Shown here: positions 1 through 64,000 of the stretch, piece after piece
How the letters are laid out: every line of letters starts with the position of its first letter
Position numbering within the stretch: position 1 is the first letter of the stretch
Origin: Thermoplasmatota archaeon
GTDB lineage: Archaea > Thermoplasmatota > SW-10-69-26 > JACQPN01 > JAJPHT01
DNA: 64,000 bases
Direction of reading: 5' to 3'
Assembly: GCA_035526585.1 (NCBI GenBank)
Contig: DATLCC010000027.1
Coordinates: forward strand, 2,660-66,659
Made by a program: the position numbers and the translations under genes
The notes under the pieces: generated by a model
What the model was told of the DNA's origin: nothing
The model's database searches: none
What the model saw: the letters and a program-made list of their open reading frames with translations, nothing else

Positions 1-262
1 CGGCGGCGTCCTCCTCGTCCTTCAGCATGCGGTAGAGGACCTCGCCCTCGGGCGCGCGCTCGCCGAAGTCGAGGAGCACGGCGTCGGCGCGGAGGATCCC
101 CTTGTCCTCGCCTTCGACGAAGAGAAAGATCCAGTCGCCCGGCACTCCGAAATGGCGCGCGTCCTGGATGACCAGGGACTGGCGAGAAAGGATGTCGTCC
201 CCGAGCGCCGCCTCGAGCTTGGCGCGGGCGGCGGAGGGGAAACGATAGACCTGGTGCGGCAC
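1..262 (-). CDS. hypothetical protein, N-terminal 87 codons only (gene runs off the window start)
   Basis: This ORF is absent from the track because it has no stop inside the window. Reading the minus strand from GTG (262-260) gives VPHQVYRFPSAARAKLEAALGDDILSRQSLVIQDARHFGVPGDWIFLFVEGEDKGILRADAVLLDFGERAPEGEVLYRMLKDEEDAA. Composition is balanced and codons are almost all G/C-ending, like the confident genes. A TATA-like box lies about 25 nt upstream. Confidence 0.5.
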   Translation of the reverse strand, partial: MPHQVYRFPSAARAKLEAALGDDILSRQSLVIQDARHFGVPGDWIFLFVEGEDKGILRADAVLLDFGERAPEGEVLYRMLKDEEDAA

Positions 263-283
263 GCGCCCTCATGGGCGCGTGCC

Positions 284-290
284 GATAAAG
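284..290 (-). promoter_or_regulatory. TATA-like box (CTTTATC on minus strand) for the gene starting at 262
   Basis: This is an A/T island (gataaag on plus) in otherwise GC-rich DNA. Its centre is about 25 nt upstream of the GTG at 262, which fits an archaeal leaderless transcript. Confidence 0.35.
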
Positions 291-317
291 TCGCTTCGCG
301 ACGTCCCGAAGGCGTGC

Positions 318-560
318 CTACGGCCCGCGGGACGCCATCGCCACGATGAGCGCGACGACGAGCACGGCGAGCACGATGAGCACGATCACGACGGTCGTGC
401 TGAGGCCAGCGAACGTGGATTCGTCCGCCCCCCCGTCCCCATCGTGCACGTTCACGTCGATCGTAGGAGGCGTGTAGATGTTGGTCTCGTTGCCCGCGGC
501 CGCCATCGGCAGCGCGAACAGGGTCAGCAGTCCAAGGATGGCCAGCAGCTTGTGTGCCAT
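318..560 (-). CDS. small secreted/membrane-anchored protein (80 aa)
   Basis: This is the track ORF 318..587, trimmed to the ATG at 560 (MAHKLLAILGLLTLFALPMAAAG, signal-like). It has a short exposed segment with an NET sequon and a hydrophobic C-terminal helix ending in a basic residue (VVIVLIVLAVLVVALIVAMASRGP). Confidence 0.5.
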   Translation of the reverse strand: MAHKLLAILGLLTLFALPMAAAGNETNIYTPPTIDVNVHDGDGGADESTFAGLSTTVVIVLIVLAVLVVALIVAMASRGP

Positions 561-644
561 GGCAAGCCCTTGGCAGCTAGGCATCACGTTGGTTCTGGCC
601 AGTTCTGCGATAGGCGGCCTCCCTTCGTCGTTCGTGGCGAAAGC

Positions 645-651
645 CCTTAAG
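645..651 (+). promoter_or_regulatory. TATA-like box (CCTTAAG) upstream of pgk
   Basis: This is an A/T island about 34 nt upstream of the ATG at 683. The same CTTAAG/CTTATC-type element recurs upstream of several other genes in the window. Confidence 0.3.
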
Positions 652-682
652 ACCGGGCGCCCGGTTGGGCGCTTCGAGGCCC

Positions 683-1963
683 ATGCCCGAGGAAAAGCCC
701 TACTTCACGGTGGACGACCTGAAGGTCAAGGACAAGACCATCCTCCTTCGCGTCGACATCAACGCGCCCATCGTGGACGGGAGGATCGAAGGCAAGGACC
801 GCATCCAGGCGGCCGCCGCCACGGTCGACCAGCTCGCGTCTCAAGGCGCGAAGGTCGTGATCCTCGCCCACCAGGGGCGCAAGGGCGACGCCGACTTCAC
901 CTCGCTGCGGGAGCACGCGGAGGTGCTCGACACCTTCACCGCCTGCAAGGTCAGCTTCGTCGGGACCCCCGACAAGGCGCCCGTCGAGGAATACGGCGAG
1001 TACATCGGCGGCCGCGCGGCCCTCGCCCGCATCAAGGACCTTCCCGCCGGCCACGCGCTCATGCTGGAGAACGTGCGCGCGCTCGACGACGAAACGAAGA
1101 AGGGGAAGCCCCACGACCACGCGCAAGCGCCCTTCGTCAAGGCGCTCGCCGCCGTCTCGCAAGGCTTCGTCAACGACGCCTTCAGCGCCGCGCACCGCGC
1201 GCAGGCGTCGCTCGTCGGCTTCACCGAGCTTCTCCCGAGCGCCGCGGGGCTCACCATGGACCGCGAGCTCACCGCACTCGCGAGATCGGTCGACGCGCCC
1301 GAGCCGCCCGCGGTCTACTTCCTCGGCGGCTCCAAGCCCGAGGACAGCATCGCCGTCATGCGGGCCAACTTCACGAAAGGCACGCTCGACACCGCGCTCC
1401 TGGGCGGCCTCGTCGCGAACCTCTTCCTCGTCGCGCGCGGCCACGAGATCGGGAAGCCCAGCCGCGAGCTCCTCGAGAAGAAGGGCATCCTGCAGCTGCT
1501 GCCCGAAGCCGAGAAGCTCCTCGAGGAATTCGACGCGCAGATCGTGACGCCCGTCGACGTCGTCGTGAAGGACGGCCACGGCGTCCCGCAGACGCTGTGG
1601 GTCGAGGACATGCCCGTGAACCACCCGATCGTCGACATCGGCGCAGAGACCATCGCGATGTACGTCGAGGAGATCAACGCCGCCGGCTCCCTCATGATGA
1701 ACGGCCCCGCCGGCCTCTACGAAGAGCCGCCCTACGACAAGGGCACGCGCGCGGTCCTGAACGCCTTCGCGCACAGCGACGCCTTCAGCCTTCTGGGCGG
1801 CGGCCACACCATCACCGCGATCGGCGAGTTCGGACTGAAGTTCGAGCAGTTCGGCTACGTCTCGCTCGCCGGCGGCGCCCTCATGGCGTACCTCACCGGC
1901 GAAGCGCTCCCCGCCGTCGAGGCCCTCAAGAGCAACAAGGCGAAGTTCAGCCACAAGCCGTGA
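683..1963 (+). CDS. pgk: phosphoglycerate kinase (archaeal type)
   Basis: This is the track ORF 665..1963 (TTG start), trimmed to the ATG at 683. PGK-family motifs are present: FTVDDLKVKDKTILLRVDINAP, KVVILAHQGRKG, FVNDAFSAAHRAQAS, PIVDIGAETI, MNGPAGLYE and GGGHT. The length of about 426 aa is typical. Confidence 0.9.
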   Translation: MPEEKPYFTVDDLKVKDKTILLRVDINAPIVDGRIEGKDRIQAAAATVDQLASQGAKVVILAHQGRKGDADFTSLREHAEVLDTFTACKVSFVGTPDKAPVEEYGEYIGGRAALARIKDLPAGHALMLENVRALDDETKKGKPHDHAQAPFVKALAAVSQGFVNDAFSAAHRAQASLVGFTELLPSAAGLTMDRELTALARSVDAPEPPAVYFLGGSKPEDSIAVMRANFTKGTLDTALLGGLVANLFLVARGHEIGKPSRELLEKKGILQLLPEAEKLLEEFDAQIVTPVDVVVKDGHGVPQTLWVEDMPVNHPIVDIGAETIAMYVEEINAAGSLMMNGPAGLYEEPPYDKGTRAVLNAFAHSDAFSLLGGGHTITAIGEFGLKFEQFGYVSLAGGALMAYLTGEALPAVEALKSNKAKFSHKP

Positions 1964-2010
1964 GACCGCGCCTGCGCGAGACGGGGAAGCCCTTATCCCC
2001 GGTTTCCCCC

Positions 2011-2409
2011 ATGGCCGCGCCCATGACGACAGGCGAGGCCGCCGCAAGCTCCACCAGGACCGACGCGGATCGGCTGGCGAAGCTCTGGGAAGCCTACAAA
2101 GCGCAGGAGGAGGAGCTCAAGGACGCGCTCGCCCGCGCCCAACGCCTCGCCGACGACCTCACCCACGCGGGCCGCACGAGCGGCGAACGCGAGCACGCCA
2201 TCGCCGAGAGGGACAGCGAGATCCGCCGCCTCCACGAGACGATCGCCCACAAGGACGCACGCATCCGCCAACTCGAGCAGGTCGAAGAGGACGCGAAGGC
2301 GATCCAGATGTACAAGGACCGCATCCGCGAGCTCGAAACCGCCTACGCGCAAGAGAAGGAGCGGCTCGCCAAGCTCTTCCTCCTCTACGAGCAGGCGACG
2401 AAGTCTTGA
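2011..2409 (+). CDS. coiled-coil protein (about 130 aa), function unknown
   Basis: Only the last 133 codons of track ORF 478..2409 look like real protein: MAAPMTTGEAAASSTRTDADRLAKLWEAYKAQEEELKDALARAQRLADDL...RIRELETAYAQEKERLAKLFLLYEQATKS, with a heptad-like E/K/R/L/A pattern. The upstream part overlaps pgk in another frame. The start is either ATG 2011 or ATG 2023. A CCTTATC element at 1991-1997 favours a leaderless start at 2023. Confidence 0.55.
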   Translation: MAAPMTTGEAAASSTRTDADRLAKLWEAYKAQEEELKDALARAQRLADDLTHAGRTSGEREHAIAERDSEIRRLHETIAHKDARIRQLEQVEEDAKAIQMYKDRIRELETAYAQEKERLAKLFLLYEQATKS

Positions 2410-2461
2410 CCCTCCACTCGCGCGCACGAGCCGCGCCCGCGGCGGACCGACACAAAGCGTG

Positions 2462-2782
2462 CTACAGCACGCGAGTCCTGAGCTTTCCCAGCCGCTCGTC
2501 CAGGATCGCCAGCAGCTCGTTCTGATAGCTCGGGTTGTCGAGCGAGCGGCGCTGTCCGACGCGCTCCACCTTGCGCGCGAGCGCCGGGTCGCCGAGGATC
2601 CCGTGGAGCCACGGACCATACTGGTCCTTGTGGAAGTGGACGAGGGACGCGCTCTTGGACGCGATGGCGTGCCGGAAGTCGTTGAGGTCGCGCACGCTCG
2701 CGCCGTCCGCAAAGCGGAACGCGTCGCTCGCCGCGCAGGGGGTGAGGGCCCGCCGCGCGACCGTCTGAAGGTTCTTGGCCAT
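2462..2782 (-). CDS. small conserved-looking hypothetical protein (106 aa)
   Basis: This is the C-terminal 106 codons of track ORF 2462..4441, from the ATG at 2782: MAKNLQTVARRALTPCAASDAFRFADGASVRDLNDFRHAIASKSASLVHFHKDQYGPWLHGILGDPALARKVERV.... Composition is balanced, whereas the rest of that ORF is R-rich antisense of the PLP-enzyme gene. It loosely reminds me of the DUF5752-type small proteins. That is recollection only and has not been verified. Confidence 0.5.
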   Translation of the reverse strand: MAKNLQTVARRALTPCAASDAFRFADGASVRDLNDFRHAIASKSASLVHFHKDQYGPWLHGILGDPALARKVERVGQRRSLDNPSYQNELLAILDERLGKLRTRVL

Positions 2783-2817
2783 CGGATCCCAGCTTCCTCC
2801 AAGCTCGGCGGGGAGCG

Positions 2818-2824
2818 CCTTAAG
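2818..2824 (-). promoter_or_regulatory. TATA-like box (CTTAAGG on minus strand) upstream of the 2782 start
   Basis: This A/T island lies about 36-40 nt upstream of the ATG at 2782 on the minus strand. Because it is near-palindromic it could also serve the plus-strand PLP-enzyme gene, but that ATG is 85 nt away. Confidence 0.3.
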
Positions 2825-2908
2825 CTCGTCGCCTGCCAGGTCCTTCCCTCCGACGAACGTTCGACGCCGCGTGCGTGGCTTCAAGCGGGCGCGGGCGCTC
2901 GCTTGCGC

Positions 2909-4111
2909 ATGGAGAAGCCTCCGCAGGGAGAGAGGACGACGAAGGGAGAAGGGACGCTGGGCGTGCACGGCCGCGCGCCGCACGCCCGAGGCCCGCTCAC
3001 GACGCCCATCTACCAGACGAGCACGTTCGCGCTCGACGATGCAGCGGACGTGGACGCCGTGTACGAAGGGCGCCGCGAGGGCGACGTCTACTCGCGCTAC
3101 ACGAACCCATCGACGACAAGCGCCGCCGACCGGATCGCCGCGCTCGAGGGCGCGCCCGCGGGGCTCGTGAGCGCAAGCGGCATGGCCGCGATCGCGAACG
3201 TCGTCATGACCTTCGTCCCGGCAGGAGGCCGCGTCGTCGCCAACGAAGACCTCTACGGCGGCTCGCTGAAGCTGCTCTCGGAGATGGGCGCGCGCTTCGG
3301 CGTGCGCACGGACTTCGTCCCGAGCGGCGATGCCGAGGCGCTGCGCCGCGCGCTCGCGACGGAGGCGCATCTCGTCTACCTCGAGACGCCCACGAACCCG
3401 ACGCTGCGCCTCGTGGACCTCGCGGCCTCCGCCGAGATCGCGCGCGCGGCGGGCGTCGTGTCCGCGGTCGACAGCACCTTCGCGAGCCCCGTGAACTGCA
3501 AGCCCCATGCGCTCGGGATCGACCTCGTCCTCCACAGCGCCACCAAGTACCTCGGCGGCCACGCCGACCTCACGGCAGGCGCACTCGTGGGATCGAAGGA
3601 GCTCGTGAAGCGGGTCGACGCGACGCAGCGCACCTTCGGGGGGATCCTGGACCCGCACGCCGCGTTCCTCCTCGAACGGGGCCTGAAGACGATCGCGCTC
3701 CGCGTGAAGGCCGCGAACGCGAACGCCCAGCGCGTCGCGGAGCACCTCGCGACGCACCCCGCCGTGAAGAAGGTCCACTATCCGGGGCTTCCCTCGCACC
3801 CGCAGCATGCGCTCGCGAAGCGCCAGATGCCCGGCGGCTTCGGCGGCGTCGTGAGCCTGGATCTCGCAAGCTTCGACGAGGCGAAGCGCTTCGTGGACGG
3901 CCTGAGGATCGTGCGGAACGCGGCGAGCCTCGGAGGCGTCGAAAGCCTCTCGATGATCTCCGTGCAACAATCGCACCGACATCAGCCGCCGGACGTGCTC
4001 GCGCGGTGCGGGATCACACAGGGCACGGTGCGGCTCGCGCTGGGGGTCGAGGACACGCACGACCTGGTGGCGGACGTGGATCAGGCGCTCGCGAACCTCG
4101 GAAAACGATAG
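2909..4111 (+). CDS. Cys/Met-metabolism PLP-dependent enzyme (cystathionine gamma-synthase / gamma-lyase / methionine gamma-lyase family)
   Basis: This is track ORF 2459..4111 trimmed to the ATG at 2909 (400 aa). Family motifs are present: PIYQTSTF, YSRYTNPS, LYGGS, VYLETPTNPTLRLVDL, DSTFASP, the PLP-lysine motif HSATKYLGGHADL, and SLGGVESL. Substrate specificity cannot be assigned by eye. Confidence 0.9.
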   Translation: MEKPPQGERTTKGEGTLGVHGRAPHARGPLTTPIYQTSTFALDDAADVDAVYEGRREGDVYSRYTNPSTTSAADRIAALEGAPAGLVSASGMAAIANVVMTFVPAGGRVVANEDLYGGSLKLLSEMGARFGVRTDFVPSGDAEALRRALATEAHLVYLETPTNPTLRLVDLAASAEIARAAGVVSAVDSTFASPVNCKPHALGIDLVLHSATKYLGGHADLTAGALVGSKELVKRVDATQRTFGGILDPHAAFLLERGLKTIALRVKAANANAQRVAEHLATHPAVKKVHYPGLPSHPQHALAKRQMPGGFGGVVSLDLASFDEAKRFVDGLRIVRNAASLGGVESLSMISVQQSHRHQPPDVLARCGITQGTVRLALGVEDTHDLVADVDQALANLGKR

Positions 4112-4247
4112 CTTTCTCCACGCATCCCGGCAGGAACACGATGGACGCGATACACGCGATGGACCTATCGCGACCACGCGTTCCCTGCGGAGTCCGAAGC
4201 GTTGGATGTGGGCAGATTGAAACGTGGGGGCGCAACTCGCCGGCACG

Positions 4248-4919
4248 ATGTCCTTCTGCCCTCGCTGCGGCGCGCCCACCACGGCGTCCGAGACGTTCTG
4301 CACGGCCTGCGGCGAGAGCCTCGCGCCCGCGATCCTGCGGCCCAGCGCCCCTCCTTCCGGCTTCCCTTCCCCCGCCATGCCGCAGCCCGCCTCCCGGCCC
4401 GCAGGCCGGGTGCAGGACCCCATGCTCGTGCTCCTTCTCACGCTCGTGACGTTGGGGATCTACGGATTCTTCTATTGGCTTCGCGTCTCGCGCGAGGTCG
4501 ACGCCTACATCGGCAAGCCAGGGCACTCCCACAAGCTCATGCGGAACGGCTACCTCATCGCGCTCGTCGGCGGCCTCGTGCTCGTCGTCGGCCTCGTCTA
4601 CTTCAGCGTGGCGGCGCCCGATGCGCTGGATGGCGCCACGGGCGCGAACGCGGCGGCGCAGCTTGGAGGCCTGTTCCTCTTCATCGTGGCCGCCGCGATC
4701 GCGGCGGGGGTCGGCGGCATCATGACGCTCGTGGGACGCTGGCGCGTGTGGCAGGCGATCGAGGACGCGGAGCGCGCGCAAAACCACCCGAAGCCGTTGA
4801 GCCCGATCGTGCAGCTCCTGTTCACGATCATTCCCTACCTGAACATCGTCACGAGCTGGATCGCGCTCTATCGCAACCAGAAGCACCTGAACGGGCTGTG
4901 GACCGGGCGCACGGACTGA
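4248..4919 (+). CDS. zinc-ribbon plus DUF4234-like multi-pass membrane protein
   Basis: This is track ORF 4224..4919 (GTG), trimmed to the ATG at 4248. The N-terminal zinc ribbon is MSFCPRCGAPTTASETFCTACG, followed by a Pro-rich linker and then TM helices with the TLGIYGFFYW motif typical of DUF4234. Confidence 0.7.
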   Translation: MSFCPRCGAPTTASETFCTACGESLAPAILRPSAPPSGFPSPAMPQPASRPAGRVQDPMLVLLLTLVTLGIYGFFYWLRVSREVDAYIGKPGHSHKLMRNGYLIALVGGLVLVVGLVYFSVAAPDALDGATGANAAAQLGGLFLFIVAAAIAAGVGGIMTLVGRWRVWQAIEDAERAQNHPKPLSPIVQLLFTIIPYLNIVTSWIALYRNQKHLNGLWTGRTD

Positions 4920-4947
4920 CAGCAGGAAGCGGAAGAGCTTCTCTCCC

Positions 4948-6189
4948 TCAGGAGGCCAGCAGCACAACGAGGCGCTCCTCGAGGAGCTTCGCGCTGATGT
5001 CCGGGAGCGAGATGATGGTCGTCGTCCCGATGATGCCCTTGCCGCTCCTCTCCGTCCGGATGAGACCCAGCGAGTCGAGATCCTTGAGGAACGTCCAGAA
5101 CTGGGTGTGCGCGCGCGGCTTCTCGCCGTACTCCTCGCACGCGATCGCGTAGATCGCCTCCGCCTCGCCCGTCGTCGCGAACGCGCCGCCCTTCTTGAGC
5201 ACGCGCGCGATCGCGAGGAGTGTGAGCGACTTGTGCTTGTCGAGGTCCGCGAGCTTGTCCTCCGACAAACGCTCGGCGCCCGCCGCCGCGCGCACGTCCT
5301 CGGGCGCGACGCGCCCGCGCCCCTCGCCCTGCGCGAGCTTCCCCGCGTCGTGGATGACCGTGATCGCGAAGCGCGCGTTCCCCTGCTCGTGGGCGCGCGT
5401 GGACACGGCATCGATCGCGGCATCCAGGGTCTCGCCCGGGAACGCGCCCTTGTTGAACGCAAGCTCGGAGCGGTACGGGATGATCTTCGTGTAGTCGCCC
5501 GCGGAGTAGGGCTTGAGCTCGATGACGGTCGAGCCGAACGTCGAGCGCGCCGCGGGATCGAGGAGCTCGCGCGGATCCACCTGCGAGACCATGAGGAGCG
5601 ACACGCTGTACTTCGACCGGCTCGCCTCCTCGTTGAAGCGCGTCAGGTTGTACACGAGGTCGCCGCCGCTCTTCTTCAGGAGCACGTCCGCCTCGTCGAG
5701 GATCACGATGAGATGCGCTTCCTGGCGCTCGAGCCGCTTGCGCAGGTTCTCCAGCATCTCGGTGTTCGAGAAGCCGCGATCCGGGAAACGCGGGTCGAAG
5801 TGCGTCAGCACCTGCAACAGCGCCGCGCCCTCGGTGGATCGGCGCCGGCAGTTCACGTGCGCATACTCGACGTTGATCCCGCGCTCCTTCGCCACGCCGC
5901 GCAGGTCCTCGCAGAACCGTCGCGCGAGCGCCGTCTTCCCCGTGCCGACCGGGCCCGTGATGAGCGCATGCTGCGCACTCCCGCCCTGCAAAAGGCCCCG
6001 GAAGGCACGGGAGAGCTGCTGCACGGCCTCGTCCCGCTGCGGCAGCTTCTCAGGAAGATACTCGAAGGCGAGCGTGGCCTCCCCCGAGGGCTTGAAGACG
6101 CTCGGGCCGCCCATCTCGCCGGCGATGAGGTCGCGCATGGGCCGCGGGACGAGGGCGGGCGGGAAAAGGATTTCGTAGTTTCGGTCCAC
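4948..6189 (-). CDS. cdc6: Orc1/Cdc6 replication initiator
   Basis: The protein carries LPQRDEAVQQL, Walker A (ITGPVGTGKTA), Walker B (IVILDEADVL), a sensor region, and a C-terminal winged helix (FWTFLKDLDSLGLI). The track start at 6189 is GTG. An in-frame ATG at 6138 (MRDLIAGE...) is an alternative start. Confidence 0.95.
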   Translation of the reverse strand: MDRNYEILFPPALVPRPMRDLIAGEMGGPSVFKPSGEATLAFEYLPEKLPQRDEAVQQLSRAFRGLLQGGSAQHALITGPVGTGKTALARRFCEDLRGVAKERGINVEYAHVNCRRRSTEGAALLQVLTHFDPRFPDRGFSNTEMLENLRKRLERQEAHLIVILDEADVLLKKSGGDLVYNLTRFNEEASRSKYSVSLLMVSQVDPRELLDPAARSTFGSTVIELKPYSAGDYTKIIPYRSELAFNKGAFPGETLDAAIDAVSTRAHEQGNARFAITVIHDAGKLAQGEGRGRVAPEDVRAAAGAERLSEDKLADLDKHKSLTLLAIARVLKKGGAFATTGEAEAIYAIACEEYGEKPRAHTQFWTFLKDLDSLGLIRTERSGKGIIGTTTIISLPDISAKLLEERLVVLLAS

Positions 6190-6311
6190 GTGGGGCGAAA
6201 GTGGGCATCCCGGTCATTCCCCGCGGGTGACGCGTCACCTGCGGGCGCGAGTAGGCCTCATGAGCCTTGTCCCCGCCTCCCTGCGAGCTACCCACTCCTG
6301 CACCTGACGCG

Positions 6312-7505
6312 TCACCCGCGGCGACGGCCCGCGAGCAGCGCGCCCACGACCCCGGCCAACGCCGCGATCGCGGCGCCGGCGCCCGGCACGACGAGGAGGC
6401 CGGTCTTCGTGTCCTTGAGGACGACCTGGAGCCCTTCGTCGTCGTCGCCGCGCTCGACGGTGAGCGTGTCGCGGAGGCCGACCTTGCCGTCGTGGTCCTT
6501 GTCGGCGAAGGTGATCGTCAGGCCGTCCTGCGTCTTCGTGCCGACGGTGAGCGGCATGGTCCAGGCCGGGTGCGTCATGTCCTCCATCGAGCCGACCTGC
6601 GCCTCGACCTCGCCGAGAGGGATCGTGGCGGGCGAGGCCTGGAACGTCCACATCTCGGGCTCGCTCGCGTCGCCGCCACCGAAGGTGAAGCTCATGCGGT
6701 TCGACTCGTAGCGAAGCCCGAGCGCGCGCGCGAGGTCCGCGGGGATCCGGGTCGTGACCTCGTCGTCGTAGAGGAGGTCGATCTGCATGGTCGCGCCGCG
6801 GAAGGGATCCGGGGTGTCGCCCTCGTCCCCGTCCCCGCCCGAGCCCTCCGCTGGCATCGCTGCTTCGAGGCGCGCGATGCGGGTCGGGTCCTGGAAGAGC
6901 CACACCGTTACGTTCTGGCGCGCGCCGTCCTCGACGACGGTCGCGTCGAGCTTGAGCGCGCCCTTGCCGCGCAGCGTCGTCGGCGTCACGCTGTTCACGG
7001 TGAAGTTGTCGCTCTTCATGCCTTCGAGGAAGGCCTCGGGGTCGGAGAGCGTGCTGAAGCCTTCGGAGTCTTCGCCAAAGCCGTTCTGCTCCGGCTTGGT
7101 CAGCATGACGGTGCCGTTCACGAGGATCGCGTTGCCCTGCGGCGACGCGTAGACCGAGACGTCCTTGAACGCGCTCGCGTCGCCCATCATGCCGCCCATG
7201 CCGCCGGCGCCGCTGCCCATCTGCTCGAGGAGGGTCTCGTCCATCGTCATGTGGAAGAAGGAGACGTTGGCCGTCTGGTCGTAGGCGGCCTGCGCGCCCA
7301 TGAGCTGCGTGGAGCCGCGCACGGCCTTCATGTCCATGCCGTATTTCTCGGGCACGTTGCCGGACGCTTGCGCGAAGAGCGACTGCGCCTCCGCGTTCGT
7401 GACCTGGGCCGGCGGCTGGGCGTCGCCGCCGTTCTTGTTCTCCGCGCAACCGGCGAGCGCGACGCTGAAGGCGAGGATGGCCACGAGAAGGAGCCGCATC
7501 TGCAT
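6312..7505 (-). CDS. secreted lipoprotein with PGF-CTERM-like C-terminal anchor (397 aa)
   Basis: This is track ORF 6312..7739 trimmed to the ATG at 7505. The N-terminus MQMRLLLVAILAFSVALAGCAENK is a signal peptide with a lipobox Cys. The C-terminus LLVVPGAGAAIAALAGVVGALLAGRRRG has a P-G-x motif, a hydrophobic helix and a basic tail. The upstream 78 codons of the track ORF are S/R/W-rich junk. Confidence 0.75.
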   Translation of the reverse strand: MQMRLLLVAILAFSVALAGCAENKNGGDAQPPAQVTNAEAQSLFAQASGNVPEKYGMDMKAVRGSTQLMGAQAAYDQTANVSFFHMTMDETLLEQMGSGAGGMGGMMGDASAFKDVSVYASPQGNAILVNGTVMLTKPEQNGFGEDSEGFSTLSDPEAFLEGMKSDNFTVNSVTPTTLRGKGALKLDATVVEDGARQNVTVWLFQDPTRIARLEAAMPAEGSGGDGDEGDTPDPFRGATMQIDLLYDDEVTTRIPADLARALGLRYESNRMSFTFGGGDASEPEMWTFQASPATIPLGEVEAQVGSMEDMTHPAWTMPLTVGTKTQDGLTITFADKDHDGKVGLRDTLTVERGDDDEGLQVVLKDTKTGLLVVPGAGAAIAALAGVVGALLAGRRRG

Positions 7506-7557
7506 CGTCGACCCGTGAGGCGGCGCGGAGTTTGAACGTTCCGCTGAGATCGCTTGA

Positions 7558-7728
7558 CTATGCGAGGTCGACGAAGGCGATGCCGAGCAGGAACCCGAGC
7601 CCCAGGAGCGCCACGAGCGCGAGGGTGAGCCCGAAGGCCGCCGTGGCGGGCGCGACGAAGATGGCGCCCACGAGGAGCAGGGGCAGGAGGACAAAGAGCA
7701 CCCCGAAGACGAGGAGGCCGCGTTCCAT
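7558..7728 (-). CDS. small two-TM membrane protein (56 aa)
   Basis: This is the C-terminal part of track ORF 7558..8127, from the ATG at 7728: MERGLLVFGVLFVLLPLLLVGAIFVAPATAAFGLTLALVALLGLGFLLGIAFVDLA. The remainder of that ORF is antisense to alaX. Because the ORF is short, support is moderate only. Confidence 0.4.
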   Translation of the reverse strand: MERGLLVFGVLFVLLPLLLVGAIFVAPATAAFGLTLALVALLGLGFLLGIAFVDLA

Positions 7729-7762
7729 CGGCGCGCCAATCCGAGCGCGGCGCAAGAACCTT

Positions 7763-7768
7763 CTTATC
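7763..7768 (+). promoter_or_regulatory. TATA-like box (CTTATC) upstream of alaX
   Basis: This A/T island (ttcttatcga) has its centre about 27 nt upstream of the ATG at 7792. That is the classic archaeal TATA-to-TSS spacing and implies a leaderless mRNA. Confidence 0.4.
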
Positions 7769-7791
7769 GAGACCGGCCCGATGGCGCGGGC

Positions 7792-8592
7792 ATGACGGAC
7801 CTGCTCTGGATGCCCGCGTCGGAGGGCGCGAAGGGACCGCAAGGCAACCCCAACTACGTGCGCAGTTTCGACGCGAAGGTCCAGAAGACGCTGGAGGACT
7901 GGATCCTCCTGGACCGGACGGCCTTCTATGCCGAAGGGGGCGGACAACCCTCCGACGTCGGCCGCCTCACGTGGGATGGCGGCGAAGCGAGCGTCAAGCA
8001 CGTTTCGAAGAAGGGCGCCGTGAAGCACGTGCTCGAAGGCCCGGCGCCGCCCGCCGGGACCACGGTCCGCGGCGAGATCGACTGGGACCTGCGCCACCGA
8101 CACATGCGGATGCACACGAGCCAGCACATCCTTTCAGGCGTCGTGTGGAAGCTGCGCGCGGGGCGCACCGTCGGCAACCAGCTCCACGCGGAGCGCTCAC
8201 GCATCGACTTCGAGCCCGTCAAGTTCGGCGCCGAGGACCTGCGCGAGATCGAGACCGAGATCAACGCCATCCTCGCCGAAGACCTGCCGGTGCGCACCTA
8301 CGAGGAGGACCGTGCCGCGCTCGAAGCGAGGCTTGGCGCGGATCGAAATCTGCTCAACCTCGTCCCTCAGAGCGTGAAGCGGCTGCGCGTCGTCGAGGTC
8401 TACGACCCCGAAGAGAGGGACGCGCGCTTCGGCCGCACCATCGACGTCTGCCCCTGCGCCGGCACGCACGTCGCGCGCACCGGCGAGATCGGCACGTTCG
8501 AGTTCGTGGGGCGCGAGACGAAGGGGACGAACAAGGACCGCGTGGAATACGTCCTCAACGATGGCCGCCACGAAGTGGCGGGTCATCTTTGA
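7792..8592 (+). CDS. alaX: AlaX-type alanyl-tRNA editing protein (AlaRS second-additional-domain family)
   Basis: The protein carries FYAEGGGQPSD and the zinc-binding editing motifs HMRMHTSQH (HxxxH) and CPCAGTH (CxxxH). At 266 aa its size fits AlaX-M. Confidence 0.85.
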   Translation: MTDLLWMPASEGAKGPQGNPNYVRSFDAKVQKTLEDWILLDRTAFYAEGGGQPSDVGRLTWDGGEASVKHVSKKGAVKHVLEGPAPPAGTTVRGEIDWDLRHRHMRMHTSQHILSGVVWKLRAGRTVGNQLHAERSRIDFEPVKFGAEDLREIETEINAILAEDLPVRTYEEDRAALEARLGADRNLLNLVPQSVKRLRVVEVYDPEERDARFGRTIDVCPCAGTHVARTGEIGTFEFVGRETKGTNKDRVEYVLNDGRHEVAGHL

Positions 8593-8607
8593 GGATCGCC
8601 ACCGCGA

Positions 8608-8637
8608 GGCGCGAAGCGCCGGTCCGCCGCAGCGGAC
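8608..8637. terminator. two adjacent GC hairpins between convergent genes (possible bidirectional terminator)
   Basis: GGCGC-gaa-GCGCC (8608-8620) and GTCCGC-cgca-GCGGAC (8622-8637) lie in the 78-nt gap between the alaX stop (8592) and the GNAT stop (8671). Archaeal termination normally uses oligo-T, which is absent here, so the function is uncertain. Confidence 0.25.
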
Positions 8638-8670
8638 GCGGTGGGATGCTGGAAGAGGGCCGCCGCGAGA

Positions 8671-9105
8671 TCAGCGGTCGCCTTTGACGAGCACCTTCGT
8701 CGGCGCTTCCGTGAACCCCAGGCTCTTGAAGTAGGGCTCGAGCGTCGCCGTCTCGGGGTCCACGAGCGTCTGGATGCGCGTGACGCCCAGGCGGTGGAAC
8801 TGGTCCAGCACCTTCTCGCCGAGGAGCTTGCCAAGGCCGTGCCCCTGCGCCTTCGGGTCGACGCCCAGCGCGATGATCCAACCGACGTGCGCGCGGCGGC
8901 CGAACTCCCAAGGACGGATGTCCGCCAGCACGAAGCCGACGAGCCTTCCCTCCTTCTCCACGCCAAAGCACGTGGTCGTCTCGGCGATCAGGCGCCAGAG
9001 GTCGTTGTCCCCGTTCTTCACCGGCGTCTTCGTCACGGACGCGTCGATCTCCAGGATCCGGTCGACGTCCTTCAGCGTCAGCGAGCGCACGCGAGTGTCC
9101 GACAT
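8671..9105 (-). CDS. GNAT-family N-acetyltransferase (144 aa)
   Basis: This is the C-terminal part of track ORF 8671..9759, from the ATG at 9105. The acetyl-CoA binding core is IIALGVDPKAQGHGLGKLLGEKVL (the Q/R-x-x-G-x-G/A motif). Length and layout are typical of RimI-like GNATs. Confidence 0.8.
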   Translation of the reverse strand: MSDTRVRSLTLKDVDRILEIDASVTKTPVKNGDNDLWRLIAETTTCFGVEKEGRLVGFVLADIRPWEFGRRAHVGWIIALGVDPKAQGHGLGKLLGEKVLDQFHRLGVTRIQTLVDPETATLEPYFKSLGFTEAPTKVLVKGDR

Positions 9106-9160
9106 CGAGCGTGCGAGCGCCGACCCATGGTTTGAAACTGCGCGAACGGGCAGCGCCCGC

Positions 9161-10108
9161 ATGCGGCCGATCGTCGCTCTCGCCGCCCTCCTCCTGACCG
9201 GATGCATGGGGACCCCCGGATCCTCGGACGCGCCCACGCCCACGGTCGCGACCGCGACCGCTCCCCAGGCCTCCCCCTCCGGAACCCTTGCGTTCGCCTC
9301 GTATGCGATCGCGAGCGACGCGCGCTGGCCGGAGACGACCACGCTCGACGACCTCGACCGCTTGTACTCGCTGGAGCTGCGCGTCGAGATCCCATGGCCC
9401 GAAGCGTCCGACCCGACCACGGCCACGATGGCGCTCACCGACGCGGGCCACCCGCTCGCCACGCACGTCGAGCGCGGCTCCGCGAGCGTCGGGCCGGGAC
9501 CGGACGCCGCGCGCGACCACCTCACCTTCTGGATCCAAGCTGGCCTACACGCGTTCGACGGCTCCGACCTAGTCGGCGACAAGATCGTCGACTTCGCAGG
9601 ACGGAGCCTCGCCGTCCCCACGCTCGCGCACAATGCCACGCTCGTCGCGCACCTCGTCTGGGCCGACGACAACGGAACGCACGAGCGCAACGAGACGCTC
9701 CGGCTGCCCACGAGACCGCAAGGTCTCGCGCCCGACACGCGGGATCTCCTCGTCCTCACGGGACTTGGTGGATGGGTGGAAAGCGTCCCGTCGGACGATC
9801 GACATCAGCCGGCGAGCTGCAGGTACAGCACGAGCGGCAGCGCGAGCGCGGCGACATCCAGGCCCTTCTTCGTGAGCGAGTACTCCACGCGCACCGGCAT
9901 CTCGTCGAACATGCGCCGCTCCACGAGCCCCTGCTCCTCCAGGTCGCGCAGGCGCTGCGTGAGCGTGCGCCCGCTGATGCCGGAAAGCGAGGTCTTGAGC
10001 TCGCTGAAGCGCAACGTCCCGTGCTGCCCAAGGACGATCAGGATCTCGACCGTCCATTTGTTGAAGAAGACCTGCAGGTTCGCGACCACGCGATCCATCT
10101 CGCGCTGA
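9161..10108 (+). CDS. secreted lipoprotein, function unknown; 3' end uncertain
   Basis: This is track ORF 8774..10108 trimmed to the ATG at 9161. The N-terminus MRPIVALAALLLTGCMGTPGSSD is a signal peptide with a lipobox Cys. Sequence is plausible up to about 9800. The frame has no stop until 10108, so the last approximately 100 codons (S/R/C-rich) are antisense to the HxlR gene. See the corresponding finding. Confidence 0.5.
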   Translation: MRPIVALAALLLTGCMGTPGSSDAPTPTVATATAPQASPSGTLAFASYAIASDARWPETTTLDDLDRLYSLELRVEIPWPEASDPTTATMALTDAGHPLATHVERGSASVGPGPDAARDHLTFWIQAGLHAFDGSDLVGDKIVDFAGRSLAVPTLAHNATLVAHLVWADDNGTHERNETLRLPTRPQGLAPDTRDLLVLTGLGGWVESVPSDDRHQPASCRYSTSGSASAATSRPFFVSEYSTRTGISSNMRRSTSPCSSRSRRRCVSVRPLMPESEVLSSLKRNVPCCPRTIRISTVHLLKKTCRFATTRSISR

Positions 10109-10176
10109 AGGCCCGCCGACGCCGCGAGCCGTTCACGCCAGGGCTCCATCAGGCGCTCGCGGCTCTGGGCAGCCAT
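9805..10176 (-). CDS. HxlR-family winged-helix transcriptional regulator
   Basis: The HxlR signature is present: FFNKWTVEILIVLGQHGTLRFSELKTSLSGISGRTLTQRLRDLEEQGLVERRMFDEMPVRVEYSLTKKG. The track start at 10242 is TTG. I prefer the ATG at 10176 (124 aa), with the ATG at 10149 as an alternative, because a 10-bp inverted repeat occupies 10234-10243. Confidence 0.8.
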   Translation of the reverse strand: MAAQSRERLMEPWRERLAASAGLQREMDRVVANLQVFFNKWTVEILIVLGQHGTLRFSELKTSLSGISGRTLTQRLRDLEEQGLVERRMFDEMPVRVEYSLTKKGLDVAALALPLVLYLQLAG

Positions 10177-10233
10177 GGAGCGCAGGAGCGCCGCGACGAG
10201 CGCCGCCTCCGAACCTGCTCGCGGTGTCTTCGG

Positions 10234-10288
10234 AGATACCAAGGGGATCCGCCTACACCTCCCACGTTAAGACGTGTACTTGGTATCT
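10234..10288. promoter_or_regulatory. candidate operator in the divergent HxlR / acyl-CoA dehydrogenase promoter
   Basis: There is a perfect 10-bp inverted repeat, AGATACCAAG (10234-10243) and CTTGGTATCT (10279-10288). It flanks CACGT-TAAG-ACGTG (10263-10276), which contains a TTAAGA TATA-like core. GAACC-A-GGTTC follows at 10294-10304. Confidence 0.35.
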
Positions 10289-10316
10289 TTGTTGAACCAG
10301 GTTCAGGAGCAACACC

Positions 10317-11507
10317 ATGGTCGATTTCCATCTCACGCCCGACGAGCAGCGCATCATCCGCGACCTCGACGCCTTCCTCGAAAGCGAGGTCCTCCCCGTC
10401 ATGGAGGCCAACAAGCACCGCTACGACACCGACGCCGGCTGGCTCAACCCCGACGGCTCCGTCCAACCCGACGTCCTCGAAGTCTCCCGCGACATCCGCC
10501 GCCGCAGCGCCAAAGCCGGATTCTACGCCCTCCACCTCCCCAAAGAGGTCGGCGGCCTCGGCATGAGCTACTGCGGCTACCTCCAAGCCAACAAGACCGT
10601 CTTTCGCCACGGCCTCGGACTCACCCTCGCCGTCCTCGCCGCCATCGAAGGCCCCAACAAGATGCTCCTCAACCTCGACGAAGAACACCAGAAACGCTGG
10701 CTCCACCCCCTCATCCGCGGCGAAAAGACCACCTGCTTCGCCCTCACCGAACCCACCGCAGGAAGCGACGTCCGCAACATCCAGACCACCGCCACCAAGG
10801 ACGGCAACGACTGGATCATCAACGGCTCCAAGATCTTCATCACGAACGGCCCCTACGCCGACTTCGCACAAGTCTTCGCAAAAACAAGCAACGAAGGCGG
10901 CATGGGCGACATCACCGCCTTCATCGTCGAACGCGACACACCAGGATTCCAGACCGGCCCCATGCTCGAGACCGTCGCCAACAACGGCCTCCCCTGCGAA
11001 CTCCACTTCAACAACGTCCGCATCCCCGAAGAAAACATCATCGGCGGCATCGGAGAAGGCTTCTACCACGCCCTCCAGAACATCAACGACACCCGCATCC
11101 AGAACGGCGGCATGGCCATCGGACTCGCCCAACACTGCCTCGACAAGACCCTCGGCTACCTCACCACCCGCACTGCCTTCGGAAAACCCATCGGAAAATA
11201 CCAAGGGGTCAGCTTCCAAATGGCCGACTCCCTCACCGAACTACGCGCCGCTGAAATGATCAGCATGTACGCCGCCTGGAAGATCGACCAGGGCGAAGAC
11301 GCCATCCAAGAAACAAGCATGACCAAACTCTACAGCACCGAAATGCTCTGGAACGTGGCCGACCGCTGCATCCAAGCGCACGGCGCCATCGGCACCCTCC
11401 GCCGCACCGGCATCGAACGCATCCTCCGCTGGGCACGCGTCATGCGCATCTGGGAAGGCACGAGCGAGATCCAACGCATGACCATCGCGAAGACGATGGG
11501 GCTGTGA
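10317..11507 (+). CDS. acyl-CoA dehydrogenase
   Basis: At 396 aa it carries ACAD motifs: CFALTEPTAGSD, WIINGSKIFITNG, a conserved C-terminal helical domain (QGVSFQMADSLTELRAAEM, YAAWKID), and the catalytic-base region IWEGTSEIQRMTIAK. Confidence 0.92.
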   Translation: MVDFHLTPDEQRIIRDLDAFLESEVLPVMEANKHRYDTDAGWLNPDGSVQPDVLEVSRDIRRRSAKAGFYALHLPKEVGGLGMSYCGYLQANKTVFRHGLGLTLAVLAAIEGPNKMLLNLDEEHQKRWLHPLIRGEKTTCFALTEPTAGSDVRNIQTTATKDGNDWIINGSKIFITNGPYADFAQVFAKTSNEGGMGDITAFIVERDTPGFQTGPMLETVANNGLPCELHFNNVRIPEENIIGGIGEGFYHALQNINDTRIQNGGMAIGLAQHCLDKTLGYLTTRTAFGKPIGKYQGVSFQMADSLTELRAAEMISMYAAWKIDQGEDAIQETSMTKLYSTEMLWNVADRCIQAHGAIGTLRRTGIERILRWARVMRIWEGTSEIQRMTIAKTMGL

Positions 11508-11677
11508 AGCGGGAGGTCTCCACGCCGCACGTGACCATCACGTACCGCTTACGTGAGCATCCGGTGGCCATCGGGTATCGTGCACGTGATCGCCACGCGC
11601 GACGCACATGGCTCCTGCGCCTGAACCCCCGAGATGGGGTGATGGCGCGAGATCCTTGATATCCATCCTGCGTCTTT

Positions 11678-12013
11678 GTGCCCGCGTGCTTCCGATCCCC
11701 CCTTTTGCGTCGCGCGTTCCGGCGCAGCCGTTCGCGGGTGGGTGCGCTCATCGAGCTGCTTCATCGTGGTGAGCTGAGTGAACGATCGTTCGATCGCGCT
11801 TGGCGCTTTGCCGCAGAATGTCCGGTGCCTTGGTCGGCAACGATCGTTCGTATCGTCGCGTCGATCCGCTCGCGCGTTGGTCTCGTGACGTCGCGCATCG
11901 TGCGCGGGATGGAGACGTATTCGCTGACGCCCTGGGGTCTCGTGGTCGCTCGCATGCTCGAGGCGGAGTTGCAGGCGCCTCGGCCTTTGCAGCTCGCGCT
12001 GCGTGTGCCGTAG
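11678..12013 (+). CDS. possible small winged-helix DNA-binding protein (weak call)
   Basis: The track ORF reads ...VGALIELLHRGELSERSFDRAWRFAAECPVPWSATIVRIVASIRSRVGLVTSRIVRGMETYSLTPWGLVVARMLEAEL, which resembles a helix-turn-helix-wing layout. Codon third positions are noticeably less G/C-biased than in neighbouring genes. The start is uncertain (GTG 11678 or GTG 11738). A TTGATATC element lies at 11656-11663. Confidence 0.3.
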   Translation: MPACFRSPLLRRAFRRSRSRVGALIELLHRGELSERSFDRAWRFAAECPVPWSATIVRIVASIRSRVGLVTSRIVRGMETYSLTPWGLVVARMLEAELQAPRPLQLALRVP

Positions 12014-12014
12014 G

Positions 12015-14915
12015 TCATTCGACGTATCGCACGGCGATCGCGGGCGGGAGGGCGGCGGCGCGTTTCGCGGGTCCGCGTGACGCGTAGGCAGCGAGCGCGA
12101 GGACCGCGATGGCGAATGCTGCGAGCATGAGCCATGGTGGCCGGAAGGGGACGTCCTGGTCGTTGAGGGCGCGGTACCAGATGGTGTGGGCGACGAGGAC
12201 GCCGACGAGGGTGCCGATGAGGAGTCCGCCGGCGCTCGTGAGGGTGCTTTCGAGGATGAAGGCGCGGCGGACGTCGCGTTCTTCGTAGCCGAGCGCGCGC
12301 AGCGTGCCGATGTCGCGCATGCGTTCGTGGACGGCGCGGCTGGCGAGGAATCCGGTGGCGGCGAGGCCGACGAAGAGGCCGAGGGCGAGGAAGCCTTCGA
12401 AGACGAGGACGAGGGCGCGGATGCTGGCGAGGGCGGTGGCGACCTCTTCGGGGATGCTGGTGAAGGTGACGCCGTCCTCGTCGTAGAGCGCGGCGAGGCG
12501 ATGGGCGACGTCGTTGGGGTCGGCGCCGTCGCGGACGCGGACGAAGGCGGTAGCGCTCGTGGGGAATCCCATGGCGCGGACGTGGTCGGCGGCGAGCCAG
12601 GTCTGGAAGGCGAATTGGCTGCGGACGCCGCCTGCGACGACGTACTGTCGTGGGCCTCCGATCGCGGTCTCGAGCGTGATGTGGTCGCCTGGGTGGAGGT
12701 CGGTGTTCTCGAGGACGAAGTCGGGGAAGAGGATGGCGTTGCCGGCGGCGACGGCGTGCCATGCGTCGCGGTCGCTGGCGTAGTCGGGGGCCCGGTCGCT
12801 CAATTCGTACTCGTTCGCGTCGGCGAAGGCGGGTGTGGCGCCAAGGTATTGGCGGGCGCCGAACTCGAAGGGGATCTCGTGGCCGTCGCGGGTGACGTTG
12901 GCTTGCCGGAATTCGGTGTGGCGGGGTAGGAAGTCCGTGCGCTCGATGTCGCGGGCGATGTCGGGCGGGAGCGGGTGCGGGAAGGCGTCGAGGCTCGTCG
13001 CGGATTGGCCGATGATCGCGTAGCCCGCTTCTTCGCTGGGGATGGTCCCGCCGAAGACGACGAAGAGCGTCCCCATGACGGTGACGACGACGACGACGAG
13101 CGCGATCATCGCCATCGTGAGTCCGACGGGGCGTCGGCGCGCGACGAGGTATTTCGCGGCGAGGAAGGGCGCGCGGCCGTTGCGGCGCGCGAGGAGCAGG
13201 TAGGGGCGCGCGCTTGCGACGGCGAGTGCGGCGAAGCCGAGCGCCATGACGGCGCCGCGGGCGAGCGTGAGGATCGGGTCGAGCTCGCCGCGCTCTTCGG
13301 GGAAGCTGTCGAACGTGTAGAGCGACCAGACCATGTGCGCGAGGGCGGCGACGGCGGGCGCGGCGGCGAGCCAGCGCTGCTTGAAGGCGACGAGCGCGAG
13401 GGCGAGGCCGACGAGGGCGATCGGGATCCCCACCAGCCAGCCGACGCCGGCGAACGAGAGCGCGGCGCCCGCGAGCAGGAGCGCGCCGCCGAAGCCGAGC
13501 GCGAGGTTGCGCTTGCCTTTCGGGTCGTCGGGGATGCCACGGATGGCGCGCGCCGGGTCCAGGCGCGCGAAGCGCAGGCTCGCGAAGCCGATGGTCGCGA
13601 GCGGGATCAGCGTGCCCAGCGCGAACGCGAGCGCGATCGTGCCTGGCGAGACGTGGACGGCGAACTGCGGCGCGTCGTCGGGGGCGAACTGGCGGATCCC
13701 GACGAAGATCGCGACGAGGAGCGCGAGGCCGAGGGCGAGACCGACGATCGCGCTCGCGGCGGCGTACAGGCCGCCTTCGATCGTCATGCTGAGCGCGACC
13801 TCGCCGCGCGTGAGGCCGAGCGCGCGCGCGATGCCGAGCTCCGCGCGACGCTCTTCGACGAGCGCGCTGAAGAGCGTGAAGGCGAGGAGGGCGGCTGCGA
13901 GGAGCGTGAATCCGCCCATGACGAGGAGGAATCCTGTGAGCCCGGCGCCGGTCTCCTTCGCGTCGTCGATGCGATCGGCCTTCTCGGCCGTGATGTCGAA
14001 CTGCGTCGCGTTCTCGCTTGGAAGCGCGGCCTGCATCGCGGCGACGGCGCGTCGCGGGTCGCCCTCGCTGTGGTAGTAGGCGATGGTGGCGTGGCCGTGC
14101 TGTCCCATCGCGCGTTGGAGGTCGGCCAGCGGAACGAGCGCGCTCGGGCGGCCCGTGATCGCGGCGCGCCCTTCGTCCGCTGCGATCCCCACGACCTGCG
14201 CGTCGAGCGTGACCGTCGCGCTCGCAAGCGACGCGGGCAGGTAGGCGACGGCGGCGCCGCCCGCGTAGACGACCGGGACGTCGCTTGTCACGCGGAACGT
14301 CCACGTGCCCGTCTCGAGCGGGGGCTCGACGACGAGGCGCAGCGGCGACGAGGTGGAGGCGTTGGCGAACGCGATGCCGCTTGGCGCCGTGGCGGTGATC
14401 GTGACGTTGGGGCCAGGGGTCTCCCAGCCGATCTCGGCGCCGATGCCGATCGCGTTGTCGCGGACCTCCAAGGTGTGGCCCACCGACGTGGGCACGTTGC
14501 TTGCGCCGACGAGGCGCGCGACATCCGTGTCGACGCTGGACGCGCCCGGGTCCGGCGCGCGCAGCGTCACGCGGTCCCCGATGCGCGCGTCGAGGCGCGT
14601 GGCGAGCTTCTCCGAGAGGACCACCTGGCCGGGCCCGGGCTCGGGCGCGCCCGAGAGCGGCCCGAGCGTGGTCGCCTCTTGCGCCGAGACGCCGCGGATC
14701 GAGGCGAAAGGCTCGGCGCGTCCTGCGCGAGGGTGGAGCGCCGAGCCGATGACGCTCATGCTCGACGCGCCCTGCACGTACGCGACGCCGGCCGCCTGCG
14801 GGAGGCGATCGGCGATCGTCGCGTCGAAGGGCTGCTGCGAGCGGAGCACGATGTCGATCGGGCCGAACTGCGCGAGCGCCGTCTCCTCCAGCGAGACGGC
14901 GATGCTCTGCCCCAT
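12015..14915 (-). CDS. ABC exporter permease with two FtsX/MacB-type domains (at least 966 aa)
   Basis: There are two FtsX-like four-helix modules, each preceded by a large extracytoplasmic domain. Examples are ...FSALVEERRAELGIARALGLTRGEVALSMTIEGGL... and ...SRAVHERMRDIGTLRALGYEERDVRRAFILESTL.... The coordinates start at the first ATG. The conserved N-terminal helix (LRRAPLLARLARRYALRHKGQTIRAILGLLVATTVLATGLG) is encoded upstream at 14916-15041, with no canonical start codon. See the corresponding finding. Confidence 0.85.
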   Translation of the reverse strand: MGQSIAVSLEETALAQFGPIDIVLRSQQPFDATIADRLPQAAGVAYVQGASSMSVIGSALHPRAGRAEPFASIRGVSAQEATTLGPLSGAPEPGPGQVVLSEKLATRLDARIGDRVTLRAPDPGASSVDTDVARLVGASNVPTSVGHTLEVRDNAIGIGAEIGWETPGPNVTITATAPSGIAFANASTSSPLRLVVEPPLETGTWTFRVTSDVPVVYAGGAAVAYLPASLASATVTLDAQVVGIAADEGRAAITGRPSALVPLADLQRAMGQHGHATIAYYHSEGDPRRAVAAMQAALPSENATQFDITAEKADRIDDAKETGAGLTGFLLVMGGFTLLAAALLAFTLFSALVEERRAELGIARALGLTRGEVALSMTIEGGLYAAASAIVGLALGLALLVAIFVGIRQFAPDDAPQFAVHVSPGTIALAFALGTLIPLATIGFASLRFARLDPARAIRGIPDDPKGKRNLALGFGGALLLAGAALSFAGVGWLVGIPIALVGLALALVAFKQRWLAAAPAVAALAHMVWSLYTFDSFPEERGELDPILTLARGAVMALGFAALAVASARPYLLLARRNGRAPFLAAKYLVARRRPVGLTMAMIALVVVVVTVMGTLFVVFGGTIPSEEAGYAIIGQSATSLDAFPHPLPPDIARDIERTDFLPRHTEFRQANVTRDGHEIPFEFGARQYLGATPAFADANEYELSDRAPDYASDRDAWHAVAAGNAILFPDFVLENTDLHPGDHITLETAIGGPRQYVVAGGVRSQFAFQTWLAADHVRAMGFPTSATAFVRVRDGADPNDVAHRLAALYDEDGVTFTSIPEEVATALASIRALVLVFEGFLALGLFVGLAATGFLASRAVHERMRDIGTLRALGYEERDVRRAFILESTLTSAGGLLIGTLVGVLVAHTIWYRALNDQDVPFRPPWLMLAAFAIAVLALAAYASRGPAKRAAALPPAIAVRYVE

Positions 14916-15042
14916 GCCAAGGCCCGTGGCGAGGACGGTGGTCGCGACGAGGAGGCCGAGGATGGCGCGGATCGTCTGGCCCTTGTGGCGCAGCGCATAC
15001 CTGCGCGCGAGGCGAGCCAGGAGGGGCGCGCGGCGCAGCGTC

Positions 15043-15720
15043 CTAGACCACCCGTCCGTTCGACATGCGGATCGTCCGCTGGCAGATGGCCGCGACGTTC
15101 GGGTCGTGCGTGACGACGATGAACGTCTGTCCGTCCTCCCGGTTCGCGCGGCCCAGGATCTCGAGGACGTCGCGCGCCTTGTCCTGGTCGAGGTTGCCCG
15201 TGGGCTCGTCGGCGAAGACGATCGCGGGACGAGGGGCGAGCGCGCGCGCGATCGCGACGCGCTGCTGCTCGCCTCCCGAGAGGTCCTGCGGAAGGCGCGC
15301 CTCCTTGCCGGCGAGCCCGAGCGAGGCGAGGGTCGCGCGCGCAGCCGTCCGCGCGTCCCTCTCTGCGTCGCCGCGCGTGAGCAGAGGCAGCATCACGTTC
15401 TCTTCGGCCGTGAGGACGGGGATCAGGTTGTACGCCTGGAAGACGAAGCCCGCGGAGCGCGCGCGGTGGCGCGTGAGCGCGGGCTCCTTGGCGTCCGCGA
15501 GCGATGCGCCCGCGAGCACGACGTCCCCTTCCGTCGGCTTGTCGAGCCAGGAAAGGCAGTTGAGGAGCGTCGTCTTCCCGCACCCTGAGGGACCCATGAT
15601 CGCGACCATCTCGCCGCGGCGGACCTCGAGGTCGACGCCCTTCAGCGCCGCCTGGGCGAGCTCCCCTTGCCCGTAGACGCGGGTGACGCTCCGGGCGGCG
15701 ATCACGACATCGTCGGACAA
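15043..15720 (-). CDS. ABC transporter ATP-binding protein (MacB/LolD-like)
   Basis: The protein has Walker A (GPSGCGKTT), a Q-loop (FVFQAYNL), the signature LSGGEQQRVAIARAL, Walker B (IVFADEPTGNLD) and an H-loop (VVTHD). The track ORF extends to a TTG at 15867, but those 49 extra codons look non-coding. The TTG at 15720 (MSDDVVIAARSVTRVYG) gives the usual length of about 225 aa. The start remains uncertain. Confidence 0.88.
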   Translation of the reverse strand: MSDDVVIAARSVTRVYGQGELAQAALKGVDLEVRRGEMVAIMGPSGCGKTTLLNCLSWLDKPTEGDVVLAGASLADAKEPALTRHRARSAGFVFQAYNLIPVLTAEENVMLPLLTRGDAERDARTAARATLASLGLAGKEARLPQDLSGGEQQRVAIARALAPRPAIVFADEPTGNLDQDKARDVLEILGRANREDGQTFIVVTHDPNVAAICQRTIRMSNGRVV

Positions 15721-15868
15721 CGCGCGCTCGACCGGGGCGCTCCCTGAAAAGGCTGGTGCCAGGGCGAGGACGAGGTGGAGGACGAGGACGTGTAACCATT
15801 CGGTTACGGCCCTTGCGTTCGCGCTGCCCTCTCGCGGGCCCTCGTAGCGCCGTTTCGAGAACACCAAG

Positions 15869-15876
15869 CCTATATC
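15869..15876 (+). promoter_or_regulatory. TATA box (CCTATATC) upstream of the zinc-finger gene
   Basis: This is the clearest TATA-like element in the window. Its centre is about 27 nt upstream of the ATG at 15900, which fits a leaderless transcript. Confidence 0.45.
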
Positions 15877-15899
15877 GGACCCGCCCGTCGAAGGGGGCG

Positions 15900-16319
15900 A
15901 TGACCGACACGGCCCGACCCATCTGCGTCCACTGCGGCGCCGCCCTCTTCGCCCGCACCCACGGCGACATGACGTGCGTCACGCACGGCCACTTCTTCTC
16001 CCACGAGCTCCTCGACAGCGCCTTCGGCATCGGAAGCGCAGAATACTCCCGCCAGCAGGCCGAGCACGGCCCGCAAGCGCCGATCAAATGCCCTCTCGAC
16101 CGCTACGCCATGAGCCACGTCCACAGCCCCAGCGGCCGCGTCACAGGCCAAGCCTGCGGACGCTGCGGGAGCCTCTGGATCGACCTCGCCGTCATCGAGT
16201 CGGTCGGCCAGACGACGCCCGTGAGCGCGGAGTCGCCCGCGGAGAAGCGCAGCCTCCTGGCCTTCGCCTGCGCGCGCGGCATCCTCACCCCCGCGAACAA
16301 AGCGCCCCGCGCGCGCTGA
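15900..16319 (+). CDS. zinc-finger protein (two Cys/His clusters; zf-TFIIB-like C-terminal ribbon)
   Basis: This is track ORF 15756..16319 trimmed to the ATG at 15900: MTDTARPICVHCGAALFARTHGDMTCVTHGHFF...KCPLDRYAMSHVHSPSGRVTGQACGRCGSLWIDLAVIESV. The pattern C-P-x...C-x-x-C-G-x-x-W-x-D resembles the transcription-factor zinc-ribbon family (PF13453-like). This is recollection and has not been verified. Confidence 0.6.
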   Translation: MTDTARPICVHCGAALFARTHGDMTCVTHGHFFSHELLDSAFGIGSAEYSRQQAEHGPQAPIKCPLDRYAMSHVHSPSGRVTGQACGRCGSLWIDLAVIESVGQTTPVSAESPAEKRSLLAFACARGILTPANKAPRAR

Positions 16320-16367
16320 GGCAGTGGCGGGGAAGAGAAGAGGCCCGAAGGCCCAGCTTTTGCGCCT

Positions 16368-17423
16368 TCAGTATTCCTTCAGCAGGTACGGGTCGAACAC
16401 GCCCATCCGCTTCTGCCAGTCGTCGGGGTGGAGCTTGCGGACGGCCATCGCGATGCTTGAGAGGAGCGCGTTCCCGTCCTGAGGGGTGAACGCGTAGCCG
16501 GTGACGTCGCGGCCGTTCTCGCTCACGTGGAGGGAGGGCGTGACGACGACCGTCTGGGAGAGGATGCGGCCGAAGGGTCCGTGCTCGCGGGCGAAGCTGA
16601 AGACGAGGTTCGTCGCGGTCTTCTCGGTGAGGCCGATGAACCGATCGTCCTTGAGCTGCTTCTTCACAGCGTCCAGCGTCGTGGGCGTCTTCAGGCGGAA
16701 GTGGAAGTGCGCCGTGTGCATGAACTGGGTGTTGAGCTTCATCGCGCTGGAGAAGAGGTTCACGTCCTTGTTCAGCGTCGACCTGTAGAGGTTCGCCGCG
16801 TCGGTCGCGTGGTGCGTGCCGCGCGCCTCCTTGTGCTTCTCGACCGTCGGGGCCTGGATGAATTTGCTATCCCCCACGTCGCCCGCGCGACGGATGAGGA
16901 CCAGGCGTCCTTCCTCGAGGTCCGCGCCATCCTTCGAGAGCGTGTGGACGAGGCGCACCGTCGTGTGCGTGTTGCACGACACGATGTGCACGAACCGCTC
17001 CTTCGCGGGGTCGACCGCGTGGTCGTTGATGCCCAGCGCATACATCGCGCCAAACCCTTCCTCGCTGCCTTGCGCGAGGACGAGCTTGTTCCCTGCGAGC
17101 TTGGAGTAGATCGTCTCCTTGTTCTCGAGGCCGGAGTCCTCGGGGGTGCAGTCGATGACGACGGTGGCGCGCTCCAGCGCGGCCTGCGCGGTGAGGTCCG
17201 GCGCGAGCCCGATCTTCTCGAAATCGGCGCGCTTGTCGTCCGCCACGGCGAGCTTGGCGCCGCTCTTGCGGAGCGCGTTCACCATCGGGCGGTCCTCCTT
17301 GCGGGGGCTGTGCTTGTAGAAGGTGACCTCGTCGAGGCCCAGCTCCGTGCGGTACTTCGCGAGGAGGCCGATGATGGGCTCGCCGATGGTGCCGGTGCCG
17401 ACGACGTGCACGATGTTCGCCAT
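16368..17423 (-). CDS. gap: type II (archaeal) glyceraldehyde-3-phosphate dehydrogenase homologue, divergent
   Basis: It aligns by eye to archaeal GAPDH. Matching elements are the N-terminal Rossmann motif VVGTGTIGEP, VVIDCTPE, the catalytic-Cys motif VSCNTHT, LIRRAGD, GTHHATDA and TQFMHTAHFHF. It is more divergent than typical GYGTIGKR-type enzymes, so substrate and cofactor are not certain. Confidence 0.72.
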   Translation of the reverse strand: MANIVHVVGTGTIGEPIIGLLAKYRTELGLDEVTFYKHSPRKEDRPMVNALRKSGAKLAVADDKRADFEKIGLAPDLTAQAALERATVVIDCTPEDSGLENKETIYSKLAGNKLVLAQGSEEGFGAMYALGINDHAVDPAKERFVHIVSCNTHTTVRLVHTLSKDGADLEEGRLVLIRRAGDVGDSKFIQAPTVEKHKEARGTHHATDAANLYRSTLNKDVNLFSSAMKLNTQFMHTAHFHFRLKTPTTLDAVKKQLKDDRFIGLTEKTATNLVFSFAREHGPFGRILSQTVVVTPSLHVSENGRDVTGYAFTPQDGNALLSSIAMAVRKLHPDDWQKRMGVFDPYLLKEY

Positions 17424-17780
17424 GATGTTCGGCTAGGACCTACTCTCAGGGGGTTCTTGAAAGCTGCGCCAGACCACGGTCATCTGTGACCTCGGGTCCC
17501 GCGAAGCGCAGAGGCGCGCGGGGACGCGACGAGGCGACGACCCGACGAGGCAACGAACGCGAGGCCAGGATCGTCGGCTCTGCCGGGTCGCGTCGGTCCT
17601 GATCCATCGCTTTGGCGCAGGCGTCATCGCGACACGTCGTGTGACCGGAGGGTCACGCGGCGACCTTGGCCCGCGCAAGGTCCGCGACCAAGCAAGGAGT
17701 GACGAGGGAGGCGCCCTCGGTGTCTGCGGGCCGATGCCCAGACAACGGTGTCGCGGGCCGATGCGAGGCGCTCCGCTGCG

Positions 17781-20700
17781 CTATCCCCGCCGTCGGCGCA
17801 GCACGAGCATCGCCGCTCCGATCGCCGCCAGCACCAGCACGAGGGAGGGCGCCGGCAGTGGGGACCCGGGCTTTGCGCTGAACACGACGGCGCTCTCGGC
17901 GATCTTCACGTTGCCGGCGCTGTCGCGGGCCGTCACGTCGATGCGGTAGTCGCCTTCGGGCGGGTTGAACTTGACGACGAACGTGCTCGCGCCCTTGCGC
18001 GTCGCGTTCAGCGTCTGCACGACTTGGCCGTCGCGCTTCACGAGCACGTCGACGCCGGCCACGTTCGCCTCGGTGGCGATCGTGAGCGTGACGTCCTCGT
18101 TGGCGCGGGGGCGTTGCGGGTCCATCGTCACCTTGCTGATGCCCGGCGGCGAGTTGTCGACGGTGAGCGCGAACTTGGCGCTCGTGGCGACGCCGTAGAT
18201 GTTCTCGGCGGTGACGGTGACGTCGACCGGGCCCGCGGCGAAGGTGGACGTGTCGATCTGGAAGTTGGGGCCGCGCAGGTCGTAGCTCACGCCCTTGATG
18301 CTGTAGGTGACCTTCCCGACGCCCAGCGGGTCGCGGATGTCGAGGCGGACGGGCGTGCCGGCGCGGATCGTCGTGCCCTGGTCGGTGGCGAGCTTCACGG
18401 TGGGCGCGCTGCCGGGATTGAGCACGAACGTGCCGACGGTGACGCGCGTCTTGTTGACGTTGGGCGGGTCGGCGGCGTCGGCGGCCTCGGCGGTCACGCG
18501 GTACGTGCCCGCGACGGTGAACGTGCGCGTCGCGTTCCAGCGCCCTTCGCCGACCTTGCTGAGGACGACGGCCTGCGACTCGTTCGTGGGGAAGACGACG
18601 TACGCCGTGACGGACGAGATGCCGGTCGCGTCCTGGAGGTAGACGTCGAGGCTCACGGGCTCGCCCAGCTTCGCGGTGGCGGGCGTCGCGACGATGCGCT
18701 CGATGTGCGGGTTCTCCTCGTCGAGCACGTTCGTGATCGTCGTGGCGCGCAGCGTCTGCTCGGGGCGCAGCTGCGGCTGGACCGTGATCGTGAGCGTGTC
18801 GCGGCCCGCGCCGGGGATGGTCGGCACGTCGATCGTCGCGAGGATGGGGAGCGGCGTCCCGCGCGGGAGCGCGACGGCGAGCTCGGACTGCGACGAGAGC
18901 CAGCCGTGCTCGCTCTCGAAGCGGATGAGGACGGGCTCGTTGGGCTGGTTGCCCTGGTATTCGATGATGAAGGCGTTGGGCGCCTCGCCGTACGTGATGC
19001 TCTGGCCGGGGCGCGCGGAGAGGCCGAGCGCGGGCGTGAGCTTGATGTCGAACGTGCGCAGCGTGAGCGGCTTCGTCCTCTCGTTGGAGGCGGCGCTGTC
19101 GTCGATCTCGGGCACGTTGTCGTCCACGTCGACGCGCGCGAGGATCACGCCGGGGCCTTCGACGCCCACCGTGTCCCACGTGAAGATCTCGACGAGCCGG
19201 CGCTGCCCGGGGATCGCGAGCGCGGGGTACGTCTTCTCGCCGATGACGCGCTCGACGCCGTTCTGCACGAAGTACAGGCGCAGCGTCGTGTTCTTCTCGG
19301 CGGCCTTGTTGCCGTTGTTGCCGACGACGACGCTCACCTCGAGCGGGTCGCCCGTGTAGGGGCTCGTCGAGTTGACGAGGATGTTGTCGACGAAGAGGTC
19401 GGGTCCGCTCACGCGGCCTTCGAGCGTGAGGCTCTTCTCGCGCGTCGGGTCGCTCTTGGAGACGACCTTCACGACGGCGGTCGCCTTCTCGCCGACGATC
19501 GCGCTGCCGGGCGCGCGGAGGGTGACCTGCACGACGCCTTCCTGCGTGGGCTGGAGCTCGAGGTAGCCCAGGCCGTTGACGCTCGGCGTGACCTCGATGC
19601 CCCAGTCGGAGGGGCGCGTGGGGAGCGGGATGGTGAAGTTGTCGGCGACGTTGCCGACGTTCATCACGCGCACGTCGAAGGTGACGTTCGTGCCCGCGTC
19701 CACGAAGGACGTGTTGAGCGGCGCGTCGAGGCGCATGTTGGGGCCGCGGATCACGGTCATCTTGCTCTCGATGCTGACGCGGCGCTCGTCGATCGGCCGG
19801 TCGAGCGGGCCGCTCGAGGTCGCGTTCACGTAGAACGACGCCTGCGTGTCGGGCGCCACGTTGGGGGGCGAGGTGACGGTGAGCGTGAACATCGTCGTGT
19901 TGAACGGCGTGAGGTGCGCCGTGCGCTCGGAGAGGCGAGCGTCCCAGCCGCCCACGGTGGGCACGAGGTCGAGCGAGAGGTTGTCGTAGCCGTTGCCCAG
20001 GTTCTCGATGCCGATGTTGTACACCTGCGGCTCGCCGGGCACCAGGCGCGCGGCCGCGTCGAGGACGGGCGCGACCTCCCAGCGCTGCGCGACGTGCGCG
20101 GTGAAGGTGAGCGTGCAGAAGCCGACGCTCGGGACCTCGTTGGCCTTGCAGCGGCCCGTGCCGGCGTCGCCGAGGCTCTCCATCCTGACCTGCCACGTGT
20201 AGGTCCCGTTCGTCGCGTTGGGCGGCGCCTTCACCTGGATGGTGACGTTCTTGAGCTCGCCCTTGCGGACGACGAGGGTGCCATCGCGGCCGACCGCGTC
20301 GACGCCGGCGCCCGTGATGATGGGGGACCAGCTGTCATTGATGGTCATCGTCTCGTTGATGAACGAGACGTTGAACCGGTCGTCGGCGTTGCCCGTGTTG
20401 TTGAGCGTGATGTTGAAGAAGCGCGTCTGGCCGACCTGCATCTCGCGCCACGTCTCGTTCGAGGTGGCGTTGAGGCTGTGGCGGACGTCCACGATGAAGC
20501 TCGGGAGCGTCGGGTTCTTGCCGCAGTAGATGTCGTCGACGCAGTTGCTCGACACGGCGGTGGTCGTGGTCACGCTGCGCGTGGAGCTCCACTGCACGAA
20601 GTCGCTGGCCTGGCCGACGTTCGTCTCGTTCCCCGCGGTCTCGTTCTCGGGGACGATGATCGTCACGCGCACGACGCGCGACTGCGACTTGCCGAGGCTG

Positions 20701-21545
20701 AAGCGCTCGGGCGCGAAGCTGATGGTGTAGTTGCGGTACTTCGCGAAGTCGAAGTCCGCGGGGAGCCCGCCGATGAACGTGTCCTCGACGGTGCCGGTGT
20801 TGCGGACGTTGTACTCGGCGACGATCGTCTTGCCGGCGACCACCTTGCAGCCGACCTGGACGGCCGGGAACGGCTTCACGGCGCCATCGGGGCACGGCTC
20901 GGTGATCTGGTTGCGCGCCCACGGGCTGTTGAGCGTCTTGTCGGCGCCTTCGGGCGCCGCGCGGACGGGCTTCGCCGTGACGCCGAGCACGCCGACGCTC
21001 ACGCCGTAGATCGTGACCTGGTCGTTCTGGCAGCGCGTGTCGGGGCCCTGGCAACCCGTGAGGTTCTGGCCGGGCGTGCTGCCGATGCTGCCGATCTCCA
21101 GGAAGAGGGACGAGGCATCCGTGCGCTGGTTGGGCTCCGGGTGCCAGACGAGGGAGTAGAGTCGCGATGCGCCCGCGGGGACGGTGAAGGCGTTCGAGCC
21201 GTCGGCGCGCTGCTGGCTCGTCGGCGTCATGCGGATGTAGCACGGGGCGAGCTGCCCGGTGGGGTCCGTGACGCCGTCGCCCGGCTCGACGCAGTCGTTG
21301 CCCGTGCCGAAGCCGACGAAGATCTGCCAACCGGTGGGCGGCGCGAAGTCGACGGTGCCGCCGTTGTGGACGGTGATGTTGATCGGCGCGTCGACGCCGA
21401 TGACGGGCGACCCATAGTTCACGTCCGCGACGAAGACGTCCGAGCCTACGACGGGCTGCGTGCCCTGCGCGGTCGCGAGACCGGCGAAGAGCTCGAGCAC
21501 GAAGAGGCCGACGATGAACGCGGCGACGGTCTTATTCGGCAACAT
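17781..21545 (-). CDS. giant envelope protein E (1254 aa): signal/anchor, NEW3/CARDB-like and Ig-like repeats, C-terminal TM anchor
   Basis: The N-terminal hydrophobic segment is MLPNKTVAAFIVGLFVLELFAGLATAQG. Repeated modules of the COG1470/NEW3 type are present (e.g. FTLTVTSPPNVAPDTQASFYVNATS, VTLRAPGSAIVGEKATAVVKVVS). A CARDB-like module is present (DLFVDNILVNSTSPYTGDPLEVSVVVGNNGNKAAEKNTTLRLYF). C-terminal Ig-like modules are bounded by D-x-x-P-P. The anchor is LPAPSLVLVLAAIGAAMLVLRRRRG. I count about 27 N-x-S/T sequons. The ATG at 21545 overlaps the upstream gene by 14 nt. Confidence 0.85.
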   Translation of the reverse strand: MLPNKTVAAFIVGLFVLELFAGLATAQGTQPVVGSDVFVADVNYGSPVIGVDAPINITVHNGGTVDFAPPTGWQIFVGFGTGNDCVEPGDGVTDPTGQLAPCYIRMTPTSQQRADGSNAFTVPAGASRLYSLVWHPEPNQRTDASSLFLEIGSIGSTPGQNLTGCQGPDTRCQNDQVTIYGVSVGVLGVTAKPVRAAPEGADKTLNSPWARNQITEPCPDGAVKPFPAVQVGCKVVAGKTIVAEYNVRNTGTVEDTFIGGLPADFDFAKYRNYTISFAPERFSLGKSQSRVVRVTIIVPENETAGNETNVGQASDFVQWSSTRSVTTTTAVSSNCVDDIYCGKNPTLPSFIVDVRHSLNATSNETWREMQVGQTRFFNITLNNTGNADDRFNVSFINETMTINDSWSPIITGAGVDAVGRDGTLVVRKGELKNVTIQVKAPPNATNGTYTWQVRMESLGDAGTGRCKANEVPSVGFCTLTFTAHVAQRWEVAPVLDAAARLVPGEPQVYNIGIENLGNGYDNLSLDLVPTVGGWDARLSERTAHLTPFNTTMFTLTVTSPPNVAPDTQASFYVNATSSGPLDRPIDERRVSIESKMTVIRGPNMRLDAPLNTSFVDAGTNVTFDVRVMNVGNVADNFTIPLPTRPSDWGIEVTPSVNGLGYLELQPTQEGVVQVTLRAPGSAIVGEKATAVVKVVSKSDPTREKSLTLEGRVSGPDLFVDNILVNSTSPYTGDPLEVSVVVGNNGNKAAEKNTTLRLYFVQNGVERVIGEKTYPALAIPGQRRLVEIFTWDTVGVEGPGVILARVDVDDNVPEIDDSAASNERTKPLTLRTFDIKLTPALGLSARPGQSITYGEAPNAFIIEYQGNQPNEPVLIRFESEHGWLSSQSELAVALPRGTPLPILATIDVPTIPGAGRDTLTITVQPQLRPEQTLRATTITNVLDEENPHIERIVATPATAKLGEPVSLDVYLQDATGISSVTAYVVFPTNESQAVVLSKVGEGRWNATRTFTVAGTYRVTAEAADAADPPNVNKTRVTVGTFVLNPGSAPTVKLATDQGTTIRAGTPVRLDIRDPLGVGKVTYSIKGVSYDLRGPNFQIDTSTFAAGPVDVTVTAENIYGVATSAKFALTVDNSPPGISKVTMDPQRPRANEDVTLTIATEANVAGVDVLVKRDGQVVQTLNATRKGASTFVVKFNPPEGDYRIDVTARDSAGNVKIAESAVVFSAKPGSPLPAPSLVLVLAAIGAAMLVLRRRRG

Positions 21546-22215
21546 CCGGCAACAACTCCTTCGGGGTGGCCTCGCCGCGGAGCTTGGCTCCGCGCGCGAG
21601 GATGAACAGGGATGCGGCGCCCGCGAGGGCGAGCGCGGCGACGGCGACGCCCAACGGCGCCGTCGTCTCGACGGCGGCGCGCAGCTGCGCGGGGCCGATC
21701 GCGGCGAGGGCGAACGCGGCGCCGATCGCGGCCGCGACGGCGAGCGCGGCGATGGCGGCGCGGCTCGCGAGCGTCTTTAGCGCCTCGTCGGTGACGCGGT
21801 TGATGTGCTCCTCGGGCACGTTCTCCTTCTCGACCGCGCGGTGCGCGCGCTCGTAGCGCTCCGTCATGTGGACGAGCTCGCTCACGAGGAGGAGCGCGAC
21901 GCCGAAGAGCACGCCGATCGCGTACGTGAGGAGCCCGGGGCTCCCGACGCCGCCCGGGATCACGGCGAGGACCATCGCGCCCACGCCCGCGAGGGCGAGG
22001 ACGCTGGAGCGGCGGGCCACGGCGACGAGCGCCGCCACCGCGCCCACGGCGAGGAGCGCGAGGAGCGCGATCGCCGGCACGTGGGCGCCCAGGATGCGGC
22101 CGTCGCCCTTCGACACCTGCACGACGCCCAGCGCGGCGGCCACGACGGCGGCGCCGTACGCGTAGCGGAGAACGCGCTTCTCGTGCGGGAACGGCTCGGT
22201 CTTGGCGGCGCTCAT
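21532..22215 (-). CDS. polytopic membrane protein (227 aa), unknown function, operon member
   Basis: This is the C-terminal part of track ORF 21532..22992, from the ATG at 22215: MSAAKTEPFPHEKRVLRYAYGAAVVAAALGVV.... It has several Ala/Val/Leu-rich TM helices around a charged loop (MTERYERAHRAVEKENVPEEHINRVTDEALK). Its start forms an ATGA overlap with the DUF58 stop. Confidence 0.7.
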   Translation of the reverse strand: MSAAKTEPFPHEKRVLRYAYGAAVVAAALGVVQVSKGDGRILGAHVPAIALLALLAVGAVAALVAVARRSSVLALAGVGAMVLAVIPGGVGSPGLLTYAIGVLFGVALLLVSELVHMTERYERAHRAVEKENVPEEHINRVTDEALKTLASRAAIAALAVAAAIGAAFALAAIGPAQLRAAVETTAPLGVAVAALALAGAASLFILARGAKLRGEATPKELLPDVAE

Positions 22216-23459
22216 GCGACGAGCATCCTCCCTTTCTCCATCGTGGCGGCGAGCAGGTCGCCGGGGTCGAGCTCGATGACGGTGGCGCCGAGGCCCGCGA
22301 CCTCGCGCAGGAGCGTCTCGCGCTCGGCGAAGAGGGCGCGCGCAAGGGCCCCCTCGGCGCCGGGGAGCGCCGGCGGGCGTGGCGCGATGACGGCGACCTG
22401 CATGTTGTTGGCAAGGAGCGTGGAGACGGCCTCGGTGAGCGTGCCGTCGTCCACGCCGGCGGTGAAGAAGATGCAGGGCGTCAAGGGCTTCAAGCTCGGC
22501 AGAGCTTGAGAAACGGCGAACTTCACGGGGAAGTTGCCCTTGGGCTGGAGCTCGGCGAGCGTCTCCAGCATCATGGGGATCATGCGCTCGGGCGGCTGCG
22601 GCTCGATCTCGCGCACGTGGTCGCTGTAGAGGTAGATGCGCGGCTGGTCCTTCTTCACGAAGACGAACTCGGTGAAGCTCGCGACGGCGCGGGCGATCAT
22701 GACGCGCGCGCTCTGGTCCTCGGGGCCGGCGAGCGTGATGCCGCGCGCGTCGACGAAGAGCGTGACCTCCGCCGCGGTCGTGCGCATCATCTGGTTCACG
22801 AGGAGCTTCGACGAGCGCGCGCTCGCCTTCCAGTTGACGCTGCGCAGCGTGTCGCCCGGAACGTATTCGCGGATGCTGAAGAAGTCGAACCCGTCGCCAG
22901 GGCGGTTCACCTGGTGGTCGCCCATGAGCGGCATCGGGAGCGTGGAGAGGAGCGCGGCCTTGCGCAGGTCCTCCGCGCGAGGCAGCACCCACAGGGTGTG
23001 GCTGGCCTCCGTGTGCCGCTCCTCGTAGAAGAGCCCGAACGGGTCCTCGAGGCGCAGGTCGGTGGGGCCGATCTCGTAGACGCCCAGGAGCGGCGCCTTC
23101 ACCTCATACTTCAGGTCGTCCACGGCGCCCGAGGGGAGCGCGAGGAGATCGTACGCCTGCCCGCTCTCGACGGCGAGCTGGCGCGGGAGGCGGTCGCGGA
23201 CCTCGAGGAAGAGGAGCCTGTCGCCCGGGTTCGTGAGGCGCAGCTCGACCTGCGTGCGCTCGCCCTCGAAGACGCGGTGCAGGTCGACCTGGCGCTCGCT
23301 GATGATCTCGTCGCTGCCGCGGAAGAGGAGGCGGTTCACGACGACGAAGGAGAGGAAGACGAGCCCCGTGCCCAGAGCGCCCGCGCTGCGCGAGGCCACG
23401 CCGGCCGCGACGAGCGCGAGACCGGCTCCCGTCAGCAGAACGCTCTTCCTGGTCCACAT
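22212..23459 (-). CDS. DUF58 (VWA-like) domain protein, N-terminally membrane-anchored
   Basis: There are two N-terminal TM helices (LLTGAGLALVAAGVASRSAGALGTGLVFLSFVVV). The DUF58 hallmark follows: FDFFSIREYVPGDTLRSVNWKASARSSKLLVNQ. The position immediately downstream of a MoxR ATPase is the canonical pairing. Confidence 0.85.
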   Translation of the reverse strand: MWTRKSVLLTGAGLALVAAGVASRSAGALGTGLVFLSFVVVNRLLFRGSDEIISERQVDLHRVFEGERTQVELRLTNPGDRLLFLEVRDRLPRQLAVESGQAYDLLALPSGAVDDLKYEVKAPLLGVYEIGPTDLRLEDPFGLFYEERHTEASHTLWVLPRAEDLRKAALLSTLPMPLMGDHQVNRPGDGFDFFSIREYVPGDTLRSVNWKASARSSKLLVNQMMRTTAAEVTLFVDARGITLAGPEDQSARVMIARAVASFTEFVFVKKDQPRIYLYSDHVREIEPQPPERMIPMMLETLAELQPKGNFPVKFAVSQALPSLKPLTPCIFFTAGVDDGTLTEAVSTLLANNMQVAVIAPRPPALPGAEGALARALFAERETLLREVAGLGATVIELDPGDLLAATMEKGRMLVA

Positions 23460-23466
23460 GCGGCGG

Positions 23467-24525
23467 TTACACCTTGGGTACGGGCACGCTGTCGAGGATG
23501 TTCTGCATGATGTCCTGCGCCTTGATGCCCTTGATGCGGGGCTCAGGCTTCAGGATCACGCGGTGCGCGAGCACGGGGATCATGAGGCGCTTGATGTCGT
23601 CGGGCACGACGTAGTCCCTCCCGTGGAGCGCGGCCCAGCCGCGGGCGAGCTTGAACAGGTTCTGCGAGCCGCGCGGCGACGAGCCGGCCACGAGCATCGG
23701 GTGCTTGCGGGTCGCGTCGATGAGGTTCGCGATGTAGTGGATGAGCTCGTCCGTGACGTACACGTGCTCGATCGCCTTCTGCATGGCGACGACGATCTCC
23801 GCGTTCGTCACGGGCTTCACGTCGAAGTCGTCCTTGCCGCGCTTGGCGCGGCGGATGAGGATCTCCGCCTCTTCCGCGGCCGTGGGGTAGCCCATGCTGA
23901 GCTTCATCGCGAAGCGGTCCATCTGCGCTTCCGGCAGCGGGTACGTGCCGGCCTGCTCGACCGGGTTCTGCGTCGCGAAGACGACGAAGGGCTTGGGCAG
24001 CTTCTGCGTGTAGCCTTCCACCGTCACCTGCTTCTCGGCCATCGCTTCCAGCATGGCGGACTGCGTCTTGGGGGAAGCGCGGTTGATCTCGTCCGCGAGG
24101 AGGTAGTTCGTGAAGATCGGACCGGGGCGGAAGTCGAACTCGTGCGTCCTCTGGTTGAGGATGAACGTGCCGTTGATGTCCGCCGGCAGGAGGTCGGGCG
24201 TGAACTGGACGCGCTTGAAGTCGCAACCACTCGCTCGAGCCAGAGCGGCCGCAAGGACGCTCTTGCCAAGCCCCGGCATGTCCTCGAGGAGGACGTGGCT
24301 GCCTTCGCTGAAGATGGCGAGCACCACGAGCTTGAGCTGGTCCTTCTTGCCGACGATCACGCGGCCGACCTCGTCGGTGAGCTGCGTGGCCGTCACGCCC
24401 ACGCTCTGGATCTGGGCGCGGACCTTGGGGTCGCGCACGGGCCCGGGGGCGCTGCCGGCGCTCGCGGGCTGGACGGTCGGACCGACGGTGGTGTTGATAC
24501 GTGTGGCTTCAGGCGGCGGGGTCAC
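23467..24525 (-). CDS. moxR: MoxR-family AAA+ ATPase
   Basis: The protein carries VIVGKKDQLKLVVLAIFSEGSHVLLEDMPGLGKSVLA (Walker A), FTPDLLPADINGT, LLADEINRASPKTQSAMLEAMAE (Walker B / sensor), ATQNPVEQAGTYPLPEAQMDRF and GSSPRGS. The GTG start at 24525 forms a GTGA overlap with the upstream stop. Confidence 0.93.
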   Translation of the reverse strand: MTPPPEATRINTTVGPTVQPASAGSAPGPVRDPKVRAQIQSVGVTATQLTDEVGRVIVGKKDQLKLVVLAIFSEGSHVLLEDMPGLGKSVLAAALARASGCDFKRVQFTPDLLPADINGTFILNQRTHEFDFRPGPIFTNYLLADEINRASPKTQSAMLEAMAEKQVTVEGYTQKLPKPFVVFATQNPVEQAGTYPLPEAQMDRFAMKLSMGYPTAAEEAEILIRRAKRGKDDFDVKPVTNAEIVVAMQKAIEHVYVTDELIHYIANLIDATRKHPMLVAGSSPRGSQNLFKLARGWAALHGRDYVVPDDIKRLMIPVLAHRVILKPEPRIKGIKAQDIMQNILDSVPVPKV

Positions 24526-25775
24526 TCAGATCGGGCCTCCGAGGGGCGTGAAAAGGATGCGAAGAGCGGCGCGGGGTCGCTGCGCAGCGTCCCGGCGGCG
24601 GCCTGGGAGAGGGTCGCGTCGCCGGTCAGTCTGGCGAGCTCCTCGGCCGTCATGGCCGCGACCTGCTCTAGGGCTATGTTAAACCTTTCGCTGATGCGGC
24701 GTCGCGCCATGCGCTGGGCACGCTCCAGGTCGGGCCGGACGTCCGCCGGCACGGGGACCTCGACGCCGAGGTTGTGCTCGTGGTGGGTCCAGTCCTCCGT
24801 CTCGCGCGTGGACCACCACGCGACGAGGCTCGCGACGATCACGAGGGCGAGGGTGACCAGGGGCGCGACGGCGCCGCTCGTCGCGCGGCCCAGCGCGCGG
24901 ACGGACGCGTCGTAGCCCGCCACAAGGGGCGCGGGGGAGTGCCGGGCCTCGTCCAGGACGATCGTGCCATCGCGGGGGATCAGGCTCCCGGCGAGCGCCT
25001 GGATGAAGGGCCCGTTCTCGAACTCGACGAGCTTCACCTGCGCATCCATGAAGAGGCCCGTGTCGGCGACGAGGACGAGCGTGCCCTGGCCCGCGCCGTA
25101 CTTCGTGCGCACGATGAGCGGGAACCCTTCGCCAGTGGAGGACGCCTGGTCGCCCACGTCGATCTCGCCGTTGTCGTTCACGTCGAGGTAGCTCCCGTCC
25201 GGGTACACGGCGACGCTCGACTCGGCCAGCACCTCGTGGTCGCCGACGTTCGAGAGGGGCGTGAGGGCGGTCGGGGCGTTGAACAGGATGCGGTAGTCGC
25301 GGCCATCGAGCGCGCCCGTCGTCGCGACGAGCGTCTCGTCGTCGAGGTGGTTGCGCGAGTCGACGAGCGAGGTTCCCATGAACGCGAAGCCGACCTCGCG
25401 CGCGATGTCGCTGCCGTACCCGCCCTCGTCGGCGAGGATGACGTTGCCGCCGCGCGCGAGGAAGTCGAGCACGGCCCGCGATTCGCCCTCGCTGTAGCGG
25501 CGCTCCGTGCCGATCACGACGAGGAGCGCGCGTTGCGGCTCGCGGATGTCGGCGAGCTGGTAGGGCGTCGAGAGGTACGCCTCGACCTTGCCCGCGCTCC
25601 CCGAGAGCGAGGAGAGCGCGAGGCTCGCGTCCTCGTCCCCCTCGCGGTACGCGGTGAGGTGCCGCCCGTCCGTGTTCCACACGAGGGGCGCCAGGAGCCC
25701 GACGGCGAGGAGCGCGAGGATGGTGACGAGCGTGTACGCGCGCTTCTGGGGGTCCTTGAGGAAGCCGAAGATCAT
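24522..25775 (-). CDS. DUF4350-like bitopic membrane protein (417 aa)
   Basis: The layout is an N-terminal TM (AYTLVTILALLAVGLLAPLVW), an extracytoplasmic domain (RALLVVIGTERRYSEGESRAVLDFLARGGNVILADEGGYG), a second TM (VAPLVTLALVIVASLVAWW), and a cytoplasmic tail of about 95 aa. The DUF4350 assignment rests on layout and context. A GAGGTG Shine-Dalgarno-like motif lies 5 nt upstream of the ATG. Confidence 0.7.
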   Translation of the reverse strand: MIFGFLKDPQKRAYTLVTILALLAVGLLAPLVWNTDGRHLTAYREGDEDASLALSSLSGSAGKVEAYLSTPYQLADIREPQRALLVVIGTERRYSEGESRAVLDFLARGGNVILADEGGYGSDIAREVGFAFMGTSLVDSRNHLDDETLVATTGALDGRDYRILFNAPTALTPLSNVGDHEVLAESSVAVYPDGSYLDVNDNGEIDVGDQASSTGEGFPLIVRTKYGAGQGTLVLVADTGLFMDAQVKLVEFENGPFIQALAGSLIPRDGTIVLDEARHSPAPLVAGYDASVRALGRATSGAVAPLVTLALVIVASLVAWWSTRETEDWTHHEHNLGVEVPVPADVRPDLERAQRMARRRISERFNIALEQVAAMTAEELARLTGDATLSQAAAGTLRSDPAPLFASFSRPSEARSE

Positions 25776-25869
25776 GCATCCACCTCGCGGCGCGGAGCAA
25801 CGCGGATCCGCGAACCCTGGACGCGACGCGCGCGGGTGCGCGGGTCCTCGTTGTTGCGTGGGATGGAGA

Positions 25870-28800
25870 TCACGCGCTCACCTTCTTCTCGCCGAGCACC
25901 TTGTTGAGCTCATTCCGGACCGTCGCCAGCGAAGCCACGGCCTGGTCGCGCTCGCGGGATCCGATCGGGTGGTCCGAGTAGCGCGCCTCCTCGAAGAGCC
26001 CGATGAGCGCGCGCAGCGGCGCCGCGCCGATGGGGAGCGCCTTGCGGACGCCGGTCGCGAACTCGCGCGGCGTGTCGCTCGCCTTCTCGGCGAAGCCGTG
26101 GCGCGAGAGGTGCGCGGCGAAGCGCCGGTACGCGAGGAAGATCGTGCCCGCGTACTCGTTGCCTGCGAGGAGATCGCGGATCGCCTCGTCGAGGATCTCG
26201 CGCGCCTCCTGGAGCTGGCGCCGGCGCAGCATGATCGCCGCGAGGACGACGCCGATGAGGGCGAGGACGATCACGACCGCGAGCGCGAGCGCCGCGTAGC
26301 CGATCGGCGTCGCGGGCCCGACGACCTTCATCGTCGTGCTGCGGAACTGCGCGGCGACGACGTCGTTCCCTCCGCGCACGGTGAGCGCGAGGGCCGCGTC
26401 GCCCGAGATGGGCGCGACGCCGGCGAGGGCGCCCTTGCCATCCGCGTTCGTGGCCGCGACGACGGCGCTCGTGCTGGTGCCGATGACGTACGCGAAGCTC
26501 GTGTTGCGCAGGGGCTGCCCCTGGTCGTCCTTGAGGGTGACGCCGCCGCCCAGCGCGAAGCCGCGCACGACGAGCGTCGGGAGCTCGACCTCGACCTTGG
26601 GGCGGATCTTCACGACGACGGGGAACTCCTTCGTGAAGCCGTCATACGCGTCCGTCTGGGGCGCGACGATGCGCAGCGTGGTCGCGCCGCGAGGCAGGTC
26701 CGCGGGGATCTGGATGCTGGAGACGAGCTTGCCATGCGACGAGCGCAGCGCGCCGAGGTCGCGTCCGGCGAGGAACATGCGGAAGGTCGCGTCCACGGGC
26801 GCCCCGCGGTCGTCCGTGACGCGGCCTTCGAGCGGCGCCTGCTCGTTGCGCACGAAGGGGCCAAGCGTCGTGAAGTCGACGTTGAGGGGACTGCGGACGT
26901 ACCACACGACCTCGCTCGTCGCGTTCGCGACCGTGGAGCTGCCGACGAAGCGCGCGCTCGCGCGGTGCGCGCCAAGCTTCGTGTCGTCGCCGAGCACGCG
27001 CGCGAGCTCGAAGGAGCCGTTGCGGCTCGTGCGCGCCTCGCCCACGCTCACGCCGTCGATGGCGAACAGGATGGCGGCGCCGGGGAGCGGGTGCTTCTCG
27101 TCGTCGACGAGGCGTCCCGCGAGCGAGACGGGGCCGCGCGTGACGCTCGCGTTCCCGAGCTCGAGGCGCACGCCCTGCACGACGCGCACGGTGGCGGCCG
27201 CCGAGGTCGGCTGGTAGATGCCGTTCGCGAGCGGCGTGAAGTCGGCGCCCAGCGACGCGAGGGCGGGGCGCTCGCTCGCGTTGGTCGGGACGAGGAAGCT
27301 CACGCTGCCCGACGCGTCGGTGACGATGACCTCGAGGCGCTGGCCGCGCCAGTAGCCCGCGATCGGCTGCGAGACGATGGCCTTGCCCTTGTCGTCGACG
27401 AGGTGCGCGCGCATCGCGAAGACCTCGCCGCGCACGATCGTGTCGGGCGCCTCCTCGATGACGAGGCGCGTCGTGGACGTGACGCGCGCCTGCGTCAGGT
27501 TCTCGGCGCGCGCGTGCGCGGTGTCGCCGGGGAAGACGACGCGCAGCGCCTGCGTGCCGAGGTCGAGGCCGGCGAGGGGCACCGTCACGGCGAACGCGCC
27601 GTCGCTGTCGGCGAGCCCGCGCGCGAGCATGCCAGCCTTGTCGGAGTGCACCTCGATCACGCCGTCGAAGCCTTGGCCCTCGTTGTCGAGGAGCTTGCCG
27701 CGGATGGACACCTCGATCGTGCGGGGGCCTTCCACGCGGTTGAGCTCGACGACCCTCGCGGTGCGTTTGATGTCGAGCGGGAGGGTGACGTTCGTCGGGG
27801 CGGCGGTGTCGCTTCCCGCGAAGGTGAGGCGCAGCATCTGGGGCCCCGCCGCGATCGAGCCTGGCACCTCGATGCGCACGGCGAAGCGGCCGCCCGCGTC
27901 GGTGGTCGCGCTCTCCTCCACGCCGCCAAGCTCGAGCGTGACGGGCGCGGTGCCGATCGCGCCGCCCGCGCGCTCGGTGCCATCCGCGAGCGTGACGGCG
28001 CGCGCAAGGAGCTGGCCGCTCACGGTGACGGTCTCGCCCACCGTGGCGGACGCGCTCTCGGCGCGCGCGTCGAAGCGCGTGGGGTCCCGCACCTTGATCG
28101 GGAGGATCCTCTCGGTCGAGAGGAGGAAGGGATCGAGGCTCGTGAAGCTCGCGCTCAGCTGGTGCTGGTCGGGTCGGGCGACGCCGACGGGGATGCCGAC
28201 GCGCGTGAGGTTGATCTTGCCGTTGCGGTCGGTGCTGAGGTTCTTGAGCTCAAGCGGGCTCGTGGAGCCCGTCCACTTGACGATCACGGTGCGGTCGATG
28301 AGCGGCGCGCCCGAGCTGTCGGCGAGCGTCAGCTCGCCCACGAGCGTCCCGCCGTTGTCCGCCGTGTCGGCGACGTCCATCTCGATGTCCGTCGCGGCGC
28401 GCACGCTCACGGGCACGGGCGCGGAGACGGCGAACCTCGTCGCGTGCACGTTCACGTCGCGGACGACGCCGTTCCTGTCCGCGACGCGCGCCTTGTGCGT
28501 GCCGTACGTCGGGTCGCCGGGGACGGCGCCGACGCTCGTGTTGTAGACCCACGCGACGAGGCGGTTCTGCTCGCCGTGCGTCTGCGCGCCGGTGTCGAGC
28601 TGCGTCGGGTCGAAGTGGCCCAGCGCCGAGCCCTGGATGTTGCCAAAGAGGACGAGCCCGGGCGCGGGGATCGCGTAGACGCGGTCCTCGGTGATGTTCA
28701 CGCTGAGGTTGAACGCGCCCGTCGCGTTCGTGAAGCCCGCGCCGACGACGCGGTCGCCGCCGGGCGCGAACACGCTCACGAGGACCGTGCGGTTCGCGAC

Positions 28801-31800
28801 GCCGACGCGGCTTGCTTCGCTCCCTTCGAGGAGCGCGCCCGAGGCGCCGCACACGCCGCCCGCGCGCTCGTTGAGCACGACGCGGCCGCTGACGTTGAAC
28901 TCGACGCCCTTGTCGACGGTGGTGGGCGCTGCGAGGTCGAGCACGGCCACGCACGCGCGCATGTCGCGCACGAGGACGCCGCTCGGGTCCGCGAGGTTGA
29001 GCGCAGCCTCGCGCGCGGCCTGGGGCGCGCCGGCGCCCTCGCCGATGCGCTGCGCGCGCAGGCGCTGCGCGTCCGCGGGGCCCGCGGCCTTGACCCACGC
29101 TTCGAGCTCGCGCATGTCGAGGATGGTGGTCGCGCCGTCCACGACGCGGTTCAGGCGGTTGATCGCGGGGAAGGGATCCTCGCCCGTCGCGTCGTGGAGG
29201 CCGTCGTGGTCGGCGTCGGCGACGGCGCCGGCGGGGTCGTCGCCCCACCACCAGACGCCCTCCGTCGCCTCGACCCACCAGTCGGGCTTGTGCGCCTCGT
29301 AGGCGGCCGTGATCGCGTCGCGCTCCTTGGGGTCCTGGTCGTAGTACGCGATCCACCCGTCGGGCACGCCGGGGACGACGCTGTCGAGCTTGTCCGGGCG
29401 CATGTTGAACGGCTCCTGGCCGTAGTTGCGCTCGCCGAGGAAGTTGATCGTGCCGTCCGTGAGCGTCTCGTGCGCGATGCCGCGCGCGAGCCATTTCGCG
29501 ACGAGGGTCGCGTCCGCGAGCGGATCGAGGTTCACGGTGAGCCCGTCGAGGAGGCCGTCGCCGTCCGTGTCCTCGTCCTTCGGGTTCGTGCGGATGCTCT
29601 CGCCGAAGAACGTCTTCGCGTCCTTGCCGGTGAGCTCCTGGAAGTCGGGGACCGTGTCTCCGTCCTTGTCGACGCCGCCGGTCTTGAAGCTCTCCACGTC
29701 CGTCGTGTCGAGCGCGTTGTTGCCGGCGGTGACCTCGATGCCGTCGTCGATCCCGTCGAGGTCCGTGTCGAGCGCGTTGGGGTCGGAGCCCGCCCCGAGC
29801 GTCTCGTCGCCCTGCTGGAACGTCACGATCTCGCAGCGCCCGGTCGGGCCGGCTTCGCATTCCTGCGCGACGTTCAAGCCGTCGCCGTCGGGGTCCTTCG
29901 AGCGATCGTCCGTCGCCGGGTCCGGATACGCGGAGCCGCCGCTGCTCTGGACGCGGTAGTGCGCCTCGAAGGCGTCGGGCGCGCCGTCGCCGTCCGTGTC
30001 GCCCATGTAGGGGTTCGTCCGCAGGCGCGCCTCGTCGGCGTAGGTCAACGTGCGCGCGCCGTAGATGCGCGCGGCCTTCACCGCGACGTTGTCGAGGTTG
30101 AGATCGGCGAAGCAGTTGTTGTCGTCCGCGAGCCGCTCGCCGCTCTTGAGCTCGCCCGAGAGATCGCCCGGCGGGCAGCCCGCGATCGCGGTCGTGAAGC
30201 GCACGTAGCCCGTGGTCTTCGCGCCCATGCCGCGCAGGTCGGCGATGGGCGTGATGGGCGAGTCGGCGAGCGCCTCGTCGATCTCCGCCATCGCCGCGAG
30301 CGCGACGCCGCCGAGGCTCGCGTCGCGGGCGGCCACGAGGCTCGGGTACGTGCCGCTCGTGATGCGGCTGCCCCAGAACGCCTTCCAGCCGTCGGGCACG
30401 CCGTCCGCGGTCGTGTTGAGCTCGTTGGGGTCCGTCTCGGCCTTGAACTCGAGCTCGTTCGTGAAGACGAAGGCGTGCGCGGTGCGCTCGTTGGACGCGC
30501 TGCGCGCCTCGAAGGAGTACCAGACGACGGAGTCGCCGTCGTTGTTGGCCTTGTCGTCGGTGACGCCGTCCGCGTCGGAGTCGGCGCGCCCTGGGTCGAG
30601 GTCCCACAGCCCGCGCGCGGCGTCGAAGCGTCCGTAGCGGATCTCCCACGCGTCGGGCAGGTCGTCGCCGTCGGTGTCGGGGTTCGCCGGGTCCGTCGCC
30701 GTGTGCGGGACGGGCGTGGCGAACTCGGTGAGCCGGTACGCGGCCGGGTCTATCTCGGGGCCGCCGAGGAAGTAGACCTTGTCGCGCGCGGTGCCCGGCG
30801 CGGCGAACTTCTCGACGAAAAGACCGCCCGAGGGGTCGGGGTCGGCGACGTTCATCACGCCGTCGCCGTCGACGTCCGCGTCGGGGCGATACTTCGCGAC
30901 GCGGTCCGCGTCGGAGAGGCTCGCGAGGCTCGGGTAGAGCTTCATCCAGTCGTGCACGGTCGAGAAGCGCGTCTGCGCGACGGAGCCGTTCCCGTTGTAC
31001 GGGTAGCGCGGGCTCTGGCGGAGCGCCTCGTACGTGTCGTGCCAGAAGGAGACGCGCGCGCCGTCCTTCACGTGGTCGCCGGCCGAGTCCGCCTTCGTCG
31101 GATCGAGCCCGGCGCTCGTCCCGGAGGGGCGGACCTCATACTTCGCTTCGCCGCGGACGACGCCGCACACCTTCTCCTCGTCGGAAAGCTGCGAGAAGGC
31201 CGTGTCGCGGTTCCTCGGGTCGGTGGGCGGGAAGGAGCGCTCGGTCGTCGTGCCGCACGCGGCGCGCCCGAGGTACTCCTCGATGTCGGTGAGGCCGTCG
31301 CCGTCCGAGTCGGGCTCGAGCGGGTTCGACGTCGCAAGGTAGGCGCGCGGCTTCGCCTCGGGGCCGGTGTCGAACGTGACGTTCGCGTACCAGCCGCGGA
31401 TCTCGATCGGGTCGGGGAGGCCGTCCGCGTCGCTGTCGAGCGTGACGGGGTTCGTGCCGCCCCACCAGACGCCCTTCACGGACTCGTTCCAGTCGTCGGG
31501 GCGCGCGTATTCGTACGCGCCGCGCACGGTGAAGACGATGTCAGGGAGCGCCTTCTGGCCTTCCGGCGCGTAGGTGCGGTATTCGGCGAAGTCGCTCGCC
31601 CTGCCGATCACCTGGTCCACGTCCGCGCCGAACGGGGAGAGACCGTAGCGGACGTACCAGCCATCCGGGATGCCCGTCTGGGCGGTCTGCCAGTCCAAGG
31701 GGTTGAGCCCCTTGGCGTACTGCGTCGGCCGCCCCTCGGCGTCGGCGAGGGTCGGCCGGCTGGCCTCGAACTCCTCGAAGTTCGTGAGGCCGTCGCGGTC

Positions 31801-32637
31801 GGGATCCTGCGTCGCGACCGTCGGGTCCGTCACGGAGAGCTTGTAGCGCAGGAGCCAGCCGTCCGCGATCCCGATGCCGGCGGTGCTGAACTTGTTGGGA
31901 GCGGTCTGCGTGACGTGGATCTCCGTCCAGTCGTCGAGCCCGTCGCGGTCGCTGTCGGCTTCGAGCGGATCCGTGTCCGCCTCGAACGCCTCGAGGAGCG
32001 TCAGGTTGCCACGGCTCCCGGAGGCGACGCGGTCCGGCTGCACGTCCTTGAGCGGGACGCCGTGGTGGAGGAGCCAGCCGACGGGGAGCCCGCCCGTCGC
32101 GGGCGCGTCCGCGAGGGGGCTCGCATGCTCGGCCTTGCGCCACCAGGGGGCGTCCACGCCGGGCCTGTAGTCCGTGGGCTTGTTGTAGCTGTAGTAGACC
32201 GAGAGCGGGGGCGTGTACGCGCTCGGGTATCCTGCCGCGTAGACCGCCGGGAGCTTCGACGCGGCCGGCGCCTCGCCGTGCGCGTCGCGCGTGCTCGGGT
32301 CGAGCGGGTCGAAGCGGAACTCGACGAGCCATCCGTCCGGGATCCCGATGCCGGCGCTGTCCCAGTTCTGCGGGTCCGTGCCGTAGACGTAGTTCTCCAG
32401 CGCGTCGGAGAGGCCGTCGTTGTCCGCGTCGCGCTCCGTGAGCCCGCCTGCGCTGATCCGGTCGAGGTCCGTCGTGTCCGAGACGCGCGCGGCGGTGATG
32501 CCAAGCGCCCCGGGAGAGACGAGCGCGGTCGCGGCGATCGCGACGAGGAGGAGGACCGCGACGGCGCCGATCGCGATGGGGACCGCGTGGCGCGCAAGGC
32601 GCGTGGTGACGCTCGCGGGGACGAGCCGTGATATCAA
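25870..32637 (-). CDS. giant envelope protein D (2255 aa): N-terminal TM, thrombospondin-type-3-like Ca-binding repeats, tandem prealbumin/Ig-like domains, second TM, cytoplasmic DUF4129 tail
   Basis: The TTG start lies 2 nt after the upstream stop. The first TM is AVPIAIGAVAVLLLVAIAATALV. There are at least 14 D-x-D-x-D-G-x-x-D motifs (DADNDGLSD, DSDRDGLDD, DPDRDGLTN, DSDADGLPD, DSDGDGLTD, DTDGDGAPD, DPDGDGLNV, DTDLDGIDD, DKDGDTVPD, DTDGDGLLD...), often followed by G-I-P-D-G-W. There are about 8 tandem modules of the v-x-G-x-L-x-D-x-x-G-x-P type (e.g. LAGRLVDDEKHPLPGAAILFAIDGVSVGEARTSRNGSFEL). The second TM is YAALALAVVIVLALIGVVLAAIMLRRR. The C-terminus FLAYRRF...LIGLFEEARYSDHP matches the DUF4129 A-R-Y motif. 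Confidence 0.88.
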   Translation of the reverse strand: MISRLVPASVTTRLARHAVPIAIGAVAVLLLVAIAATALVSPGALGITAARVSDTTDLDRISAGGLTERDADNDGLSDALENYVYGTDPQNWDSAGIGIPDGWLVEFRFDPLDPSTRDAHGEAPAASKLPAVYAAGYPSAYTPPLSVYYSYNKPTDYRPGVDAPWWRKAEHASPLADAPATGGLPVGWLLHHGVPLKDVQPDRVASGSRGNLTLLEAFEADTDPLEADSDRDGLDDWTEIHVTQTAPNKFSTAGIGIADGWLLRYKLSVTDPTVATQDPDRDGLTNFEEFEASRPTLADAEGRPTQYAKGLNPLDWQTAQTGIPDGWYVRYGLSPFGADVDQVIGRASDFAEYRTYAPEGQKALPDIVFTVRGAYEYARPDDWNESVKGVWWGGTNPVTLDSDADGLPDPIEIRGWYANVTFDTGPEAKPRAYLATSNPLEPDSDGDGLTDIEEYLGRAACGTTTERSFPPTDPRNRDTAFSQLSDEEKVCGVVRGEAKYEVRPSGTSAGLDPTKADSAGDHVKDGARVSFWHDTYEALRQSPRYPYNGNGSVAQTRFSTVHDWMKLYPSLASLSDADRVAKYRPDADVDGDGVMNVADPDPSGGLFVEKFAAPGTARDKVYFLGGPEIDPAAYRLTEFATPVPHTATDPANPDTDGDDLPDAWEIRYGRFDAARGLWDLDPGRADSDADGVTDDKANNDGDSVVWYSFEARSASNERTAHAFVFTNELEFKAETDPNELNTTADGVPDGWKAFWGSRITSGTYPSLVAARDASLGGVALAAMAEIDEALADSPITPIADLRGMGAKTTGYVRFTTAIAGCPPGDLSGELKSGERLADDNNCFADLNLDNVAVKAARIYGARTLTYADEARLRTNPYMGDTDGDGAPDAFEAHYRVQSSGGSAYPDPATDDRSKDPDGDGLNVAQECEAGPTGRCEIVTFQQGDETLGAGSDPNALDTDLDGIDDGIEVTAGNNALDTTDVESFKTGGVDKDGDTVPDFQELTGKDAKTFFGESIRTNPKDEDTDGDGLLDGLTVNLDPLADATLVAKWLARGIAHETLTDGTINFLGERNYGQEPFNMRPDKLDSVVPGVPDGWIAYYDQDPKERDAITAAYEAHKPDWWVEATEGVWWWGDDPAGAVADADHDGLHDATGEDPFPAINRLNRVVDGATTILDMRELEAWVKAAGPADAQRLRAQRIGEGAGAPQAAREAALNLADPSGVLVRDMRACVAVLDLAAPTTVDKGVEFNVSGRVVLNERAGGVCGASGALLEGSEASRVGVANRTVLVSVFAPGGDRVVGAGFTNATGAFNLSVNITEDRVYAIPAPGLVLFGNIQGSALGHFDPTQLDTGAQTHGEQNRLVAWVYNTSVGAVPGDPTYGTHKARVADRNGVVRDVNVHATRFAVSAPVPVSVRAATDIEMDVADTADNGGTLVGELTLADSSGAPLIDRTVIVKWTGSTSPLELKNLSTDRNGKINLTRVGIPVGVARPDQHQLSASFTSLDPFLLSTERILPIKVRDPTRFDARAESASATVGETVTVSGQLLARAVTLADGTERAGGAIGTAPVTLELGGVEESATTDAGGRFAVRIEVPGSIAAGPQMLRLTFAGSDTAAPTNVTLPLDIKRTARVVELNRVEGPRTIEVSIRGKLLDNEGQGFDGVIEVHSDKAGMLARGLADSDGAFAVTVPLAGLDLGTQALRVVFPGDTAHARAENLTQARVTSTTRLVIEEAPDTIVRGEVFAMRAHLVDDKGKAIVSQPIAGYWRGQRLEVIVTDASGSVSFLVPTNASERPALASLGADFTPLANGIYQPTSAAATVRVVQGVRLELGNASVTRGPVSLAGRLVDDEKHPLPGAAILFAIDGVSVGEARTSRNGSFELARVLGDDTKLGAHRASARFVGSSTVANATSEVVWYVRSPLNVDFTTLGPFVRNEQAPLEGRVTDDRGAPVDATFRMFLAGRDLGALRSSHGKLVSSIQIPADLPRGATTLRIVAPQTDAYDGFTKEFPVVVKIRPKVEVELPTLVVRGFALGGGVTLKDDQGQPLRNTSFAYVIGTSTSAVVAATNADGKGALAGVAPISGDAALALTVRGGNDVVAAQFRSTTMKVVGPATPIGYAALALAVVIVLALIGVVLAAIMLRRRQLQEAREILDEAIRDLLAGNEYAGTIFLAYRRFAAHLSRHGFAEKASDTPREFATGVRKALPIGAAPLRALIGLFEEARYSDHPIGSRERDQAVASLATVRNELNKVLGEKKVSA

Positions 32638-32639
32638 GC

Positions 32640-35600
32640 TCAGCGCTCGTCACGCTCCCTCTGTCCGGAGGCGCTGCGCGCTGCCAGCCGGAGCGCCGGA
32701 GCCGACGAAGTCCCGAAGGCGTCCTTCGGCGCTTCGCTCCGTTCGGCGCTTGGGTGGCCCGGCCGTACTGCGGCACGTCTTCGCCTCGCTGCGCTGCGGC
32801 CCCGCTGGAGGCGCGTCGTCGTCGCGACGAGCGCGATGACAGCGAGAAGCGCGAAGAGCCCGGGTCCAGGCACTCCGATCTTGGAGCCGAAGTGGACGCC
32901 CTGCTCGCTCGCGCTGCGGTCGCTGAGGCTCATCTCGTTGTCGGGGTCGAGCACGACCTTCACGTCGCCGCCACGCTGCGTGCTCACCCACGAGAGCGTC
33001 GCGAGCGCGCTGGACCCGACGGGGATGCGCGAGAGCTGCACCTTGTCGACGGTGCGGCCGTCGACGACGAGCGCGACGCTCACGTTCTCGGCCTCGATGC
33101 CGCCGGCGTTCTGCACGGTCGCGGAGACGAGGATCAGCTCGCCGGCCTTGAGCGAGCCGCTGCCGGTGACGCTCGCGAGCGAGAGCTGCGGCCGGGCGAC
33201 GTTGACGTCGAGCGGCGCTCCGCCGGCCGCGGCGCCCGCGACGGCGGCGTGGAGCTCGACTCGCACGGCGCCGTCAGGCGCGTCCTTCGTGGCGTTGAGC
33301 GAGAGGAGCGCGTCGACGGCCTCGCCGGGCGCAAGGTGCGCGCGGGTGGGCGCGAAGGTCGCATTCCACCCTTCGGGCGCCTGCGCCGTGAGGTCGAAGG
33401 TCCCTTCGACGTTGCCGACGTTCTTCACGTGATAGCTCAGCGCGATCGGGCGCCCGGGTGTGAGGCCGACGCTCTTCGGCCCGCCGAAGTCGACGCGGGA
33501 GACGGCCTTCACGTTCACGGGGATGGAGACGTTCTGGAGGGCCTCGCGCGAGAGGCGCGTGGTGAAGGTGAGGTTGTAGGCGCCCGGCGGCGTGCCGGCG
33601 GGGACGTCGATGCGCAGGGGAAGGTCCGCGCTGTCGTTCACCTCCAGCGTGAACCCCTCGGATTCGAGCGTGACGGGCCACGCAGGCGTGACGCTGGACG
33701 CGCCTGCGGGCGCGTCCGCGCCCCGCTTCACTTCGGTGGCGCCGGCGAGGAGCTCGACCGCGACCTGGCCGTTGCCGCGGTTCGTGACGGGGAGGACGAA
33801 GTGGAGGACCTCGCCCGGCTCAGCCTCGGGGTCGAACACGGGCGCGGTCGCGAGGTCGTAGATGCGGCGCACGACGACGACGGCGGAGACCTCGTCGCCC
33901 GCGACGCGGCCGCCTGTGCCGCCCGTGTCGATCTCGGCGGCGATCTTCACGCTCGCGAGGTCGCCCGCGCGGGCGCCAGGGGGCGGGGTGACGTCGACGT
34001 GCAGGACGTAGCTCAGGTTGGGATCGTTCGCGGGGTTCGGATTGAGCGTGATCTCGCCGACCGAGAGGTCGGCTCGCCAACCTTTCGGCAGGATGCTGTC
34101 CTCGTGGAAGATCACGGTGAAGACGTCGTTGCCCTTGTTGCGCGTGGTGAGGTTGAACCGGACCGTCTCGTTGGGCTCGGCGAGGCGCGTCTGCGGGTCG
34201 AGGTTGAGCTCGAGGTCCACCTTGGGACGGATGCGCGTCGCCGTGTTCACGACGTCGGCGGCGAGCGCGCTCGCGGCGCTGCGGGCCGTGATGCTCACGA
34301 TGTTCTGGGGAGCGGTCTCCGCGTTGGGCGCCTTCACGCGGAAGGTGAGCGTCGTGCTCTCCCCGCCATCGAGGCGCAGCGAGGTCACGGGCTCGTCGTC
34401 GAGGAGGAGCGCCTGCTCCCAGCCGGGCCGCGGATCCTCCACGGCGAGCGCGAACGTGTCGGTCGTGCTGCCGGTGTTCTTCACGACGATCTGATAGCGA
34501 TGCTCCGCGCCGGGATCGAGGCCGATGGGCGGGTCGATCGTCTTGCGGCCACCTTCGACGTCGAACCACATGCCCACGCCGTAGGCGATCTTCACATAGA
34601 CGCTGATCTTGAACGTCGCAGCCACCCCGCCGGCCTTGCTCCGGGCCTCGACCAGGATGGTGCGCGACTTGTTCACGTCTTCAGCAGACGGCGTCACCAC
34701 GACGTTGAGCCGCTCCGACGAACCGCTGGTGAGCGTGAACTCCTTCGCGCACCCTTCCACGGTCCACCCTTCGGGCGTCGAGCAGGCGACCTCGATCGTG
34801 TCGGTCAACCCCTCGCCCGCCACCCAGCGGCCCAGGTTCAGGACGTCGAGGCGCACGGAGAGGGGCGAGCCGGGGCCGGTGCTCAGCGGCAGCGAGCGCT
34901 GCTCGGTCTGAGGGCTGCGGATCTCGACGAGCGGGCCGCGGAACTCGGCGCGGCCGATCGTCGCGTCGATCGGGACGGGACGCCCGGGCGGGTAGTAGGA
35001 GTAGCCGATGCCGTGCGGCAGCCGCTCGCGCGTGACCGAGTCCTCGGTGAAGAATTCGGCGGGCGAGAGCGAGACGGCCGAGATCGGCTTCGTGCTGAGG
35101 AGGTGCACCTGGCCCGTGAGGTCGCCCGTGGGCTCGCGGAGGCTCACGAACTCGTCGCGCTGCAAGGAGCGCACCTGCGTCGTGTAGTTGAGCTCGCCGT
35201 TGCGGTCGTGCTCCGTCACGATGGTGAGCTTCGTGTTGTTGTAGTGGCCGAAGATGCCGACGCCCTGCGAGTCCTTCGTGTCCACGTAGTAGTCGATGCC
35301 CGCGAGGCCCGCGTAGGGGCCGATCATGGGGCGCGTGACGTTCTTCGTGGGATCGCCCATCTCGCGCTCGCGCGCGCCCACGAAGAGGCGGAAGGCGGCC
35401 GGAGGCGCTGGCGGGTCGGAGCGCGCGTCGGGCGTCGTGTAGAACTCGTAGAGCGGTTGCGGGCTGACGCTCTTCTGCACGGCGACCTCCTCGCACCCCT
35501 GGCGCTTCTCGAGCTCCTTGCCGGGCGCGTTGGGCAGAAGCCCTTCCGGGTAGATCTGCAGCGAGCCCGACTCGTAGTTGAGCACGCGCACCGTGGCGTT

Positions 35601-36911
35601 CGACTCGGGGCAGAGGCGGAAGTAGCCCGCGTCGTCCTGGATGAAGCTGAAGAAGTCGACGCCGCTCGCCGCGCCCGTGAGGGAGGGCACGGGGTGCGAC
35701 ACGAACGGGCGCGCCTGGCTGGGCTCGGGCGAGTCGCGCTCGCCCACGCCGTCCATCGACACGAGGAACTTGCCGGTGCCCAGGAGCAGGGCGACGCTGC
35801 CCGCGGGGACCAGCACCTGCGCGGTGGGGGCCGCGTTCGTGAGCGTGACGCCTCCCGGGCAGTTGCCGGGCGCACCGTTGACGCAGACCGAGACCGTGCC
35901 GGGGCCCGCCTTCTCGACGCGGAAGCGCTGCTGGCCGTTGAAGTCCGCGAACGACGCGACGACCTGGAACGCGTCGTCCGCGAAGCTGCCGCTCATGCCC
36001 GGCACGTAGCCGCCGGGGGACCAGTCGGCCGAGGTGTCGCCGATCGCGTAGACGGCGATCGGGTGGTCCCCTTCGATCTTGTAGGGACGGTTCGTGGGGA
36101 CCGTGACGACCTGGGTGGAGCCGGGCTGGAGGAGGAACGGGTTCGCGAACTGCGGCGTCGCGGGGACGAGCGTGAAGCCGAGGTCGTACGTGGAGACGCG
36201 CACGCTCGTGGGCGCGCTCGTCAAGGCGCGCACGACGAGCGTGTGCTTCTGCGTGGGCTGCTTGGGCTCGTAGCCGAGGTACGTGTTGCCGCGCGTTCCC
36301 CACAGGAAGGCGTCGAGCGGCGACTTCTCCAGGGCGTCGAAGGCGGGGGGCGGCGTCTTCCCGAACTCGAGCGGGTTCGCGTACACGTAGAAGAAGAGCT
36401 TGTCGTGCGGCTTCACGGAGCCGGGGATCTGCCACATCACGGTGCCCGCGGGGTTCTTGTCGGGGCTGAAGTCGCGGTACTTGCCCGTCTCCAGCATCGC
36501 AGGGTAGAAGACGTGGGGCACGGGCCTCGTCGTGGGCCCGTCCTTGGGACCCGTCACGAAGCCGGCGTTGTAGGGCACGACGCGGAGGCTGTCGACGTCG
36601 AGGGTGAACCCCCGCGCGCGCAGCTCGCCGCCCGCCGTCTCGTTGGTCCAGCCCGCCTGCACGAGGAGCGCGCCGAAGTCCAGCTCCGCCATGACGAAGG
36701 GGTCTTGCATGGCGACGTCGAGCTTGTTCTCGACGACGATCGGCACGCGCAGCGCCCAGCCTTGTGTGGGCTGCGCGCGGTCGCTTGGGCCCCACCAGGG
36801 GTCGCTCACGCTCTGCGCAGGAGCGAAGGGGAGGAGCGGGAGAAGGAACAGGAGCGCGAAGGCTACCGCTAGGCACAGCCTCTGGACGCCCCGGCCCCCC
36901 CGAACGCTCAC
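32640..36911 (-). CDS. giant envelope protein C (1423 aa): signal peptide, DUF2341-like N-domain, NEW3/CARDB-like repeats, PGF-CTERM-like helix plus basic tail
   Basis: The GTG start forms a GTGA overlap with the upstream stop. The signal is RLCLAVAFALLFLLPLLPFAPAQS. The N-terminal WALRVPIVVENKLDVAMQDPFVMAELDF resembles DUF2341 (recollection). Repeated modules are present, e.g. RYQIVVKNTGSTTDTFALAVEDPRPGWE and VRFNLTTRNKGNDVFTVIF. A terminal CARDB-like module is present (ELILVSATVQNAGGIEAENVSVALVVDG). The protein ends IGVPGPGLFALLAVIALVATTTRLQRGR followed by about 50 more residues. Confidence 0.85.
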   Translation of the reverse strand: MSVRGGRGVQRLCLAVAFALLFLLPLLPFAPAQSVSDPWWGPSDRAQPTQGWALRVPIVVENKLDVAMQDPFVMAELDFGALLVQAGWTNETAGGELRARGFTLDVDSLRVVPYNAGFVTGPKDGPTTRPVPHVFYPAMLETGKYRDFSPDKNPAGTVMWQIPGSVKPHDKLFFYVYANPLEFGKTPPPAFDALEKSPLDAFLWGTRGNTYLGYEPKQPTQKHTLVVRALTSAPTSVRVSTYDLGFTLVPATPQFANPFLLQPGSTQVVTVPTNRPYKIEGDHPIAVYAIGDTSADWSPGGYVPGMSGSFADDAFQVVASFADFNGQQRFRVEKAGPGTVSVCVNGAPGNCPGGVTLTNAAPTAQVLVPAGSVALLLGTGKFLVSMDGVGERDSPEPSQARPFVSHPVPSLTGAASGVDFFSFIQDDAGYFRLCPESNATVRVLNYESGSLQIYPEGLLPNAPGKELEKRQGCEEVAVQKSVSPQPLYEFYTTPDARSDPPAPPAAFRLFVGAREREMGDPTKNVTRPMIGPYAGLAGIDYYVDTKDSQGVGIFGHYNNTKLTIVTEHDRNGELNYTTQVRSLQRDEFVSLREPTGDLTGQVHLLSTKPISAVSLSPAEFFTEDSVTRERLPHGIGYSYYPPGRPVPIDATIGRAEFRGPLVEIRSPQTEQRSLPLSTGPGSPLSVRLDVLNLGRWVAGEGLTDTIEVACSTPEGWTVEGCAKEFTLTSGSSERLNVVVTPSAEDVNKSRTILVEARSKAGGVAATFKISVYVKIAYGVGMWFDVEGGRKTIDPPIGLDPGAEHRYQIVVKNTGSTTDTFALAVEDPRPGWEQALLLDDEPVTSLRLDGGESTTLTFRVKAPNAETAPQNIVSITARSAASALAADVVNTATRIRPKVDLELNLDPQTRLAEPNETVRFNLTTRNKGNDVFTVIFHEDSILPKGWRADLSVGEITLNPNPANDPNLSYVLHVDVTPPPGARAGDLASVKIAAEIDTGGTGGRVAGDEVSAVVVVRRIYDLATAPVFDPEAEPGEVLHFVLPVTNRGNGQVAVELLAGATEVKRGADAPAGASSVTPAWPVTLESEGFTLEVNDSADLPLRIDVPAGTPPGAYNLTFTTRLSREALQNVSIPVNVKAVSRVDFGGPKSVGLTPGRPIALSYHVKNVGNVEGTFDLTAQAPEGWNATFAPTRAHLAPGEAVDALLSLNATKDAPDGAVRVELHAAVAGAAAGGAPLDVNVARPQLSLASVTGSGSLKAGELILVSATVQNAGGIEAENVSVALVVDGRTVDKVQLSRIPVGSSALATLSWVSTQRGGDVKVVLDPDNEMSLSDRSASEQGVHFGSKIGVPGPGLFALLAVIALVATTTRLQRGRSAARRRRAAVRPGHPSAERSEAPKDAFGTSSAPALRLAARSASGQRERDER

Positions 36912-39900
36912 CTTCGCTGCCTCCGGGACCCGTTCCTCAGGGTCACGAGCGCGCAGGCGACGAGGGCGACCGCCAGGATGGCGGAGAGATCGGGCGCGGG
37001 CGTCTTGGCCCGACCCGCGGCGACGCCACCGGGCGCGATGTCGGAACCGACGGTCGCGAGGGCGCTCACGGCGTTGTCGGCGCGGTCGGACTCGACGGTG
37101 TCGCTGTACGGGTCCACGACGGCGGTGAGCGTGTGCGCACCGGCGAGCGCGGTCCAGTTGAACGTCACGTCGGAGCGGGAGCCGCTCGCGATCGCGGGCA
37201 CGGTCACCTCATCGACGAAGACGTCGTCGACGAAGAGGTGCACCGGCACGTCCTTGACCTCGCTGAGGCCGCGGTTCGCGACGGAGACCTTCACCGTGAC
37301 GCGGTCGCCCGTCTCGAGGCCCGCGCGGGGCGAGAACTCGAGGGGCGCAAGGCGCAGGTCCTGGCGCACGATGGGGACTTTGAGCGACTGCACGTTCGCG
37401 CGTCCTTCCTGCGTCTGCGGCGACACGCCCTCGAAGAACGTGTAGCCGGCGATGGCGTACGTGCCCGCCTCGACGCTCGCGTTGGGCTTCACGATGAGCT
37501 GCGCGACGGCCTTGCCGCCCGGCGGCAGGTCGAAGCTCGACGGGGACACGCGCAGCTCGATGCCCGCGGGCGCGTCCACGAGGAGCACCTCGAAGGGCTG
37601 CTGCACGTTGCCCTTGTTCTCCACCACGATGGGCATGGTGAGGGCGCCGTGGTCCGCCTTGGGGACCGCGTCCGTGACGCTCACGCCCGCGGCGCGCATG
37701 GGCAGCACGCTCGTGCGCGCGAGCCCGTCGCGCTTGTCGCCGTTGGGGAGCGTGGCCTTCACGGCGAGGACGCGCTCGCCCGGCGACGTCGTCGGCGGGA
37801 CGTGGAGGTGGAGATCGAGCGTCGTCTTCCCGTGCGCGGGGACGCTCACGTTCGCGGGCATCGCCTCGTCGGCGCTCCAGCCTGCCGGTAGGCGCACGAA
37901 GACGCTCCACGGCTCGAGGCTGTTGCCTTCGTTCACGAGCTCCACGGGGAGGACGAACCCGGGCGGCGCTCCGACGCCGAGGCCTCCGGCGATGCTGCCT
38001 CCGTAGGAGGCGTTCACGCGCATCGCGCCGCGACCCGAGGCCACCTTCATGGGGTTCTCGCGTGCGACCGCGTCGATGCTCATGAACTGTTCGCCGGCGA
38101 CGGCTTCGGCAGCGAGGACGAGGCGCGCCTTGTCCGAGTACGTCTCGCCCGCGCGCAGGAAGAAGCCCTCCCTGGGGAGCGCGAGGTGGGTGCCTTCGGG
38201 GGCGTGGGCCACGAGCAGGAGATCCTCGCCCGCGTTCCCGGCGTTGCGGATGCTGAAGGGGACCTCGATCGTCGTGCCCGGCTCGAGGATGGCGGTGACG
38301 TCAGGGATCTGGATGTCGATCTCGTACCCCTTCACCGTGAGCAGCGTGACGCCCGTGCCAGGGTAGCGGTTGTTCGCCGTGGAGAGCTCGACCTGCTCGC
38401 TCCTCACGAGGAACTCGATCTCGTGCTCGCCCTTCTGCGCGAGCCAGTTGAACGTCACGATCGCCTCGGATCCTGGCGCGATGTAGGGGATCGTCTTGGG
38501 CGGGAGCGAGAGCGCGCCGATGAACGCGCGCACGTCGACGTTCGTCGCGCCCGCGCGGCCGTTGTTCGCGACCTTGAGCTCGAAGCTCACGAGCTCGCCG
38601 GCCGTGACCTCGTAGCGCGCGACGTCCGCGTCGATCGCGGGCGACACGACGCCGCCCGCTGCGTTGCGCAGCGACAGCGCGCTCACGTTGGCCACGTGGA
38701 GGTCCGGGATCAGGAGGTCGCTCACGGGCACGTGCAGCGTCACGACGTTGTTGCTGCGCGTGTACTCCTGGTAGTGGCCGTCCGGGTCGACGGTGATCGT
38801 GAGCGTGTGCATGCCCAGGCTCCCGGTCTCCGGGTGCCACGCGAAGTCGAGGATGCGCGACGAGCCGTCCGGATCGAGCGCGTAGGGGGGCAGCGGGTCG
38901 AGGTCGCGGTCGGCGACGATCGAGCCGCCCGGCCACGTGTCCACGATGCGCACGAGGACGCTCTTGCTCTCGACCACGCCCAGGTTCTGGATCGTGATCG
39001 GGATGAACGCCTCGGTGCCTTCCTGCACGAGGGCCGTGGGCGCTTCCGCCTGCACGGCGAGCTCCGCCCATTCGCGCGGGGCGAAGGCGATGTCGATCGT
39101 CGAGAGGCCGCCCGCGTTGCGGTCCGTGAGGCTGCGCGCCGCGAGGCGGACCTTGAAGTCCGTCGGGAGCAGGCTCGGGTCGCGAGGCAGCGTGATCGTG
39201 CCGTCCACGATGCGCCGCTCGCCGGGCACGAGGACGAACGCGTCCGAGTCGACCGCGACCGACCCCTGCGGCGCGGAGGAGTTCAGCGCGTCGTATTCGA
39301 GGCGCTCCGTGTCCGCGACGGAGCCGCGGTTCTCGACGACGACGTGGAACGTCTTCGTCGTGTTGTCGAGGAGCGTCGCGCGCTGCACGCTCATCGGGCG
39401 CACCGAGAGCGCGACCGGGCTCACCGACATGTCGTCGATGAGGATGCCCTGGCCGAGGCCGCGGCTGAGCGGACCCACCGTGAAGGGGCCGGCGAAGACC
39501 TCGATCTCGAAGCGCACGGTGTTGCCCACGAGCGAGAAGCTCTTCGCGCGGTTCGTCGTCTGCACGCAGCTTTGCGCGAGGTCGAAGGAGGCGAGCGACC
39601 AGCTCTCCTCCCACCGGCCATCCTTGGTGATGAAGAACTCAGGGTACGACTCGTTCACCGTCCGGTTCTGGGGCGGGTTGAAGCTGAACAGCGGGTTCGG
39701 GTCGGAAGGAGGCGTCTGCGCCTGCGGGCCCTGTCCTTGCGCCGCCTGGACCGGGATCTGGCGGATGATGCCCTCGTATCCGCCCGTGGGCACGAGCACG
39801 CACGGGGGCGACCAGGAGCTGAAGGAGCCGGGCTGGTTCTCGTTGAGGAGCTTCCGCGCGACGACGCGCGCGCCGTCGTAGCGCGCGAGGCGGTCCATGT

Positions 39901-42900
39901 GGTAGAAGCTCAGGAACGCCGGGTTGGACGCGCTGAAGTTGTGGAGGTCGATCGGCTCCGTGACGGCGCGGCACGAGTCCGTGTCCGAGCAGACGAACGC
40001 GTACGTGTTCCCGTTGATCTGCGTGTCGTTGTCGTCGATGCCGACGACGATCGAGCCGGGCGCGTCGTGTCCGCGCAGGTACTGGAACTTCGTGTTCGGG
40101 CTGCGGCTGAAGTTCTCGGTGAACGCGCGGTTCTCGTCGAACGTCTGCGACCAGACGACCGGCGTGACGCCCACCTGGACGCCCGTCGATCGGTCCGTGA
40201 AGTTCAGGCTCGCCTTGCCCGAGGTCGCGCTGCCGTTCAGGGCGAAGCGGAGGAATCCGTTCGCGCTCGGCGTGACGCGGAAGACGAGCGTCGTCGTCTC
40301 CTTGGGCGCGAGGATCGTCGCGCCCGAGACGAGGGGGCACGGGTAGCTCGCGGCGACGATGGGCGTGTCCGTGTCCCCGCCGAGGTTGTGGTTCGCGGGG
40401 AGATAGCCCGTCACGGTCTGCGCCTTGCACGCGAGCGAGAGCGTCGCCGGCGCGTAGCCGTCGTTGCGGTACGAGGCCTCGAGGTCGACCGGCTCGCCAA
40501 GCGTAGGCGTCGGGTCGCGGACGACGGTCGTCGTCGCGACGACCTCGGGGAGCGTCTGCAGGCGGAAGACCACGTCGCGCGTGAGGAGCCCCTGCACGTC
40601 GTTGTCCGTGATCGTGAGGAAGTCCTGCGAGTTCACCGAGTAGCGCTTCACCTCGAAGTGGAGCGTCGTCGTGGGGTCGATGGACGAGAACGTCCTCGGC
40701 GTGTGCACGTACAGGTCGATGGTCTTCGATTGGCCCGGACCCAGCGTGATGCCTTCGATCTGGAAGCGGTCCGGGGCGAGCGCACGCGCGGAGGGCGCTT
40801 GTGGCGCCTCGAACGTGAGCGGCGTGTCGTCCATCGTGATCACGCGGACGGAGAGGTTCGTCTGCACGTCCTCGCCGAGGTTGCGCAGCGTGACGGGGAT
40901 CTTCACGACCGAGTCGGGCATCGCGCCGAACGCGTGCGGCGTCTCGTCGACGAAGAGGCCCACGTTCCTGCGGTAGCGCGAGCCGTAGACGCCGATGTCG
41001 TCGAACTGCCACGCGCCTTCGTCGACGTTCGCGTCCGTGCCGGCGCGCCAGCGCAGCTGCACGGGCTCGCCGACGATGACCTTGCCCACGATGGCGACGT
41101 CGGTGATCCACCAGCCGCCGTGCGCGAGGCCGTCGCCGTTGGCGTCCGGGTAGCGCAGCGGAGGACGGTTGACGAAGTCCTCGCTCCACGCGATGTGGAA
41201 GCCGACTCGGACCTTCTTGCCGATGTACTCGCTCACGTCGTAGCTCGCGTCCCTCCATCCATTCGAGCTGCCGGAGTAGAGCGCCTGATAGCGTTCTCCC
41301 GTGGACGAGACGAGCGTCTCGAAGGGCGGGTCGTAGCGGAAGACGCCCGCGCTGCGCTTCGAGTAGTTCGCCGTGACCGCGTTGTATCCGCCCTGCGAGG
41401 CGTAGATCTGCTTCCACGGGCCCCAGGTCTTCGTCTGCGAGTCGTACGTCTGGATCTCGACGACGCCTCCCGACGCGAGGGGCGTGCTGCCGAGGACCGA
41501 GAGGCTGCCGAAGGCGAAGCGGTGTCCGAAGCTCAGCCGCGCGTCCGTGCCGGCGATCGCGCCGAGGTCGAAGGCGGGCGTGACGAGCCGGCTCTCGGAG
41601 CCTGGCACCGGGCACGCGACGCTGTTCGCGAAGAAGACGTCCGTCGCGTTGAGCGCGCCGCACTTGTGGTAGATCGCTTCGCCCGTGGAGTTGGCATTGA
41701 GGGGCAGCTCGCCGCTCCACCAGGCCTTGGGCTCCTCGCCCGTCTTGAGCTTCACGCCGGGCGCGTGACCTGCGCCGTCCTTGACGGGCACGACGCCCCA
41801 GCCGCCCTCGACGCTCGGGAGCTCGGTGACGAGCGCCCAGTTGCGGCCGACGGTCTCGGCGGGGATGAGCGGGTCGGCGCGGTTGAAGACGGTGTTGCTC
41901 GTCATGCAGCCCAGCGCGTTCAGCGTCGCGCCCTGCCAGTAGTTGGGCTCGGGCGTGCCGCCGGTGCCGCATTCGCTGACGTGCTTCTCGCTCCAGGCGC
42001 GCGTCTCGTCCATGAGGATCGTAGGCTGGCCGAGGGGCTGGCCGCGAACGATGCGCGTGGCGCGGATGTCGAGCGCGTCGATCGCGAAGCCTGGGTCGTC
42101 ATGGTAGAAGCCGGCGCCCGTGTATTCGCCGCCGATGGCGCTGTCGCGCGAGCGCATGGCGACGTCGAGGTCCGCGGGCCAGGAGCTCGGGTATTTCGCG
42201 ATGGGCGTGTAGGCGAAGCCCATCGTGATCCTGTCGTGGCCCTTGGCGCGCATCGTCGCGACCTCCTTCGTGAGGTCGGCGTGCATGTGGTACCACTTGC
42301 CGCGCGTCTCGACGATCTCCGGGTTGCCGAGGTTGAAGCGGTACGTCTGCGGGATCTCGTTGCCCGACGCGAACGTGTACGCGGTCTCGAGCTCATCGGG
42401 CCACACGTGGCCGGGGATGTCGCCAAAGCCCGCGCGGCTCATCGAGACGACGCGCTTGTTGAAGCGCGACGCGTACTCCCACCAGTCGGCCGTGACGACC
42501 TGGTCGGTCGTGACGGTGGAGACGTCCACCTCGAACTCGAGGAGGTGGTTCTGGATCGGCCGCTTGCCGTCGTCGTCGAGGCTCGTGGAGCCGGACCACA
42601 GGATCGTGTTCTTCTCCTCGCCGGGCGCGGGCTTCCCTGGGCCGACGCGCGTTCCCTCGCTCAGGTTCTCGACGAGCCAGCAGCGGTCGGCGTCGATGGT
42701 GCCGGGGCACCAGCTCTCCGAGTAGTGCGCGTTGCCGCGTTGCTTGTCGGCCTTCGCGTAGTTGCCAAGCTCGAGCGCGCCGTACGCCTCGTACTCGACC
42801 GCATCCTCCGTGATGTCGTCGAGGCCCGTGAGGTCGAACTGGGAGAGGACCCAGCCGTCGACGCTCGCGGGGTGGCGCGAGGAGTTGGACGTGAAGGCGT

Positions 42901-45900
42901 AGACGCCGGGCGTGTCGGGGTCGCGATCCGGGTGGAGCGGCGAGCTCGCCTGGACGGGGAAGGACGCGTTGTAGCCCGCGGTCGTCTCCGAGTCCGGCAT
43001 CGGCGTGAGCCGCTTCCACGTCTGGCCTCCATCCGCGCTCGCTTCGAGCATGCCGCCGTCGAAGCCGTCCTCGAAGCGGTACTTGTGGAAGAACGCGACG
43101 CTCGCGGTGCGGGCGCTGCCGAGGTCCACCGTGGGGGAGACGAGGCTGGCGTTCGCGCTCGCGGGGTAGCGGCCCACGAGCGGCTCGCCGAAGGCGTACG
43201 AGTCGGTGGAGCGGAAGCCGGGCTGCGTCGCGTTCCAGCCTGGGCCGAAGACCCACGCGCCGCGCTGCGCCTCGCCGCGCACGCCGCCTTCGACGTCGTC
43301 GAAGAGGTACGTCGCGAAGGCGCTCACGCGGCGGTCGAGGCCGCTCTGCAGCGTGTCGGTCTGGGCGGAGACGGACACGAGGTAGTTCGCGCGCTCGGGC
43401 GCCTTCCAGAAGAGGTCGGCGGTCGGGCTCACGTCGTCGGAGATCGCCGTGAGCGCCGTGCGGGCGCCCGCGGGGGCGGCGCGCGCGGTGGTCCACTCGC
43501 GGCAGTCGACGATCGCGCTCGGGCGGCCGCTCGCGACGAGGTCGCGCCAGTGCGCGCACGTCGGCGCGTCGGCGCCCGCGTCGCGACCGATCATGCTGAT
43601 GCGGCGCTCGACGTGGATGCCGCTCACGGGCACGTTGCCCGTGTTGTTGATGAACATCGGGATGTAGCGCGTGATGTCGATCGTCGCGTTCTCGGGGCTC
43701 ACGAGGAACTCGGTGTCGAAGCGGCGCACGGTCTGCGCGGGGACGGGGATCGCGGCCGTGCCGATGTGCGCGGCGTTGTCGAGCCAGTCCTCGTCGCGGT
43801 CGATCCCGATCGGGTCGACGGTGAACTCGAGGACGTACTGCGCGCCTTCCTGGGCGGGCACGTTCCACGCGAGCGTGTGGTTCGCGCTCTTGCCGGCTTC
43901 CAGGAGCGGCTGCTGGGAGAGCGTGATCGTCTCGACGGGCACGCTGATGCCGAGCGCGCGGTCCACGACCTGGCTCACGCGGAGGCGGCCGCCGTAGCCG
44001 AGCGCGTCGAACGTGCCGTTGTTGAGGACCGTGACGTTCACGGGCACGCGCGTGCCGGGGCCGACGCCGATGGTGCCGACGTCGTAGCCGACGCGGAACG
44101 TCATGTTGTTGGCTTCGAGGTCGATGCCGAGCTTGCGCGCGCCGAGGACCTTGAAGTCGGTGATGTACCAGCCTTCGCCGGGGAAGCTGAGGCGCGAGGC
44201 TTCGGGGTCGACGCTCGCGTTCCAGCTCGGGGGGTCGTCGTTGTAGGTGCCGGCAGACGCGAGGACGCCGACCGGGGGCGCGACGTGCCCGCGGTCTCCC
44301 GCCGTGACGAGGTGGAAGGAGACGCGCACCTGGCGACCGGAAAGGTTCGTCGGGACGCAGGGGATGCTCTTCCCCTTCGTGAGGATGTCGTTGAGCTGTG
44401 TCGTCGTGCACGAGACGTTCGCGAAGGTGATCTGCTCCTCGTCGTACGTGTCCGTGCGGCGGGGCCCGCTGATGACGCCTTCCTCGTCGGGGAGCGCCAT
44501 GCGGCCCCAGTAGGAGCGGTTCTCGGCGATGAGGCCCGTGTCTCCGGCGTTGGGCGATCCCGTCGCGAGCCCCACGAAGCCGAGGTCGGTCTTCTGCGGG
44601 TACCCCTGGTCGGGGACGACCGGGTAGAACGGTGACCAGCCGCACGTCGTCGCCTGGAGCGAGGATCCGCAGTCCTGCCCCTGGAGCAGGTACTGGATCT
44701 CGACGACGCCGCCGTCGCCCAGGTGCACGTTGAACGGGCTGCTCTTGTCGAGGAGCGTGCGGAAGGCGTACGAGTGGCGGAAGCTCACGGCGGGATCGTA
44801 CGCGTCGCGCAGGTCGATGATCGGCGAGACGAGGCGCGAGTCGAGGTTGTTCATGAGGCGCGGAGCGGTCGGCGACGAGAGCGCGGGCGTGCGGTACATC
44901 TCGTTGTTCGCCGCGAAGACCGGGCGGTCCGCGTACTGCTCCGTCACGTGCCAGGGCGACACGCTCGCCGCGTCGAAGGCGGGGCCGGGCCACATCTCCC
45001 AGCGGCGCGTCTGGTCGCGGGCGATGTCGATGGCGGCGTCGCCCGCGCTCGCGGCGGCCGAGACATCGTGCTCGAGGAACGTGCCGGCGTCGACCGTGAA
45101 GACGTCGGCGGCGTGGTAGGCGGGATCCGGGCCGCGCCATTCGAGGACGTCGACCCACTTGCCAGCGACGAGGCCCATGAGGTGGAAGTCGTCCAGCGCG
45201 TAGCGCGCGTTCTTGCTCACGAAGAACTCGAGGCCGGCGAAGGTCGTCGGGCCGGGGGTGGCGACACCCAGCGTCGCCGAGGAGGCCGGCGGGAGGCCGT
45301 CGTAGAAGCGCGCGTCCCAGCCGCTGAGGTTCGTCGGCGCGGCGAAGCTCGCGACGGTGTGGCGGACGCGCTCCGCGTTGCAGACCGTGCTCACGCCGAG
45401 GTCGGGCGACTGCGAGGCGGGACGGCAAGCTGCGCCCGACTGGTTGACGTTCTGCGACGCCACGGCGGGAACGACGGGCACGTGGAGGTAGACGAGGCGC
45501 ACGTCCACCGGGGCGAAGGCGCTCGCGTTGCGGATGCTCTGGTTGAAGAAGAGGCGGAACTCGGTGGAGTCGTTCGCGGCGTCGCGGCCCGCGCCCACCG
45601 GCTTCGCCATGAAGGCGACGCTCTCCGAGGCGGCCGAGATCGCGGTGCTGGCGACGGTCTGCAGGATGCCGCCGTCGTGCGCCGCGAGCGGCGCGACCGT
45701 GGTCCACCCTTCGTCGTTCGGGTATCCGCCGCGGTACGCGCGCTGGAGCACGAGGCCGCCCTGGCCGAGAAGGAAGCTCGCGTCGGATCCGCCGACGCCC
45801 AGGAGCACCTTCGCGGGGTGGACGGCGGAGACGCCGAAGACCGGCGGGAGGGCGAGCTCGGGGTAGGACCAGTCGCGTTCGTACGCGTCGCAGGCGCGGC

Positions 45901-48900
45901 ACGTGGCGAGGCGCCCTTCCTGGTCGATGAGGACGAGCGCGCCGGTGTCCTCCGTGTACGCGCTCACGTAGGCTTCGAGCGCGTCGGGCGCGGGGAGGGC
46001 GAGCGGGGGGCGCGCGACGGGCGTCGCGAGCGTGCGGAAGCTCGCGGCGGCGCCGCCGATGCCTTCGAGGATGACGTCGTCGCCGACGAGGATGAGGTGC
46101 CCATCGCGCAGGGTGCCATCGCGCAGCGTCCGGTTGTGGATCGCGATCGCGACCGGCTGCTCGCCGACGAACGCGTCCGCCCAGGCCGTCGTGCCAGGGG
46201 CGTTGCGGAGGACGATGCCGTCCTCGCCCAGGAGGACCGCGTCGCCATTCTGCGCGTGGAGCAGGTCGGTCACGACGCCGTGGTAGTCCGTGTGGCCGAC
46301 GGCGGCGTCGCCCTCGGCGTCCGTGGTCGCGAAGGCGTTGCGGACCGTGAAGCGCGTGGCCTCCTCGCCGACGACGTTCGCGAGCGTGCCGTTCGCGCCG
46401 CCCACGACGAGGTGGTCGCCGTGCCAGAGCGCGGCGGTGAGGTCCGTGTGGTCGTCCGCGGGCACGGTGACGTGCGCGAGGATGCCGGTGGAGCGCAGGT
46501 GGAGGAGCGTGCGGTTGTCGCCGGCGAGCCAGAAGCTGCCGTCGGAGGCGGGCGCGATGGCGCGGATGGAGCCCCACGCGCGCTCGGTCTCCGGGCCTTC
46601 GGCGAACGTGTCGTTGAGGACGCTCGCGCTGAGGTTGGCGAGGACGCTCCACGCGCCCGTCGTCGGGTCGCGCGCGGCGAGCTGGCCGCTGTGGACGCCC
46701 TCCTGGGCCTCGCGGACCTCGGTCGCGACGTAGAGCGTGCCATCGGCGCCCATCGTGGCGGCCGTGACGTCCTCTCCGCGCAGCGCGGGCACGAGGCCGC
46801 CCTCGTACGTGGGTCCGCACTCGCGCTCGACGATCGTGTCGAGGCAGATGAGGCCGGTGGAGCGCTGCACGAACATGCGGCGCTCGGCGGCGGGGCCGTT
46901 GCCCACGCTCGTGCCGGGCGGGAGCCCGAGCTGGAGCGTGTACGCGCCAGGCTCGCTGGGCGTGACGGTCCACTGGACGATGCGCGTCTCGCCCGGCTGC
47001 ATGTCGCGCAGCAGGCGGCTCGGGCCGTCGCTCACGAGGTCGTCCTTCACGATCCCGCCGAGGGTGACGACGAGGTCGGCGGTGACGTCCTGCGGAGCGT
47101 TGCCGTCGTTGCGGATGCCCACGAGGACGATGCGCGTCTCGCCCTTGCGGGCAGCGTACTGCTCCTCGCAGTGGAGGCCGCTGACGCTGCTGCACACCTG
47201 GATGGCGAGGCCGCGCTCGCCGTCGGCGCGGACGGGCGTGAGCGTGCGCACGGTCGCGACGCGCAGGAGCTGCGAGACGTCGAGCGTGCCGGCGCCAAGC
47301 TGCGCAAGGCGCGGGTCGGCCGCGTTCGCGGGGCGCACGCGCGTGTTGTTGGGATCGATCGCGGTCGGGCTCTCCTCGGGCACGCCGAGCTGGTCGCCCA
47401 GGCGCGTGTCGTTCATGTCGTAGACGTCGAGGTGGCCGGTGAGGCGGTAGAGCGTGCCTTCCTGGAGCGAGACGCCTCCCTTGAGCGCCTTCGACCAGGG
47501 GATGACGAGCGTGCGGACCTCGTCCGGGATGAGCGTCACCGTCTGGCCGTAGGTCCCGAGGAGCTGGTTGTTGGCGGCGTTGAAGACGTTGAGCGTGAAC
47601 GTCGCGTTCTCGGTGAAGTCGCCGGCGTTGTGCAGGTACGCGGCGATGCTCTGGTTGCCGGAGGGGAGCGTCGTGCGCACGGTGCGCCCGTCGTCGAACG
47701 CGTTCCCTTCGACGACGTAGGGGAACGTCGCGCCGACGTCCTTGAGGCGCACGTTGCGGTGGTACCCATCGCCTTCGGCGTGCACCTTCGCGAGCTCGAA
47801 GCCGTAGTGCTCGTGGTGCTTGAAGCGGCCTTCGTCGGTGAAGATGTCGACGCCGCGGTCGTTGGGGAGCGTCTTCACCTCGAAGAGGACCCAGATGCGC
47901 TCGTCCATGTAGGGAGTGAGGTTGAGGCGCTGCGTCACGAAGTCGGTCGTGTTGCCGGTGAAGGCGACCGTGCTCTGGATGCGCGAGTCGGGCGTGCCCG
48001 TCTTGAACGCCTTCGTCTGCACCATGCCGGGGAGGACGACGACGCTTCCGCCATCGAGCGACGGCGTGCACGTGGCGTTCCCGGCGTCGTTGCTCCCCGG
48101 AAGCAGCGTGCCGTTCACGGCCTCGTAGGCCGTCTTCGTGAGGACCGGGCGCGCCTGCTCGTGCGCGCACGCGTAGCCGTTCGAGAGCTGCGCGAAGTCC
48201 GGGTCGAAGAGCATGGTGCGGTCGGGCTGGCGGTCGCCCGCGAAGACCCACATGCGCACGCCGTCCTCGGTGGGCGCGAGGTTCATGCGGTACGTGAGGT
48301 CGAGGAACGCGCCCTGCTGCATCACGGGGAGCTGATCGATGGCCGCGTCGAAGGCGGCCTCGTAGGCGTCCACGAGCGCCATCGCCGCCGGCTGCGCCTG
48401 CGGGTTGCCGCGTTGGCAGAGGAAGATCGGCTGGACGGGCTGCGCGCCGCGGTTGCAGAGCGTGTCGAGCTCGTCGTGCGCTCGCTGGCGGATGACGAGA
48501 AGGTCCTGCACGGCGGTCTTGTTCTGCTTGAGCGAGGTGAGGTCGAGCTCGGGCGAGACGAGCCACTGGTGCGCGCCGCGCTCGTACCCTTCCTCGTCGC
48601 CGAAGCGGTAGGTGTGGCGCGTGCCGTTGGGCGTCTGCGTCTCCGCGAGGCGCCACGCGGCGTCCTCGCCGCGCTCGGTCACGACCTTCCAGTCGCCAAA
48701 GCCCGTGAAGCGCGAGCCGTCGAACGTGTCGTCGAGGAGGACCGTGCGCGGCTCGACGAGGTCGGCCGGGTAGTCGGAGTCGGGGAGCGTGGCTTCCGTG
48801 CGCTCGTCCACCTGGCGCTGCACCTCGCGCGAGGCGTTGCGCAGGTCCTCGAGGATGAGGTCCATCTGCACGATGGCCGTCTGGTACTGCTCGATGGGCT

Positions 48901-49153
48901 GATCGTTGACGCAGACCGCGGGCGCGCCGACGTCGTTCTCGAAGAACGCGGGGTCCGCGGGATCGTTCACGAAGGCCAGGATGTCCGCGCCGATGCCAAG
49001 CTGCGCGCAGCTCTGCGACGGCTTCACGTGCGGGAGCACGGGGACGTCCACGTCGGCGGGAAGGATCGCGCCCGTGTGGCTGGCGCTGGCGCTGGGGATG
49101 CCGCTCACGAGCATGAGCATCGCGAACGTGAATGCTAGGGCGCGCTGGTTCAC
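36908..49153 (-). CDS. giant envelope protein B (4081 aa): signal peptide, five MAM/jelly-roll-like modules, beta-propeller-like region, many NEW3/CARDB-like modules, C-terminal TM anchor
   Basis: The GTG start forms a GTGA overlap with the upstream stop. The signal is MNQRALAFTFAMLMLVSGIPSASAS. Five modules share L-V-S/T-P-x-x-D-L ... F-x-H-x-x ... DGG-x-x-E ... W, with core motifs near 48.55, 44.8, 43.1, 41.55 and 39.9 kb. The clearest is ASLVSPTVDLGSARTASVAFFHKYRFEDGFDGGMLEASADGGQTWKRL. Terminal CARDB-like modules are present (e.g. DRVTVKVSVANRGLSEVKDVPVHLFVDDVFVDE). The anchor is LSAILAVALVACALVTLRNGSRRQRR. Confidence 0.88.
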   Translation of the reverse strand: MNQRALAFTFAMLMLVSGIPSASASHTGAILPADVDVPVLPHVKPSQSCAQLGIGADILAFVNDPADPAFFENDVGAPAVCVNDQPIEQYQTAIVQMDLILEDLRNASREVQRQVDERTEATLPDSDYPADLVEPRTVLLDDTFDGSRFTGFGDWKVVTERGEDAAWRLAETQTPNGTRHTYRFGDEEGYERGAHQWLVSPELDLTSLKQNKTAVQDLLVIRQRAHDELDTLCNRGAQPVQPIFLCQRGNPQAQPAAMALVDAYEAAFDAAIDQLPVMQQGAFLDLTYRMNLAPTEDGVRMWVFAGDRQPDRTMLFDPDFAQLSNGYACAHEQARPVLTKTAYEAVNGTLLPGSNDAGNATCTPSLDGGSVVVLPGMVQTKAFKTGTPDSRIQSTVAFTGNTTDFVTQRLNLTPYMDERIWVLFEVKTLPNDRGVDIFTDEGRFKHHEHYGFELAKVHAEGDGYHRNVRLKDVGATFPYVVEGNAFDDGRTVRTTLPSGNQSIAAYLHNAGDFTENATFTLNVFNAANNQLLGTYGQTVTLIPDEVRTLVIPWSKALKGGVSLQEGTLYRLTGHLDVYDMNDTRLGDQLGVPEESPTAIDPNNTRVRPANAADPRLAQLGAGTLDVSQLLRVATVRTLTPVRADGERGLAIQVCSSVSGLHCEEQYAARKGETRIVLVGIRNDGNAPQDVTADLVVTLGGIVKDDLVSDGPSRLLRDMQPGETRIVQWTVTPSEPGAYTLQLGLPPGTSVGNGPAAERRMFVQRSTGLICLDTIVERECGPTYEGGLVPALRGEDVTAATMGADGTLYVATEVREAQEGVHSGQLAARDPTTGAWSVLANLSASVLNDTFAEGPETERAWGSIRAIAPASDGSFWLAGDNRTLLHLRSTGILAHVTVPADDHTDLTAALWHGDHLVVGGANGTLANVVGEEATRFTVRNAFATTDAEGDAAVGHTDYHGVVTDLLHAQNGDAVLLGEDGIVLRNAPGTTAWADAFVGEQPVAIAIHNRTLRDGTLRDGHLILVGDDVILEGIGGAAASFRTLATPVARPPLALPAPDALEAYVSAYTEDTGALVLIDQEGRLATCRACDAYERDWSYPELALPPVFGVSAVHPAKVLLGVGGSDASFLLGQGGLVLQRAYRGGYPNDEGWTTVAPLAAHDGGILQTVASTAISAASESVAFMAKPVGAGRDAANDSTEFRLFFNQSIRNASAFAPVDVRLVYLHVPVVPAVASQNVNQSGAACRPASQSPDLGVSTVCNAERVRHTVASFAAPTNLSGWDARFYDGLPPASSATLGVATPGPTTFAGLEFFVSKNARYALDDFHLMGLVAGKWVDVLEWRGPDPAYHAADVFTVDAGTFLEHDVSAAASAGDAAIDIARDQTRRWEMWPGPAFDAASVSPWHVTEQYADRPVFAANNEMYRTPALSSPTAPRLMNNLDSRLVSPIIDLRDAYDPAVSFRHSYAFRTLLDKSSPFNVHLGDGGVVEIQYLLQGQDCGSSLQATTCGWSPFYPVVPDQGYPQKTDLGFVGLATGSPNAGDTGLIAENRSYWGRMALPDEEGVISGPRRTDTYDEEQITFANVSCTTTQLNDILTKGKSIPCVPTNLSGRQVRVSFHLVTAGDRGHVAPPVGVLASAGTYNDDPPSWNASVDPEASRLSFPGEGWYITDFKVLGARKLGIDLEANNMTFRVGYDVGTIGVGPGTRVPVNVTVLNNGTFDALGYGGRLRVSQVVDRALGISVPVETITLSQQPLLEAGKSANHTLAWNVPAQEGAQYVLEFTVDPIGIDRDEDWLDNAAHIGTAAIPVPAQTVRRFDTEFLVSPENATIDITRYIPMFINNTGNVPVSGIHVERRISMIGRDAGADAPTCAHWRDLVASGRPSAIVDCREWTTARAAPAGARTALTAISDDVSPTADLFWKAPERANYLVSVSAQTDTLQSGLDRRVSAFATYLFDDVEGGVRGEAQRGAWVFGPGWNATQPGFRSTDSYAFGEPLVGRYPASANASLVSPTVDLGSARTASVAFFHKYRFEDGFDGGMLEASADGGQTWKRLTPMPDSETTAGYNASFPVQASSPLHPDRDPDTPGVYAFTSNSSRHPASVDGWVLSQFDLTGLDDITEDAVEYEAYGALELGNYAKADKQRGNAHYSESWCPGTIDADRCWLVENLSEGTRVGPGKPAPGEEKNTILWSGSTSLDDDGKRPIQNHLLEFEVDVSTVTTDQVVTADWWEYASRFNKRVVSMSRAGFGDIPGHVWPDELETAYTFASGNEIPQTYRFNLGNPEIVETRGKWYHMHADLTKEVATMRAKGHDRITMGFAYTPIAKYPSSWPADLDVAMRSRDSAIGGEYTGAGFYHDDPGFAIDALDIRATRIVRGQPLGQPTILMDETRAWSEKHVSECGTGGTPEPNYWQGATLNALGCMTSNTVFNRADPLIPAETVGRNWALVTELPSVEGGWGVVPVKDGAGHAPGVKLKTGEEPKAWWSGELPLNANSTGEAIYHKCGALNATDVFFANSVACPVPGSESRLVTPAFDLGAIAGTDARLSFGHRFAFGSLSVLGSTPLASGGVVEIQTYDSQTKTWGPWKQIYASQGGYNAVTANYSKRSAGVFRYDPPFETLVSSTGERYQALYSGSSNGWRDASYDVSEYIGKKVRVGFHIAWSEDFVNRPPLRYPDANGDGLAHGGWWITDVAIVGKVIVGEPVQLRWRAGTDANVDEGAWQFDDIGVYGSRYRRNVGLFVDETPHAFGAMPDSVVKIPVTLRNLGEDVQTNLSVRVITMDDTPLTFEAPQAPSARALAPDRFQIEGITLGPGQSKTIDLYVHTPRTFSSIDPTTTLHFEVKRYSVNSQDFLTITDNDVQGLLTRDVVFRLQTLPEVVATTTVVRDPTPTLGEPVDLEASYRNDGYAPATLSLACKAQTVTGYLPANHNLGGDTDTPIVAASYPCPLVSGATILAPKETTTLVFRVTPSANGFLRFALNGSATSGKASLNFTDRSTGVQVGVTPVVWSQTFDENRAFTENFSRSPNTKFQYLRGHDAPGSIVVGIDDNDTQINGNTYAFVCSDTDSCRAVTEPIDLHNFSASNPAFLSFYHMDRLARYDGARVVARKLLNENQPGSFSSWSPPCVLVPTGGYEGIIRQIPVQAAQGQGPQAQTPPSDPNPLFSFNPPQNRTVNESYPEFFITKDGRWEESWSLASFDLAQSCVQTTNRAKSFSLVGNTVRFEIEVFAGPFTVGPLSRGLGQGILIDDMSVSPVALSVRPMSVQRATLLDNTTKTFHVVVENRGSVADTERLEYDALNSSAPQGSVAVDSDAFVLVPGERRIVDGTITLPRDPSLLPTDFKVRLAARSLTDRNAGGLSTIDIAFAPREWAELAVQAEAPTALVQEGTEAFIPITIQNLGVVESKSVLVRIVDTWPGGSIVADRDLDPLPPYALDPDGSSRILDFAWHPETGSLGMHTLTITVDPDGHYQEYTRSNNVVTLHVPVSDLLIPDLHVANVSALSLRNAAGGVVSPAIDADVARYEVTAGELVSFELKVANNGRAGATNVDVRAFIGALSLPPKTIPYIAPGSEAIVTFNWLAQKGEHEIEFLVRSEQVELSTANNRYPGTGVTLLTVKGYEIDIQIPDVTAILEPGTTIEVPFSIRNAGNAGEDLLLVAHAPEGTHLALPREGFFLRAGETYSDKARLVLAAEAVAGEQFMSIDAVARENPMKVASGRGAMRVNASYGGSIAGGLGVGAPPGFVLPVELVNEGNSLEPWSVFVRLPAGWSADEAMPANVSVPAHGKTTLDLHLHVPPTTSPGERVLAVKATLPNGDKRDGLARTSVLPMRAAGVSVTDAVPKADHGALTMPIVVENKGNVQQPFEVLLVDAPAGIELRVSPSSFDLPPGGKAVAQLIVKPNASVEAGTYAIAGYTFFEGVSPQTQEGRANVQSLKVPIVRQDLRLAPLEFSPRAGLETGDRVTVKVSVANRGLSEVKDVPVHLFVDDVFVDEVTVPAIASGSRSDVTFNWTALAGAHTLTAVVDPYSDTVESDRADNAVSALATVGSDIAPGGVAAGRAKTPAPDLSAILAVALVACALVTLRNGSRRQRR

Positions 49154-52100
49154 TTGGATCCCTCCTTCTTCTTGCGGCCAAGGACAGCCGCGATGCCCAC
49201 CGCCGCGACGAGCGCGAGCGCGAGGCCCGCGATGCCGCCCAGGGGCACCTTCTGCGCGAACGACGCGAGCCCGGACGCATCGCCGCCGGCGAGCGCGTCG
49301 CCGGAGACGAGGGGGCCGCGAAGGACGCTTCCGTCCTCGGGGAAGCGGGCCGTGTAGCGCCCGTCCGACGCTTCAAAGGCGTAGGTGTGTGGCGCGTCGC
49401 GCTTGTGCGGCGCGAGGCGGGTCTCGTAGGTGTACGCTGCGCCCGTCTTGGCGTCGCCGCTGACCAGGGTCATGTTCTGAGGGACTCCGTCGAGGATGAC
49501 GCGCACGTACGCGGGCGCCTTGCCGCCCGGGCTCGCGTAGGTGACTGCGTAGTGGAACGTCGTGGACACCGTGCCGATCGTCGGAGTGGCGGCTCCGACG
49601 GTGAGGCGGGGCACCGCGGTGGCGGATGCGCGCAGCACGCCGTCCGTGGGGCCTTCGTTGGCGCCGTAGTCGAGGGCCGCCACCTTGTAGGTGTACAGCT
49701 TCTCGTAGGGCAGGCCGGCGTCGTCGTAGCGCGTGCCGGTGACCTCCGCGACCATGCGGAAGACGACGGCGTCCTCGCTGCGGTAGACGCGGTACGCCGC
49801 GACGGCGACGTCGTCCGTCGCCGCGTTCCACGAGAGGCGGAGCGTGCCGTTCAGGAGGTCGAGGACCGAGAGGGGCCCGACCGTGGTCGGCGCCTTCGTG
49901 TCCTGCAGGGTCGCGAAGCTGCCGTGGAGCGGCACCTCGTTCCCCGCGAGGTCGGTGACCTTCAGGTCGTACTGGTAGCTGCGGCTCGGGAGGAGCCCTT
50001 CGAAGGCGAGGTCGACCGTCGGCGCCGCGACGATGCTGGAGACCGTGACGGCGGGAGACGCCGGCGCGGTCGCGGTGCCCGTGACGAGGATGGGCTCGTT
50101 GGCGGGGACCTTCACGACGACGCGCGTGTGCTTCGTCTCCGAGATCGTGGTCGATCCCACCGTGGGCGCCACGTTGTCCACGGGGATGCTCACGTCGATG
50201 TCCTTCTCGTTCCCGGCAAGGTCCACCGCGTGGACCTTGACGGTCTTCGTGGCGGCGGCCTCGGCGGACGACACGGAGAACGTGCCCTGCCACTCGTCCG
50301 CGTTCACGATCTTCACGAGGCGCACCGATCCGACGTCGGAGAGCGCGCTCGTGTCGGCGGTGACGATGCTCACGCCGCTGAGGTCGTGCACGGTGAGGTT
50401 GAGCGTCACGGTGCCGCCCTGCTTCGCGGCGCCGGTGCCCGGCGCGTAGCGCGTCGGGTTCACGGTGATGACGGGCGCGTCGCCGTCGATCGCGACCTTC
50501 CACGTCTCCTTCGCGACGTTGCCCGCGTTGTCGAGGATGCGCAGCTCGAAGGTGCGCATGCCGGCCTCGAGCGCGTCGGGGATGTCGTAGGAGAGGCGCA
50601 GCCGCGCGTCGGGGAGCGCGTCGATGGTGAGGTTCTTCGTGACGAGCTCGCCGTCCACGTAGAGCGCGGCGGGCACGCTCGGGAAGCCCGAGAGCGCGTC
50701 GCTCGTCTCCGCGAGGAGGCGCGGCGTCGTGTCGTTCGTCGCAAGAAGCGGCGAGGAGACGATGACCGCGGGCGGCGTGTTGTCGCTCGTGAAGGGACCG
50801 ATGACCGCGCTTGCGACGTCGTGCCCGGCCTCGGCCGTGAGGCGCAGCTCGTAGGTCGTGCCGTCGAGGAAGCGCGTGCTGTTCCAGCGCAGCTCGTGCG
50901 AGTCGCCCTGGCGCGTCGCGGTCGTGACGAACGTCCACGCGCTCGTCGTCGCGTTGCGCACCTCGAGCGTGTAGCTCACGAAGTCCGCGCTGTCGAGGAG
51001 ACCGCCGCGGAAGGCGACCTTCACGAGGCCGCTCACGTTGTCGCCGCGCGCGGGGAGCTGCGGCTGCAGGAAGAGCGCGGTGATGGTCGTCGCTTCCACG
51101 ATGTCGCTCTCCTTCGAGAAGCCGCCCGTGGACGCGGAGACCGCGCGCAGCGAGTAGCGCGTGGAGGGCTGGAGCCCTTCGACCTTGAGCGCGTGCTCGA
51201 CGCTCGCGTTCGTGTCGAGCGGCGTGCGTCCGTTGAGGGCGATGGCGCTCGTGCCGAACTTCGCCATCGCGCTCGTGGGCTCGGAGGTCTTCCAGTGCAG
51301 CACGAGGCTGTTGTGCGTGACGTTCGTGACGCGGAAGCTGCCGGGGACGAAGTCGAACGCCTTCGCGTTCACGGCGAGGGGGACGAGCACGGTCGTGACG
51401 TTGCCGGCGAGGTCGGGGACGCGCACCGTGATCGTGTACGCGGCGTCCGCGAGGTTCGGCTTGTCCACGAAGAACGTCGCCTCCTGATAGATGAGGCCGT
51501 TCACGCGCACGGGGCGCACCTTGAGCGCGCTCGCGTTCTTCGCGAACGCGGACGCATCGACGGTGATCCTGCCTTCGTCGACGCCGAAGGCGTCCTCGGC
51601 GGTGAGCCGGAGCTTGACCTGGTCGCCCGGCTTCACGGCGGTCTGGCCCGGCGGAAGGATGGGCGGGAGCACGTGCACCGCGGGGCTCGCGTGGTCGAGG
51701 ATCACGCGGCCGGCGGAGACGCTGATGCTGTTGCCGGCCTTGTCCTCCACGTCGAACTGGGCGAGCCAGATGCCTTCGGGGAAGACGCTCTTGTCCACGT
51801 TCTCGCGGCTCCATCCGCCGAAGGACCACATCGTGCCCTCCTGGCCGGCAGGGCAGGCGCCCGCGGGGGTCGCCGCGCGCGACGCCTTCGTCGACTCCTG
51901 CGTCGTGGGGTCGATGTGGTAGAGCTGGAGCGTGACGGTGCCGATGCCGGTCTCGAGGTCGCGCACGCAGATGCCGAACGCGATCGGCTGGCCCGCGCGC
52001 ACGAACGTGTAGTCGGAGCCCTGGAAGCTCGAGAGGAGGCCGCCGGTGAGGGCGAGACCCGAGAAGACCGGCTGCCCCTGGTCGACGACGAGGCGGGCGT

Positions 52101-55100
52101 AGCCGTGCTGGACGTCGGCGCCGCGCGAGAGCTTCGCGTAGAAGGCGGAGCGGACGGCGTCGAGGAGCGTCGCCTCGTTCGCCGTGCCCTCGACGTTGTG
52201 GGCCCGGTCGACGGCGACCGTGAGGAAGAGGTGCACCGGGTCGCCCGAGGAGGAGACCGTGCGCGAGGTGCGGGTCGCGGGGATCGCGCGCGCGAGCGCG
52301 GGCGCGAAGTTGTCCTCCACGATGGGGGCGGGGTCGCCGGTCGCGCCAAGCGCGCTCCATCCCGTCGCGAGGTCGCCTTCTTCGCCATGGCGGTAGAAGA
52401 CGTACACCTGCGACACGCCCGAACCGGGCGCGGGGACGTCCGACCCGCTCGCGGCCGAGAGGTCCACCGACGCCCATTCGACGGGGACGCCGCCGGCGCC
52501 CGCGAGCGAGCCCGAGCCGACGTAGACGGTCGCCGTGCTTCCGGGCGTGACGCTGCCCGTCGTGAGGAACGACGCGGGCGGCGTGCGGTCGATGAGGACG
52601 GAGTCGACGCGGCTCGTCGAGAGCCCCTGCGCGTCGGTCGCGGTGACGTTCGCGAGGAAGACGCCCTCGCGGGTGAGATCGTTGCGGGTCGTGTTGTGCT
52701 GCGTCCAGCGGTCGCTCGAGCCGGAGGCGGACCAGTTCGCGAGGGGGCGGTGGCCGATCGCGTTCCAGTAGGCCGTGTCGAGCTCGCCGCCGCCGCGGCG
52801 GGGCGAGCCGTCGACGTCGCCTTCCACGTACGAGGTGTCGCGCAGCGTCTCCTTGACCTCGCCCGTCGCGGGGTCGTCGAGCGTGACGGAGACCTGCGTG
52901 GACGGGGTGGCAGGCGTGCGGAACTCGATGCGCGCCTGGTAGTCGGGGTGCCCGCCCGACTTGTAGAAGAAGAACGAGCCGGGGAGCGAGCCGAGGCCGC
53001 CCACGAGGCTGTTGAGGTTCTGCCCGTTCGTGTTGCCGAAGTTGCGCAGGACCGTCGTGACGTTCTCGCGCACGTCCGTGCGGTTGAGGACGGGGACGCC
53101 CGTCCCGCGCGTCTCCTCGATGCCGGGGACGAGGTGGTCGCCGGTCGCGGGGTTCTCGGTGTCGTTCACCGCGTCCGCGGCCGCGTTGAAGGCGCCCGAG
53201 ATGCTGTCGCCGGGGCCGGGCTGCGCGTTGTCCGTGACGAGGCCGACCGTGACGGTGAGGCGCATGTCCTTGGGCACGACGATCGTGCTGCCGTCCGAGA
53301 CGATGCCCGCGGCCTGCACGGTCGCGTCGGGCTCGTTCGCGTCGAGGTAGAAGTCCGTGAAGTCGACGTTGTCGAGGTCGCCCGCGCCGCCGCTGCCGCC
53401 CTCGCCGCCCTCGTCCTTGCAGGGGATGAGGCCGCAGAGGTGGGGGATGCCGTCCGTGACGGGCGTGACGACGTCCGTGAACGCGGAGGCGACGTCGTGG
53501 AGGTTGCCGTTCACGTCGACGCAGACGTGCACCGGGCCCGTCGGGAGGGTCTGGTTCGGGATCAGCGCCTGCTGGCCGCCGGGCGCCGTGTTCGGGCGGA
53601 AGACCCCGCCGCGCTCGAGCACCTGCACGGGGTACCAGACGAGCCAGGCGGGAAGGTTCACGCCGGGGCCGTTCGCGATGGGCTGCGGCGACGCCTGGCA
53701 GGGCTTGAGCTGGCCGCTGCGGATGTCGCCGTTGTACGTCGCGCACGTGTCCGCGCCGCCCTGCGTGCAGACGGGGGCGGCGATGGAGTCGACGACGTTG
53801 AAGATCACGTTGCCGTGGACGTTGTCGTCCACCTGCTTCGCGGTCGTGCCGAGGCTGTCGATCACGAGCTGGCGCACGGGGCCAAAGAGCGACGCGATGC
53901 CGCCCACGTCGGGAAGCGGCACGCCGTCGGTGGCGGAGCGCGACTTCGTGAACGTGCCGCTCGCGAGGTACCAGTCCTTGCCGAAGGCGTCCTTCACGTT
54001 CGTCCCGTTCGCGTACTTGACGCCGACGAGGATCTGCGTGTTGAGCGGCGCGGTCGTGATGAGCGCCGTGCGGTTGGGGAGCGCGACGTGCACGCTCTGC
54101 TTGCTCGTGACGCGCAGGTCCGCGCCCAGCGGCTCGATGCGCGAGGCGAAGGGCTCGCCGTTGATGGTCTCGACCTTGAGCTTCGCGGGCGTGCCGAACG
54201 CGTCGCCGCCGGGGTTCGTGTCGCTCTCGGTGTTGGCCGCGTTGTCGAGGTAGAACGTGAGCGCGTTGCAGAGCTGGGGCTGGTCCTGGTCGATCGCGAG
54301 GCCCTCGCACGGGAAGCTGCGGTTCCACGCGGGGATGCGCCAGCCGTTCGCGGCCTCGAAGGGGTCCTCCTCCGCGTCGAAGGAGGCGCTCCAGTTGACG
54401 TAGAGCTGCTGCGCCTCGCCGTAGGCGTACGGGGAGAACGTCGCGTTCGCGATGCCGGTGTATTCGGGGGCGAGCTCGAGGCGCTTCACGACGGGCGCGT
54501 TGTTCACGACGAGCGTGCGCGTCGCGTTGCGCGTCACGGTCTCGTTGGCCGAGTTGCCCATCTCGTCGCCAAAGAGGAGGACGGAGCGGTCGGCGAGCTG
54601 CGCGCTGAAGGTCGGGAGCGCCTTCGCGAGCTTGACGCCGTCCGAGAAGTTGCCGAGGTCGACGACGGCGCTCCAGAGCGTGACGCCGCGCTGGACGCTC
54701 GTGACGTTCGTGGACGTCGCGACGCGCTCGCGGTCGAGGAAGAAGTCGACCGAGCGCACGTCGAGCGAGCGCGTGGCGTTCTCCACGTCGGCCGAGCCGT
54801 CGGTGGGGTCCCCACCGGCGAGCGTCGCGAGCTGCTTCGTGAGCGGCGCGAGCGTGCGGTTCTCCGCGCCAGTCGAGGTGTTGACGGTCGCGAGGAAGCA
54901 GACCTTGCCCGTCGCGAAGAAGGAGCGGCCCCGCGGCTCGATGATCTCGGAGGTGCAGCCCAGGCCGTCGACGTAGCGCGTGAAGTTGAGCGTCGTGCGC
55001 GTCGTCCCGTAGAGCGTCTGCGCGAGCGCGCCCGCGGTGACGTCGCGGATCGTGGACGCGAGCACGTAGTCCGCGCCAAGGCCCGTTCCGTTCTGCGTCC

Positions 55101-58100
55101 ACGCGACGTTGTTGCCGAACGCGGGCGCCATGTGGCCAGAGGGCTGGTTCACGCCGCGGCCCTGCTCGATGAAGCCGGGCGCGCCGTCCGCCGCCGCTCG
55201 CGGCGCGAAGTGCGAGACGTAGCGGTCGTCGCCGCCGAGGTCGAGGAAGAACGCGGTCGCGCCGCCGAAGCTGTTGCCGCCGGCCGCCTGCGCGCGCGGC
55301 ACCCAGCCGTAGGATTCGTTGTCCGCGTCGTAGATGTCGTTGCCTTCGACGTCGATGAAGATCGCGGCCGAGAACGATTCGGCGGCGCCCTGGACGGCGT
55401 GCGTGCCGACGTATTCGTCGCTGCCGCCCGCGTCGAGCAGCATGCCCAGCCCGCCGTACGTGGCGTAGCCCTGCGCGCGGTCCGCCGCGACGAGCTTGCT
55501 CTCGGAGTCTCCGTTGCCGAGCATGGCGAGGACGCCGACGCCCGCGAAGCCGGCGCCCTGCGCGAGGCTGGGCTTGAGGGCCGTCACGGGCGCGACGCCG
55601 TCGTAGCGCGCGGGGAGGCCGGTCGCAAGGCCGATGCCGGCCCAGCGCGCCATCTCGTCGGAGATGTCGCTGTTGCGGATGCCCGTGTAGTTGCCGTCGC
55701 GGTTGGCCGCGCCGACGGGGAACGTGAAGTTCTCGAGGGAGGAGGTCGCGGTCTGCGCGTAGCTCGCGCCCGCGTCGGCGAAGCCGATGTAGAGGCCGAG
55801 CTCGTCGCGCGGGTACTCGCACCCGCTCGCGCCCACGTAGCCGAAGCCGACGGAGTCGGCCCAGCAGTAGGCGAGGTCGTAGATGCTGGGCGGGATCTCC
55901 GTCTGGATGAGGTCCTTGCGGATCTCGTAGACGACGTGCCCGTCCTCGCTCGCGTGGCACTTCACGTCCACCGCGCGCGGCGTGAGGCTCGCGTCGAGGC
56001 CGTCCAGCTGCATCGTGGTGAGGCCCGCCTTGGGGGCGCCGAGGTCGGTGAAGACGCACGCGTGATCCTCGCCCTGGTAGGCGATCTGCAGCTCGTCGAT
56101 GCCGCTGTGGCCCGCGGCCGTGTCGTACTGGCGGCCGAAGTGGCCGATGTCGAGGTCGACGAAGAGCATGTCGCGCGCGCGATCCTTCTCGGTCTGAGAG
56201 AGCGTCGTGCCTTCGAGCGCGAGGTAGAGGGAACGGTTGTCGTTCGCGATGCGCAGCGTCCAGTCGGACGTGTAGCGCGCGTCGCGCTGCGAGCCAAGCT
56301 CGATCGGGATGGGCTCGCCGAAGAAGTCCCACTCGGGGCCGATCGCGCCGTCGATCGCGATCGCGTCGCGGGAGCGGTCGAGCCACTGGCTGCCAAAGCT
56401 CGGGATCGCCTGCTCGAGCGCGCGGTACTCGTCGCGGCCGCCAAGGTCGGCGAGGACGCCGATGCCGAAGTAGCCGACGCCCTGCGAGAGGCCGTGGGCG
56501 ACGTCGTAGGTGGACGCGCCCGTGCCGGCGTCGAGGAGGAACGTCACGGGGAAGAGGTTGAGCGGCTGCGAAACGGCCGAGAACGGCGTCTGCGTGCCGG
56601 CGGCCGCCGCGCCGTTCTGCGGCGGGCCCTGGGCGAGGTAGTCGCGGATGAGGCCGGCCGCGCTGTAGTCGTACGAGTTGTTGCCGCCGAGGTCCACGAC
56701 GAAGGCGTACTCGTCGGAGAAGGTCGTGTGGCCGGAGTCGCCGATGGCGAGGCGCGCGGTGGGCATGTCGACCAGGAAGCCGGCGTGATCGATCGCGGAG
56801 CCGCCGCCCACGAGGCCGGCGAGGAACGCGCCGGTCGGGTCGTTGGTCTCCGTGTCGATGTGGACGCCGACGTCCGCGTAGAGGCGCGGGTTCGTCTGCC
56901 CGTTCGTGGCCGTCTCGGCGCGCGTGAGGGTCGTGTTCTGGTTGCGCGCGAGGGAGACGGAGCCCGGCTGGAGGTAGACGTCGCTGCCCGAGAGATCCAC
57001 GAGGATCGCGGCGGCGGGGCGCGGCGCGTTCGCGGGCGCAACGTCGCGCGTGGCCACGGTCTGGGAGAGCGTCCAGCCGAAGCTCCACTTGTCGTTCGCG
57101 AAGTAGCGGTCGCGGCCCTTCACGTCGAGGAGCGCGCCCACGCCACCGATGCCGCCGACGCCGTGCGTCTGCGTCGCGCTGGGGCGCGCAGCGTACGTCT
57201 CGTTCCCCTCCGTGGACGCGAGGAGGCCGAGCGCGTAAGGCGCGTTCTTCGGCGTGTCCGCGCCGCTGCCGCGGTTCATCGCGCTCGCGAAGCCGCGACC
57301 GAAGCCTTGGCTGTGGTTGCCGGCGACGAAGGTGTCGTCGCCTGCGCCCAGGTCGAGGAGGAGGCCGACGTCGCGGCGCGCGCTGCCAAGCGGCGTGTCG
57401 CTCGTCGCGTCGTTCGTGACGTTGCCGCCCTGGGGGAAGCCCGCGGTCTCGCGGTCGTCGGGGATGCCGGCGAGGTTGGCGCCCTGGCTCAGGTCGCCCG
57501 CAGCGTAGCTGTCGGTGCCCGCGAGGTCGATGAGCGCGCCGCCGAGCGCGCCCTGGCTGCCGGCGCCGGCGACGTACGCATCCGCGCCGGCGGTGTCGAC
57601 GAGGACGCCGTAGAGGGAGCCCTGCGCGTAGGAGCGCGAGGCGTTCACATACTCGTCCGCGTCGCTCGCGCCCGCCGCGAGGGCGCTGCCCGTCGCGCTC
57701 GTGAGGTCGACGTTCACGACGAGGCTCGGAGCGAGGAACGTGTCGTTGAGCTGCGGCGTGAAGTTGCCCTTCTCGTCCGGGATCGAGCGCGTGACGACGG
57801 GGAGCGCGCCGCCGGCGCTGTTCACCAGGTGGTCGCGGCCGCCCAGGTCGATGATGACGAAGTAGTCGTCCTGGTACGTCGTCTCGACGACGTCGCCGAT
57901 CGCGAGGATCCCCGCGGGGACCTGGAAGGAGAATCGGCTCTCGCTGAAGTCGCCGCCGTTCTGCAGCGTGCCGGCGCCAGGGACGCTGCCCGTCCCTTCG
58001 CCAGGCGCTGCCGTGTCGTAGGCCACGTACGCGCAGCGCTCGATCGTGCGCTCCTGGGGGCGCGCGGGGCGCGTCGTGTTCGGGTCGGTCTGCCCGAAGA

Positions 58101-61100
58101 TGGGGTTCTGGTCGCCCACCACGCGCTCGCCGGGGAAGAAGCCCAGCGGCGCGGAGCCGTTCACCATGAACTCGCCCGTGCAGGCGTAGTCGATCGAGCC
58201 GGCGTCCTGGAGCGGGAGGCGCAGGTCGACGATCTTGTCGCTTCCGCGCATCGACGTGTCGTTCTCGTCCGCCGGGTTCGAGGCGAGCGGATCCACGCGG
58301 CGACCGACGCCCGCGCCGTCGAGGCCGTTCTCCTCGATGACGGTCCAGACGGCCTGCGGGATGACGATCGCAGGGCCCGACGGGAAGCCCGCGGGGTAGG
58401 ACGTGGGAGCGTCCGGGTCGGTGGAGAGCGCTCGCTCGACGTAGTTCGGATAGCCGTCGCCGTCCGTGTCGTTCGCGATCGCCTCCGCGCGCGCGGTGGG
58501 CTGCGTGAGCGGGCTGCTGCGCTGATCCGCAGGGTCCGTGCCCGCGAGGAGCTCGACGAAGTCGGGGAACGCGTCGCGGTCGGGATCCGCGTTGCTGACC
58601 ACGACCTCCGTGTCGACGCCGAGGCCCGCGGAGAGCGCGCCGGGGCCGTCGAGCCAGACGCGGTTGTCCGCGCGCTCCGTGAGCGTCGTGAGGTTGCCGC
58701 CGGGAACGATCTCGAGGTTCACGAGCGGCGCGCCGTTCGGGGCGTGCTCGTTCTCGTAGGCGTCCTTGCCTCCGAGGTCCACGAAGACGCCGCCGAGGCC
58801 GTACCCCTGGCCCGACATCGCGGCGTACTGGTCGTCCGCGCCGTCGTCGAGCAGGATGCCGACGCCCAGCGTGAACGTGTCCGACGCGGCGCCCTGCGAG
58901 AGCTGCTGCGCATGGTAGATGTCGCGGCTGCCGGAAAGGTCCGCAAGAAGCGCGAGGCCGAGGCGGGAGTAGCCCTGGCTCATGGAGGGCGCGTCGTAGC
59001 TGTCGCCGCCGTCGGCGTCGACGAGCACCGCGACGCCGCCCACGGGCGCGGACGCCTGCGACGGGTGGCCGCGCGCCGAGCCGAGGGCCAGCTCGAGCGG
59101 GGAGAAGATGTCGTAGAACGACGTCGGGTCGTTGTAGCGGTCCGCGCCGCCCATGTCGAGGTGGAGCGAAACGGGGAGCGACGCGTTCGTGTGCACCATG
59201 GCGACGGGCATGTTGTACACGTCGTTGCCGTCGAGGTCGAGCGAGACGGTGGGCGCGCCGTAGCGCATGACGGTCTCGTAGTGGCACGTCGCCGACGCGC
59301 GCGCGGGCTCGACATGGGCCGGGACGGAGCCGCTGCTTCCGGTCGAGAAGCCACCGCCGCCGATGGTGGGGCCGGTGCTGGGCTGCGGCGGCTGCGCAGC
59401 GATCTGGTTCACGGGGCACACGAGGCGGCGCGCCTCCTCGGGCGTGTGCGTCGTCGAATCCGCGCCGGTGATCACGAGGAGCTCGAGGCTCGCCTCGCCG
59501 CCGGTCGGGTAGTGGCGGATGCCGTCGTGCACGTCGCCGGGGTCCTGGTAGCCGTAGACCATGCACTGCGCGTCGGTGCACGTGTAGACGCCGCCAGAGT
59601 GCGCATCGTCAGCATACGAAGGCATCTGGCCGGCCGCGTTCGACTCGGCGGGCGTGAAGCCGAAGCTGTCGACGGGCCAGCGCAGGCGGAGGAGGACGTC
59701 CTCGCCGCACTGGTCCACGATGCCGGGGACGATCTGGCACGCGGGCGTGTCGCCGTCGTCGATCTGGGCGCGCGCGCCTCCGAACGGGAGGAGGTGGCGC
59801 AGGAAGGAGAGGACGCCCGTCTCGACGGGCGTCGCGGACGCGGAGGCGCTCGCGTAGGCGCCCGCGCCCTGGAGGATCGCGCGCGCCTGCTCGCCCGCGA
59901 GCGTCGCGACGATGCCGGCCTGCGCGAGCGCGTCCTCGTCGACGCGCGCGGCGAGCGCGGTCGCGAGCGCGAGCTCCTCGAGCTCTGCGGCGGTGAGATC
60001 CTCGCCGTAGAGCGCGTCGAAGCCCTGCGCGCGGCGCAGCGTCTCGATCTCGCTCGCGGAAAGGTGCGCGAACGCCTGCTGCTGGAGGCGCGCGCTCTGC
60101 GCCGCGCCGCTCATGAGGACAGCGGCGGCGTCGCGCGTCGCGGGGTCGAGGCGGGCGGCGCCCTCGTCGGCGGCCGCGCGGTGCTCGGGGAGCACCGTGT
60201 AGCCCGCGAGCGTCAGCATGTCGACGTACGCGTCCGTGAAGGAGAGGACCTTGAGCTTCGGGACGGCGGGGTCGGTGCCGGTGATGATATCACCCGCGCG
60301 GACGGCGTCCACGAGCGCGCCGTGCGTCGAGGCGAGAAGCGCCGCGTGGTGCGCGGCCCAGCCGACGCGCGCGCCCGGCGTCCATTCGCCCACGCGCAGC
60401 GCATCGGGCGCGGCGCGCCAGTACAGGCCGTACTTCTCGAGCGTCGGGAGCGCGGCGGAGGTCGCGACGAGCACGTTCGCGAGCGCGGCGGACTGCGACG
60501 TGGGCGTGAGGCCCGAGGGGCTCGCGGCGGTGATGGCCTGCGCCTCGGCCATGACGAGGCGCGCGATCGCGGCCTGCAGGTCGAGCGGGAGCGCATGCGC
60601 GCGCGCGAGCACGTCGGCCTGCGCGGCGGGCGAGGGCGCCTGGCCGCTCGCGGCGAGGAGCGCGGCGAGCGCATCCTCGAACGAGGGCGCGACGCCCGCG
60701 TCCGCGAGAGGGACGTTCGCGGCGAGCGAGACGAGCTTCGCGGCGAGGAGGACCTTCTGCGCGTCGCTCGCCTTGTCGTCGGAGGCGACGATGAGAGAGA
60801 GGATGGCCTTCGTGGTCTCGTCCAGCGACGCGGTGTCGAGCCCTTCGAGCTCGGCGCGGGCCGCGTGGTCGGCGAGGGAGCCGCGCGTCGCCTCGACGGC
60901 CTCGAGCACGAGGAGCGTCGCCTCGATGCTCTTGCGCATGTCCACGAGCGACGCGAGGATCGCCATGCGGCGCGTCTCCGGCGTGCTGATCCCCTGCGCG
61001 AGGTCGCTCGCGACGTCCGGGTGCGAGTAGACCCACGCGAGCTCGTCGGGCGTGAGGAGCGCCAGCGCCTCGCGCTGCATCTGCGTCGCCGTGATGGTCG

Positions 61101-61638
61101 AAAGGAGCAGGAGCGCGACGTCGCGCTGCACGTCGAGGGGCAGCGCGTCCGCGCGCGCAAGCTGCGCCGCGAGCTCCGCGGGCGGCACGACGGAGCCCGT
61201 CGCCGCGACCCACGCGAGGATGGCCGCGCGCAGCGGCGCCTCGGGCGCGATCGCGTCGACGGGAAGAGGAGGCACCGCGAGGTCGCGGTAGCCCATGAGG
61301 TCCGCGGCGCCGAGGACCTGGCCGAGAAGGACCGAGCTGCTGGCATCAGCTCGGACCGGGGAGGCAAGCTCGTCGGCGGAGGGACGGGAGGAGGATCCGT
61401 CCGTTCCATCGGGAGCACGTGATCCGGAGGAGGGGGGCGACGTCGAGCCGCCTGGAACGACGAAGGGAAGGTCCGAGCCTCCATCGGCGGCGCTGCCGCC
61501 GTCGGAGGCGTGGCGAGCCGCCGCTGCCGCCCGCTCGTCGGCGGCCTCGAGGGCCACCTGCGCCAGGGGGAACGCGGAGACTACCAGGGTAAGAACAAGA
61601 GTCCCAGCTAGGACCTTCAGTATCGTCGCTCGCTTCAC
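49150..61638 (-). CDS. giant envelope protein A (4162 aa): signal peptide, Ala/Leu-rich helical domain, long D-x-G-G-x-D-x-Y repeat (solenoid-like) region with an inserted CBM9/DOMON-like domain, Ig-like/FN3 array, C-terminal TM anchor
   Basis: The GTG start at 61638 is preceded by GGAGG. The signal is MKRATILKVLAGTLVLTLVVSAFPLAQ. The repeat region is described under the findings. FN3-like modules are present (e.g. LRLSWNAATDDVAVAAYRVYRSEDAVVFRMVAEVTGTRYDDAGLPYEKLYTYKVAALD and FRVTNVTHNSLVLHWKTSEPTSAMAKFG). Ig-like modules are bounded by D-x-T/A-P-P/A. The anchor is GIAGLALALVAAVGIAAVLGRKKKEGSK. Confidence 0.88.
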   Translation of the reverse strand: MKRATILKVLAGTLVLTLVVSAFPLAQVALEAADERAAAAARHASDGGSAADGGSDLPFVVPGGSTSPPSSGSRAPDGTDGSSSRPSADELASPVRADASSSVLLGQVLGAADLMGYRDLAVPPLPVDAIAPEAPLRAAILAWVAATGSVVPPAELAAQLARADALPLDVQRDVALLLLSTITATQMQREALALLTPDELAWVYSHPDVASDLAQGISTPETRRMAILASLVDMRKSIEATLLVLEAVEATRGSLADHAARAELEGLDTASLDETTKAILSLIVASDDKASDAQKVLLAAKLVSLAANVPLADAGVAPSFEDALAALLAASGQAPSPAAQADVLARAHALPLDLQAAIARLVMAEAQAITAASPSGLTPTSQSAALANVLVATSAALPTLEKYGLYWRAAPDALRVGEWTPGARVGWAAHHAALLASTHGALVDAVRAGDIITGTDPAVPKLKVLSFTDAYVDMLTLAGYTVLPEHRAAADEGAARLDPATRDAAAVLMSGAAQSARLQQQAFAHLSASEIETLRRAQGFDALYGEDLTAAELEELALATALAARVDEDALAQAGIVATLAGEQARAILQGAGAYASASASATPVETGVLSFLRHLLPFGGARAQIDDGDTPACQIVPGIVDQCGEDVLLRLRWPVDSFGFTPAESNAAGQMPSYADDAHSGGVYTCTDAQCMVYGYQDPGDVHDGIRHYPTGGEASLELLVITGADSTTHTPEEARRLVCPVNQIAAQPPQPSTGPTIGGGGFSTGSSGSVPAHVEPARASATCHYETVMRYGAPTVSLDLDGNDVYNMPVAMVHTNASLPVSLHLDMGGADRYNDPTSFYDIFSPLELALGSARGHPSQASAPVGGVAVLVDADGGDSYDAPSMSQGYSRLGLALLADLSGSRDIYHAQQLSQGAASDTFTLGVGILLDDGADDQYAAMSGQGYGLGGVFVDLGGKDAYENEHAPNGAPLVNLEIVPGGNLTTLTERADNRVWLDGPGALSAGLGVDTEVVVSNADPDRDAFPDFVELLAGTDPADQRSSPLTQPTARAEAIANDTDGDGYPNYVERALSTDPDAPTSYPAGFPSGPAIVIPQAVWTVIEENGLDGAGVGRRVDPLASNPADENDTSMRGSDKIVDLRLPLQDAGSIDYACTGEFMVNGSAPLGFFPGERVVGDQNPIFGQTDPNTTRPARPQERTIERCAYVAYDTAAPGEGTGSVPGAGTLQNGGDFSESRFSFQVPAGILAIGDVVETTYQDDYFVIIDLGGRDHLVNSAGGALPVVTRSIPDEKGNFTPQLNDTFLAPSLVVNVDLTSATGSALAAGASDADEYVNASRSYAQGSLYGVLVDTAGADAYVAGAGSQGALGGALIDLAGTDSYAAGDLSQGANLAGIPDDRETAGFPQGGNVTNDATSDTPLGSARRDVGLLLDLGAGDDTFVAGNHSQGFGRGFASAMNRGSGADTPKNAPYALGLLASTEGNETYAARPSATQTHGVGGIGGVGALLDVKGRDRYFANDKWSFGWTLSQTVATRDVAPANAPRPAAAILVDLSGSDVYLQPGSVSLARNQNTTLTRAETATNGQTNPRLYADVGVHIDTETNDPTGAFLAGLVGGGSAIDHAGFLVDMPTARLAIGDSGHTTFSDEYAFVVDLGGNNSYDYSAAGLIRDYLAQGPPQNGAAAAGTQTPFSAVSQPLNLFPVTFLLDAGTGASTYDVAHGLSQGVGYFGIGVLADLGGRDEYRALEQAIPSFGSQWLDRSRDAIAIDGAIGPEWDFFGEPIPIELGSQRDARYTSDWTLRIANDNRSLYLALEGTTLSQTEKDRARDMLFVDLDIGHFGRQYDTAAGHSGIDELQIAYQGEDHACVFTDLGAPKAGLTTMQLDGLDASLTPRAVDVKCHASEDGHVVYEIRKDLIQTEIPPSIYDLAYCWADSVGFGYVGASGCEYPRDELGLYIGFADAGASYAQTATSSLENFTFPVGAANRDGNYTGIRNSDISDEMARWAGIGLATGLPARYDGVAPVTALKPSLAQGAGFAGVGVLAMLGNGDSESKLVAADRAQGYATYGGLGMLLDAGGSDEYVGTHAVQGAAESFSAAIFIDVEGNDIYDADNESYGWVPRAQAAGGNSFGGATAFFLDLGGDDRYVSHFAPRAAADGAPGFIEQGRGVNQPSGHMAPAFGNNVAWTQNGTGLGADYVLASTIRDVTAGALAQTLYGTTRTTLNFTRYVDGLGCTSEIIEPRGRSFFATGKVCFLATVNTSTGAENRTLAPLTKQLATLAGGDPTDGSADVENATRSLDVRSVDFFLDRERVATSTNVTSVQRGVTLWSAVVDLGNFSDGVKLAKALPTFSAQLADRSVLLFGDEMGNSANETVTRNATRTLVVNNAPVVKRLELAPEYTGIANATFSPYAYGEAQQLYVNWSASFDAEEDPFEAANGWRIPAWNRSFPCEGLAIDQDQPQLCNALTFYLDNAANTESDTNPGGDAFGTPAKLKVETINGEPFASRIEPLGADLRVTSKQSVHVALPNRTALITTAPLNTQILVGVKYANGTNVKDAFGKDWYLASGTFTKSRSATDGVPLPDVGGIASLFGPVRQLVIDSLGTTAKQVDDNVHGNVIFNVVDSIAAPVCTQGGADTCATYNGDIRSGQLKPCQASPQPIANGPGVNLPAWLVWYPVQVLERGGVFRPNTAPGGQQALIPNQTLPTGPVHVCVDVNGNLHDVASAFTDVVTPVTDGIPHLCGLIPCKDEGGEGGSGGAGDLDNVDFTDFYLDANEPDATVQAAGIVSDGSTIVVPKDMRLTVTVGLVTDNAQPGPGDSISGAFNAAADAVNDTENPATGDHLVPGIEETRGTGVPVLNRTDVRENVTTVLRNFGNTNGQNLNSLVGGLGSLPGSFFFYKSGGHPDYQARIEFRTPATPSTQVSVTLDDPATGEVKETLRDTSYVEGDVDGSPRRGGGELDTAYWNAIGHRPLANWSASGSSDRWTQHNTTRNDLTREGVFLANVTATDAQGLSTSRVDSVLIDRTPPASFLTTGSVTPGSTATVYVGSGSLAGAGGVPVEWASVDLSAASGSDVPAPGSGVSQVYVFYRHGEEGDLATGWSALGATGDPAPIVEDNFAPALARAIPATRTSRTVSSSGDPVHLFLTVAVDRAHNVEGTANEATLLDAVRSAFYAKLSRGADVQHGYARLVVDQGQPVFSGLALTGGLLSSFQGSDYTFVRAGQPIAFGICVRDLETGIGTVTLQLYHIDPTTQESTKASRAATPAGACPAGQEGTMWSFGGWSRENVDKSVFPEGIWLAQFDVEDKAGNSISVSAGRVILDHASPAVHVLPPILPPGQTAVKPGDQVKLRLTAEDAFGVDEGRITVDASAFAKNASALKVRPVRVNGLIYQEATFFVDKPNLADAAYTITVRVPDLAGNVTTVLVPLAVNAKAFDFVPGSFRVTNVTHNSLVLHWKTSEPTSAMAKFGTSAIALNGRTPLDTNASVEHALKVEGLQPSTRYSLRAVSASTGGFSKESDIVEATTITALFLQPQLPARGDNVSGLVKVAFRGGLLDSADFVSYTLEVRNATTSAWTFVTTATRQGDSHELRWNSTRFLDGTTYELRLTAEAGHDVASAVIGPFTSDNTPPAVIVSSPLLATNDTTPRLLAETSDALSGFPSVPAALYVDGELVTKNLTIDALPDARLRLSYDIPDALEAGMRTFELRILDNAGNVAKETWKVAIDGDAPVITVNPTRYAPGTGAAKQGGTVTLNLTVHDLSGVSIVTADTSALSDVGSVRLVKIVNADEWQGTFSVSSAEAAATKTVKVHAVDLAGNEKDIDVSIPVDNVAPTVGSTTISETKHTRVVVKVPANEPILVTGTATAPASPAVTVSSIVAAPTVDLAFEGLLPSRSYQYDLKVTDLAGNEVPLHGSFATLQDTKAPTTVGPLSVLDLLNGTLRLSWNAATDDVAVAAYRVYRSEDAVVFRMVAEVTGTRYDDAGLPYEKLYTYKVAALDYGANEGPTDGVLRASATAVPRLTVGAATPTIGTVSTTFHYAVTYASPGGKAPAYVRVILDGVPQNMTLVSGDAKTGAAYTYETRLAPHKRDAPHTYAFEASDGRYTARFPEDGSVLRGPLVSGDALAGGDASGLASFAQKVPLGGIAGLALALVAAVGIAAVLGRKKKEGSK

Positions 61639-61646
61639 GTGAACCG

Positions 61647-61651
61647 CCTCC
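61647..61651 (-). promoter_or_regulatory. Shine-Dalgarno-like GGAGG upstream of the operon's first gene
   Basis: The minus strand reads TGAGGAGGCGGTTCAC-GTG, placing GGAGG 8 nt upstream of the GTG at 61638. This contrasts with the apparently leaderless genes elsewhere in the window. Confidence 0.4.
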
Positions 61652-61863
61652 TCAGGCGTGCTCCAAAGTGGCCCGCTGCCAGGCGAGCCTCCCAGGGTAG
61701 CCGGGTAGTCCCCGGGCCCCCTCTTGAGTTTTGCTACACACGGTTTGACCGTCTCCGCCGGCGTGGCAAAGGGGCGTTCCGCCTGTTGAACGGGCGTTCT
61801 AGACGTGAGATGGTCTCACGAGACTCTGTGCGCTTCGGGAGGAGCGACGTTGCGCCCTGGCCT

Positions 61864-61883
61864 GCCACGTGGCGCCATGTGGC
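61864..61883. repeat. palindrome copy 1: GCCACGTGGCGCCATGTGGC (one mismatch from perfect)
   Basis: This was read directly from the sequence. The flanks extend the dyad to CCTGCCAC...GTGGCAGG (61861-61886). Confidence 0.9.
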
Positions 61884-61949
61884 AGGACGGGGCGGCGCGG
61901 GACACGTGTGAGCATTTGGTTACGCGAGCTGCGCGCCGCCGCCCGCGAT

Positions 61950-61969
61950 GCCACATGGCGCCATGTGGC
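61950..61969. repeat. palindrome copy 2: GCCACATGGCGCCATGTGGC (perfect 20-bp dyad)
   Basis: This was read directly from the sequence and is identical to its own reverse complement. Confidence 0.95.
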
Positions 61970-62021
61970 CGGGCGGGCGCCCGGCGCTGCCCGCCACAGC
62001 GGCGCACACGGCCCCCCGGCT

Positions 62022-62041
62022 GCCACATGGCGCCATGTGGC
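62022..62041. repeat. palindrome copy 3: GCCACATGGCGCCATGTGGC (perfect; dyad extends to 24 bp, CTGCCACATGGCGCCATGTGGCAG, 62020-62043)
   Basis: This was read directly from the sequence and is identical to its own reverse complement. Confidence 0.95.
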
Positions 62042-62280
62042 AGGACGCCCAACGCGTGCGCCCTCGCCCCCGCCCTCGCCCCGGCCCCGTCCCCCCGTCG
62101 TGATATCAGCCCGTCGCACGTCGGCGGTTGCGCAGGAGCGCGCATCGTCGCGGCCCGCTTGCGTCGGTATCTCCTCGTCGTGACACGCGATAGGCTTAAC
62201 TCCCGTACGCCCGCTGCACGCCTCAGCGAGGAGTGCTAGAGGCTAGGCCCTCCCCGCGCGCAATAGGGAGTGCTTCCAAC

Positions 62281-64000
62281 ATGAGTACCATCAAGATCAC
62301 GCTGACCATGGCGATCGCTGCGGTCCTGGCCACCCCCGCCGGGATCGCGTCGTGGAACGCCTTCGGCGACAGCGAGCCCAGCACGCCGTACGACGACGCG
62401 ACCTTCATGTGGCAGGATGGCCCGGTCGCGTCGAAGGACCGCGTCTACTTCAACGGCTTCGTGAACGAAGCGGCCGGCATCGTGAGCGTCGGGGCGAACC
62501 CGAACGTCGCGCTCCTCGCCACGCACAACGAAGCGGTCGGCATCGAGACGTACGTCGCGATCCTCGGCAACTGGGTCGACTGCAACGGCGACGGCTACGT
62601 CGGCCTGCAGGAGAGCGCGCTTCGCGAGTACGACGCGGCGCTCCTGCTCGACACGAGCATCTGCCCGCCCTCGTCTGGTGACATCAACGCCTGGAACGGC
62701 GAGCACAACTACAACGGCTGGGTCACCGAGCTCGTGCCCGTGGGCACGAACGGCGGCCAGCCCTCGGCGAGCCCCGGCTCGACGCCGGACTACGAGGACG
62801 ACGGCCTCGACCAGCGCATCTGGCGCGATGAGACGGCGCGCGTCTGGGGCGACTACGGCAAGCCCGACGACGGCGCGGCGGAAGGCAGCGGCGGCACGTG
62901 CCCCATCCGTCCCTTCCCCCGCGGGACGGCGCAGAGCACCGGCGGCATCCTCGACTACGCGGACTGCAGCACCGGGCTCCTTGCGCGCTGGAACTCCATC
63001 TGGGCTGACGAGCTCACCGTGCAGGACCAGACGGTCCCCGGCCCCGGCGACCCGCTGGGCCTGCGCTTTGCGGACGAGGACGACGGCCACTCCGGCGTGC
63101 TCGGCAGCGTCGAGACGCTGGGCACCGAGGACTCGGGCCGCGCCGCGGTCGTCCTCACGGACTGCACGGCGGAGCCCGTGTTCGACTCCAGCGCCACCTT
63201 CAACGCGACGAACGAGCAGCTCGACCTCGTCGGCGACGAGGACCAGGCGTTCATCGACGAGAACACGCGCACGAAGATCTACCCCGCGGCTCCCGCGACG
63301 CGCGACACGACGGACCCGACGGTCCCCGGGCAGTTCAACCAGACGAACGAAGAGTTCGGCGGCGACTGCGACACGACGAACGACGCCGGCCACGACACGT
63401 ACGGCACCGTCGAAGGCGACTTCGAGGGCACGAGCGCGACGGACAAGCGCCAGTCGGACTTCAACATGGAGTTCGAGGACAACGGCGTCCTCGGCTGCAC
63501 GCCCCGCGGCCAGGTCACGGACTGCGGCTTCTTCGGCGTTGACTCGACGCCCTACCCGGACCAGCTCCACCCCGGATCGGCGGGAGCAGGCTTCACGAAC
63601 GAGGTCGTCTTCCACGACTGGTTCGCGCGCGTCGCCCTCGTGAAGGGCCCGCCCGCGACGACCCGTGGCTCCGTGCTCGGCACCGTGAGCGGCGAGAACC
63701 CGATCGGCCTCGCGGACGCGCCGTGGATCACGTTCTACGCGTACGTCGGCTCGAACACGACCTCCACGCACGGCCTCAAGACGCCGGGCGGCAGCGGCGT
63801 GTACGGCAAGCCCCAGTGCGGCTCGTTCACGAGCGAGACCCACAACGGCTGGAACTGCGACGCGAGCCTGTGGAACCTGAACGGCGACGGCACGGCGCAG
63901 CCCCAGACGCAGGGCGGCTTCGCGGCTCCGGGCGCGCTCTACAACCTGCGCGACGCGGACTGCTTCGACGGCAACAACGGCCTCGGTGTCCCGCTGGGCG
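62281..64000 (+). CDS. secreted acidic Cys-rich protein, N-terminal 573 codons (runs off window end)
   Basis: This ORF is absent from the track because it has no stop in the window. From the ATG at 62281 it reads MSTIKITLTMAIAAVLATPAGIASWNAFGDSEPSTPYDDATFMWQDGPVASKDRVYFNGFVNEAAGIVSVGANPN...VDCNGDGYVG.... It has a signal peptide, strongly G/C-ending codons and balanced D/N/T/G-rich composition. The opposite-strand track ORF 62236..63843 is R/A/V-rich shadow. Confidence 0.72.
   Translation, partial: MSTIKITLTMAIAAVLATPAGIASWNAFGDSEPSTPYDDATFMWQDGPVASKDRVYFNGFVNEAAGIVSVGANPNVALLATHNEAVGIETYVAILGNWVDCNGDGYVGLQESALREYDAALLLDTSICPPSSGDINAWNGEHNYNGWVTELVPVGTNGGQPSASPGSTPDYEDDGLDQRIWRDETARVWGDYGKPDDGAAEGSGGTCPIRPFPRGTAQSTGGILDYADCSTGLLARWNSIWADELTVQDQTVPGPGDPLGLRFADEDDGHSGVLGSVETLGTEDSGRAAVVLTDCTAEPVFDSSATFNATNEQLDLVGDEDQAFIDENTRTKIYPAAPATRDTTDPTVPGQFNQTNEEFGGDCDTTNDAGHDTYGTVEGDFEGTSATDKRQSDFNMEFEDNGVLGCTPRGQVTDCGFFGVDSTPYPDQLHPGSAGAGFTNEVVFHDWFARVALVKGPPATTRGSVLGTVSGENPIGLADAPWITFYAYVGSNTTSTHGLKTPGGSGVYGKPQCGSFTSETHNGWNCDASLWNLNGDGTAQPQTQGGFAAPGALYNLRDADCFDGNNGLGVPLG

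Follow-up and report, generated by a model that had tools for sequence, protein, structure and literature searches.

A nine-gene operon of giant predicted surface proteins and a DUF4350-MoxR-DUF58 module in an uncultured soil archaeon

The window analysed here (64,000 nucleotides of a contig from a Candidatus Thermoplasmatota MAG of an uncultured soil clade) contains nine minus-strand ORFs, g1 to g9, which fill 44 kb at positions 17781-61638 (Table 1). An ORF listing reproduced exactly the sizes, strand and junctions of the nine ORFs given in an initial annotation of this DNA; the span end of that annotation (61651) lies 13 nt past the GTG of g1, the extra part taking in the ribosome-binding site. 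GTGA start/stop overlaps occur at 49150-49153, 36908-36911 and 24522-24525, an ATGA overlap joins g7 to g8 (22212-22215, with g8 counted from the ATG at 22215), and g8 and g9 overlap by 14 nt (21532-21545). The TTG start of g4 at 32637 follows g3 after a 2-nt gap, and g6 is separated from g7 by 7 nt (23460-23466). In the gap between g4 and g5 no AT-rich element resembling a promoter can be seen; at this junction in relatives the spacing varies between an overlap of 4 nt and a gap of 128 nt. All nine genes have a GGAGG/GAGGTG ribosome-binding motif 7-12 nt 5' of the start, and eight of the nine ORFs show GC3 values of 0.94-0.98 (g8 is outside this count, its frame being merged into a longer ORF). 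The region upstream of g1, which carries the palindrome CCACATGGCGCCATGTGG three times (61865-61882, 61951-61968 and 62023-62040), is a divergent intergenic stretch and as such the probable promoter/regulatory region of the operon.

Table 1. Genes and other features of the operon, numbered from the first letter of the window
Feature	Position	Strand	Basis or remark
g1, 4162-aa giant surface protein (predicted)	49150-61638	-	signal peptide, ectodomain, C-terminal TM segment
g2, 4081-aa giant surface protein (predicted)	36908-49153	-	signal peptide, C-terminal TM segment
g3, 1423-aa surface protein (predicted)	32640-36911	-	signal peptide, C-terminal TM segment
g4, 2255-aa bitopic protein	25870-32637	-	TM segments aa 21-39 and aa 2119-2137
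g4 cytoplasmic DUF4129 tail, aa 2138-2255	25873-26226	-	topology and Pfam
g4-g5 intergenic gap	25776-25869	-	94 nt; sole sizeable gap in the operon
g5, 417-aa DUF4350 protein (arCOG01314 type)	24522-25775	-	Pfam, E 4e-10
g6, 352-aa cytoplasmic MoxR-type AAA+ ATPase	23467-24525	-	AAA_3 (E 1e-61) and AAA_lid_2
g7, 415-aa DUF58 (vWA-like) protein	22212-23459	-	Pfam, E 1.6e-12
g8, 227-aa polytopic membrane protein	21532-22215	-	~5 TM (hydropathy scan)
g9, 1254-aa surface protein (predicted)	17781-21545	-	signal peptide, C-terminal TM segment
Upstream region of g1	61639-62278		640-nt divergent intergenic stretch

Five of the products (g1, g2, g3, g4 and g9) are giants that sum to 13,175 aa. A hydropathy scan confirmed the N-terminal signal or TM segment and the C-terminal TM segment first ascribed to all five. 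Among the nine products only these five show enrichment of N-X-S/T sequons (2.3-2.6-fold, z-scores 3.6-8.2; the density is highest in g9), which fits the earlier suggestion of a glycoprotein structure, and only these five contain paired cysteines. We predict from their sequences that g1, g2, g3 and g9 are Sec-exported, N-glycosylated and disulfide-bonded. Their C-termini resemble sorting signals, each combining a short motif, a hydrophobic stretch and a basic end ('VPLGG' and KKK in g1, 'TPAP' and RRQRR in g2, 'VPGPG' and an R-rich tail in g3, 'PLPAPS' and RRRRG in g9).

The adhesin-type beta arrays that the initial annotation assigned to all five giants were recovered only in the C-terminal parts of g1 and g2, at aa 700-1330 of g3, in parts of g4, and in g9. 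The first ~3,200 aa of g1, an ectodomain holding 12 Cys pairs, and the ~3,400 N-terminal aa of g2 gave almost no matches in Pfam, NCBIfam or PDB, the few being short and mostly sub-threshold; for example, a short choice-of-anchor J match at aa 140-207 gives the N-terminal region of g2 a choice-of-anchor-J/MAM-like character. The C-terminal ~900 aa of g1 (from about aa 3280) contain Big_3_2, Big_13 and fn3 domains, and the C-terminal ~600 aa of g2 four CARDB domains and NEW3. In g3 an N-terminal region predicted to be all-beta (aa 33-720, AF2 pLDDT 84) is followed by choice-of-anchor-T, DUF7507, NEW3 and CARDB, whereas g9 has choice-of-anchor-T, CARDB and Filamin/Big_13-like domains. The GTG start originally chosen for g3 is correct, since its homologues open with MSVRGGRG and a signal peptide; the NCBI model, at 1389 aa, begins too late.

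Pfam searches recovered all four of the proposed assignments, DUF4129, DUF4350, AAA_3/MoxR and DUF58, so that g5 to g8 do form a DUF4350/MoxR/DUF58/polytopic membrane protein cassette, with DUF4129 residing on a giant protein. That protein, g4, has a 2,080-aa ectodomain with nine DxDxDGxxD TSP3-type Ca-binding motifs and Ig/MG/CarboxypepD_reg-like domains, and the DUF4129 match (aa 2169-2237, E 2.6e-15) lies in its tail, for which phmmer gives 1662 matches. It belongs to a wide archaeal family of large 'ectodomain-TM-DUF4129' proteins, some with a transglutaminase core, and its last ~800 aa are homologous to giant archaeal transglutaminase-DUF4129 proteins. In g5 the ectodomain (aa ~45-300) lies between an N-terminal TM segment and another at aa 301-321, beyond which comes a helical cytoplasmic tail (aa 322-417). 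The ectodomain has a flavodoxin-like fold of the GIFT (IFT52/GldG/OST48-like) type, its top fold matches being IFT52-N, an OST-complex subunit and the GH42 trimerisation domain. Both the Walker A (PGLGKS) and Walker B (LLADEINR) motifs read in the initial annotation are present in g6. The N-terminus of g7 is a two-TM hairpin, and its body is therefore predicted to be cytoplasmic; the MIDAS motif is degenerate, all six homologues having D[AG]R[AG] in place of DxSxS, so that ligand contact may not follow the classical metal-dependent vWA mode. In g8 a loop (ELVHMTxRYExAHR...NRVTDEAL) is nearly invariant among relatives, and a weak, sub-threshold similarity to TgpA_N was observed.

This similarity, together with the TgpA-type C-terminal TM segment and DUF4129 tail of g4 and its homology to transglutaminase-bearing giants, bears on a published operon model. 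Zhang and Aravind (2012; PMC3495828), who described MoxR-vWA-transglutaminase operons, envisaged membrane-proximal quality control or proteolysis, in which MoxR would unfold membrane or surface proteins and a transglutaminase-like peptidase would cleave them. We consider such a role very improbable here, as neither a transglutaminase or other peptidase core nor an HExxH motif was found in the nine products (g4 included) and only five of the 26 large DUF4129 proteins sampled contain Transglut_core.

The topology and folds of the cassette bear likewise on a dedicated secretion or translocation function, in which the DUF4350/MoxR/DUF58/membrane module would export the neighbouring giants or insert them into the membrane. 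A function of this kind was predicted for arCOG01314 neighbourhoods by Makarova, Galperin and Koonin (2015, Biochimie; PMC5898192). The GIFT fold is common to GldG, of the gliding/T9SS-associated ABC transporter, and to an oligosaccharyltransferase-complex subunit, and products as long as 4,000 aa may require assistance to cross the membrane or fold. On the other hand, the signal peptides or anchors of all five giants are of the ordinary Sec type, no component can be recognised as forming a channel (g8 having just ~5 TM segments and 227 aa), and the established role of MoxR ATPases is that of a remodelling chaperone and not of a translocase. Moreover, DUF58 was assumed to be secreted in the 2015 model, while g7, with its TM hairpin, looks cytoplasmic. 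This alternative thus appears decidedly unlikely.

The gene order is conserved well beyond the present contig. The g3-g9 order is kept in four independent soil assemblies and the g2-g3-g4-g5 order in three more (loci with conserved order and overlaps: L001, L003/L010, L006, L008, L009, L011 and L012), and both the 4-nt and the 14-nt (g8/g9) start/stop overlaps are retained in relatives. In L005 a g1 homologue (at least 3694 aa, 45% identity) shares a 4-nt overlap with a g2 homologue, and g2 homologues of 4065, 4501, 4499 and 3687 aa sit directly upstream of g3 homologues. A very distant locus (L015), with identities of 23-27%, retains the g2-g3-g4-g5 order. In another archaeal lineage (L019) two ~1200-aa DUF4129 proteins are followed by a DUF4350-like gene, MoxR and DUF58, and in L016 a 2653-aa transglutaminase-DUF4129 protein is followed by DUF4350 and DUF58, with no adjoining MoxR gene. 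The pairing of cassette and giant ORFs, first proposed from a single sequence, is therefore not a chance adjacency, recurring as it does in at least seven independent assemblies, the 23-27% identity locus included. It could still be argued that giants and cassette are mere neighbours, which general synteny within a narrow clade has kept side by side. In fact, synteny among close relatives alone is weak evidence, because a housekeeping GAPDH-like gene downstream of the operon is equally syntenic there, and some giant DUF4129 proteins (MGII type, L017) have no neighbouring MoxR, DUF58 or DUF4350 genes. We disfavour this explanation and regard it as barely credible in view of the overlaps conserved across relatives, the order persisting in L015, the analogous arrangements in L019 and L016, and the physical fusion of the cassette domain DUF4129 to a giant ectodomain in g4.

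Within the conserved loci constraint is strongest on the cytoplasmic parts: identity among relatives is 83-92% for MoxR, compared with 35-55% for the giant ectodomains, and the best-conserved parts of g4 and g5 are the DUF4129 tail (mean identity 74%, versus 44-59% for the ectodomain) and the tail core (76% versus 56%), respectively. Fast-evolving ectodomains would be expected of sensor heads and conserved cytoplasmic tails would suit signalling, so that the Ig-array giants might sense contact, predators, epibionts or viruses, with MoxR/DUF58 relaying their state inward. A precedent is the Esr pathway of Schaalia odontolytica (bioRxiv 10.64898/2026.09.08.750141), which is experimentally required for the epibiont response and combines MoxR, vWA and a transglutaminase with a filament of 14 Ig-like domains on the surface; the bifidobacterial PFNA operon (PMC8430577) is similarly composed, and in both of these actinobacterial systems MoxR/vWA/transglutaminase is linked to surface proteins of the Ig/FN3 kind. 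The MoxR-vWA 'ternary' conflict systems serve as a second model for such inward relay. Outside-in sensing nevertheless seems unlikely to us, as a kinase, FHA, phosphatase, transcription factor or effector domain is absent from the nine genes and their immediate flanks, domain searches of the products detected no beta-propeller head, and five different giants amount to much protein for a sensor.

We give an even chance to a reading in which a giant surface complex would be assembled or remodelled by a cytoplasmic MoxR/DUF58 chaperone acting by way of membrane adaptors, a direction in which earlier comparative genomics (PMC5898192, PMC3495828) also points. The membrane core would consist of g6, g7, g8 and the bitopic adaptors g4 and g5, and the outer layer of g1, g2, g3 and g9. 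By analogy with NorQ/NorD and RavA/ViaA, a MoxR hexamer and its DUF58 adaptor may form a dedicated ATP-driven chaperone; we infer that its partners are the cytoplasmic tails or loops of g4, g5 and g8 and that it acts outward, these proteins then organising, retaining or rearranging the giant glycoproteins into an adhesive or protective coat at the cell surface, possibly associated with an S-layer. As a counterpoint, giants with Sec-type signals could reach the surface unaided.

The NorQ/NorD and RavA/ViaA systems (PMC9976466, PMC3893208) share with this proposal a MoxR hexamer and vWA adaptor maturing one membrane complex, but their clients are respiratory enzymes and their task cofactor insertion, whereas surface-protein anchors are the presumed clients here and the DUF58 MIDAS is degenerate. 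The small actinobacterial cassette named in the initial annotation does exist, as Rv3691-Rv3695 (DUF4350, MoxR, DUF58, SpoIIM, RDD). Its order (Rv3691, Rv3692, Rv3693, then a membrane protein) matches ours, but within Rv3689-Rv3695 the SpoIIM-like Rv3694c and the RDD protein Rv3695 replace g8 and giant ORFs are absent; in Streptomyces a DUF4129 protein close to a DUF58 gene has 324 aa, the actinobacterial DUF4129 partner being only a few hundred residues long. Esr, PFNA and the MoxR-vWA ternary systems (PMC7159879) also cluster MoxR and vWA with a large secreted Ig/FN3-repeat protein, coupling a cytoplasmic ATPase pair to an extracellular filament; they differ in being bacterial, in surface proteins far smaller in total, and in having Ser/Thr kinase, phosphatase or FHA outputs and a transglutaminase (in Esr also a beta-propeller head), none of which was found here.

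The operon can also be viewed as a transglutaminase-less relative of the MoxR-vWA(DUF58)-TgpA/YebA systems (PMC3495828; Pseudomonas aeruginosa TgpA, PMC3507681), with which it shares paired MoxR and DUF58, a membrane protein with TM and DUF4129 at its C-terminal end, and the ~800-aa homology of g4 to Transglut_core-containing giants. Unlike in those systems, DUF4129 is carried by a bitopic protein with a vast ectodomain, a small gene of its own encodes the polytopic part, and DUF4350 and four more giants are added.

Another close counterpart is the DUF4350 (arCOG01314)-MoxR-vWA/DUF58-Ig-like/S-layer-like membrane-protein system predicted in many archaea in 2015 and named a 'putative novel secretion or membrane-remodelling system' (PMC5898192). 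The claim that such a link had never been described was thus wrong; the MoxR-vWA-transglutaminase operons, PFNA and Esr are parallels to it in bacteria. Both the 2015 system and ours unite, in one predicted operon, a DUF4350 protein anchored in the membrane with its flavodoxin/GldG-like domain outside the cell, an ATPase of the MoxR type, a protein with Ig-like and vWA parts (DUF58), and further membrane and Ig-like surface proteins. Thermoplasmata were entered in the 2015 table as being without arCOG01314. The Ig-like partners there are arCOG02487/02884 (pfam07760); here they are five giants of 1,254-4,162 aa, one of them DUF4129-tailed. Overall, the operon is a giant-protein form of the arCOG01314 (DUF4350-MoxR-vWA) system, an unusually large variant of a known, functionally unsolved system whose general kind of link had already been predicted. 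To this our analysis adds the family placement of g4, the GIFT fold of DUF4350, the conserved g4 and g5 tails, the sequon and cysteine enrichment of the giants and the sorting-signal-like C-termini of four of them.

The ORF list reproduced the nine minus-strand genes of the initial annotation (g1, the most upstream, to g9) together with every junction claimed for them: GTGA overlaps at 49150-49153, 36908-36911 and 24522-24525, an ATGA overlap at 22212-22215, a 14-nt overlap at 21532-21545, a 2-nt gap preceding the TTG start of g4, a 7-nt gap at 23460-23466 and a single 94-nt gap in the operon at 25776-25869; g6 overlaps g5 by 4 nt. A GGAGG, GAGGTG or AGGAG motif is located 7-12 nt before each of the nine proposed starts, and GC3 amounts to 0.94-0.98 in eight of the nine genes (g8 was left out of separate scoring). 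The window, with a G+C content of ~70%, also contains an Orc1/Cdc6 gene, and produced no matches in Rfam and tRNA scans. All of the proposed family assignments were recovered in Pfam, namely DUF4129 (g4), DUF4350 (g5), AAA_3 with AAA_lid_2 (the MoxR ATPase g6) and DUF58 (g7).

The GTG start proposed for g3 at 36911 was borne out by 27 homologues, which open with MSVRGGRG followed by a signal peptide, and by the ribosome-binding site. The GenBank start located 34 codons downstream (1389 aa; window 36809-36911) was rejected, as it loses the signal peptide and both homologues and ribosome-binding site favour 36911. Repeat-collapse artefacts in the five giant proteins (g1, g2, g3, g4 and g9) were likewise rejected because these contain almost no internal repeats, and their gene lengths are reproduced in independent assemblies. 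The all-against-all BLASTP comparison of the giants returned one relationship (g2 aa 3611-4081 with g3 aa 899-1377, 25% identity); the giants are not repeat arrays.

Each giant has a signal peptide or signal anchor at the N-terminus and one hydrophobic helix at the C-terminus, hydropathy-type topology thus agreeing in 5/5 cases with the N-terminal signal or TM segment and C-terminal TM segment originally claimed. The adhesin-type beta-domain arrays, also claimed for all five, were confirmed for the membrane-proximal parts, to which CARDB, NEW3, Big_13, Big_3_2, fn3, DUF7507 and choice-of-anchor T matches are confined. This confirmation did not extend to the N-terminal ~3,200 aa of g1 and ~3,400 aa of g2, where Pfam, NCBIfam and PDB gave almost no matches. 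PDB sequence searches with g1, g2 and g4 gave fn3/CARDB-type matches or none. The AlphaFold model of g3 aa 1-720 (24 sequences; pLDDT 84, pTM 0.85) is wholly beta and shows no enzyme-like fold, with only weak multi-domain beta-sandwich matches in Foldseek. The N-X-S/T sequons are 2.3-2.6 times commoner in the five giants than in shuffles (z 3.6-8.2), with nothing comparable among fifteen other tested window proteins (highest z 2.4), and the cysteines of the giants occur as close pairs. These extracellular signatures are restricted to the five giants. None of the nine products matched pfam07760 (arCOG02487/02884, COG4743) at E <= 0.01 or any beta-propeller family, the latter search being of limited sensitivity, with ~6,600 aa of g1 and g2 unassigned.

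Tripartite C-termini in the form of exosortase/archaeosortase sorting signals end g1, g2, g9 and most homologues of g3; they comprise [VIT]PGPG, PAP or PGF, ~18 hydrophobic residues and RRRR (see table). The same pattern ends homologues from the loci L003, L005, L006 and L008-L012 of other assemblies, some of them with an exact PGF. Among the short CTERM HMMs, the g9 homologue of L003 scored with Heimdall-CTERM (27.8, cut-off 24) and Loki-CTERM (21.6, cut-off 19.9), g9 of the window was borderline with PEP_CTERM (16.3, cut-off 16), and the g2 homologue of L010 remained under the cut-off of PGF_CTERM (21.1 versus 24.5). The tripartite ends and the borderline CTERM matches suggest archaeosortase-type processing, and the giants may be processed and lipid-anchored rather than plainly TM-anchored. 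No archaeosortase gene was found within the 64-kb window.

The polypeptide g4 has a TM segment at aa 2119-2137 and carries DUF4129 (aa 2169-2237; Pfam E 2.6e-15) at its extreme C-terminus; it contains nine DxDxDGxxD TSP3-type calcium-binding motifs and has sub-threshold matches to CglD/MtsD-type TSP3 proteins. When the TM and DUF4129 tail was used as a phmmer query, the best 150 matches (50%-identity cluster representatives) included 61 proteins of at least 1000 aa and 28 of at least 1500 aa; in the long matches listed, the aligned region is at or near the C-terminus. DUF4129 was recognized in 25 of 26 sampled large proteins, Big_3_5 and CarboxypepD_reg in 14/26 each, TSP3 in 8/26 and Transglut_core in 5/26; most of them display Big/CarboxypepD_reg/MG/TSP3 arrays, and the bitopic topology of g4 was found in most relatives checked. 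The layout of this family (N-terminal signal/TM, long TSP3/Ig/MG-type ectodomain, TM, C-terminal DUF4129) is that of g4, whose last ~800 residues align with transglutaminase-bearing members (E 4e-44 to 2e-22). The alignment found no counterpart in g4 of the transglutaminase module at the N-terminus of one such relative (P0153), and Pfam found no Transglut_core in the nine products. Because g4 aligns with transglutaminase-bearing members yet is devoid of their module, it is classed by sequence as a transglutaminase-less member of a wide, unnamed archaeal "ectodomain-TM-DUF4129" family, kin to bacterial TgpA. The presence of a transglutaminase or peptidase core was rejected for all nine products, with Pfam, HExxH and alignment to the transglutaminase-bearing relatives all negative.

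The DUF4350 protein g5 (Pfam E 4e-10) has TM segments at aa 15-33 and 301-319, with an ectodomain between them, and ends in a cytoplasmic tail of 96 aa. The AlphaFold model of g5 (53 sequences, pLDDT 86.7) best matched the GIFT domain of IFT52-N (E 1.8e-7), followed by a yeast oligosaccharyltransferase complex subunit and the GH42 beta-galactosidase trimerisation domain; this predicted fold is consistent with the GldG/flavodoxin assignment that Makarova et al. made by HHpred. The AAA_3 match of g6 extends over its full length (E 1.2e-61). The DUF58 assignment of g7 is a sequence-profile match (Pfam E 1.6e-12); the two hydrophobic N-terminal helices of g7, with basic residues on either side, predict a cytoplasmic location for its DUF58 body, beside MoxR. 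In g7 (22212-23459) the DxSxS of the MIDAS is replaced by FVD[AG]R[AG][IV] in 6/6 sequences compared, and other parts of the DUF58 signature are nearly invariant in g7 and its homologues; D[AG]R[AG] at this position in six homologues indicates that the MIDAS of g7 is degenerate. The 227-aa polytopic protein g8 (~5 TM segments) has a TgpA_N (DUF3488) match under the 30-bit cut-off (E 1.2e-3, 18.3 bits) and no match to SpoIIM (PF01944) or RDD, its best-conserved stretch being the loop ELVHMTxRYExAHR...NRVTDEAL.

All close relatives of the operon come from soil metagenomes (47-73% identity in g5). Four independent assemblies preserve the full order g3-g4-g5-g6-g7-g8-g9, and two more preserve part of it; g2 homologues (4065, 4501 and 4499 aa) lie immediately upstream of g3 homologues; and in a separate MAG (L005) a g1 homologue of at least 3694 aa has a 4-nt overlap onto a g2 homologue, the only g1-g2 pair found outside the window contig. 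Relatives show the 4-nt overlaps again, as well as the 14-nt overlap between g8 and g9. The N-terminal 1,200 aa of g2 as query retrieved two partial relatives only, and JGI metagenome scans returned no g2 relatives. A GAPDH-like gene downstream of g9 is as syntenic as the operon (85-91% identical in relatives), and therefore synteny among close relatives is not decisive alone. The distant loci provide the stronger evidence of linkage; they were obtained by the g4-tail phmmer search and six neighbourhood examinations, the GTDB genome scan with the g5 alignment having yielded 4 loci. In L015, g2-like (3687 aa), g3-like (1423 aa), g4-like (2169 aa) and DUF4350 genes are in unchanged order at 23-27% identity; L019, from another archaeon, has two DUF4129 proteins of ~1200 aa, a DUF4350-like gene, MoxR and DUF58; and in L016 a 2653-aa transglutaminase-TSP3-DUF4129 protein is followed by DUF4350 and DUF58. 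The proposed association of cassette and giants thus recurs in independent assemblies, in the distant L015 and, in a related form, in L019. Some DUF4129 giants stand without the cassette: no MoxR, DUF58 or DUF4350 neighbours accompany the ~3,000-aa transglutaminase-DUF4129 proteins of marine group II, nor a 1334-aa DUF4129 protein. Mere adjacency of the giants and the cassette is nevertheless extremely improbable, as the overlaps are conserved, the arrangement is deeply conserved and DUF4129 is fused to a giant.

Several of these loci deserve separate mention. A complete archaellum operon (archaellins, FlaCDE, FlaH-like, FlaI, FlaJ) precedes the L019 cluster (1-7441) by ~2.5 kb on the same strand. 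In the marine group II-type contigs L013/L014 and L018, each 2982-3088-aa transglutaminase-DUF4129 protein (from Thalassarchaeaceae-like archaea) comes after an unannotated protein of 973-981 aa, which looks like a separate two-gene arrangement. L008 (JAJPHT010000008.1), from a GTDB/GenBank MAG labelled "Proteobacteria bacterium Centralia_MAG_189", carries archaeal-type g3-g9 and the GAPDH-like gene (MoxR 86% identical), which probably reflects a mis-binned contig or a wrong label on the MAG.

As summarized in the table, the cytoplasmic side is the most conserved side of the system.

Tripartite C-termini of the giants and identity of operon products to their relatives
Feature	Window position (nt)	Strand	Identity to relatives	Basis
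g1 tripartite C-terminus	49153-49260	-		sequence pattern
g2 tripartite C-terminus	36911-37020	-		sequence pattern
g3 tripartite C-terminus	about 32820-32900	-		sequence pattern
g9 tripartite C-terminus	17784-17880	-		sequence pattern
MoxR (g6)			83-92%	
g4 DUF4129 tail			74% (mean)	
g4 ectodomain			44-59%	
g5 tail core			76% (mean)	
g5 ectodomain			56% (mean)	
g9, g3, g2, g1			35-54%	

Beyond the composition, topology, folds, conservation pattern and coupling established for the operon, MoxR with DUF58 may act from the cytoplasmic side on conserved tail and loop regions in g4, g5 and g8, and by this action a surface complex with the giant glycoproteins would be assembled, maintained or remodelled; we give this mechanism an even chance of being correct. 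A bolder version, which we consider quite improbable, would make the operon a new kind of megadalton ATP-powered transmembrane machine, whose MoxR ring would mechanically move or reshape the surface Ca-binding/Ig-array giants via the tails of the DUF4129 and GIFT proteins, and which could also constitute the main envelope of these soil Thermoplasmatota. If true, these archaea would possess their own equivalent of inside-out integrin activation, or of the gliding/adhesion complexes of bacteria.

The divergent intergenic region that precedes g1 has three occurrences of the palindrome CCACATGGCGCCATGTGG (TGCCACATGGCGCCATGTGGCA in extended form) (61865-61882, 61951-61968 and 62023-62040), the copies being spaced 86 and 72 bp, with 0 expected by chance and no copy elsewhere in the window. 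These may be operator sites of a dimeric regulator or a small repeat element. The divergent plus-strand gene beyond them (62279 to 64000, continuing past the window end) encodes a secreted cysteine-rich protein of at least 574 aa with the N-terminus MSTIKITLTMAIAAVLATPAGIASW; a 535-aa ORF at 62236-63843(-) was rejected as spurious because it lies on the wrong strand of this high-GC3 gene. On the other flank, the minus-strand gene at 16368-17423 encodes a 351-aa protein without a Pfam match, a divergent type II GAPDH-like protein (NF003251, E 1e-30, under the cut-off; SCNTH motif), which in relatives is always found downstream of g9 at a gap of 170-480 nt. It was rejected as a tenth operon member, being of housekeeping type and separated from g9 by 357 nt. 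Farther downstream on the same strand (12015-15867), an ABC ATPase (274 aa) is paired with a 966-aa FtsX/MacB-type permease whose extracytoplasmic domain is large; the pair is present in L006 and absent from L003. It may be functionally tied to the operon, because the fold of g5 is akin to that of GldG, which is itself accessory to an ABC transporter.

Few unexplained gene pairs are as common in bacteria and archaea as MoxR-DUF58 modules, and to our knowledge neither DUF4350 nor DUF4129 has an assigned function. The operon offers an unusually explicit client list, in that a surface ectodomain of 2,080 aa is fused to DUF4129 and four more giants are translationally coupled to the ATPase module, so that the idea of MoxR/DUF58 as a chaperone for surface-protein assemblies becomes directly testable and MoxR/DUF58/DUF4350/DUF4129 function acquires a good explicit test case. 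The large "ectodomain-TM-DUF4129" family, with and without the transglutaminase core, connects the arCOG01314 system of archaea with the MoxR-vWA-TgpA system of bacteria. Furthermore, 13 kaa of envelope proteins from a soil Thermoplasmatota lineage without a cultured member bear on particle attachment or cell protection.

Makarova, Galperin and Koonin (2015; PMC5898192) predicted in many archaea, with Thermoplasmata listed as lacking it, a "novel secretion or membrane-remodelling system" that combines arCOG01314 (DUF4350) with a MoxR ATPase, a protein bearing Ig-like and vWA domains, and membrane proteins of the Ig-like/S-layer-like type. The present operon shares its membrane-anchored DUF4350 protein with an extracellular GIFT-like domain, the MoxR/GvpN-family ATPase of the same operon and the DUF58 protein, but its arCOG02487/02884 (pfam07760) partners were not matched here, and CARDB, NEW3, Big and fn3 Ig-like proteins are present instead. 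That our operon specifies a dedicated secretion system is unlikely, as the giants carry ordinary Sec signals and no channel component is recognisable. For the widespread MoxR-vWA-TgpA/YebA operon, Zhang and Aravind (2012; PMC3495828) proposed membrane-proximal proteolysis. The C-terminal TM and DUF4129 are common to g4, whereas the transglutaminase core is missing here and, for the polytopic TgpA_N domain, the operon has the sub-threshold match in g8 only; proteolytic quality control is very improbable, with no peptidase core among the products.

MoxR, vWA and transglutaminase proteins have also been tied to Ig/FN3 surface proteins in the bifidobacterial PFNA operon (fn3 - MoxR - duf58 - tgm; PMC8430577) and, experimentally, in the Esr pathway (bioRxiv 10.64898/2026.09.08.750141), where the transglutaminase retains a surface filament of 14 Ig domains and kinase/FHA outputs are present. 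Outside-in sensing of the Esr type is rather unlikely at our locus: no kinase, FHA or effector output accompanies the operon, with no Ser/Thr kinase, FHA, phosphatase or toxin domain found by Pfam and NCBIfam in the nine genes or the scanned flanking genes. The signalling outputs and WD40-type beta-propeller head of Esr/ternary conflict systems were both not found at this operon, the head in a search of limited sensitivity. The small actinobacterial cassette mentioned in the initial annotation does exist (Rv3691-Rv3695); the Rv3689-Rv3695 cassette differs in having SpoIIM-like and RDD proteins beside DUF58, neither of which is matched by g8. The statement that the link had not been described is incorrect, because the arCOG01314, MoxR-vWA-TgpA/YebA, PFNA and Esr links have already been published. 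Overall, the observations of the initial annotation hold and its interpretation is borne out in part. The operon is not a categorically new system and belongs to a known but functionally unsolved kind; what is new is its scale (a single coupled operon with five giants totalling 13,175 aa), a DUF4129 domain fused to a giant ectodomain that lacks a transglutaminase, its occurrence in soil Thermoplasmatota and the way it bridges the arCOG01314 system of archaea and the TgpA systems.

Follow-up and report, generated by a model that had tools for sequence, protein, structure and literature searches.

MoxR-DUF58-TgpA-type operons are widespread. To our knowledge they have no known mechanism, and DUF4129, the domain in which we take TgpA itself to end, has neither an assigned role nor a solved structure. 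Presumably, PA2875 and PA2874 are the corresponding MoxR and DUF58 proteins of Pseudomonas aeruginosa. Our literature search found no paper linking DUF4129 with MoxR or with DUF4350. Operons of this type matter for bacterial envelope integrity and viability (PMC3507681, PMC3893208): TgpA (PA2873) of P. aeruginosa has a periplasmic transglutaminase (TGase) domain, is encoded in a predicted PA2875-PA2872 operon and is essential (PMC3507681), while MoxR proteins, working with VWA partners, act as maturation chaperones, and envelope integrity depends on RL3499 (PMC3893208). The PFNA cluster of bifidobacteria, which consists of pkb2, fn3, aaa-atp (MoxR), duf58 and tgm, has been proposed to have a cell-surface role (PMC8430577). 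In Poseidoniales, 'thrombospondin' genes have been discussed as adhesion factors (PMC6461757).

The window analyzed here is a 64,000-nucleotide stretch of contig DATLCC010000027.1. It includes a gene for a 2255-aa DUF4129 protein, which we infer to be a membrane-anchored, surface-exposed protein of an uncultured Thermoplasmatota archaeon. Like TgpA, it would be an envelope protein with its bulk outside the cytoplasmic membrane, and like TgpA-type proteins it has a C-terminal transmembrane (TM) helix followed by DUF4129, with MoxR and DUF58 genes adjoining. Unlike TgpA, the protein has no transglutaminase core, a single N-terminal TM segment rather than the 5-TM TgpA_N domain, and an ectodomain of ~2050 aa rather than ~365 aa; it is also archaeal, and its cassette additionally has DUF4350.

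Gene cluster

The DUF4129 gene lies within a ~44-kb single-strand run of genes, in which neighbors mostly overlap by a few bases. The cluster consists of five giant membrane-anchored surface proteins (~13,000 aa in total) together with a DUF4350 protein, a MoxR AAA+ ATPase, a DUF58 protein and a small membrane protein, as follows (domains from Pfam and anchors from a TM scan, except where stated).

49150..61638 (-): first cluster gene, encoding a surface protein of 4162 aa; fn3 and Big domains, weak TSP3 match, signal peptide, TM anchor at the C terminus
36908..49153 (-): surface protein of 4081 aa; CARDB x4 and NEW3, signal peptide, TM anchor at the C terminus
32640..36911 (-): surface protein of 1423 aa ('protein C'); NEW3/CARDB/DUF11-like domains, C-terminal TM helix, 54-aa basic tail
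25870..32637 (-): the DUF4129 gene (2255-aa product), beginning with TTG at 32637, stop codon included (ORF list and translation)
24522..25775 (-): 417-aa DUF4350 protein with a TM helix, a ~260-aa GIFT/GldG-like ectodomain, a second TM helix and a 93-aa cytoplasmic tail (also tail alignment)
23467..24525 (-): 352-aa MoxR-type AAA+ ATPase, soluble, pI 9.0 (Pfam AAA_3 and AAA_lid_2)
22212..23459 (-): 415-aa DUF58 protein with an N-terminal hydrophobic hairpin (Pfam DUF58, E=1.6e-12; ortholog alignment)
21532..22215 (-): 227-aa multi-TM protein whose ATG overlaps the DUF58 stop (ATGA) (sequence read, TM scan)
17781..21545 (-): last large gene, encoding a surface protein of 1254 aa; CARDB, PKD and Big domains, TM anchor at the C terminus

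The ORF at 25870-32637 (-) is confirmed as a genuine gene, its product being 100% identical over the full length to NCBI MAG protein P0001 ('DUF4129 domain-containing protein [Candidatus Thermoplasmatota archaeon]'). It is overlapped by the protein C gene by 4 bp, and the 94-nt spacer before the DUF4350 gene showed no promoter- or terminator-like site. Orthologs of the 4081-aa protein (3499-4310 aa) occupy the upstream position in loci L001-L004, and the 1254-aa protein, whose gene begins within the 3' end of the 227-aa gene, has an ortholog in L001 and L005.

Two of these neighbors had been assigned cytoplasmic tails in a preliminary description of the locus. For the DUF4350 protein (Pfam DUF4350, E=4e-10; ABC_transp_aux match weak), the expected ~95-aa tail measures 93 aa and is kept in seven of eight orthologs. 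The ~60-aa basic tail of protein C is present in this ORF as 54 aa, but its orthologs in L001, L002 and L004 end 4-7 residues past the TM helix; by our own estimate, a run of 54 stop-free codons at 70% GC would arise by chance about one time in three.

The MoxR protein is readily recognized (AAA_3, 206.8 bits; AAA_lid_2, 85.2 bits; Walker A 'PGLGKS', Walker B 'LLADE'). The two N-terminal helices said to tether DUF58 to the membrane correspond to a hydrophobic hairpin that is conserved among orthologs. The MIDAS position of DUF58 reads D-A-R-G-I-T, the pattern D-x-R-x-x-[ST] is found in all seven aligned sequences with the canonical DxSxS absent, and a weak VWA_2 match was obtained for the L063 DUF58 only. 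The position of the 227-aa protein is also occupied in L001-L003 and in a Streptomyces cassette (see below). Its weak Pfam match to TgpA_N (E=1.2e-3, 18.3 bits against a cut-off of 30) might suggest a split-off TgpA_N domain; we rejected this because hhalign comparisons with the TgpA_N-bearing protein P0179 and with the Streptomyces ~200-aa protein were both empty, and regard the 227-aa protein as a positional analog only.

Architecture and topology of the 2255-aa protein

From N to C terminus, the protein consists of a hydrophobic anchor, ~1100 residues of Asp-rich TSP3-type loops, eight sequon-rich Ig-like modules, a TM helix and the DUF4129 bundle.

32488..32601 (-): N-terminal hydrophobic segment, residues 13-50, preceded by Arg residues (Kyte-Doolittle scan)
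29167..32436 (-): acidic ectodomain, residues 68-1157, with ~12-15 TSP3-type DxDxDG(L/I)xD loops and 5 degenerate 'G(I/V)PDGW' loops (regular expressions against shuffles)
26323..28932 (-): array of Ig-like/prealbumin-like modules, 8 or possibly 9, over residues 1236-2105; enriched in N-x-S/T sequons (jackhmmer self-profile)
26212..26325 (-): second TM helix, residues 2105-2142, then RRR (Kyte-Doolittle maximum 3.27)
25873..26211 (-): C-terminal DUF4129 domain, residues 2143-2255, predicted cytoplasmic helical bundle with motifs TPREF and LFEEARYS (Pfam PF13559)

The N-terminal segment is kept in nearly all of 61 homologs, with K+R values of 2.85 before and 1.15 after it, and may be either a signal anchor or a signal peptide, uncleaved or cleaved. 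The second helix, earlier placed at 26221-26300, falls within the hydrophobic segment at 26212-26325. Across the 61 homologs its flanks hold a mean of 4.20 K+R per 15 aa after the helix versus 0.74 before it, and the excess on the C-terminal side is seen in 98% of them. The Ig half holds 15 N-glycosylation sequons where shuffles give 4.0 +/- 1.8, and the tail has none. From this charge bias and sequon enrichment, the bulk of the protein is predicted to be extracellular and the DUF4129 bundle cytoplasmic. The data thus support a two-TM, N-in/C-in topology in which, as first proposed, the DUF4129 segment would share the side of the N-terminus; about 2054 residues separate the two hydrophobic segments, close to the ~2050 originally counted as extracytoplasmic. 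In the AF2 model, a single continuous helix runs from the second TM segment into the first helix of the cytoplasmic domain.

At least 14 TSP3-like motifs had been reported for the N-terminal half. We likewise counted 14 DxDxDG occurrences (two overlapping pairs included), against 0.18 expected and a maximum of 4 in 2000 shuffles, but the strict DxDxDGxxD form occurs only 9 times, and the Pfam TSP3_bac model (PF18884) gave 20.0 bits against a cut-off of 25, in one stretch, residues 70-91. Precomputed PF18884 matches are present in many homologs, and in A1 and A4 (homolog alignment) the Asp positions of the loops are fully or almost fully conserved. The 'aGIGIPDGW' element that was said to follow many of the motifs exists, but with 5 relaxed and 2 strict occurrences 'many' was an overstatement; because its register matches the latter half of a TSP3 loop, we read it as a degenerate loop without Asp ligands rather than a separate element. 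The family profile matches the Ca-site region of anthrax protective antigen (PA) and C2-II (residues ~173-245; PDB profiles), and there are local profile and fold matches to the Ca-sites of PA and Bap. The AF2 model of the N-terminal 1150-aa ectodomain (pLDDT 86.6) found no PDB fold match at E<=1e-3. The TSP3-type loops probably bind calcium.

The estimate of about eight tandem prealbumin/Ig-like modules was borne out by the iterated profile, which returned eight, the modal number among the 61 homologs; an unmatched 100-aa gap at 1323-1421 could hold a ninth. Pfam matches in the array are all sub-threshold (CarboxypepD_reg, MG4, Big_3_5), and PDB profile matches are to invasin, intimin and the MG domains of TEP1/A2M. 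With MG4 at 20.3 bits against a cut-off of 24.7, and the thioester CxEQ motif of alpha-2-macroglobulin/TEP proteins not found in the 2255-aa protein, this likeness is at the level of the repeat and not of A2M/TEP membership. The sequons of the array are probably glycosylated. No Transglut_core match was found in the protein by Pfam; it has 8 Cys in total, and across the 61 homologs no Cys or His is invariant or near-invariant, as a Cys-His-Asp triad would entail. The multi-TM TgpA_N (DUF3488) domain is absent as well, the N-terminal hydrophobic segment being single.

The assignment of the C-terminal segment to DUF4129 was upheld by PF13559, which matches residues 2169-2237 over profile positions 1-68 of 69 (E=2.6e-15, 56.7 bits against a cut-off of 24.8). 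AF2 models the domain as five helices (pLDDT 90). Searches of the bundle against the PDB gave nothing significant, the best hit being E=0.03 by fold (HEPN-like bundles) and E=0.11 by sequence. We rejected an identification as HEPN on these values, on TM-scores of ~0.5 and on the absence of the conserved Rx4-6H motif. The polar motifs TPREF and LFEEARY are strongly kept from Streptomyces to archaea, and Y2220 is invariant. All 150 best representatives and the Streptomyces protein share the ending of C-terminal TM helix plus DUF4129, whatever the size of the ectodomain.

Conservation among relatives

More than 100 full-length homologs of 2000-2400 aa were found. Their operon order, a giant of ~4000 aa, a ~1350-aa protein, the DUF4129 protein (~2200 aa), DUF4350, MoxR, DUF58 and a ~220-aa membrane protein, is the same in L001-L006 and L062 at 24-49% identity. 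The 2255-aa protein is no one-off hypertrophy. The preliminary description had called it a hypertrophied version of a normally small protein; the DUF4129 protein of a bacterial cassette is indeed 325 aa, but the norm in Thermoplasmatota is 2000-2700 aa, and 'hypertrophied' is misleading, since the state is conserved across the clade and has its kin in giant TgpA-like proteins with a transglutaminase core. We did not count short DUF4129 relatives as evidence for small forms: P0165 (216 aa) abuts the edge of its 1.3-kb contig, and no initial Met is present in 39 of the 150 best representatives.

Linkage of the DUF4129 protein to DUF4350-MoxR-DUF58 is tight and translationally coupled, and is kept down to 24% identity. 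One genome carries two diverged complete copies of the module (MoxR 55%, DUF58 31% and DUF4129 32% identical), which was thus co-duplicated as a whole unit. One cassette has two tandem ~1200-aa DUF4129 proteins. We found no output domain, kinase or transcription factor conserved in the operon by Pfam and by comparison of the relatives' loci; an HTH gene follows the operon only in L004. Together these loci define a conserved but unstudied system.

There are exceptions. In Marine Group II, about 50 complete ORFs of 2560-2720 aa have the same DUF4129 tail with MoxR, DUF58 and DUF4350 absent within 10 kb, the 1391-aa relative P0153 has no cassette alongside, and L063 has DUF4350 and DUF58 with no MoxR between them.

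Comparison with described systems

The link to TgpA is provided by relatives of intermediate architecture. P0179 and the L063 protein carry TgpA_N, Transglut_core, TSP3 x7, Ig, TM and DUF4129, and these transglutaminase-bearing giants align colinearly with the 2255-aa protein over 790 aa (E=4e-44). The L063 giant also adjoins DUF4350 and DUF58. As giant relatives carry the transglutaminase core, we regard the 2255-aa protein as having a TgpA-like architecture without the enzyme.

A plasmid of Streptomyces sp. NBC_01136 (NZ_CP108633.1, OG762_RS03650-03670) has the same gene order: DUF4129, TM protein, MoxR, DUF58 and a ~200-aa multi-TM protein. Its MoxR is 49% identical to the archaeal protein, with a common (E)D-x-PGLGK(S/T) Walker A; DUF4129 is again C-terminal after the last TM segment, and an N-terminal hydrophobic segment together with a non-canonical MIDAS motif recurs in DUF58. 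In contrast, the Streptomyces DUF4129 protein has 4 TM segments in its 325 aa and almost no ectodomain, giant surface proteins are lacking and the second gene is without DUF4350 annotation. The Marine Group II (Poseidoniales) proteins resemble ours in the TM-DUF4129 ending (39% identical in the 2687-aa ORF of CM001443.1, LFEEARYSDH kept) and in a giant ectodomain with Ig-like/CarboxypepD_reg modules, whereas, cassette aside, the ectodomains are unalignable save for a few modules.

The PFNA cluster shares the MoxR-DUF58 pair beside a large secreted FN3 repeat protein and a membrane transglutaminase-like protein. By its description it differs in being bacterial, in having a Ser/Thr kinase that phosphorylates MoxR, in retaining the TGase-like enzyme and in having no TSP3/Ig giant with a DUF4129 tail. 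The bacterial TSP3-repeat surface proteins CglD (of Myxococcus) and MtsD and the anthrax protective antigen Ca-site have DxDxDG(I/L)PD-type calcium loops in common with the 2255-aa protein. NCBIfam matches to CglD (78 bits, cut-off 400) and MtsD (33 bits, cut-off 800) are partial and too far below the family cut-offs for equivalog membership, so this similarity is at the repeat level only; in addition, the 2255-aa protein has neither a VWA domain nor a lipoprotein signal.

Discussion

The explanation we favor, with a probability of roughly 45%, is that this gene supplies the membrane-spanning linker subunit of a cell-surface system conserved in Thermoplasmatota. The giant ectodomains would build a calcium-stabilized assembly with an adhesive or envelope role. 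At the cytoplasmic face, contact would be made by the DUF4129 bundle, probably joined by the conserved DUF4350 tail and the membrane-tethered DUF58; through this contact the dedicated MoxR chaperone ATPase would assemble, mature or remodel the transmembrane complex, in parallel with the bacterial MoxR-DUF58-TgpA envelope operons. Control might take the form of inside-out activation, assembly chaperoning or outside-in sensing. A more ambitious version, in which the system is an archaeal counterpart of inside-out adhesion control, strikes us as improbable: that the MoxR ring and tethered DUF58 engage both the DUF4129 and DUF4350 domains for ATP-driven assembly or switching of a calcium-rigidified ~13,000-aa coat of giant surface proteins, with DUF4129 a universal cytoplasmic handle by which MoxR cassettes are coupled to machinery outside the membrane in bacteria (TgpA) and archaea.

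The linker-subunit explanation draws on the domain architecture and predicted topology, on the gene order kept among relatives, co-duplicated and recurring on the Streptomyces plasmid, on the colinearity with the TgpA-like giants, and on the published work on TgpA (PMC3507681) and MoxR proteins (PMC3893208). Weighing against it are the Marine Group II tails and P0153, which lack a cassette, the L063 locus, which lacks MoxR, and the degenerate DUF58 MIDAS.

We consider it conceivable, if doubtful, that the DUF4129 bundle is instead an autonomous membrane-proximal anchor or oligomerization domain, perhaps bundling copies of the giant protein, with MoxR and DUF58 having another target, for example DUF4350 or the small TM protein; gene linkage would then reflect a shared pathway without tail docking. 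In its favor are the cassette-free DUF4129 tails of Marine Group II giants and P0153, a bundle that resembles only generic four-helix bundles (Foldseek best E=0.03) and an unconserved protein C tail. However, conservation of the polar motifs (TPREF, LFEEARY; Y2220) between Streptomyces and archaea suggests a specific conserved partner, and both the co-duplication of the whole module and the recurrence of the DUF4129-X-MoxR-DUF58 order across domains of life also count against it.

It is unlikely, in our judgment, that the cassette is an aid to export or insertion, with a membrane platform composed of DUF4350, DUF58, the small TM protein and the DUF4129 TM/tail that MoxR would use in keeping the 1200-4200-aa precursors competent for translocation and anchoring. 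We know of no MoxR ATPase that acts as an unfoldase or translocation motor, which counts against this idea, as do the missing giant protein in the Streptomyces cassette and the Marine Group II giants that do without an adjoining cassette. It gains some appeal from the placement of each conserved cassette copy in the clade among giant secreted or anchored proteins, and from the description of MoxR proteins as maturation chaperones (PMC3893208).

The model of the preliminary description, in which MoxR and DUF58 pull or act on three tails (DUF4129, protein C and DUF4350) as an integrin-like inside-out adhesin switch, now appears quite improbable in that form. In the integrin/talin and LapA-LapD-LapG systems, the state of a large calcium-dependent adhesin is set from the cytoplasm via a membrane-spanning adaptor; these are functional analogies only, with no homology to the archaeal system. 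The predicted N-in/C-in topology, the conserved and co-duplicated gene linkage and the kept DUF4350 tail lend the docking and inside-out idea partial support. Against three tails stand the loss of the protein C tail in orthologs, its open run being one that chance could supply, the degenerate MIDAS motif of DUF58 and the Marine Group II counter-examples without a cassette within 10 kb. Inside-out control of an adhesin would be one among several readings that the data allow. Least probable of all is an outside-in sensor, in which an ectodomain that binds calcium and ligands would signal contact at the surface, or the ionic conditions there, via the TM helix to the DUF4129 bundle, which would then gate MoxR/DUF58 activity: the continuous AF2 helix, as in many single-pass receptors, and the highly conserved, Asp-rich ectodomain suit it, but the operon offers no conserved output domain, kinase or transcription factor, and an HTH gene follows in L004 only.

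Compared with the bacterial operons, the archaeal version lacks the enzyme domain; what is left is a giant ectodomain joined by one TM helix to a conserved cytoplasmic bundle of 110 aa, beside a dedicated, co-duplicated ATPase module. This enzyme-free arrangement makes the question of what MoxR and DUF58 touch directly testable with a small soluble domain. Uncultured Thermoplasmatota spend ~44 kb on this one surface system, which is relevant to the way these abundant archaea construct their surface and adhere to particles.

Organization and conservation of the gene cluster

A run of minus-strand genes, the majority overlapping by a few bases, extends from ~61.6 kb down to 17.8 kb of the window, which has a G+C content of ~70%. 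The genes of this run and those flanking it are as follows.

49150-61638, minus strand: 4162-aa protein
36908-49153, minus strand: 4081-aa protein
32640-36911, minus strand: 1423-aa protein (protein C)
32643-32804, minus strand: Arg/Ala/Ser-rich 54-aa extension of protein C, following its TM anchor
25870-32637, minus strand: 2255-aa DUF4129 protein
24522-25775, minus strand: DUF4350 protein
23467-24525, minus strand: MoxR AAA_3 ATPase
22212-23459, minus strand: DUF58 protein
21532-22215, minus strand: 227-aa multi-TM protein, its ATG inside the ATGA at the DUF58 stop
17781-21545, minus strand: 1254-aa protein
12015-14915 (minus strand), 10317-11507, 2459-4111 and 7792-8592 (plus strand): flanking genes

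Nothing unusual is encoded by the flanking genes, whose products are a MacB/FtsX-type ABC permease, an acyl-CoA dehydrogenase, a Cys/Met PLP enzyme and an AlaX-like editing protein. A plus-strand ORF of 2347 aa (25588-32631) lies antisense to the 2255-aa gene, and the other genes of the cluster have comparably long shadow ORFs. Such stop-poor frames are expected at 70% G+C, and we do not count this ORF as evidence of a gene; all homology is on the minus strand. The spacer between the DUF4129 and DUF4350 genes is 94 nt long (25776-25869), as opposed to orthologous pairs that overlap or sit 8-11 nt apart; GAGGTG occurs 6 nt before the ATG, and a scan of the spacer found no promoter- or terminator-like site.

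The 2255-aa protein was already annotated, being 100% identical to a MAG-derived NCBI entry, "DUF4129 domain-containing protein", from Candidatus Thermoplasmatota archaeon. Its distinct homologues of 2000-2400 aa number more than 100, with identity down to about 25%, and nearly all of them carry the label Thermoplasmatota, Euryarchaeota or Methanobacteriota. DUF4129 proteins had been described as normally small, which holds for bacteria, as a Streptomyces plasmid bears the small canonical form (325 aa), but not for Thermoplasmatota, in which the giant form is the rule.

Gene order is also conserved. Four related loci, L001 (49% identity), L002 (30%), L003 (27%) and L004 (24%), keep the succession of a giant protein (3499-4310 aa), a protein of ~1290-1377 aa, the DUF4129 protein (~2100-2400 aa), DUF4350, MoxR and DUF58, followed in L001, L002 and L003 by a protein of ~206-227 aa; fragments of this operon were found at L005, L006 and L062. 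The L005 contig (JAJPHT010000008.1) is labelled a "Proteobacteria bacterium" MAG, yet its operon gives tblastn statistics identical to those of archaeal L001, so the contig is probably archaeal and was binned wrongly. L002 and L004 belong to one genome, and each has a separate, diverged set of all the components (55% identity for MoxR, 31% for DUF58, 32% for the DUF4129 protein and 25% for the ~1350-aa protein). Duplication and divergence have therefore affected the module as a whole, in favor of one dedicated ATPase per surface set.

Architecture and topology of the 2255-aa protein

A Kyte-Doolittle scan gave exactly two hydrophobic stretches, at residues 13-50 and 2105-2142, and Pfam DUF4129 matched residues 2169-2237 at 56.7 bits (cut-off 24.8), both as the preliminary description had proposed. 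Across 61 homologues, the mean number of K+R per 15 residues was 2.85 before and 1.15 after the first TM segment, and 0.74 before and 4.20 after the second, with the higher count after the second segment in 98%. The Ig half contains 15 N-x-S/T sequons, compared with 4.0 +/- 1.8 in shuffles, and the tail contains none. Flank bias and sequon distribution agree with each other and fit a cytoplasmic tail; together they support a protein with its N terminus in, its bulk out and its C terminus, with DUF4129, in the cytoplasm, as had been suggested. Cleavage of the long N-terminal hydrophobic segment, should it occur, would leave the tail on the same side of the membrane. For this archaeal host, "envelope" refers to its one cell membrane together with any coat on it.

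An AF2 model of residues 2098-2255 (35 homologues, pLDDT 90) predicts a TM helix that continues unbroken as a long helix, with four more behind it. No solved relative of the tail was found by Foldseek (best E=0.03, to HEPN-type bundles at a TM-score of about 0.5) or by sequence profile (best E=0.11).

At least 14 D-x-D-x-D-G-x-x-D motifs had been claimed for the N-terminal half; the shorter DxDxDG does occur 14 times, but the strict form only nine. The 14 compare with a mean of 0.18 in 2000 shuffles (maximum 4), and the Asp positions of the loops are invariant or nearly so in 61 full-length homologues. Pfam TSP3_bac scores 20 bits, under its cut-off of 25, although many homologues do bear that annotation, and the family profile matches anthrax protective antigen (PA) and C2-II over their calcium-binding stretch. 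The conserved aGIGIPDGW element is real, but it is present in five copies rather than many. Comparison of DTDGDDLPDAWEIRYG, NTTADGVPDGWKAFWG and DSAGIGIPDGWLVEF aligns it with the second half of the TSP3 loop, and we read it as a putative degenerate loop whose Asp ligands are gone. The AF2 model of residues 41-1190 (pLDDT 86.6) had no PDB fold match at E<=1e-3, only local likeness to the PA and Bap calcium sites.

The estimate of about eight Ig-like modules stood: an iterated profile seeded with one module detected eight at residues 1236-2105, the modal number in the family, with a 100-aa unmatched gap that could hold a ninth. Profile matches to invasin, intimin and TEP1/A2M MG domains are in keeping with a rigid stalk.

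Cassette partners

Two neighbouring cytoplasmic tails had been proposed as docking sites, of which the DUF4350 tail is conserved in seven of eight orthologues. The basic tail of protein C is present in the window ORF (54 aa after the TM) but absent from its counterparts in L001, L002 and L004, whose sequences stop 4-7 residues past it. By our own estimate, about one in three 54-codon runs is expected to be stop-free at 70% G+C. This tail is probably read-through of a stop-free spacer and no docking site. The DUF4350 ectodomain gives a weak ABC_transp_aux (GldG-like) match (E=1.1e-3), and its L063 counterpart (10402-11853) matches the IFT52 GIFT domain (E=2.9e-4); these weak matches suggest a GIFT-like fold.

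The N-terminal hairpin tethering DUF58 to the membrane is conserved. Its VWA MIDAS position (DxSxS) reads D-x-R-x-x-[ST] in 7/7 aligned sequences and in all the archaeal orthologues (the window, L001-L004, L062, L063 and L088), and is non-canonical in a Streptomyces cassette too (D-V-L-A-D); canonical metal binding is probably not a property of this VWA-like partner. The first Gly of Walker A is usual in MoxR proteins, whereas the window MoxR has Asp there (E-D-M-P-G-L-G-K-S), as does the Streptomyces cassette MoxR (E-D-L-P-G-L-G-K-T). This Asp may mark a DUF4129-associated MoxR subgroup.

Relatives of the DUF4129 tail

A profile of the TM helix plus DUF4129 tail retrieved 11,264 cluster representatives at E<=1e-3. 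In every one of the best 150, DUF4129 is C-terminal behind a TM segment; 46 of these 150 are 2000-2500 aa long, 34 are 1000-1500 aa and five are longer than 2500 aa. An initial Met is missing from many of the short entries, and the single one looked up sits at a contig end. Relatives of 2653-2963 aa combine Transglut_core and DUF4129 with TSP3 and Ig modules; one of them also has a weak TgpA_N match.

The protein is related to TgpA-like proteins. At L063 (Thermoplasmata archaeon SG225.bin14, 2429-14810), a 2658-aa protein (P0179) with TgpA_N, Transglut_core, seven TSP3, Ig and DUF4129 precedes DUF4350, DUF58 and an unannotated 551-aa ORF; the 20-kb locus has no MoxR gene, including between DUF4350 and DUF58. 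P0179 is colinear with the 2255-aa protein over Ig array, TM and tail (790 residues, E=4e-44), and over the TSP3 region too. The 2255-aa protein shares the TgpA-like layout but has neither the multi-TM N-domain nor the enzyme, as the family has no invariant Cys or His and the protein gave no TGase match. In the Streptomyces plasmid cassette, the 325-aa DUF4129 protein, whose four TM segments precede the domain, is followed in order by a 176-aa TM protein, MoxR (49% identity to the window MoxR), DUF58 and a multi-TM protein of 200 aa.

Marine Group II archaea have about 50 complete ORFs of 2560-2720 aa with a closely related C-terminal tail (39% identity in the one example compared, with LFEEARYSDH conserved), and no MoxR, DUF58 or DUF4350 gene lies within 10 kb of any of them. 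In one such genome (CM001443.1), a 519-aa TSP3-repeat protein (675-2234) is encoded directly upstream of the 2687-aa DUF4129 protein (2483-10546); on its downstream side are ribosomal protein L13 and a 1574-aa ORF that has no annotation, and there is no MoxR cassette. A 1391-aa relative also stands alone. At L087 (JGI 3300033143, Ga0366829_1002348), two tandem ~1200-aa DUF4129 genes precede DUF4350, an 88-aa gene, MoxR and DUF58. About 2.5 kb upstream of this cassette is an archaellum operon (FlaC/D/E, flagellins, FlaH, FlaI, FlaJ), with an opposite-strand RFC-like AAA gene between the two. Given these exceptions and the tandem variant, linkage of DUF4129 to the cassette is frequent and modular, not obligatory.

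A model for the cassette

MoxR/VWA pairs have been proposed in general to assemble or remodel complexes, and bacterial MoxR-DUF58-TGase operons have envelope phenotypes (PMC3893208, PMC3507681, PMC8430577). We tentatively favor a model, with a probability of roughly 0.45 for its parts jointly, in which the five giant proteins would build a glycosylated assembly at the surface, stabilized by calcium; at the cytoplasmic face the DUF4129 bundle would make contact together with the DUF4350 tail and membrane-tethered DUF58, and through this contact a dedicated MoxR chaperone would assemble or remodel the complex.

That DUF4129 is instead an autonomous anchor or oligomerization domain seems rather unlikely, and an export platform built from the cassette distinctly so. 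More doubtful still is the inside-out adhesin switch first proposed, in which MoxR and DUF58 act on the cytoplasmic tails: the docking idea is limited by the unconserved protein C tail, the non-canonical DUF58 site, the cassette-free Marine Group II giants, the solitary 1391-aa relative and L063. An outside-in sensor is the least probable.

Adhesion factors noted earlier in Poseidoniales include thrombospondin-type genes (PMC6461757); we found no literature joining DUF4129 to MoxR or DUF4350, or describing this operon. We rate the system as a MoxR-DUF58 envelope cassette of the TgpA type, set among giant surface proteins, with a DUF4129 subunit that is enzyme-less and has a 2050-aa TSP3/Ig ectodomain. 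The system, whose mechanism we infer, is real and conserved, and offers a clean test case for what MoxR/DUF58 cassettes touch.

Follow-up and report, generated by a model that had tools for sequence, protein, structure and literature searches.

Probable tandem copies of an unnamed bacterial beta-solenoid domain in a giant protein of a Thermoplasmatota-like archaeon

The window analysed here, a stretch of 64,000 nucleotides from an archaeal contig, encodes a protein of 4162 aa (protein A) in which an earlier note had described a degenerate Asp/Gly-rich repeat that it could not assign to any family, and had read it as one very long beta-solenoid. What kind of domain does this repeat form, and does it build one structure or several? 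We consider it reasonably probable (about 0.6) that residues ~786-2190 are three tandem capped beta-solenoid copies, which may act as Ca2+-bound rods in a surface scaffold.

The gene for protein A and its repeat

The following features frame the repeat region:
49150..61638, minus strand: gene for protein A, 4162 aa (ORF list and translation)
59848..61377, minus strand: alpha-helical module, three copies in residues 88-597 (88-267, 316-374 and 483-597), located by HMM
49177..49239, minus strand: C-terminal hydrophobic anchor GGIAGLALALVAAVGIAAVLG, then RKKKEGSK (read from the translation)

This frame is the true gene, as its GC3 of 0.96 (GC2 0.51) shows. Two other long ORFs over the same DNA, of 4096 aa on the plus strand and 3402 aa on the minus strand, are Arg-rich shadows of a coding sequence with 70% GC. 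From N- to C-terminus, protein A comprises a signal-peptide-like N-terminus, three helical modules, what we read as three solenoid domains, an Ig-like/fn3 region (Pfam matches to fn3 and Big_13 at residues 3279-3519) and a C-terminal transmembrane anchor. None of the sorting-signal models of NCBIfam matched the protein.

The repeat lies where the earlier note had put it (residues 800-2144 correspond exactly to 55207-59241, minus strand). A strict regular expression for [hydrophobic]3-D-x-x-G-x-D-x-Y matches 16 times in residues 800-2145, compared with 0.17 +/- 0.40 times in shuffled sequence (maximum 3 in 2000 shuffles), and has no match in the remaining 2,800 residues or in nine neighbouring ORFs. 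Thus, the repeat array is real. A unit HMM of 27 positions (consensus GVGLLIDLGGNDTYRGGSYSQGAALGK), trained exclusively on 71 units from bacterial homologues, gives 19 matches, all between residues 800 and 2143, in agreement with the roughly 20 copies first counted by eye. The description as a ~1350-aa array of an S-Q-G repeat holds as far as the confinement of the motif to this span, but the array is discontinuous: of the 1345 residues, no more than roughly one third belong to repeat units, the rest being large non-repeat insertions, and the S-Q-G half of the unit is kept in only 9 of the 17 units defined by regular expression.

A bacterial domain family and its predicted fold

The solenoid domain has no match in Pfam 2025, NCBIfam 2026 or PDB sequences, so the repeat was rightly called unclassified. 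It can nevertheless be placed: judged by profile similarity (254 bits overall, E 8e-80; best block 92.5 bits), the repeat of protein A is a member of a conserved, unnamed and structurally unsolved bacterial family of ~390-aa beta-solenoid domains. This family is large: E<1e-5 is reached by 2,683 proteins or more, and E<=1e-3 by 4,502 clusters of 50% identity (2,698 at 1e-30).

The bacterial form of the domain comprises 13-14 coils of 26-27 aa (10-14 repeat units are detected per protein) and its own N-cap and C-cap. It occurs as one uninterrupted copy in proteins of 600-1100 aa, preceded by a ~190-aa alpha-helical module and fused to PDZ or HEAT modules, and nearly all of the best 150 family matches align in one stretch. 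Members come from Brocadiales/Kuenenia, Nitrospinae, Gallionellaceae, Nitrosomonadales and Desulfobacteraceae, and carry annotations (P0002, P0005, P0096, P0007) as PDZ domain-containing or HEAT repeat domain-containing proteins. Two gene neighbourhoods of bacterial members have no informative gene in common. Each coil is made up of a six-residue strand (G-v-G-x-L-x-D), a five-residue turn (x-x-G-x-D), a short aromatic-bearing strand (x-Y-x) and further short strands around the S-Q-G turn; of 112 successive intervals between units, 65 measure 26 or 27 residues. The turn residues (both Asp, Gly and Tyr) are invariant or nearly so in most coils of 35 diverse sequences.

Protein A shares with the bacterial family the 26-27-aa coil motif, both caps and the preceding helical module, but has three shortened, insertion-rich copies in 4162 aa, is membrane-anchored and lacks PDZ/HEAT. 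An HMM of the helical module, derived from 254 bacterial segments upstream of the solenoid, scores 26.6 bits in total on protein A (18.1, -1.6 and 20.1 bits for the three copies; the best of 200 shuffles reached 2.1 bits). In bacterial members this module immediately precedes the solenoid; the order in protein A is HHH...SSS (helical module three times, solenoid three times), with the solenoids cut to about 4-7 recognisable coils each and with loops and entire domains inserted.

Structure prediction with AlphaFold2 supports an all-beta solenoid fold for the repeat domain, as the earlier note had proposed. The bacterial domain is modelled as an all-beta coil stack whose strand pattern repeats per coil (pLDDT 94.0, pTM 0.92), and the coil blocks (10 residues) of the third copy in protein A reach pLDDT 84-94 in a model with a mean of 59.6. 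Foldseek finds no significant neighbour of the bacterial domain model in the PDB. The top match by probability and TM-score is 3p4g (probability 0.77, TMt 0.44-0.54, E 0.23-7, identity 12-13%), region IV of the Ca2+-dependent antifreeze protein MpAFP. Its regular beta-solenoid likewise has a single acidic turn, rich in Gly and Asp, in each coil, but the coil has 19 residues instead of 26-27, the Foldseek E is not significant and there is no sequence homology.

Other identities for the repeat can be weighed against these results. The abundance of Ala, Gly and Asp in protein A could suggest a compositional artefact of D/G/A-rich, high-GC sequence, a reading already refuted by the shuffles, the independent HMM and the profile E, and left with practically no probability. 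A divergent pectate-lyase-like or PbH1 right-handed beta-helix (polysaccharide lyase, hydrolase or NosD-like binding domain) is very improbable: tailspikes, a GH87 glucanase, a rhamnogalacturonan lyase and a pectate lyase do appear among the non-significant Foldseek matches, but with TM-scores of about 0.2 (range 0.15-0.33) and E>1, the Pfam models Beta_helix, NosD and Pectate_lyase give no match at E<=1 in protein A or in any of the 35 family members, and conservation falls on Asp, Gly and Tyr at turns instead of on an Asn ladder or a catalytic groove. We give equally little credence to an RTX/hemolysin-type array of Ca2+-binding beta-rolls. The RTX nonapeptide is G-G-x-G-N-D-x-L-x, and its 9-residue repeats make two turns per 18-residue coil. 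The turn ..G-G-N-D-T-Y.. of the repeat resembles this nonapeptide, RtxA_C matches one of the 35 members (E 0.056), and the extracellular RTX repeat (PF00353) has a turn-strand motif of similar form, G-x-D-x-(aromatic or large hydrophobic); folding driven by Ca2+ could plausibly be common to both. Membership of the RTX family nevertheless fails: the motif recurs every 26-27 residues with a single acidic turn in each coil, instead of every 9 residues in a two-sided beta-roll, and HemolysinCabind matches neither protein A nor the 35 domain sequences (E<=1 for the latter).

Capped copies, linker and insert

The region between the helical modules and the Ig-like part is divided as follows:
58609..59283, minus strand: solenoid copy I, residues ~786-1010, six units and C-cap ERADNRVWLDGPG...GLGVDTE
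57937..58608, minus strand: linker from copy I to copy II, devoid of repeat units, residues 1011-1234, with two TSP3-like motifs rich in Asp (DPDRDAFPDFVELLAGTDPAD, DTDGDGYPNYVERALSTDPDAP) and a segment that contains Cys
56836..57936, minus strand: solenoid copy II, residues 1235-~1601, N-cap SFQVPAGILAIGDVVETTYQDDYFVIIDLGGRD and ~7 units with indels between them
56389..56775, minus strand: solenoid copy III, N-terminal part, residues 1622-1750, N-cap and three units
55570..56388, minus strand: ~270-aa insert within copy III, residues 1751-2023, N-terminal half beta-rich
55069..55569, minus strand: solenoid copy III, C-terminal part, residues 2024-2190, four units and C-cap FGNNVAWTQNGTGLGAD

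Copy I is matched by the domain HMM at residues 798-965 (92.5 bits, E 1.2e-30) and by the C-cap HMM at 950-1000 (13.2 bits); its N-cap is seen by eye only. Copy II has domain matches at 1235-1392, 1404-1520 and 1542-1563 and an N-cap at 1237-1269 (18.6 bits), its C-cap (..LYADVGVHIDTE) being recognised by eye only. The N-terminal part of copy III corresponds to positions 10-137 of the domain profile (coil blocks at pLDDT 78-87), with an N-cap at 1630-1656 (16.2 bits); the C-terminal part has domain matches at 2024-2111 and 2085-2143 (blocks at pLDDT 88-94) and a C-cap at 2127-2190 (16.1 bits). N-caps thus occur at 1237 and 1630 and C-caps at 950-1000 and 2127-2190, which argues for three separately capped copies.

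The linker gives a TSP3_bac match at residues 1057-1075 (E 5e-4) whose 20.2 bits fall under the 25-bit Pfam cutoff. Related giant proteins of Thermoplasmatota, all uncharacterised MAG predictions, are P0001 (partial, 44% identity), L005 (43%) and the 3164-aa L006 protein (26%). Like protein A, these relatives have three solenoid blocks, a TSP3-like linker, a split third block, an Ig-like C-terminal region and a transmembrane anchor; the three-block plan with its split third block and the TSP3-like motifs are found in P0001 and the L006 protein.

The insert of copy III has no match in Pfam or PDB sequences and no homologue was found except in P0001. No sequence match bears out the CBM9/DOMON resemblance that the earlier note had seen here, and the insert may be CBM9-like at most weakly. 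A beta-sandwich-like structure is predicted and CBM9 chains (1i82, 7nwo) are the highest-probability Foldseek matches (0.72-0.77), but with E ~0.04 and TM ~0.3 for a low-confidence model (pLDDT 25-72). Its start, I-D-G-x-x-x-x-x-W, resembles that of CBM9. The L006 protein has a ~320-aa insert at the equivalent position, with no sequence relation to that of protein A.

Possible Ca2+ binding and surface role

We propose that protein A leaves the cell via Sec and that its coils would fold outside, where stacked Asp-x-x-Gly-x-Asp turns could bind Ca2+ between successive coils, by analogy with RTX beta-rolls and the MpAFP beta-helix. Ca2+-loaded coils might then make up stiff rods within an envelope or adhesion protein that is anchored in the membrane, and copy III could be a scaffold displaying a variable module, weakly CBM9-like here and unrelated in the distant relative. 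Metal binding by the Asp ladder, which the earlier note had suggested, is made plausible by the invariance of the Asp residues and by the likeness of the turn to the RTX G-N-D-T-Y. Also counted toward Ca2+ were 3p4g as best Foldseek match and the TSP3-like motifs between copies I and II. The architecture of protein A suggests a role as a surface scaffold or adhesin.

Two alternatives concern the arrangement and use of the solenoids. One continuous ~1350-aa solenoid with loops, as first envisaged, would account for all units sharing one motif within one span. It is improbable, since the bacterial N-cap with the first unit recurs twice, as does the last unit with the C-cap, copies I and II lie ~270 non-repeat residues apart, with TSP3-like motifs in between, and the bacterial relatives are always a closed domain of 13-14 coils. 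Somewhat less improbable, though still unlikely, is that the solenoids, instead of serving as a stalk or adhesin scaffold, are S-layer modules that form a lattice by self-assembly with Ca2+, as RsaA does. Protein A is giant, rich in glycosylation sequons (51 N-x-S/T) and membrane-anchored, its operon encodes further giant proteins (CARDB / NPCBM_assoc), and RsaA is among the Foldseek matches. Those matches, however, have TM 0.13 and probability 0.02, the bacterial members are PDZ/HEAT fusions of 600-1000 aa, unlike S-layer proteins, and to our knowledge archaeal S-layer proteins are all far smaller than 4162 aa.

The host is a Thermoplasmatota-like archaeon, and sequence features lead us to read protein A as a membrane-anchored surface protein. 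Counted toward this location were the signal-like N-terminus, the sequons, the fn3 and Big domains, the transmembrane anchor and the giant operon partners.

The repeat and its gene

The repeat span at window positions 55207-59241 (-) corresponds to residues 800-2144 of protein A, the 4162 aa product of ORF 49150..61638 (-). Of the three overlapping ORFs at this gene, each longer than 3400 aa, only the 4162 aa frame has coding-type composition (GC3 0.96, GC2 0.51). The plus-strand ORF 49132-61422 (+; 4096 aa) has an Arg/Gly/Ala-rich nonsense translation and, like the minus-strand ORF 49373-59581 (-; 3402 aa), is a shadow of the 70% GC coding sequence; neither is a gene. We infer that protein A is extracellular. 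The N-terminus is hydrophobic and signal-like, 51 N-x-S/T sequons are present, fn3 and bacterial Ig-like domains occur near residues 3279-3519, and the C-terminus has a hydrophobic anchor followed by RKKKEGSK.

An earlier note, made from the sequence alone, had read about 20 copies of a short unit in this span, and the repeat does exist. A strict pattern ([hydrophobic]3-D-x(1-2)-G/S-x-D/N-x-Y/F/L) matches 16 times within residues 800-2145 (0.17 +/- 0.40 matches, maximum 3, in 2000 shuffles of the segment), and has zero matches in the other ~2800 residues of protein A and in nine neighbouring ORFs. As an independent test, an HMM of the unit (27 positions, consensus GVGLLIDLGGNDTYRGGSYSQGAALGK), built from 71 units of bacterial homologues only, gives 19 matches in protein A, all within residues 800-2143. 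Thus, a chance motif is rejected as the source of the repeat. The D..G.D.Y half of the unit is retained in 16-17 units and the S-Q-G half in 9 of 17, and recognisable units account for about a third of the 1345-residue span.

A bacterial domain family with a predicted beta-solenoid fold

We assign the span to a family of bacterial domains with a predicted solenoid fold, and put the probability of this reading at roughly 0.9. Searching with protein A recovered P0001, a single full-length relative encoded in a Thermoplasmatota MAG (44% identity, 100% coverage), along with 15 bacterial proteins of 780-1090 aa in which the repeat is much more regular. The spacing between bacterial units is 26 or 27 residues in 65 of 112 successive intervals, and each protein has 10-14 units spanning 330-420 residues. 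These spans can be aligned over their whole length and form one conserved domain, which has an N-cap (D-T-P-x-G-x-I-x-I-G-G-x-G-x-x-x-Y-x-x-D) and a C-cap (N-N-x-x-W...G-x-x-x-D) as well as a conserved loop in mid-domain. The coil pattern is 26-27 residues, G-v-G-x-L-x-D-x-x-G-x-D-x-Y-(x5)-S-Q-G. Profile A1, which models the domain, matches protein A by hmmsearch with 254.4 bits (E 7.9e-80) in seven blocks over residues 798-2143. Protein A shares with the bacterial family the coil, both caps and a helical module upstream of the solenoid, in addition to this significant profile match.

The family is large. A word-index search with the domain profile returned at least 2,683 proteins at E<1e-5, and an exhaustive search of 1.84 billion cluster representatives returned 4,502 at E<=1e-3, with 2,698 reaching E<=1e-30. 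Among the 150 best, the domain is a single stretch in nearly every case. Members occur in anammox Planctomycetes, Nitrospinae, iron- and ammonia-oxidising Betaproteobacteria, Deltaproteobacteria and a few Thermoplasmatota. Many of the word-index matches carry no annotation beyond 'PDZ domain-containing protein' (Brocadiales/Kuenenia, Nitrospinae, Gallionellaceae, Nitrosomonadales) or 'HEAT repeat domain-containing protein', and in all of them the repeat region is free of Pfam domains. Over residues 800-2200 of protein A, Pfam and NCBIfam gave nothing except a sub-threshold TSP3_bac match at 1057-1075, and no Pfam or NCBIfam family matched 35 diverse domain sequences. Neither the protein A repeat region (E<=10) nor the domain profile matched the PDB sequence set, and literature searches turned up no description of the repeat or of these archaeal proteins. 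The repeat is therefore unclassified with respect to Pfam, NCBIfam and PDB sequences, as had been claimed, but it is not an orphan, as there are thousands of bacterial homologues. Thousands of proteins now called 'PDZ/HEAT domain-containing' or hypothetical would gain an annotation if the family were named and modelled.

The domain of a Kuenenia member (P0002, residues 442-833) was modelled with AlphaFold2 using a 35-sequence alignment. The model is all-beta, with pLDDT 94.0 and pTM 0.92, and every coil shows the same order of strands: a first strand of six residues (v-G-i-L-x-D), a turn of five (x-x-G-x-D), and three further short strands located around the aromatic residue and Q-G turn. The Kuenenia domain is thus predicted to be a beta-solenoid, which agrees with the solenoid-like fold proposed from sequence. 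Foldseek found no PDB chain at E<=0.001 for this model, and the list consists only of miscellaneous beta-helices. By both probability and TM-score the best match is 3p4g, a Ca2+-dependent beta-helical antifreeze protein (probability 0.77, TMq 0.37-0.42, TMt 0.44-0.54); tailspikes, lyases, RsaA, SufD and LpxD all have TM of 0.33 or lower. A search of viral structures gave generic beta-helix matches only, none of them significant.

We considered two known repeat classes, and neither accounts for the family. A right-handed parallel beta-helix of the PbH1 type (Beta_helix PF13229, NosD, pectate lyases) is rejected: no such profile matches protein A, its sub-regions or the 35 family members, folds of this type have Foldseek TM <=0.33 and E>1 against the bacterial domain model, and the PbH1 unit is ~22 residues, compared with 26-27 for the family coil. 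The G-G-N-D-T-Y of the coil resembles the RTX turn, which would favour membership of the RTX repeat family (PF00353). However, RTX repeats are tandem nonapeptides (G-G-x-G-x-D-x-U-x) with a 9-residue period, the period here is 26-27, and HemolysinCabind matches neither protein A, its sub-regions nor the 35 members; RTX membership is likewise rejected. The domain family to which we assign protein A is large, undescribed and structurally isolated, with no Pfam or NCBIfam entry, solved structure or close structural neighbour. Beta-solenoids are common in giant surface proteins, so nothing about the fold class is unusual; the novelty lies in the domain family and in its archaeal variant, which is tripled and bears an insertion.

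Three probable copies of the domain in protein A

The span had been proposed to form one very long solenoid. A single continuous solenoid is rejected by the recurrence of the domain caps within the span. The bacterial proteins nearly always have one unbroken copy of 13-14 coils, and protein A does not. The profile start (N-cap and first unit) matches protein A twice, at residues 1235/1237 and 1622/1630, with the N-cap itself at 1237-1269 and 1630-1656, and for the profile end (last unit and C-cap) the matches lie at 950-1000 and 2127-2190. Two further caps, an N-cap in copy I and a C-cap in copy II, were recognised by eye only. As start and end each recur twice, the span very probably comprises three capped copies, each of about 4-7 recognisable coils.

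Features of the N-terminal half of protein A and of a relative
59848-61377 (-), residues 88-597: helical modules, matched by HMM at 88-267, 316-374 (weak) and 483-597
Residues ~786-1010: solenoid copy I
57937-58608 (-), residues 1011-1234: linker between copies I and II, about 220 non-repeat residues
Residues 1235 to about 1601: solenoid copy II
Residues 1622-2190: solenoid copy III, split by about 270 residues (1751-2023)
L006 12176-13144, residues ~1287-1609 of the L006 protein: insert in its third solenoid block, ~320 aa, position equivalent to the insert in copy III

The linker between copies I and II contains two Asp-rich TSP3-like motifs, DPDRDAFPDFVELLAGTDPAD and DTDGDGYPNYVERALSTDPDAPTSYPAGFP, which are kept in P0001 and in the L006 protein, another Thermoplasmatota relative. 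Against the TSP3 repeat (PF18884, TSP3_bac) it scores 20.2 bits, below the cutoff of 25 (E 5e-4, residues 1057-1075).

The insert in copy III had been described as resembling CBM9 or DOMON. We identified no Pfam family in it at E<=10, CBM9 (PF06452) and DOMON (PF03351) included, and a two-sequence profile of the insert did not match PDB sequences. Copy III was modelled with AlphaFold2 (residues 1615-2200) from an alignment that placed fragments of the bacterial domains, N-terminal and C-terminal ones, on the two sides of the insert. Mean pLDDT is 59.6, with 84-94 in the solenoid coils and 25-72 in the insert. The top-probability Foldseek matches of this model are CBM9 structures (1i82_A, probability 0.77, E 0.038, TMt 0.32; 7nwo, probability 0.72), with E about 0.04 and TM about 0.3 for these matches, and they rest on the low-confidence region (pLDDT 25-72). 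A CBM9-type beta-sandwich is thus at most a candidate fold for the insert. A word-index search with the insert alone (residues 1744-2023) returned no homologue, although P0001 is 39% identical there; the search can thus miss true relatives, and the lack of other insert homologues is weak evidence.

A helical module precedes the solenoid in the bacterial family. An HMM made from the ~190 aa segment directly before the solenoid in 254 bacterial members scores 26.6 bits in total against protein A, compared with no more than 2.1 bits across 200 shuffles. Both the helical module and the solenoid occur three times, and they are grouped (HHH...SSS) rather than interleaved, so that the modules are N-terminal and do not adjoin each solenoid. 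As the module is matched three times, the first ~2190 residues resemble the bacterial 'helical module + solenoid' unit in triplicate.

Archaeal relatives are few. Scans of one genome per GTDB species detected no loci when queried with a single protein and, with a two-sequence alignment, just two loci, L005 (43% identity) and L006 (26%), each in a Thermoplasmatota MAG. The L006 protein (L006:8318-17812, 3164 aa) has the plan of protein A, including a TSP3-like linker and a C-terminal anchor, with solenoid blocks at residues 576-805, 934-1082 and 1135-1286 + 1610-1758. Its insert has no sequence similarity to that of protein A and no Pfam match. Since the two inserts appear unrelated, the third-block position seems to tolerate unrelated inserted segments. 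The L006 insert sequence (…WTETIDDSQIRVAGPNG…TLSGSTLTYATNLDDSPTIIMDRGG…) gives the impression of TolB/PD40-type propeller blades.

Nearly all members of the family are bacterial and archaeal ones are very scarce, suggesting that the domain was transferred into this archaeal lineage and then tripled there. The tripled form, with a candidate hot spot for domain insertion, would be a clear case of a repeat scaffold reused for display, and it offers a way into the cell envelopes of uncultured Thermoplasmatota, which have hardly been studied.

Gene neighbourhood and possible function

Protein A is the first in a string of minus-strand genes whose ends overlap or abut. The string has the appearance of a single envelope-protein operon that includes a MoxR/DUF58 module.

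Genes downstream of protein A
17781-49153 (-): genes after A in the same orientation, for the giant proteins B, C and D, then the DUF4350, MoxR and DUF58 proteins and E
(-): B, 4081 aa; CARDB x3, NPCBM_assoc
(-): C, 1423 aa; NPCBM_assoc, CARDB
(-): D, 2255 aa; TSP3_bac, C-terminal DUF4129
24522-25775 (-): DUF4350 protein
23467-24525 (-): MoxR-type AAA_3 ATPase
22212-23459 (-): DUF58 protein
17781-21545 (-): E, 1254 aa; CARDB, Big_13
15043-15867 (-): ABC ATPase, further downstream
12015-14915 (-): MacB/FtsX-type permease, 966 aa, further downstream

The solenoid motif is absent from B, C, D, E and the DUF4350, MoxR and DUF58 proteins. The ABC ATPase and permease may function in export or processing of envelope components.

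The two invariant Asp and the Gly of each D-x-x-G-x-D turn could form a stacked cation site, probably for Ca2+, given their invariance, the likeness to the RTX turn, the 3p4g match and the neighbouring TSP3-like motifs. We put Ca2+ binding by the turns at even odds. The solenoid rods might serve as rigid spacers or scaffolds within a giant protein of the envelope or for adhesion, in which copy III would present a variable module; for such a scaffold or adhesion role our expectation is somewhat lower. More speculative, and unlikely to hold as a whole, is a combined scenario in which the D-x-x-G-x-D-x-Y / S-Q-G coil defines an undescribed, widespread Ca2+-binding solenoid family with thousands of bacterial members that was acquired by a Thermoplasmatota lineage and tripled with its helical partner, the third copy becoming a display scaffold that takes unrelated binding domains. 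The giant proteins might then be assembled or remodelled with the aid of the co-encoded MoxR ATPase and the DUF58, DUF4350 and DUF4129 proteins.

The neighbourhoods of two bacterial members (L001 and L003) are unrelated; apart from nearby TPR proteins they have no informative partner in common, and both lack a MoxR operon. A look-up of the window MoxR protein among public assemblies gave no match. In bifidobacteria, MoxR-DUF58-transglutaminase modules beside FN3 surface proteins constitute the PFNA cluster (PMC8430577). Two ORFs without Pfam matches, at 62236-63843 (-) (535 aa) and 16368-17423 (-) (351 aa), have coding-type composition or length and adjoin the putative operon.
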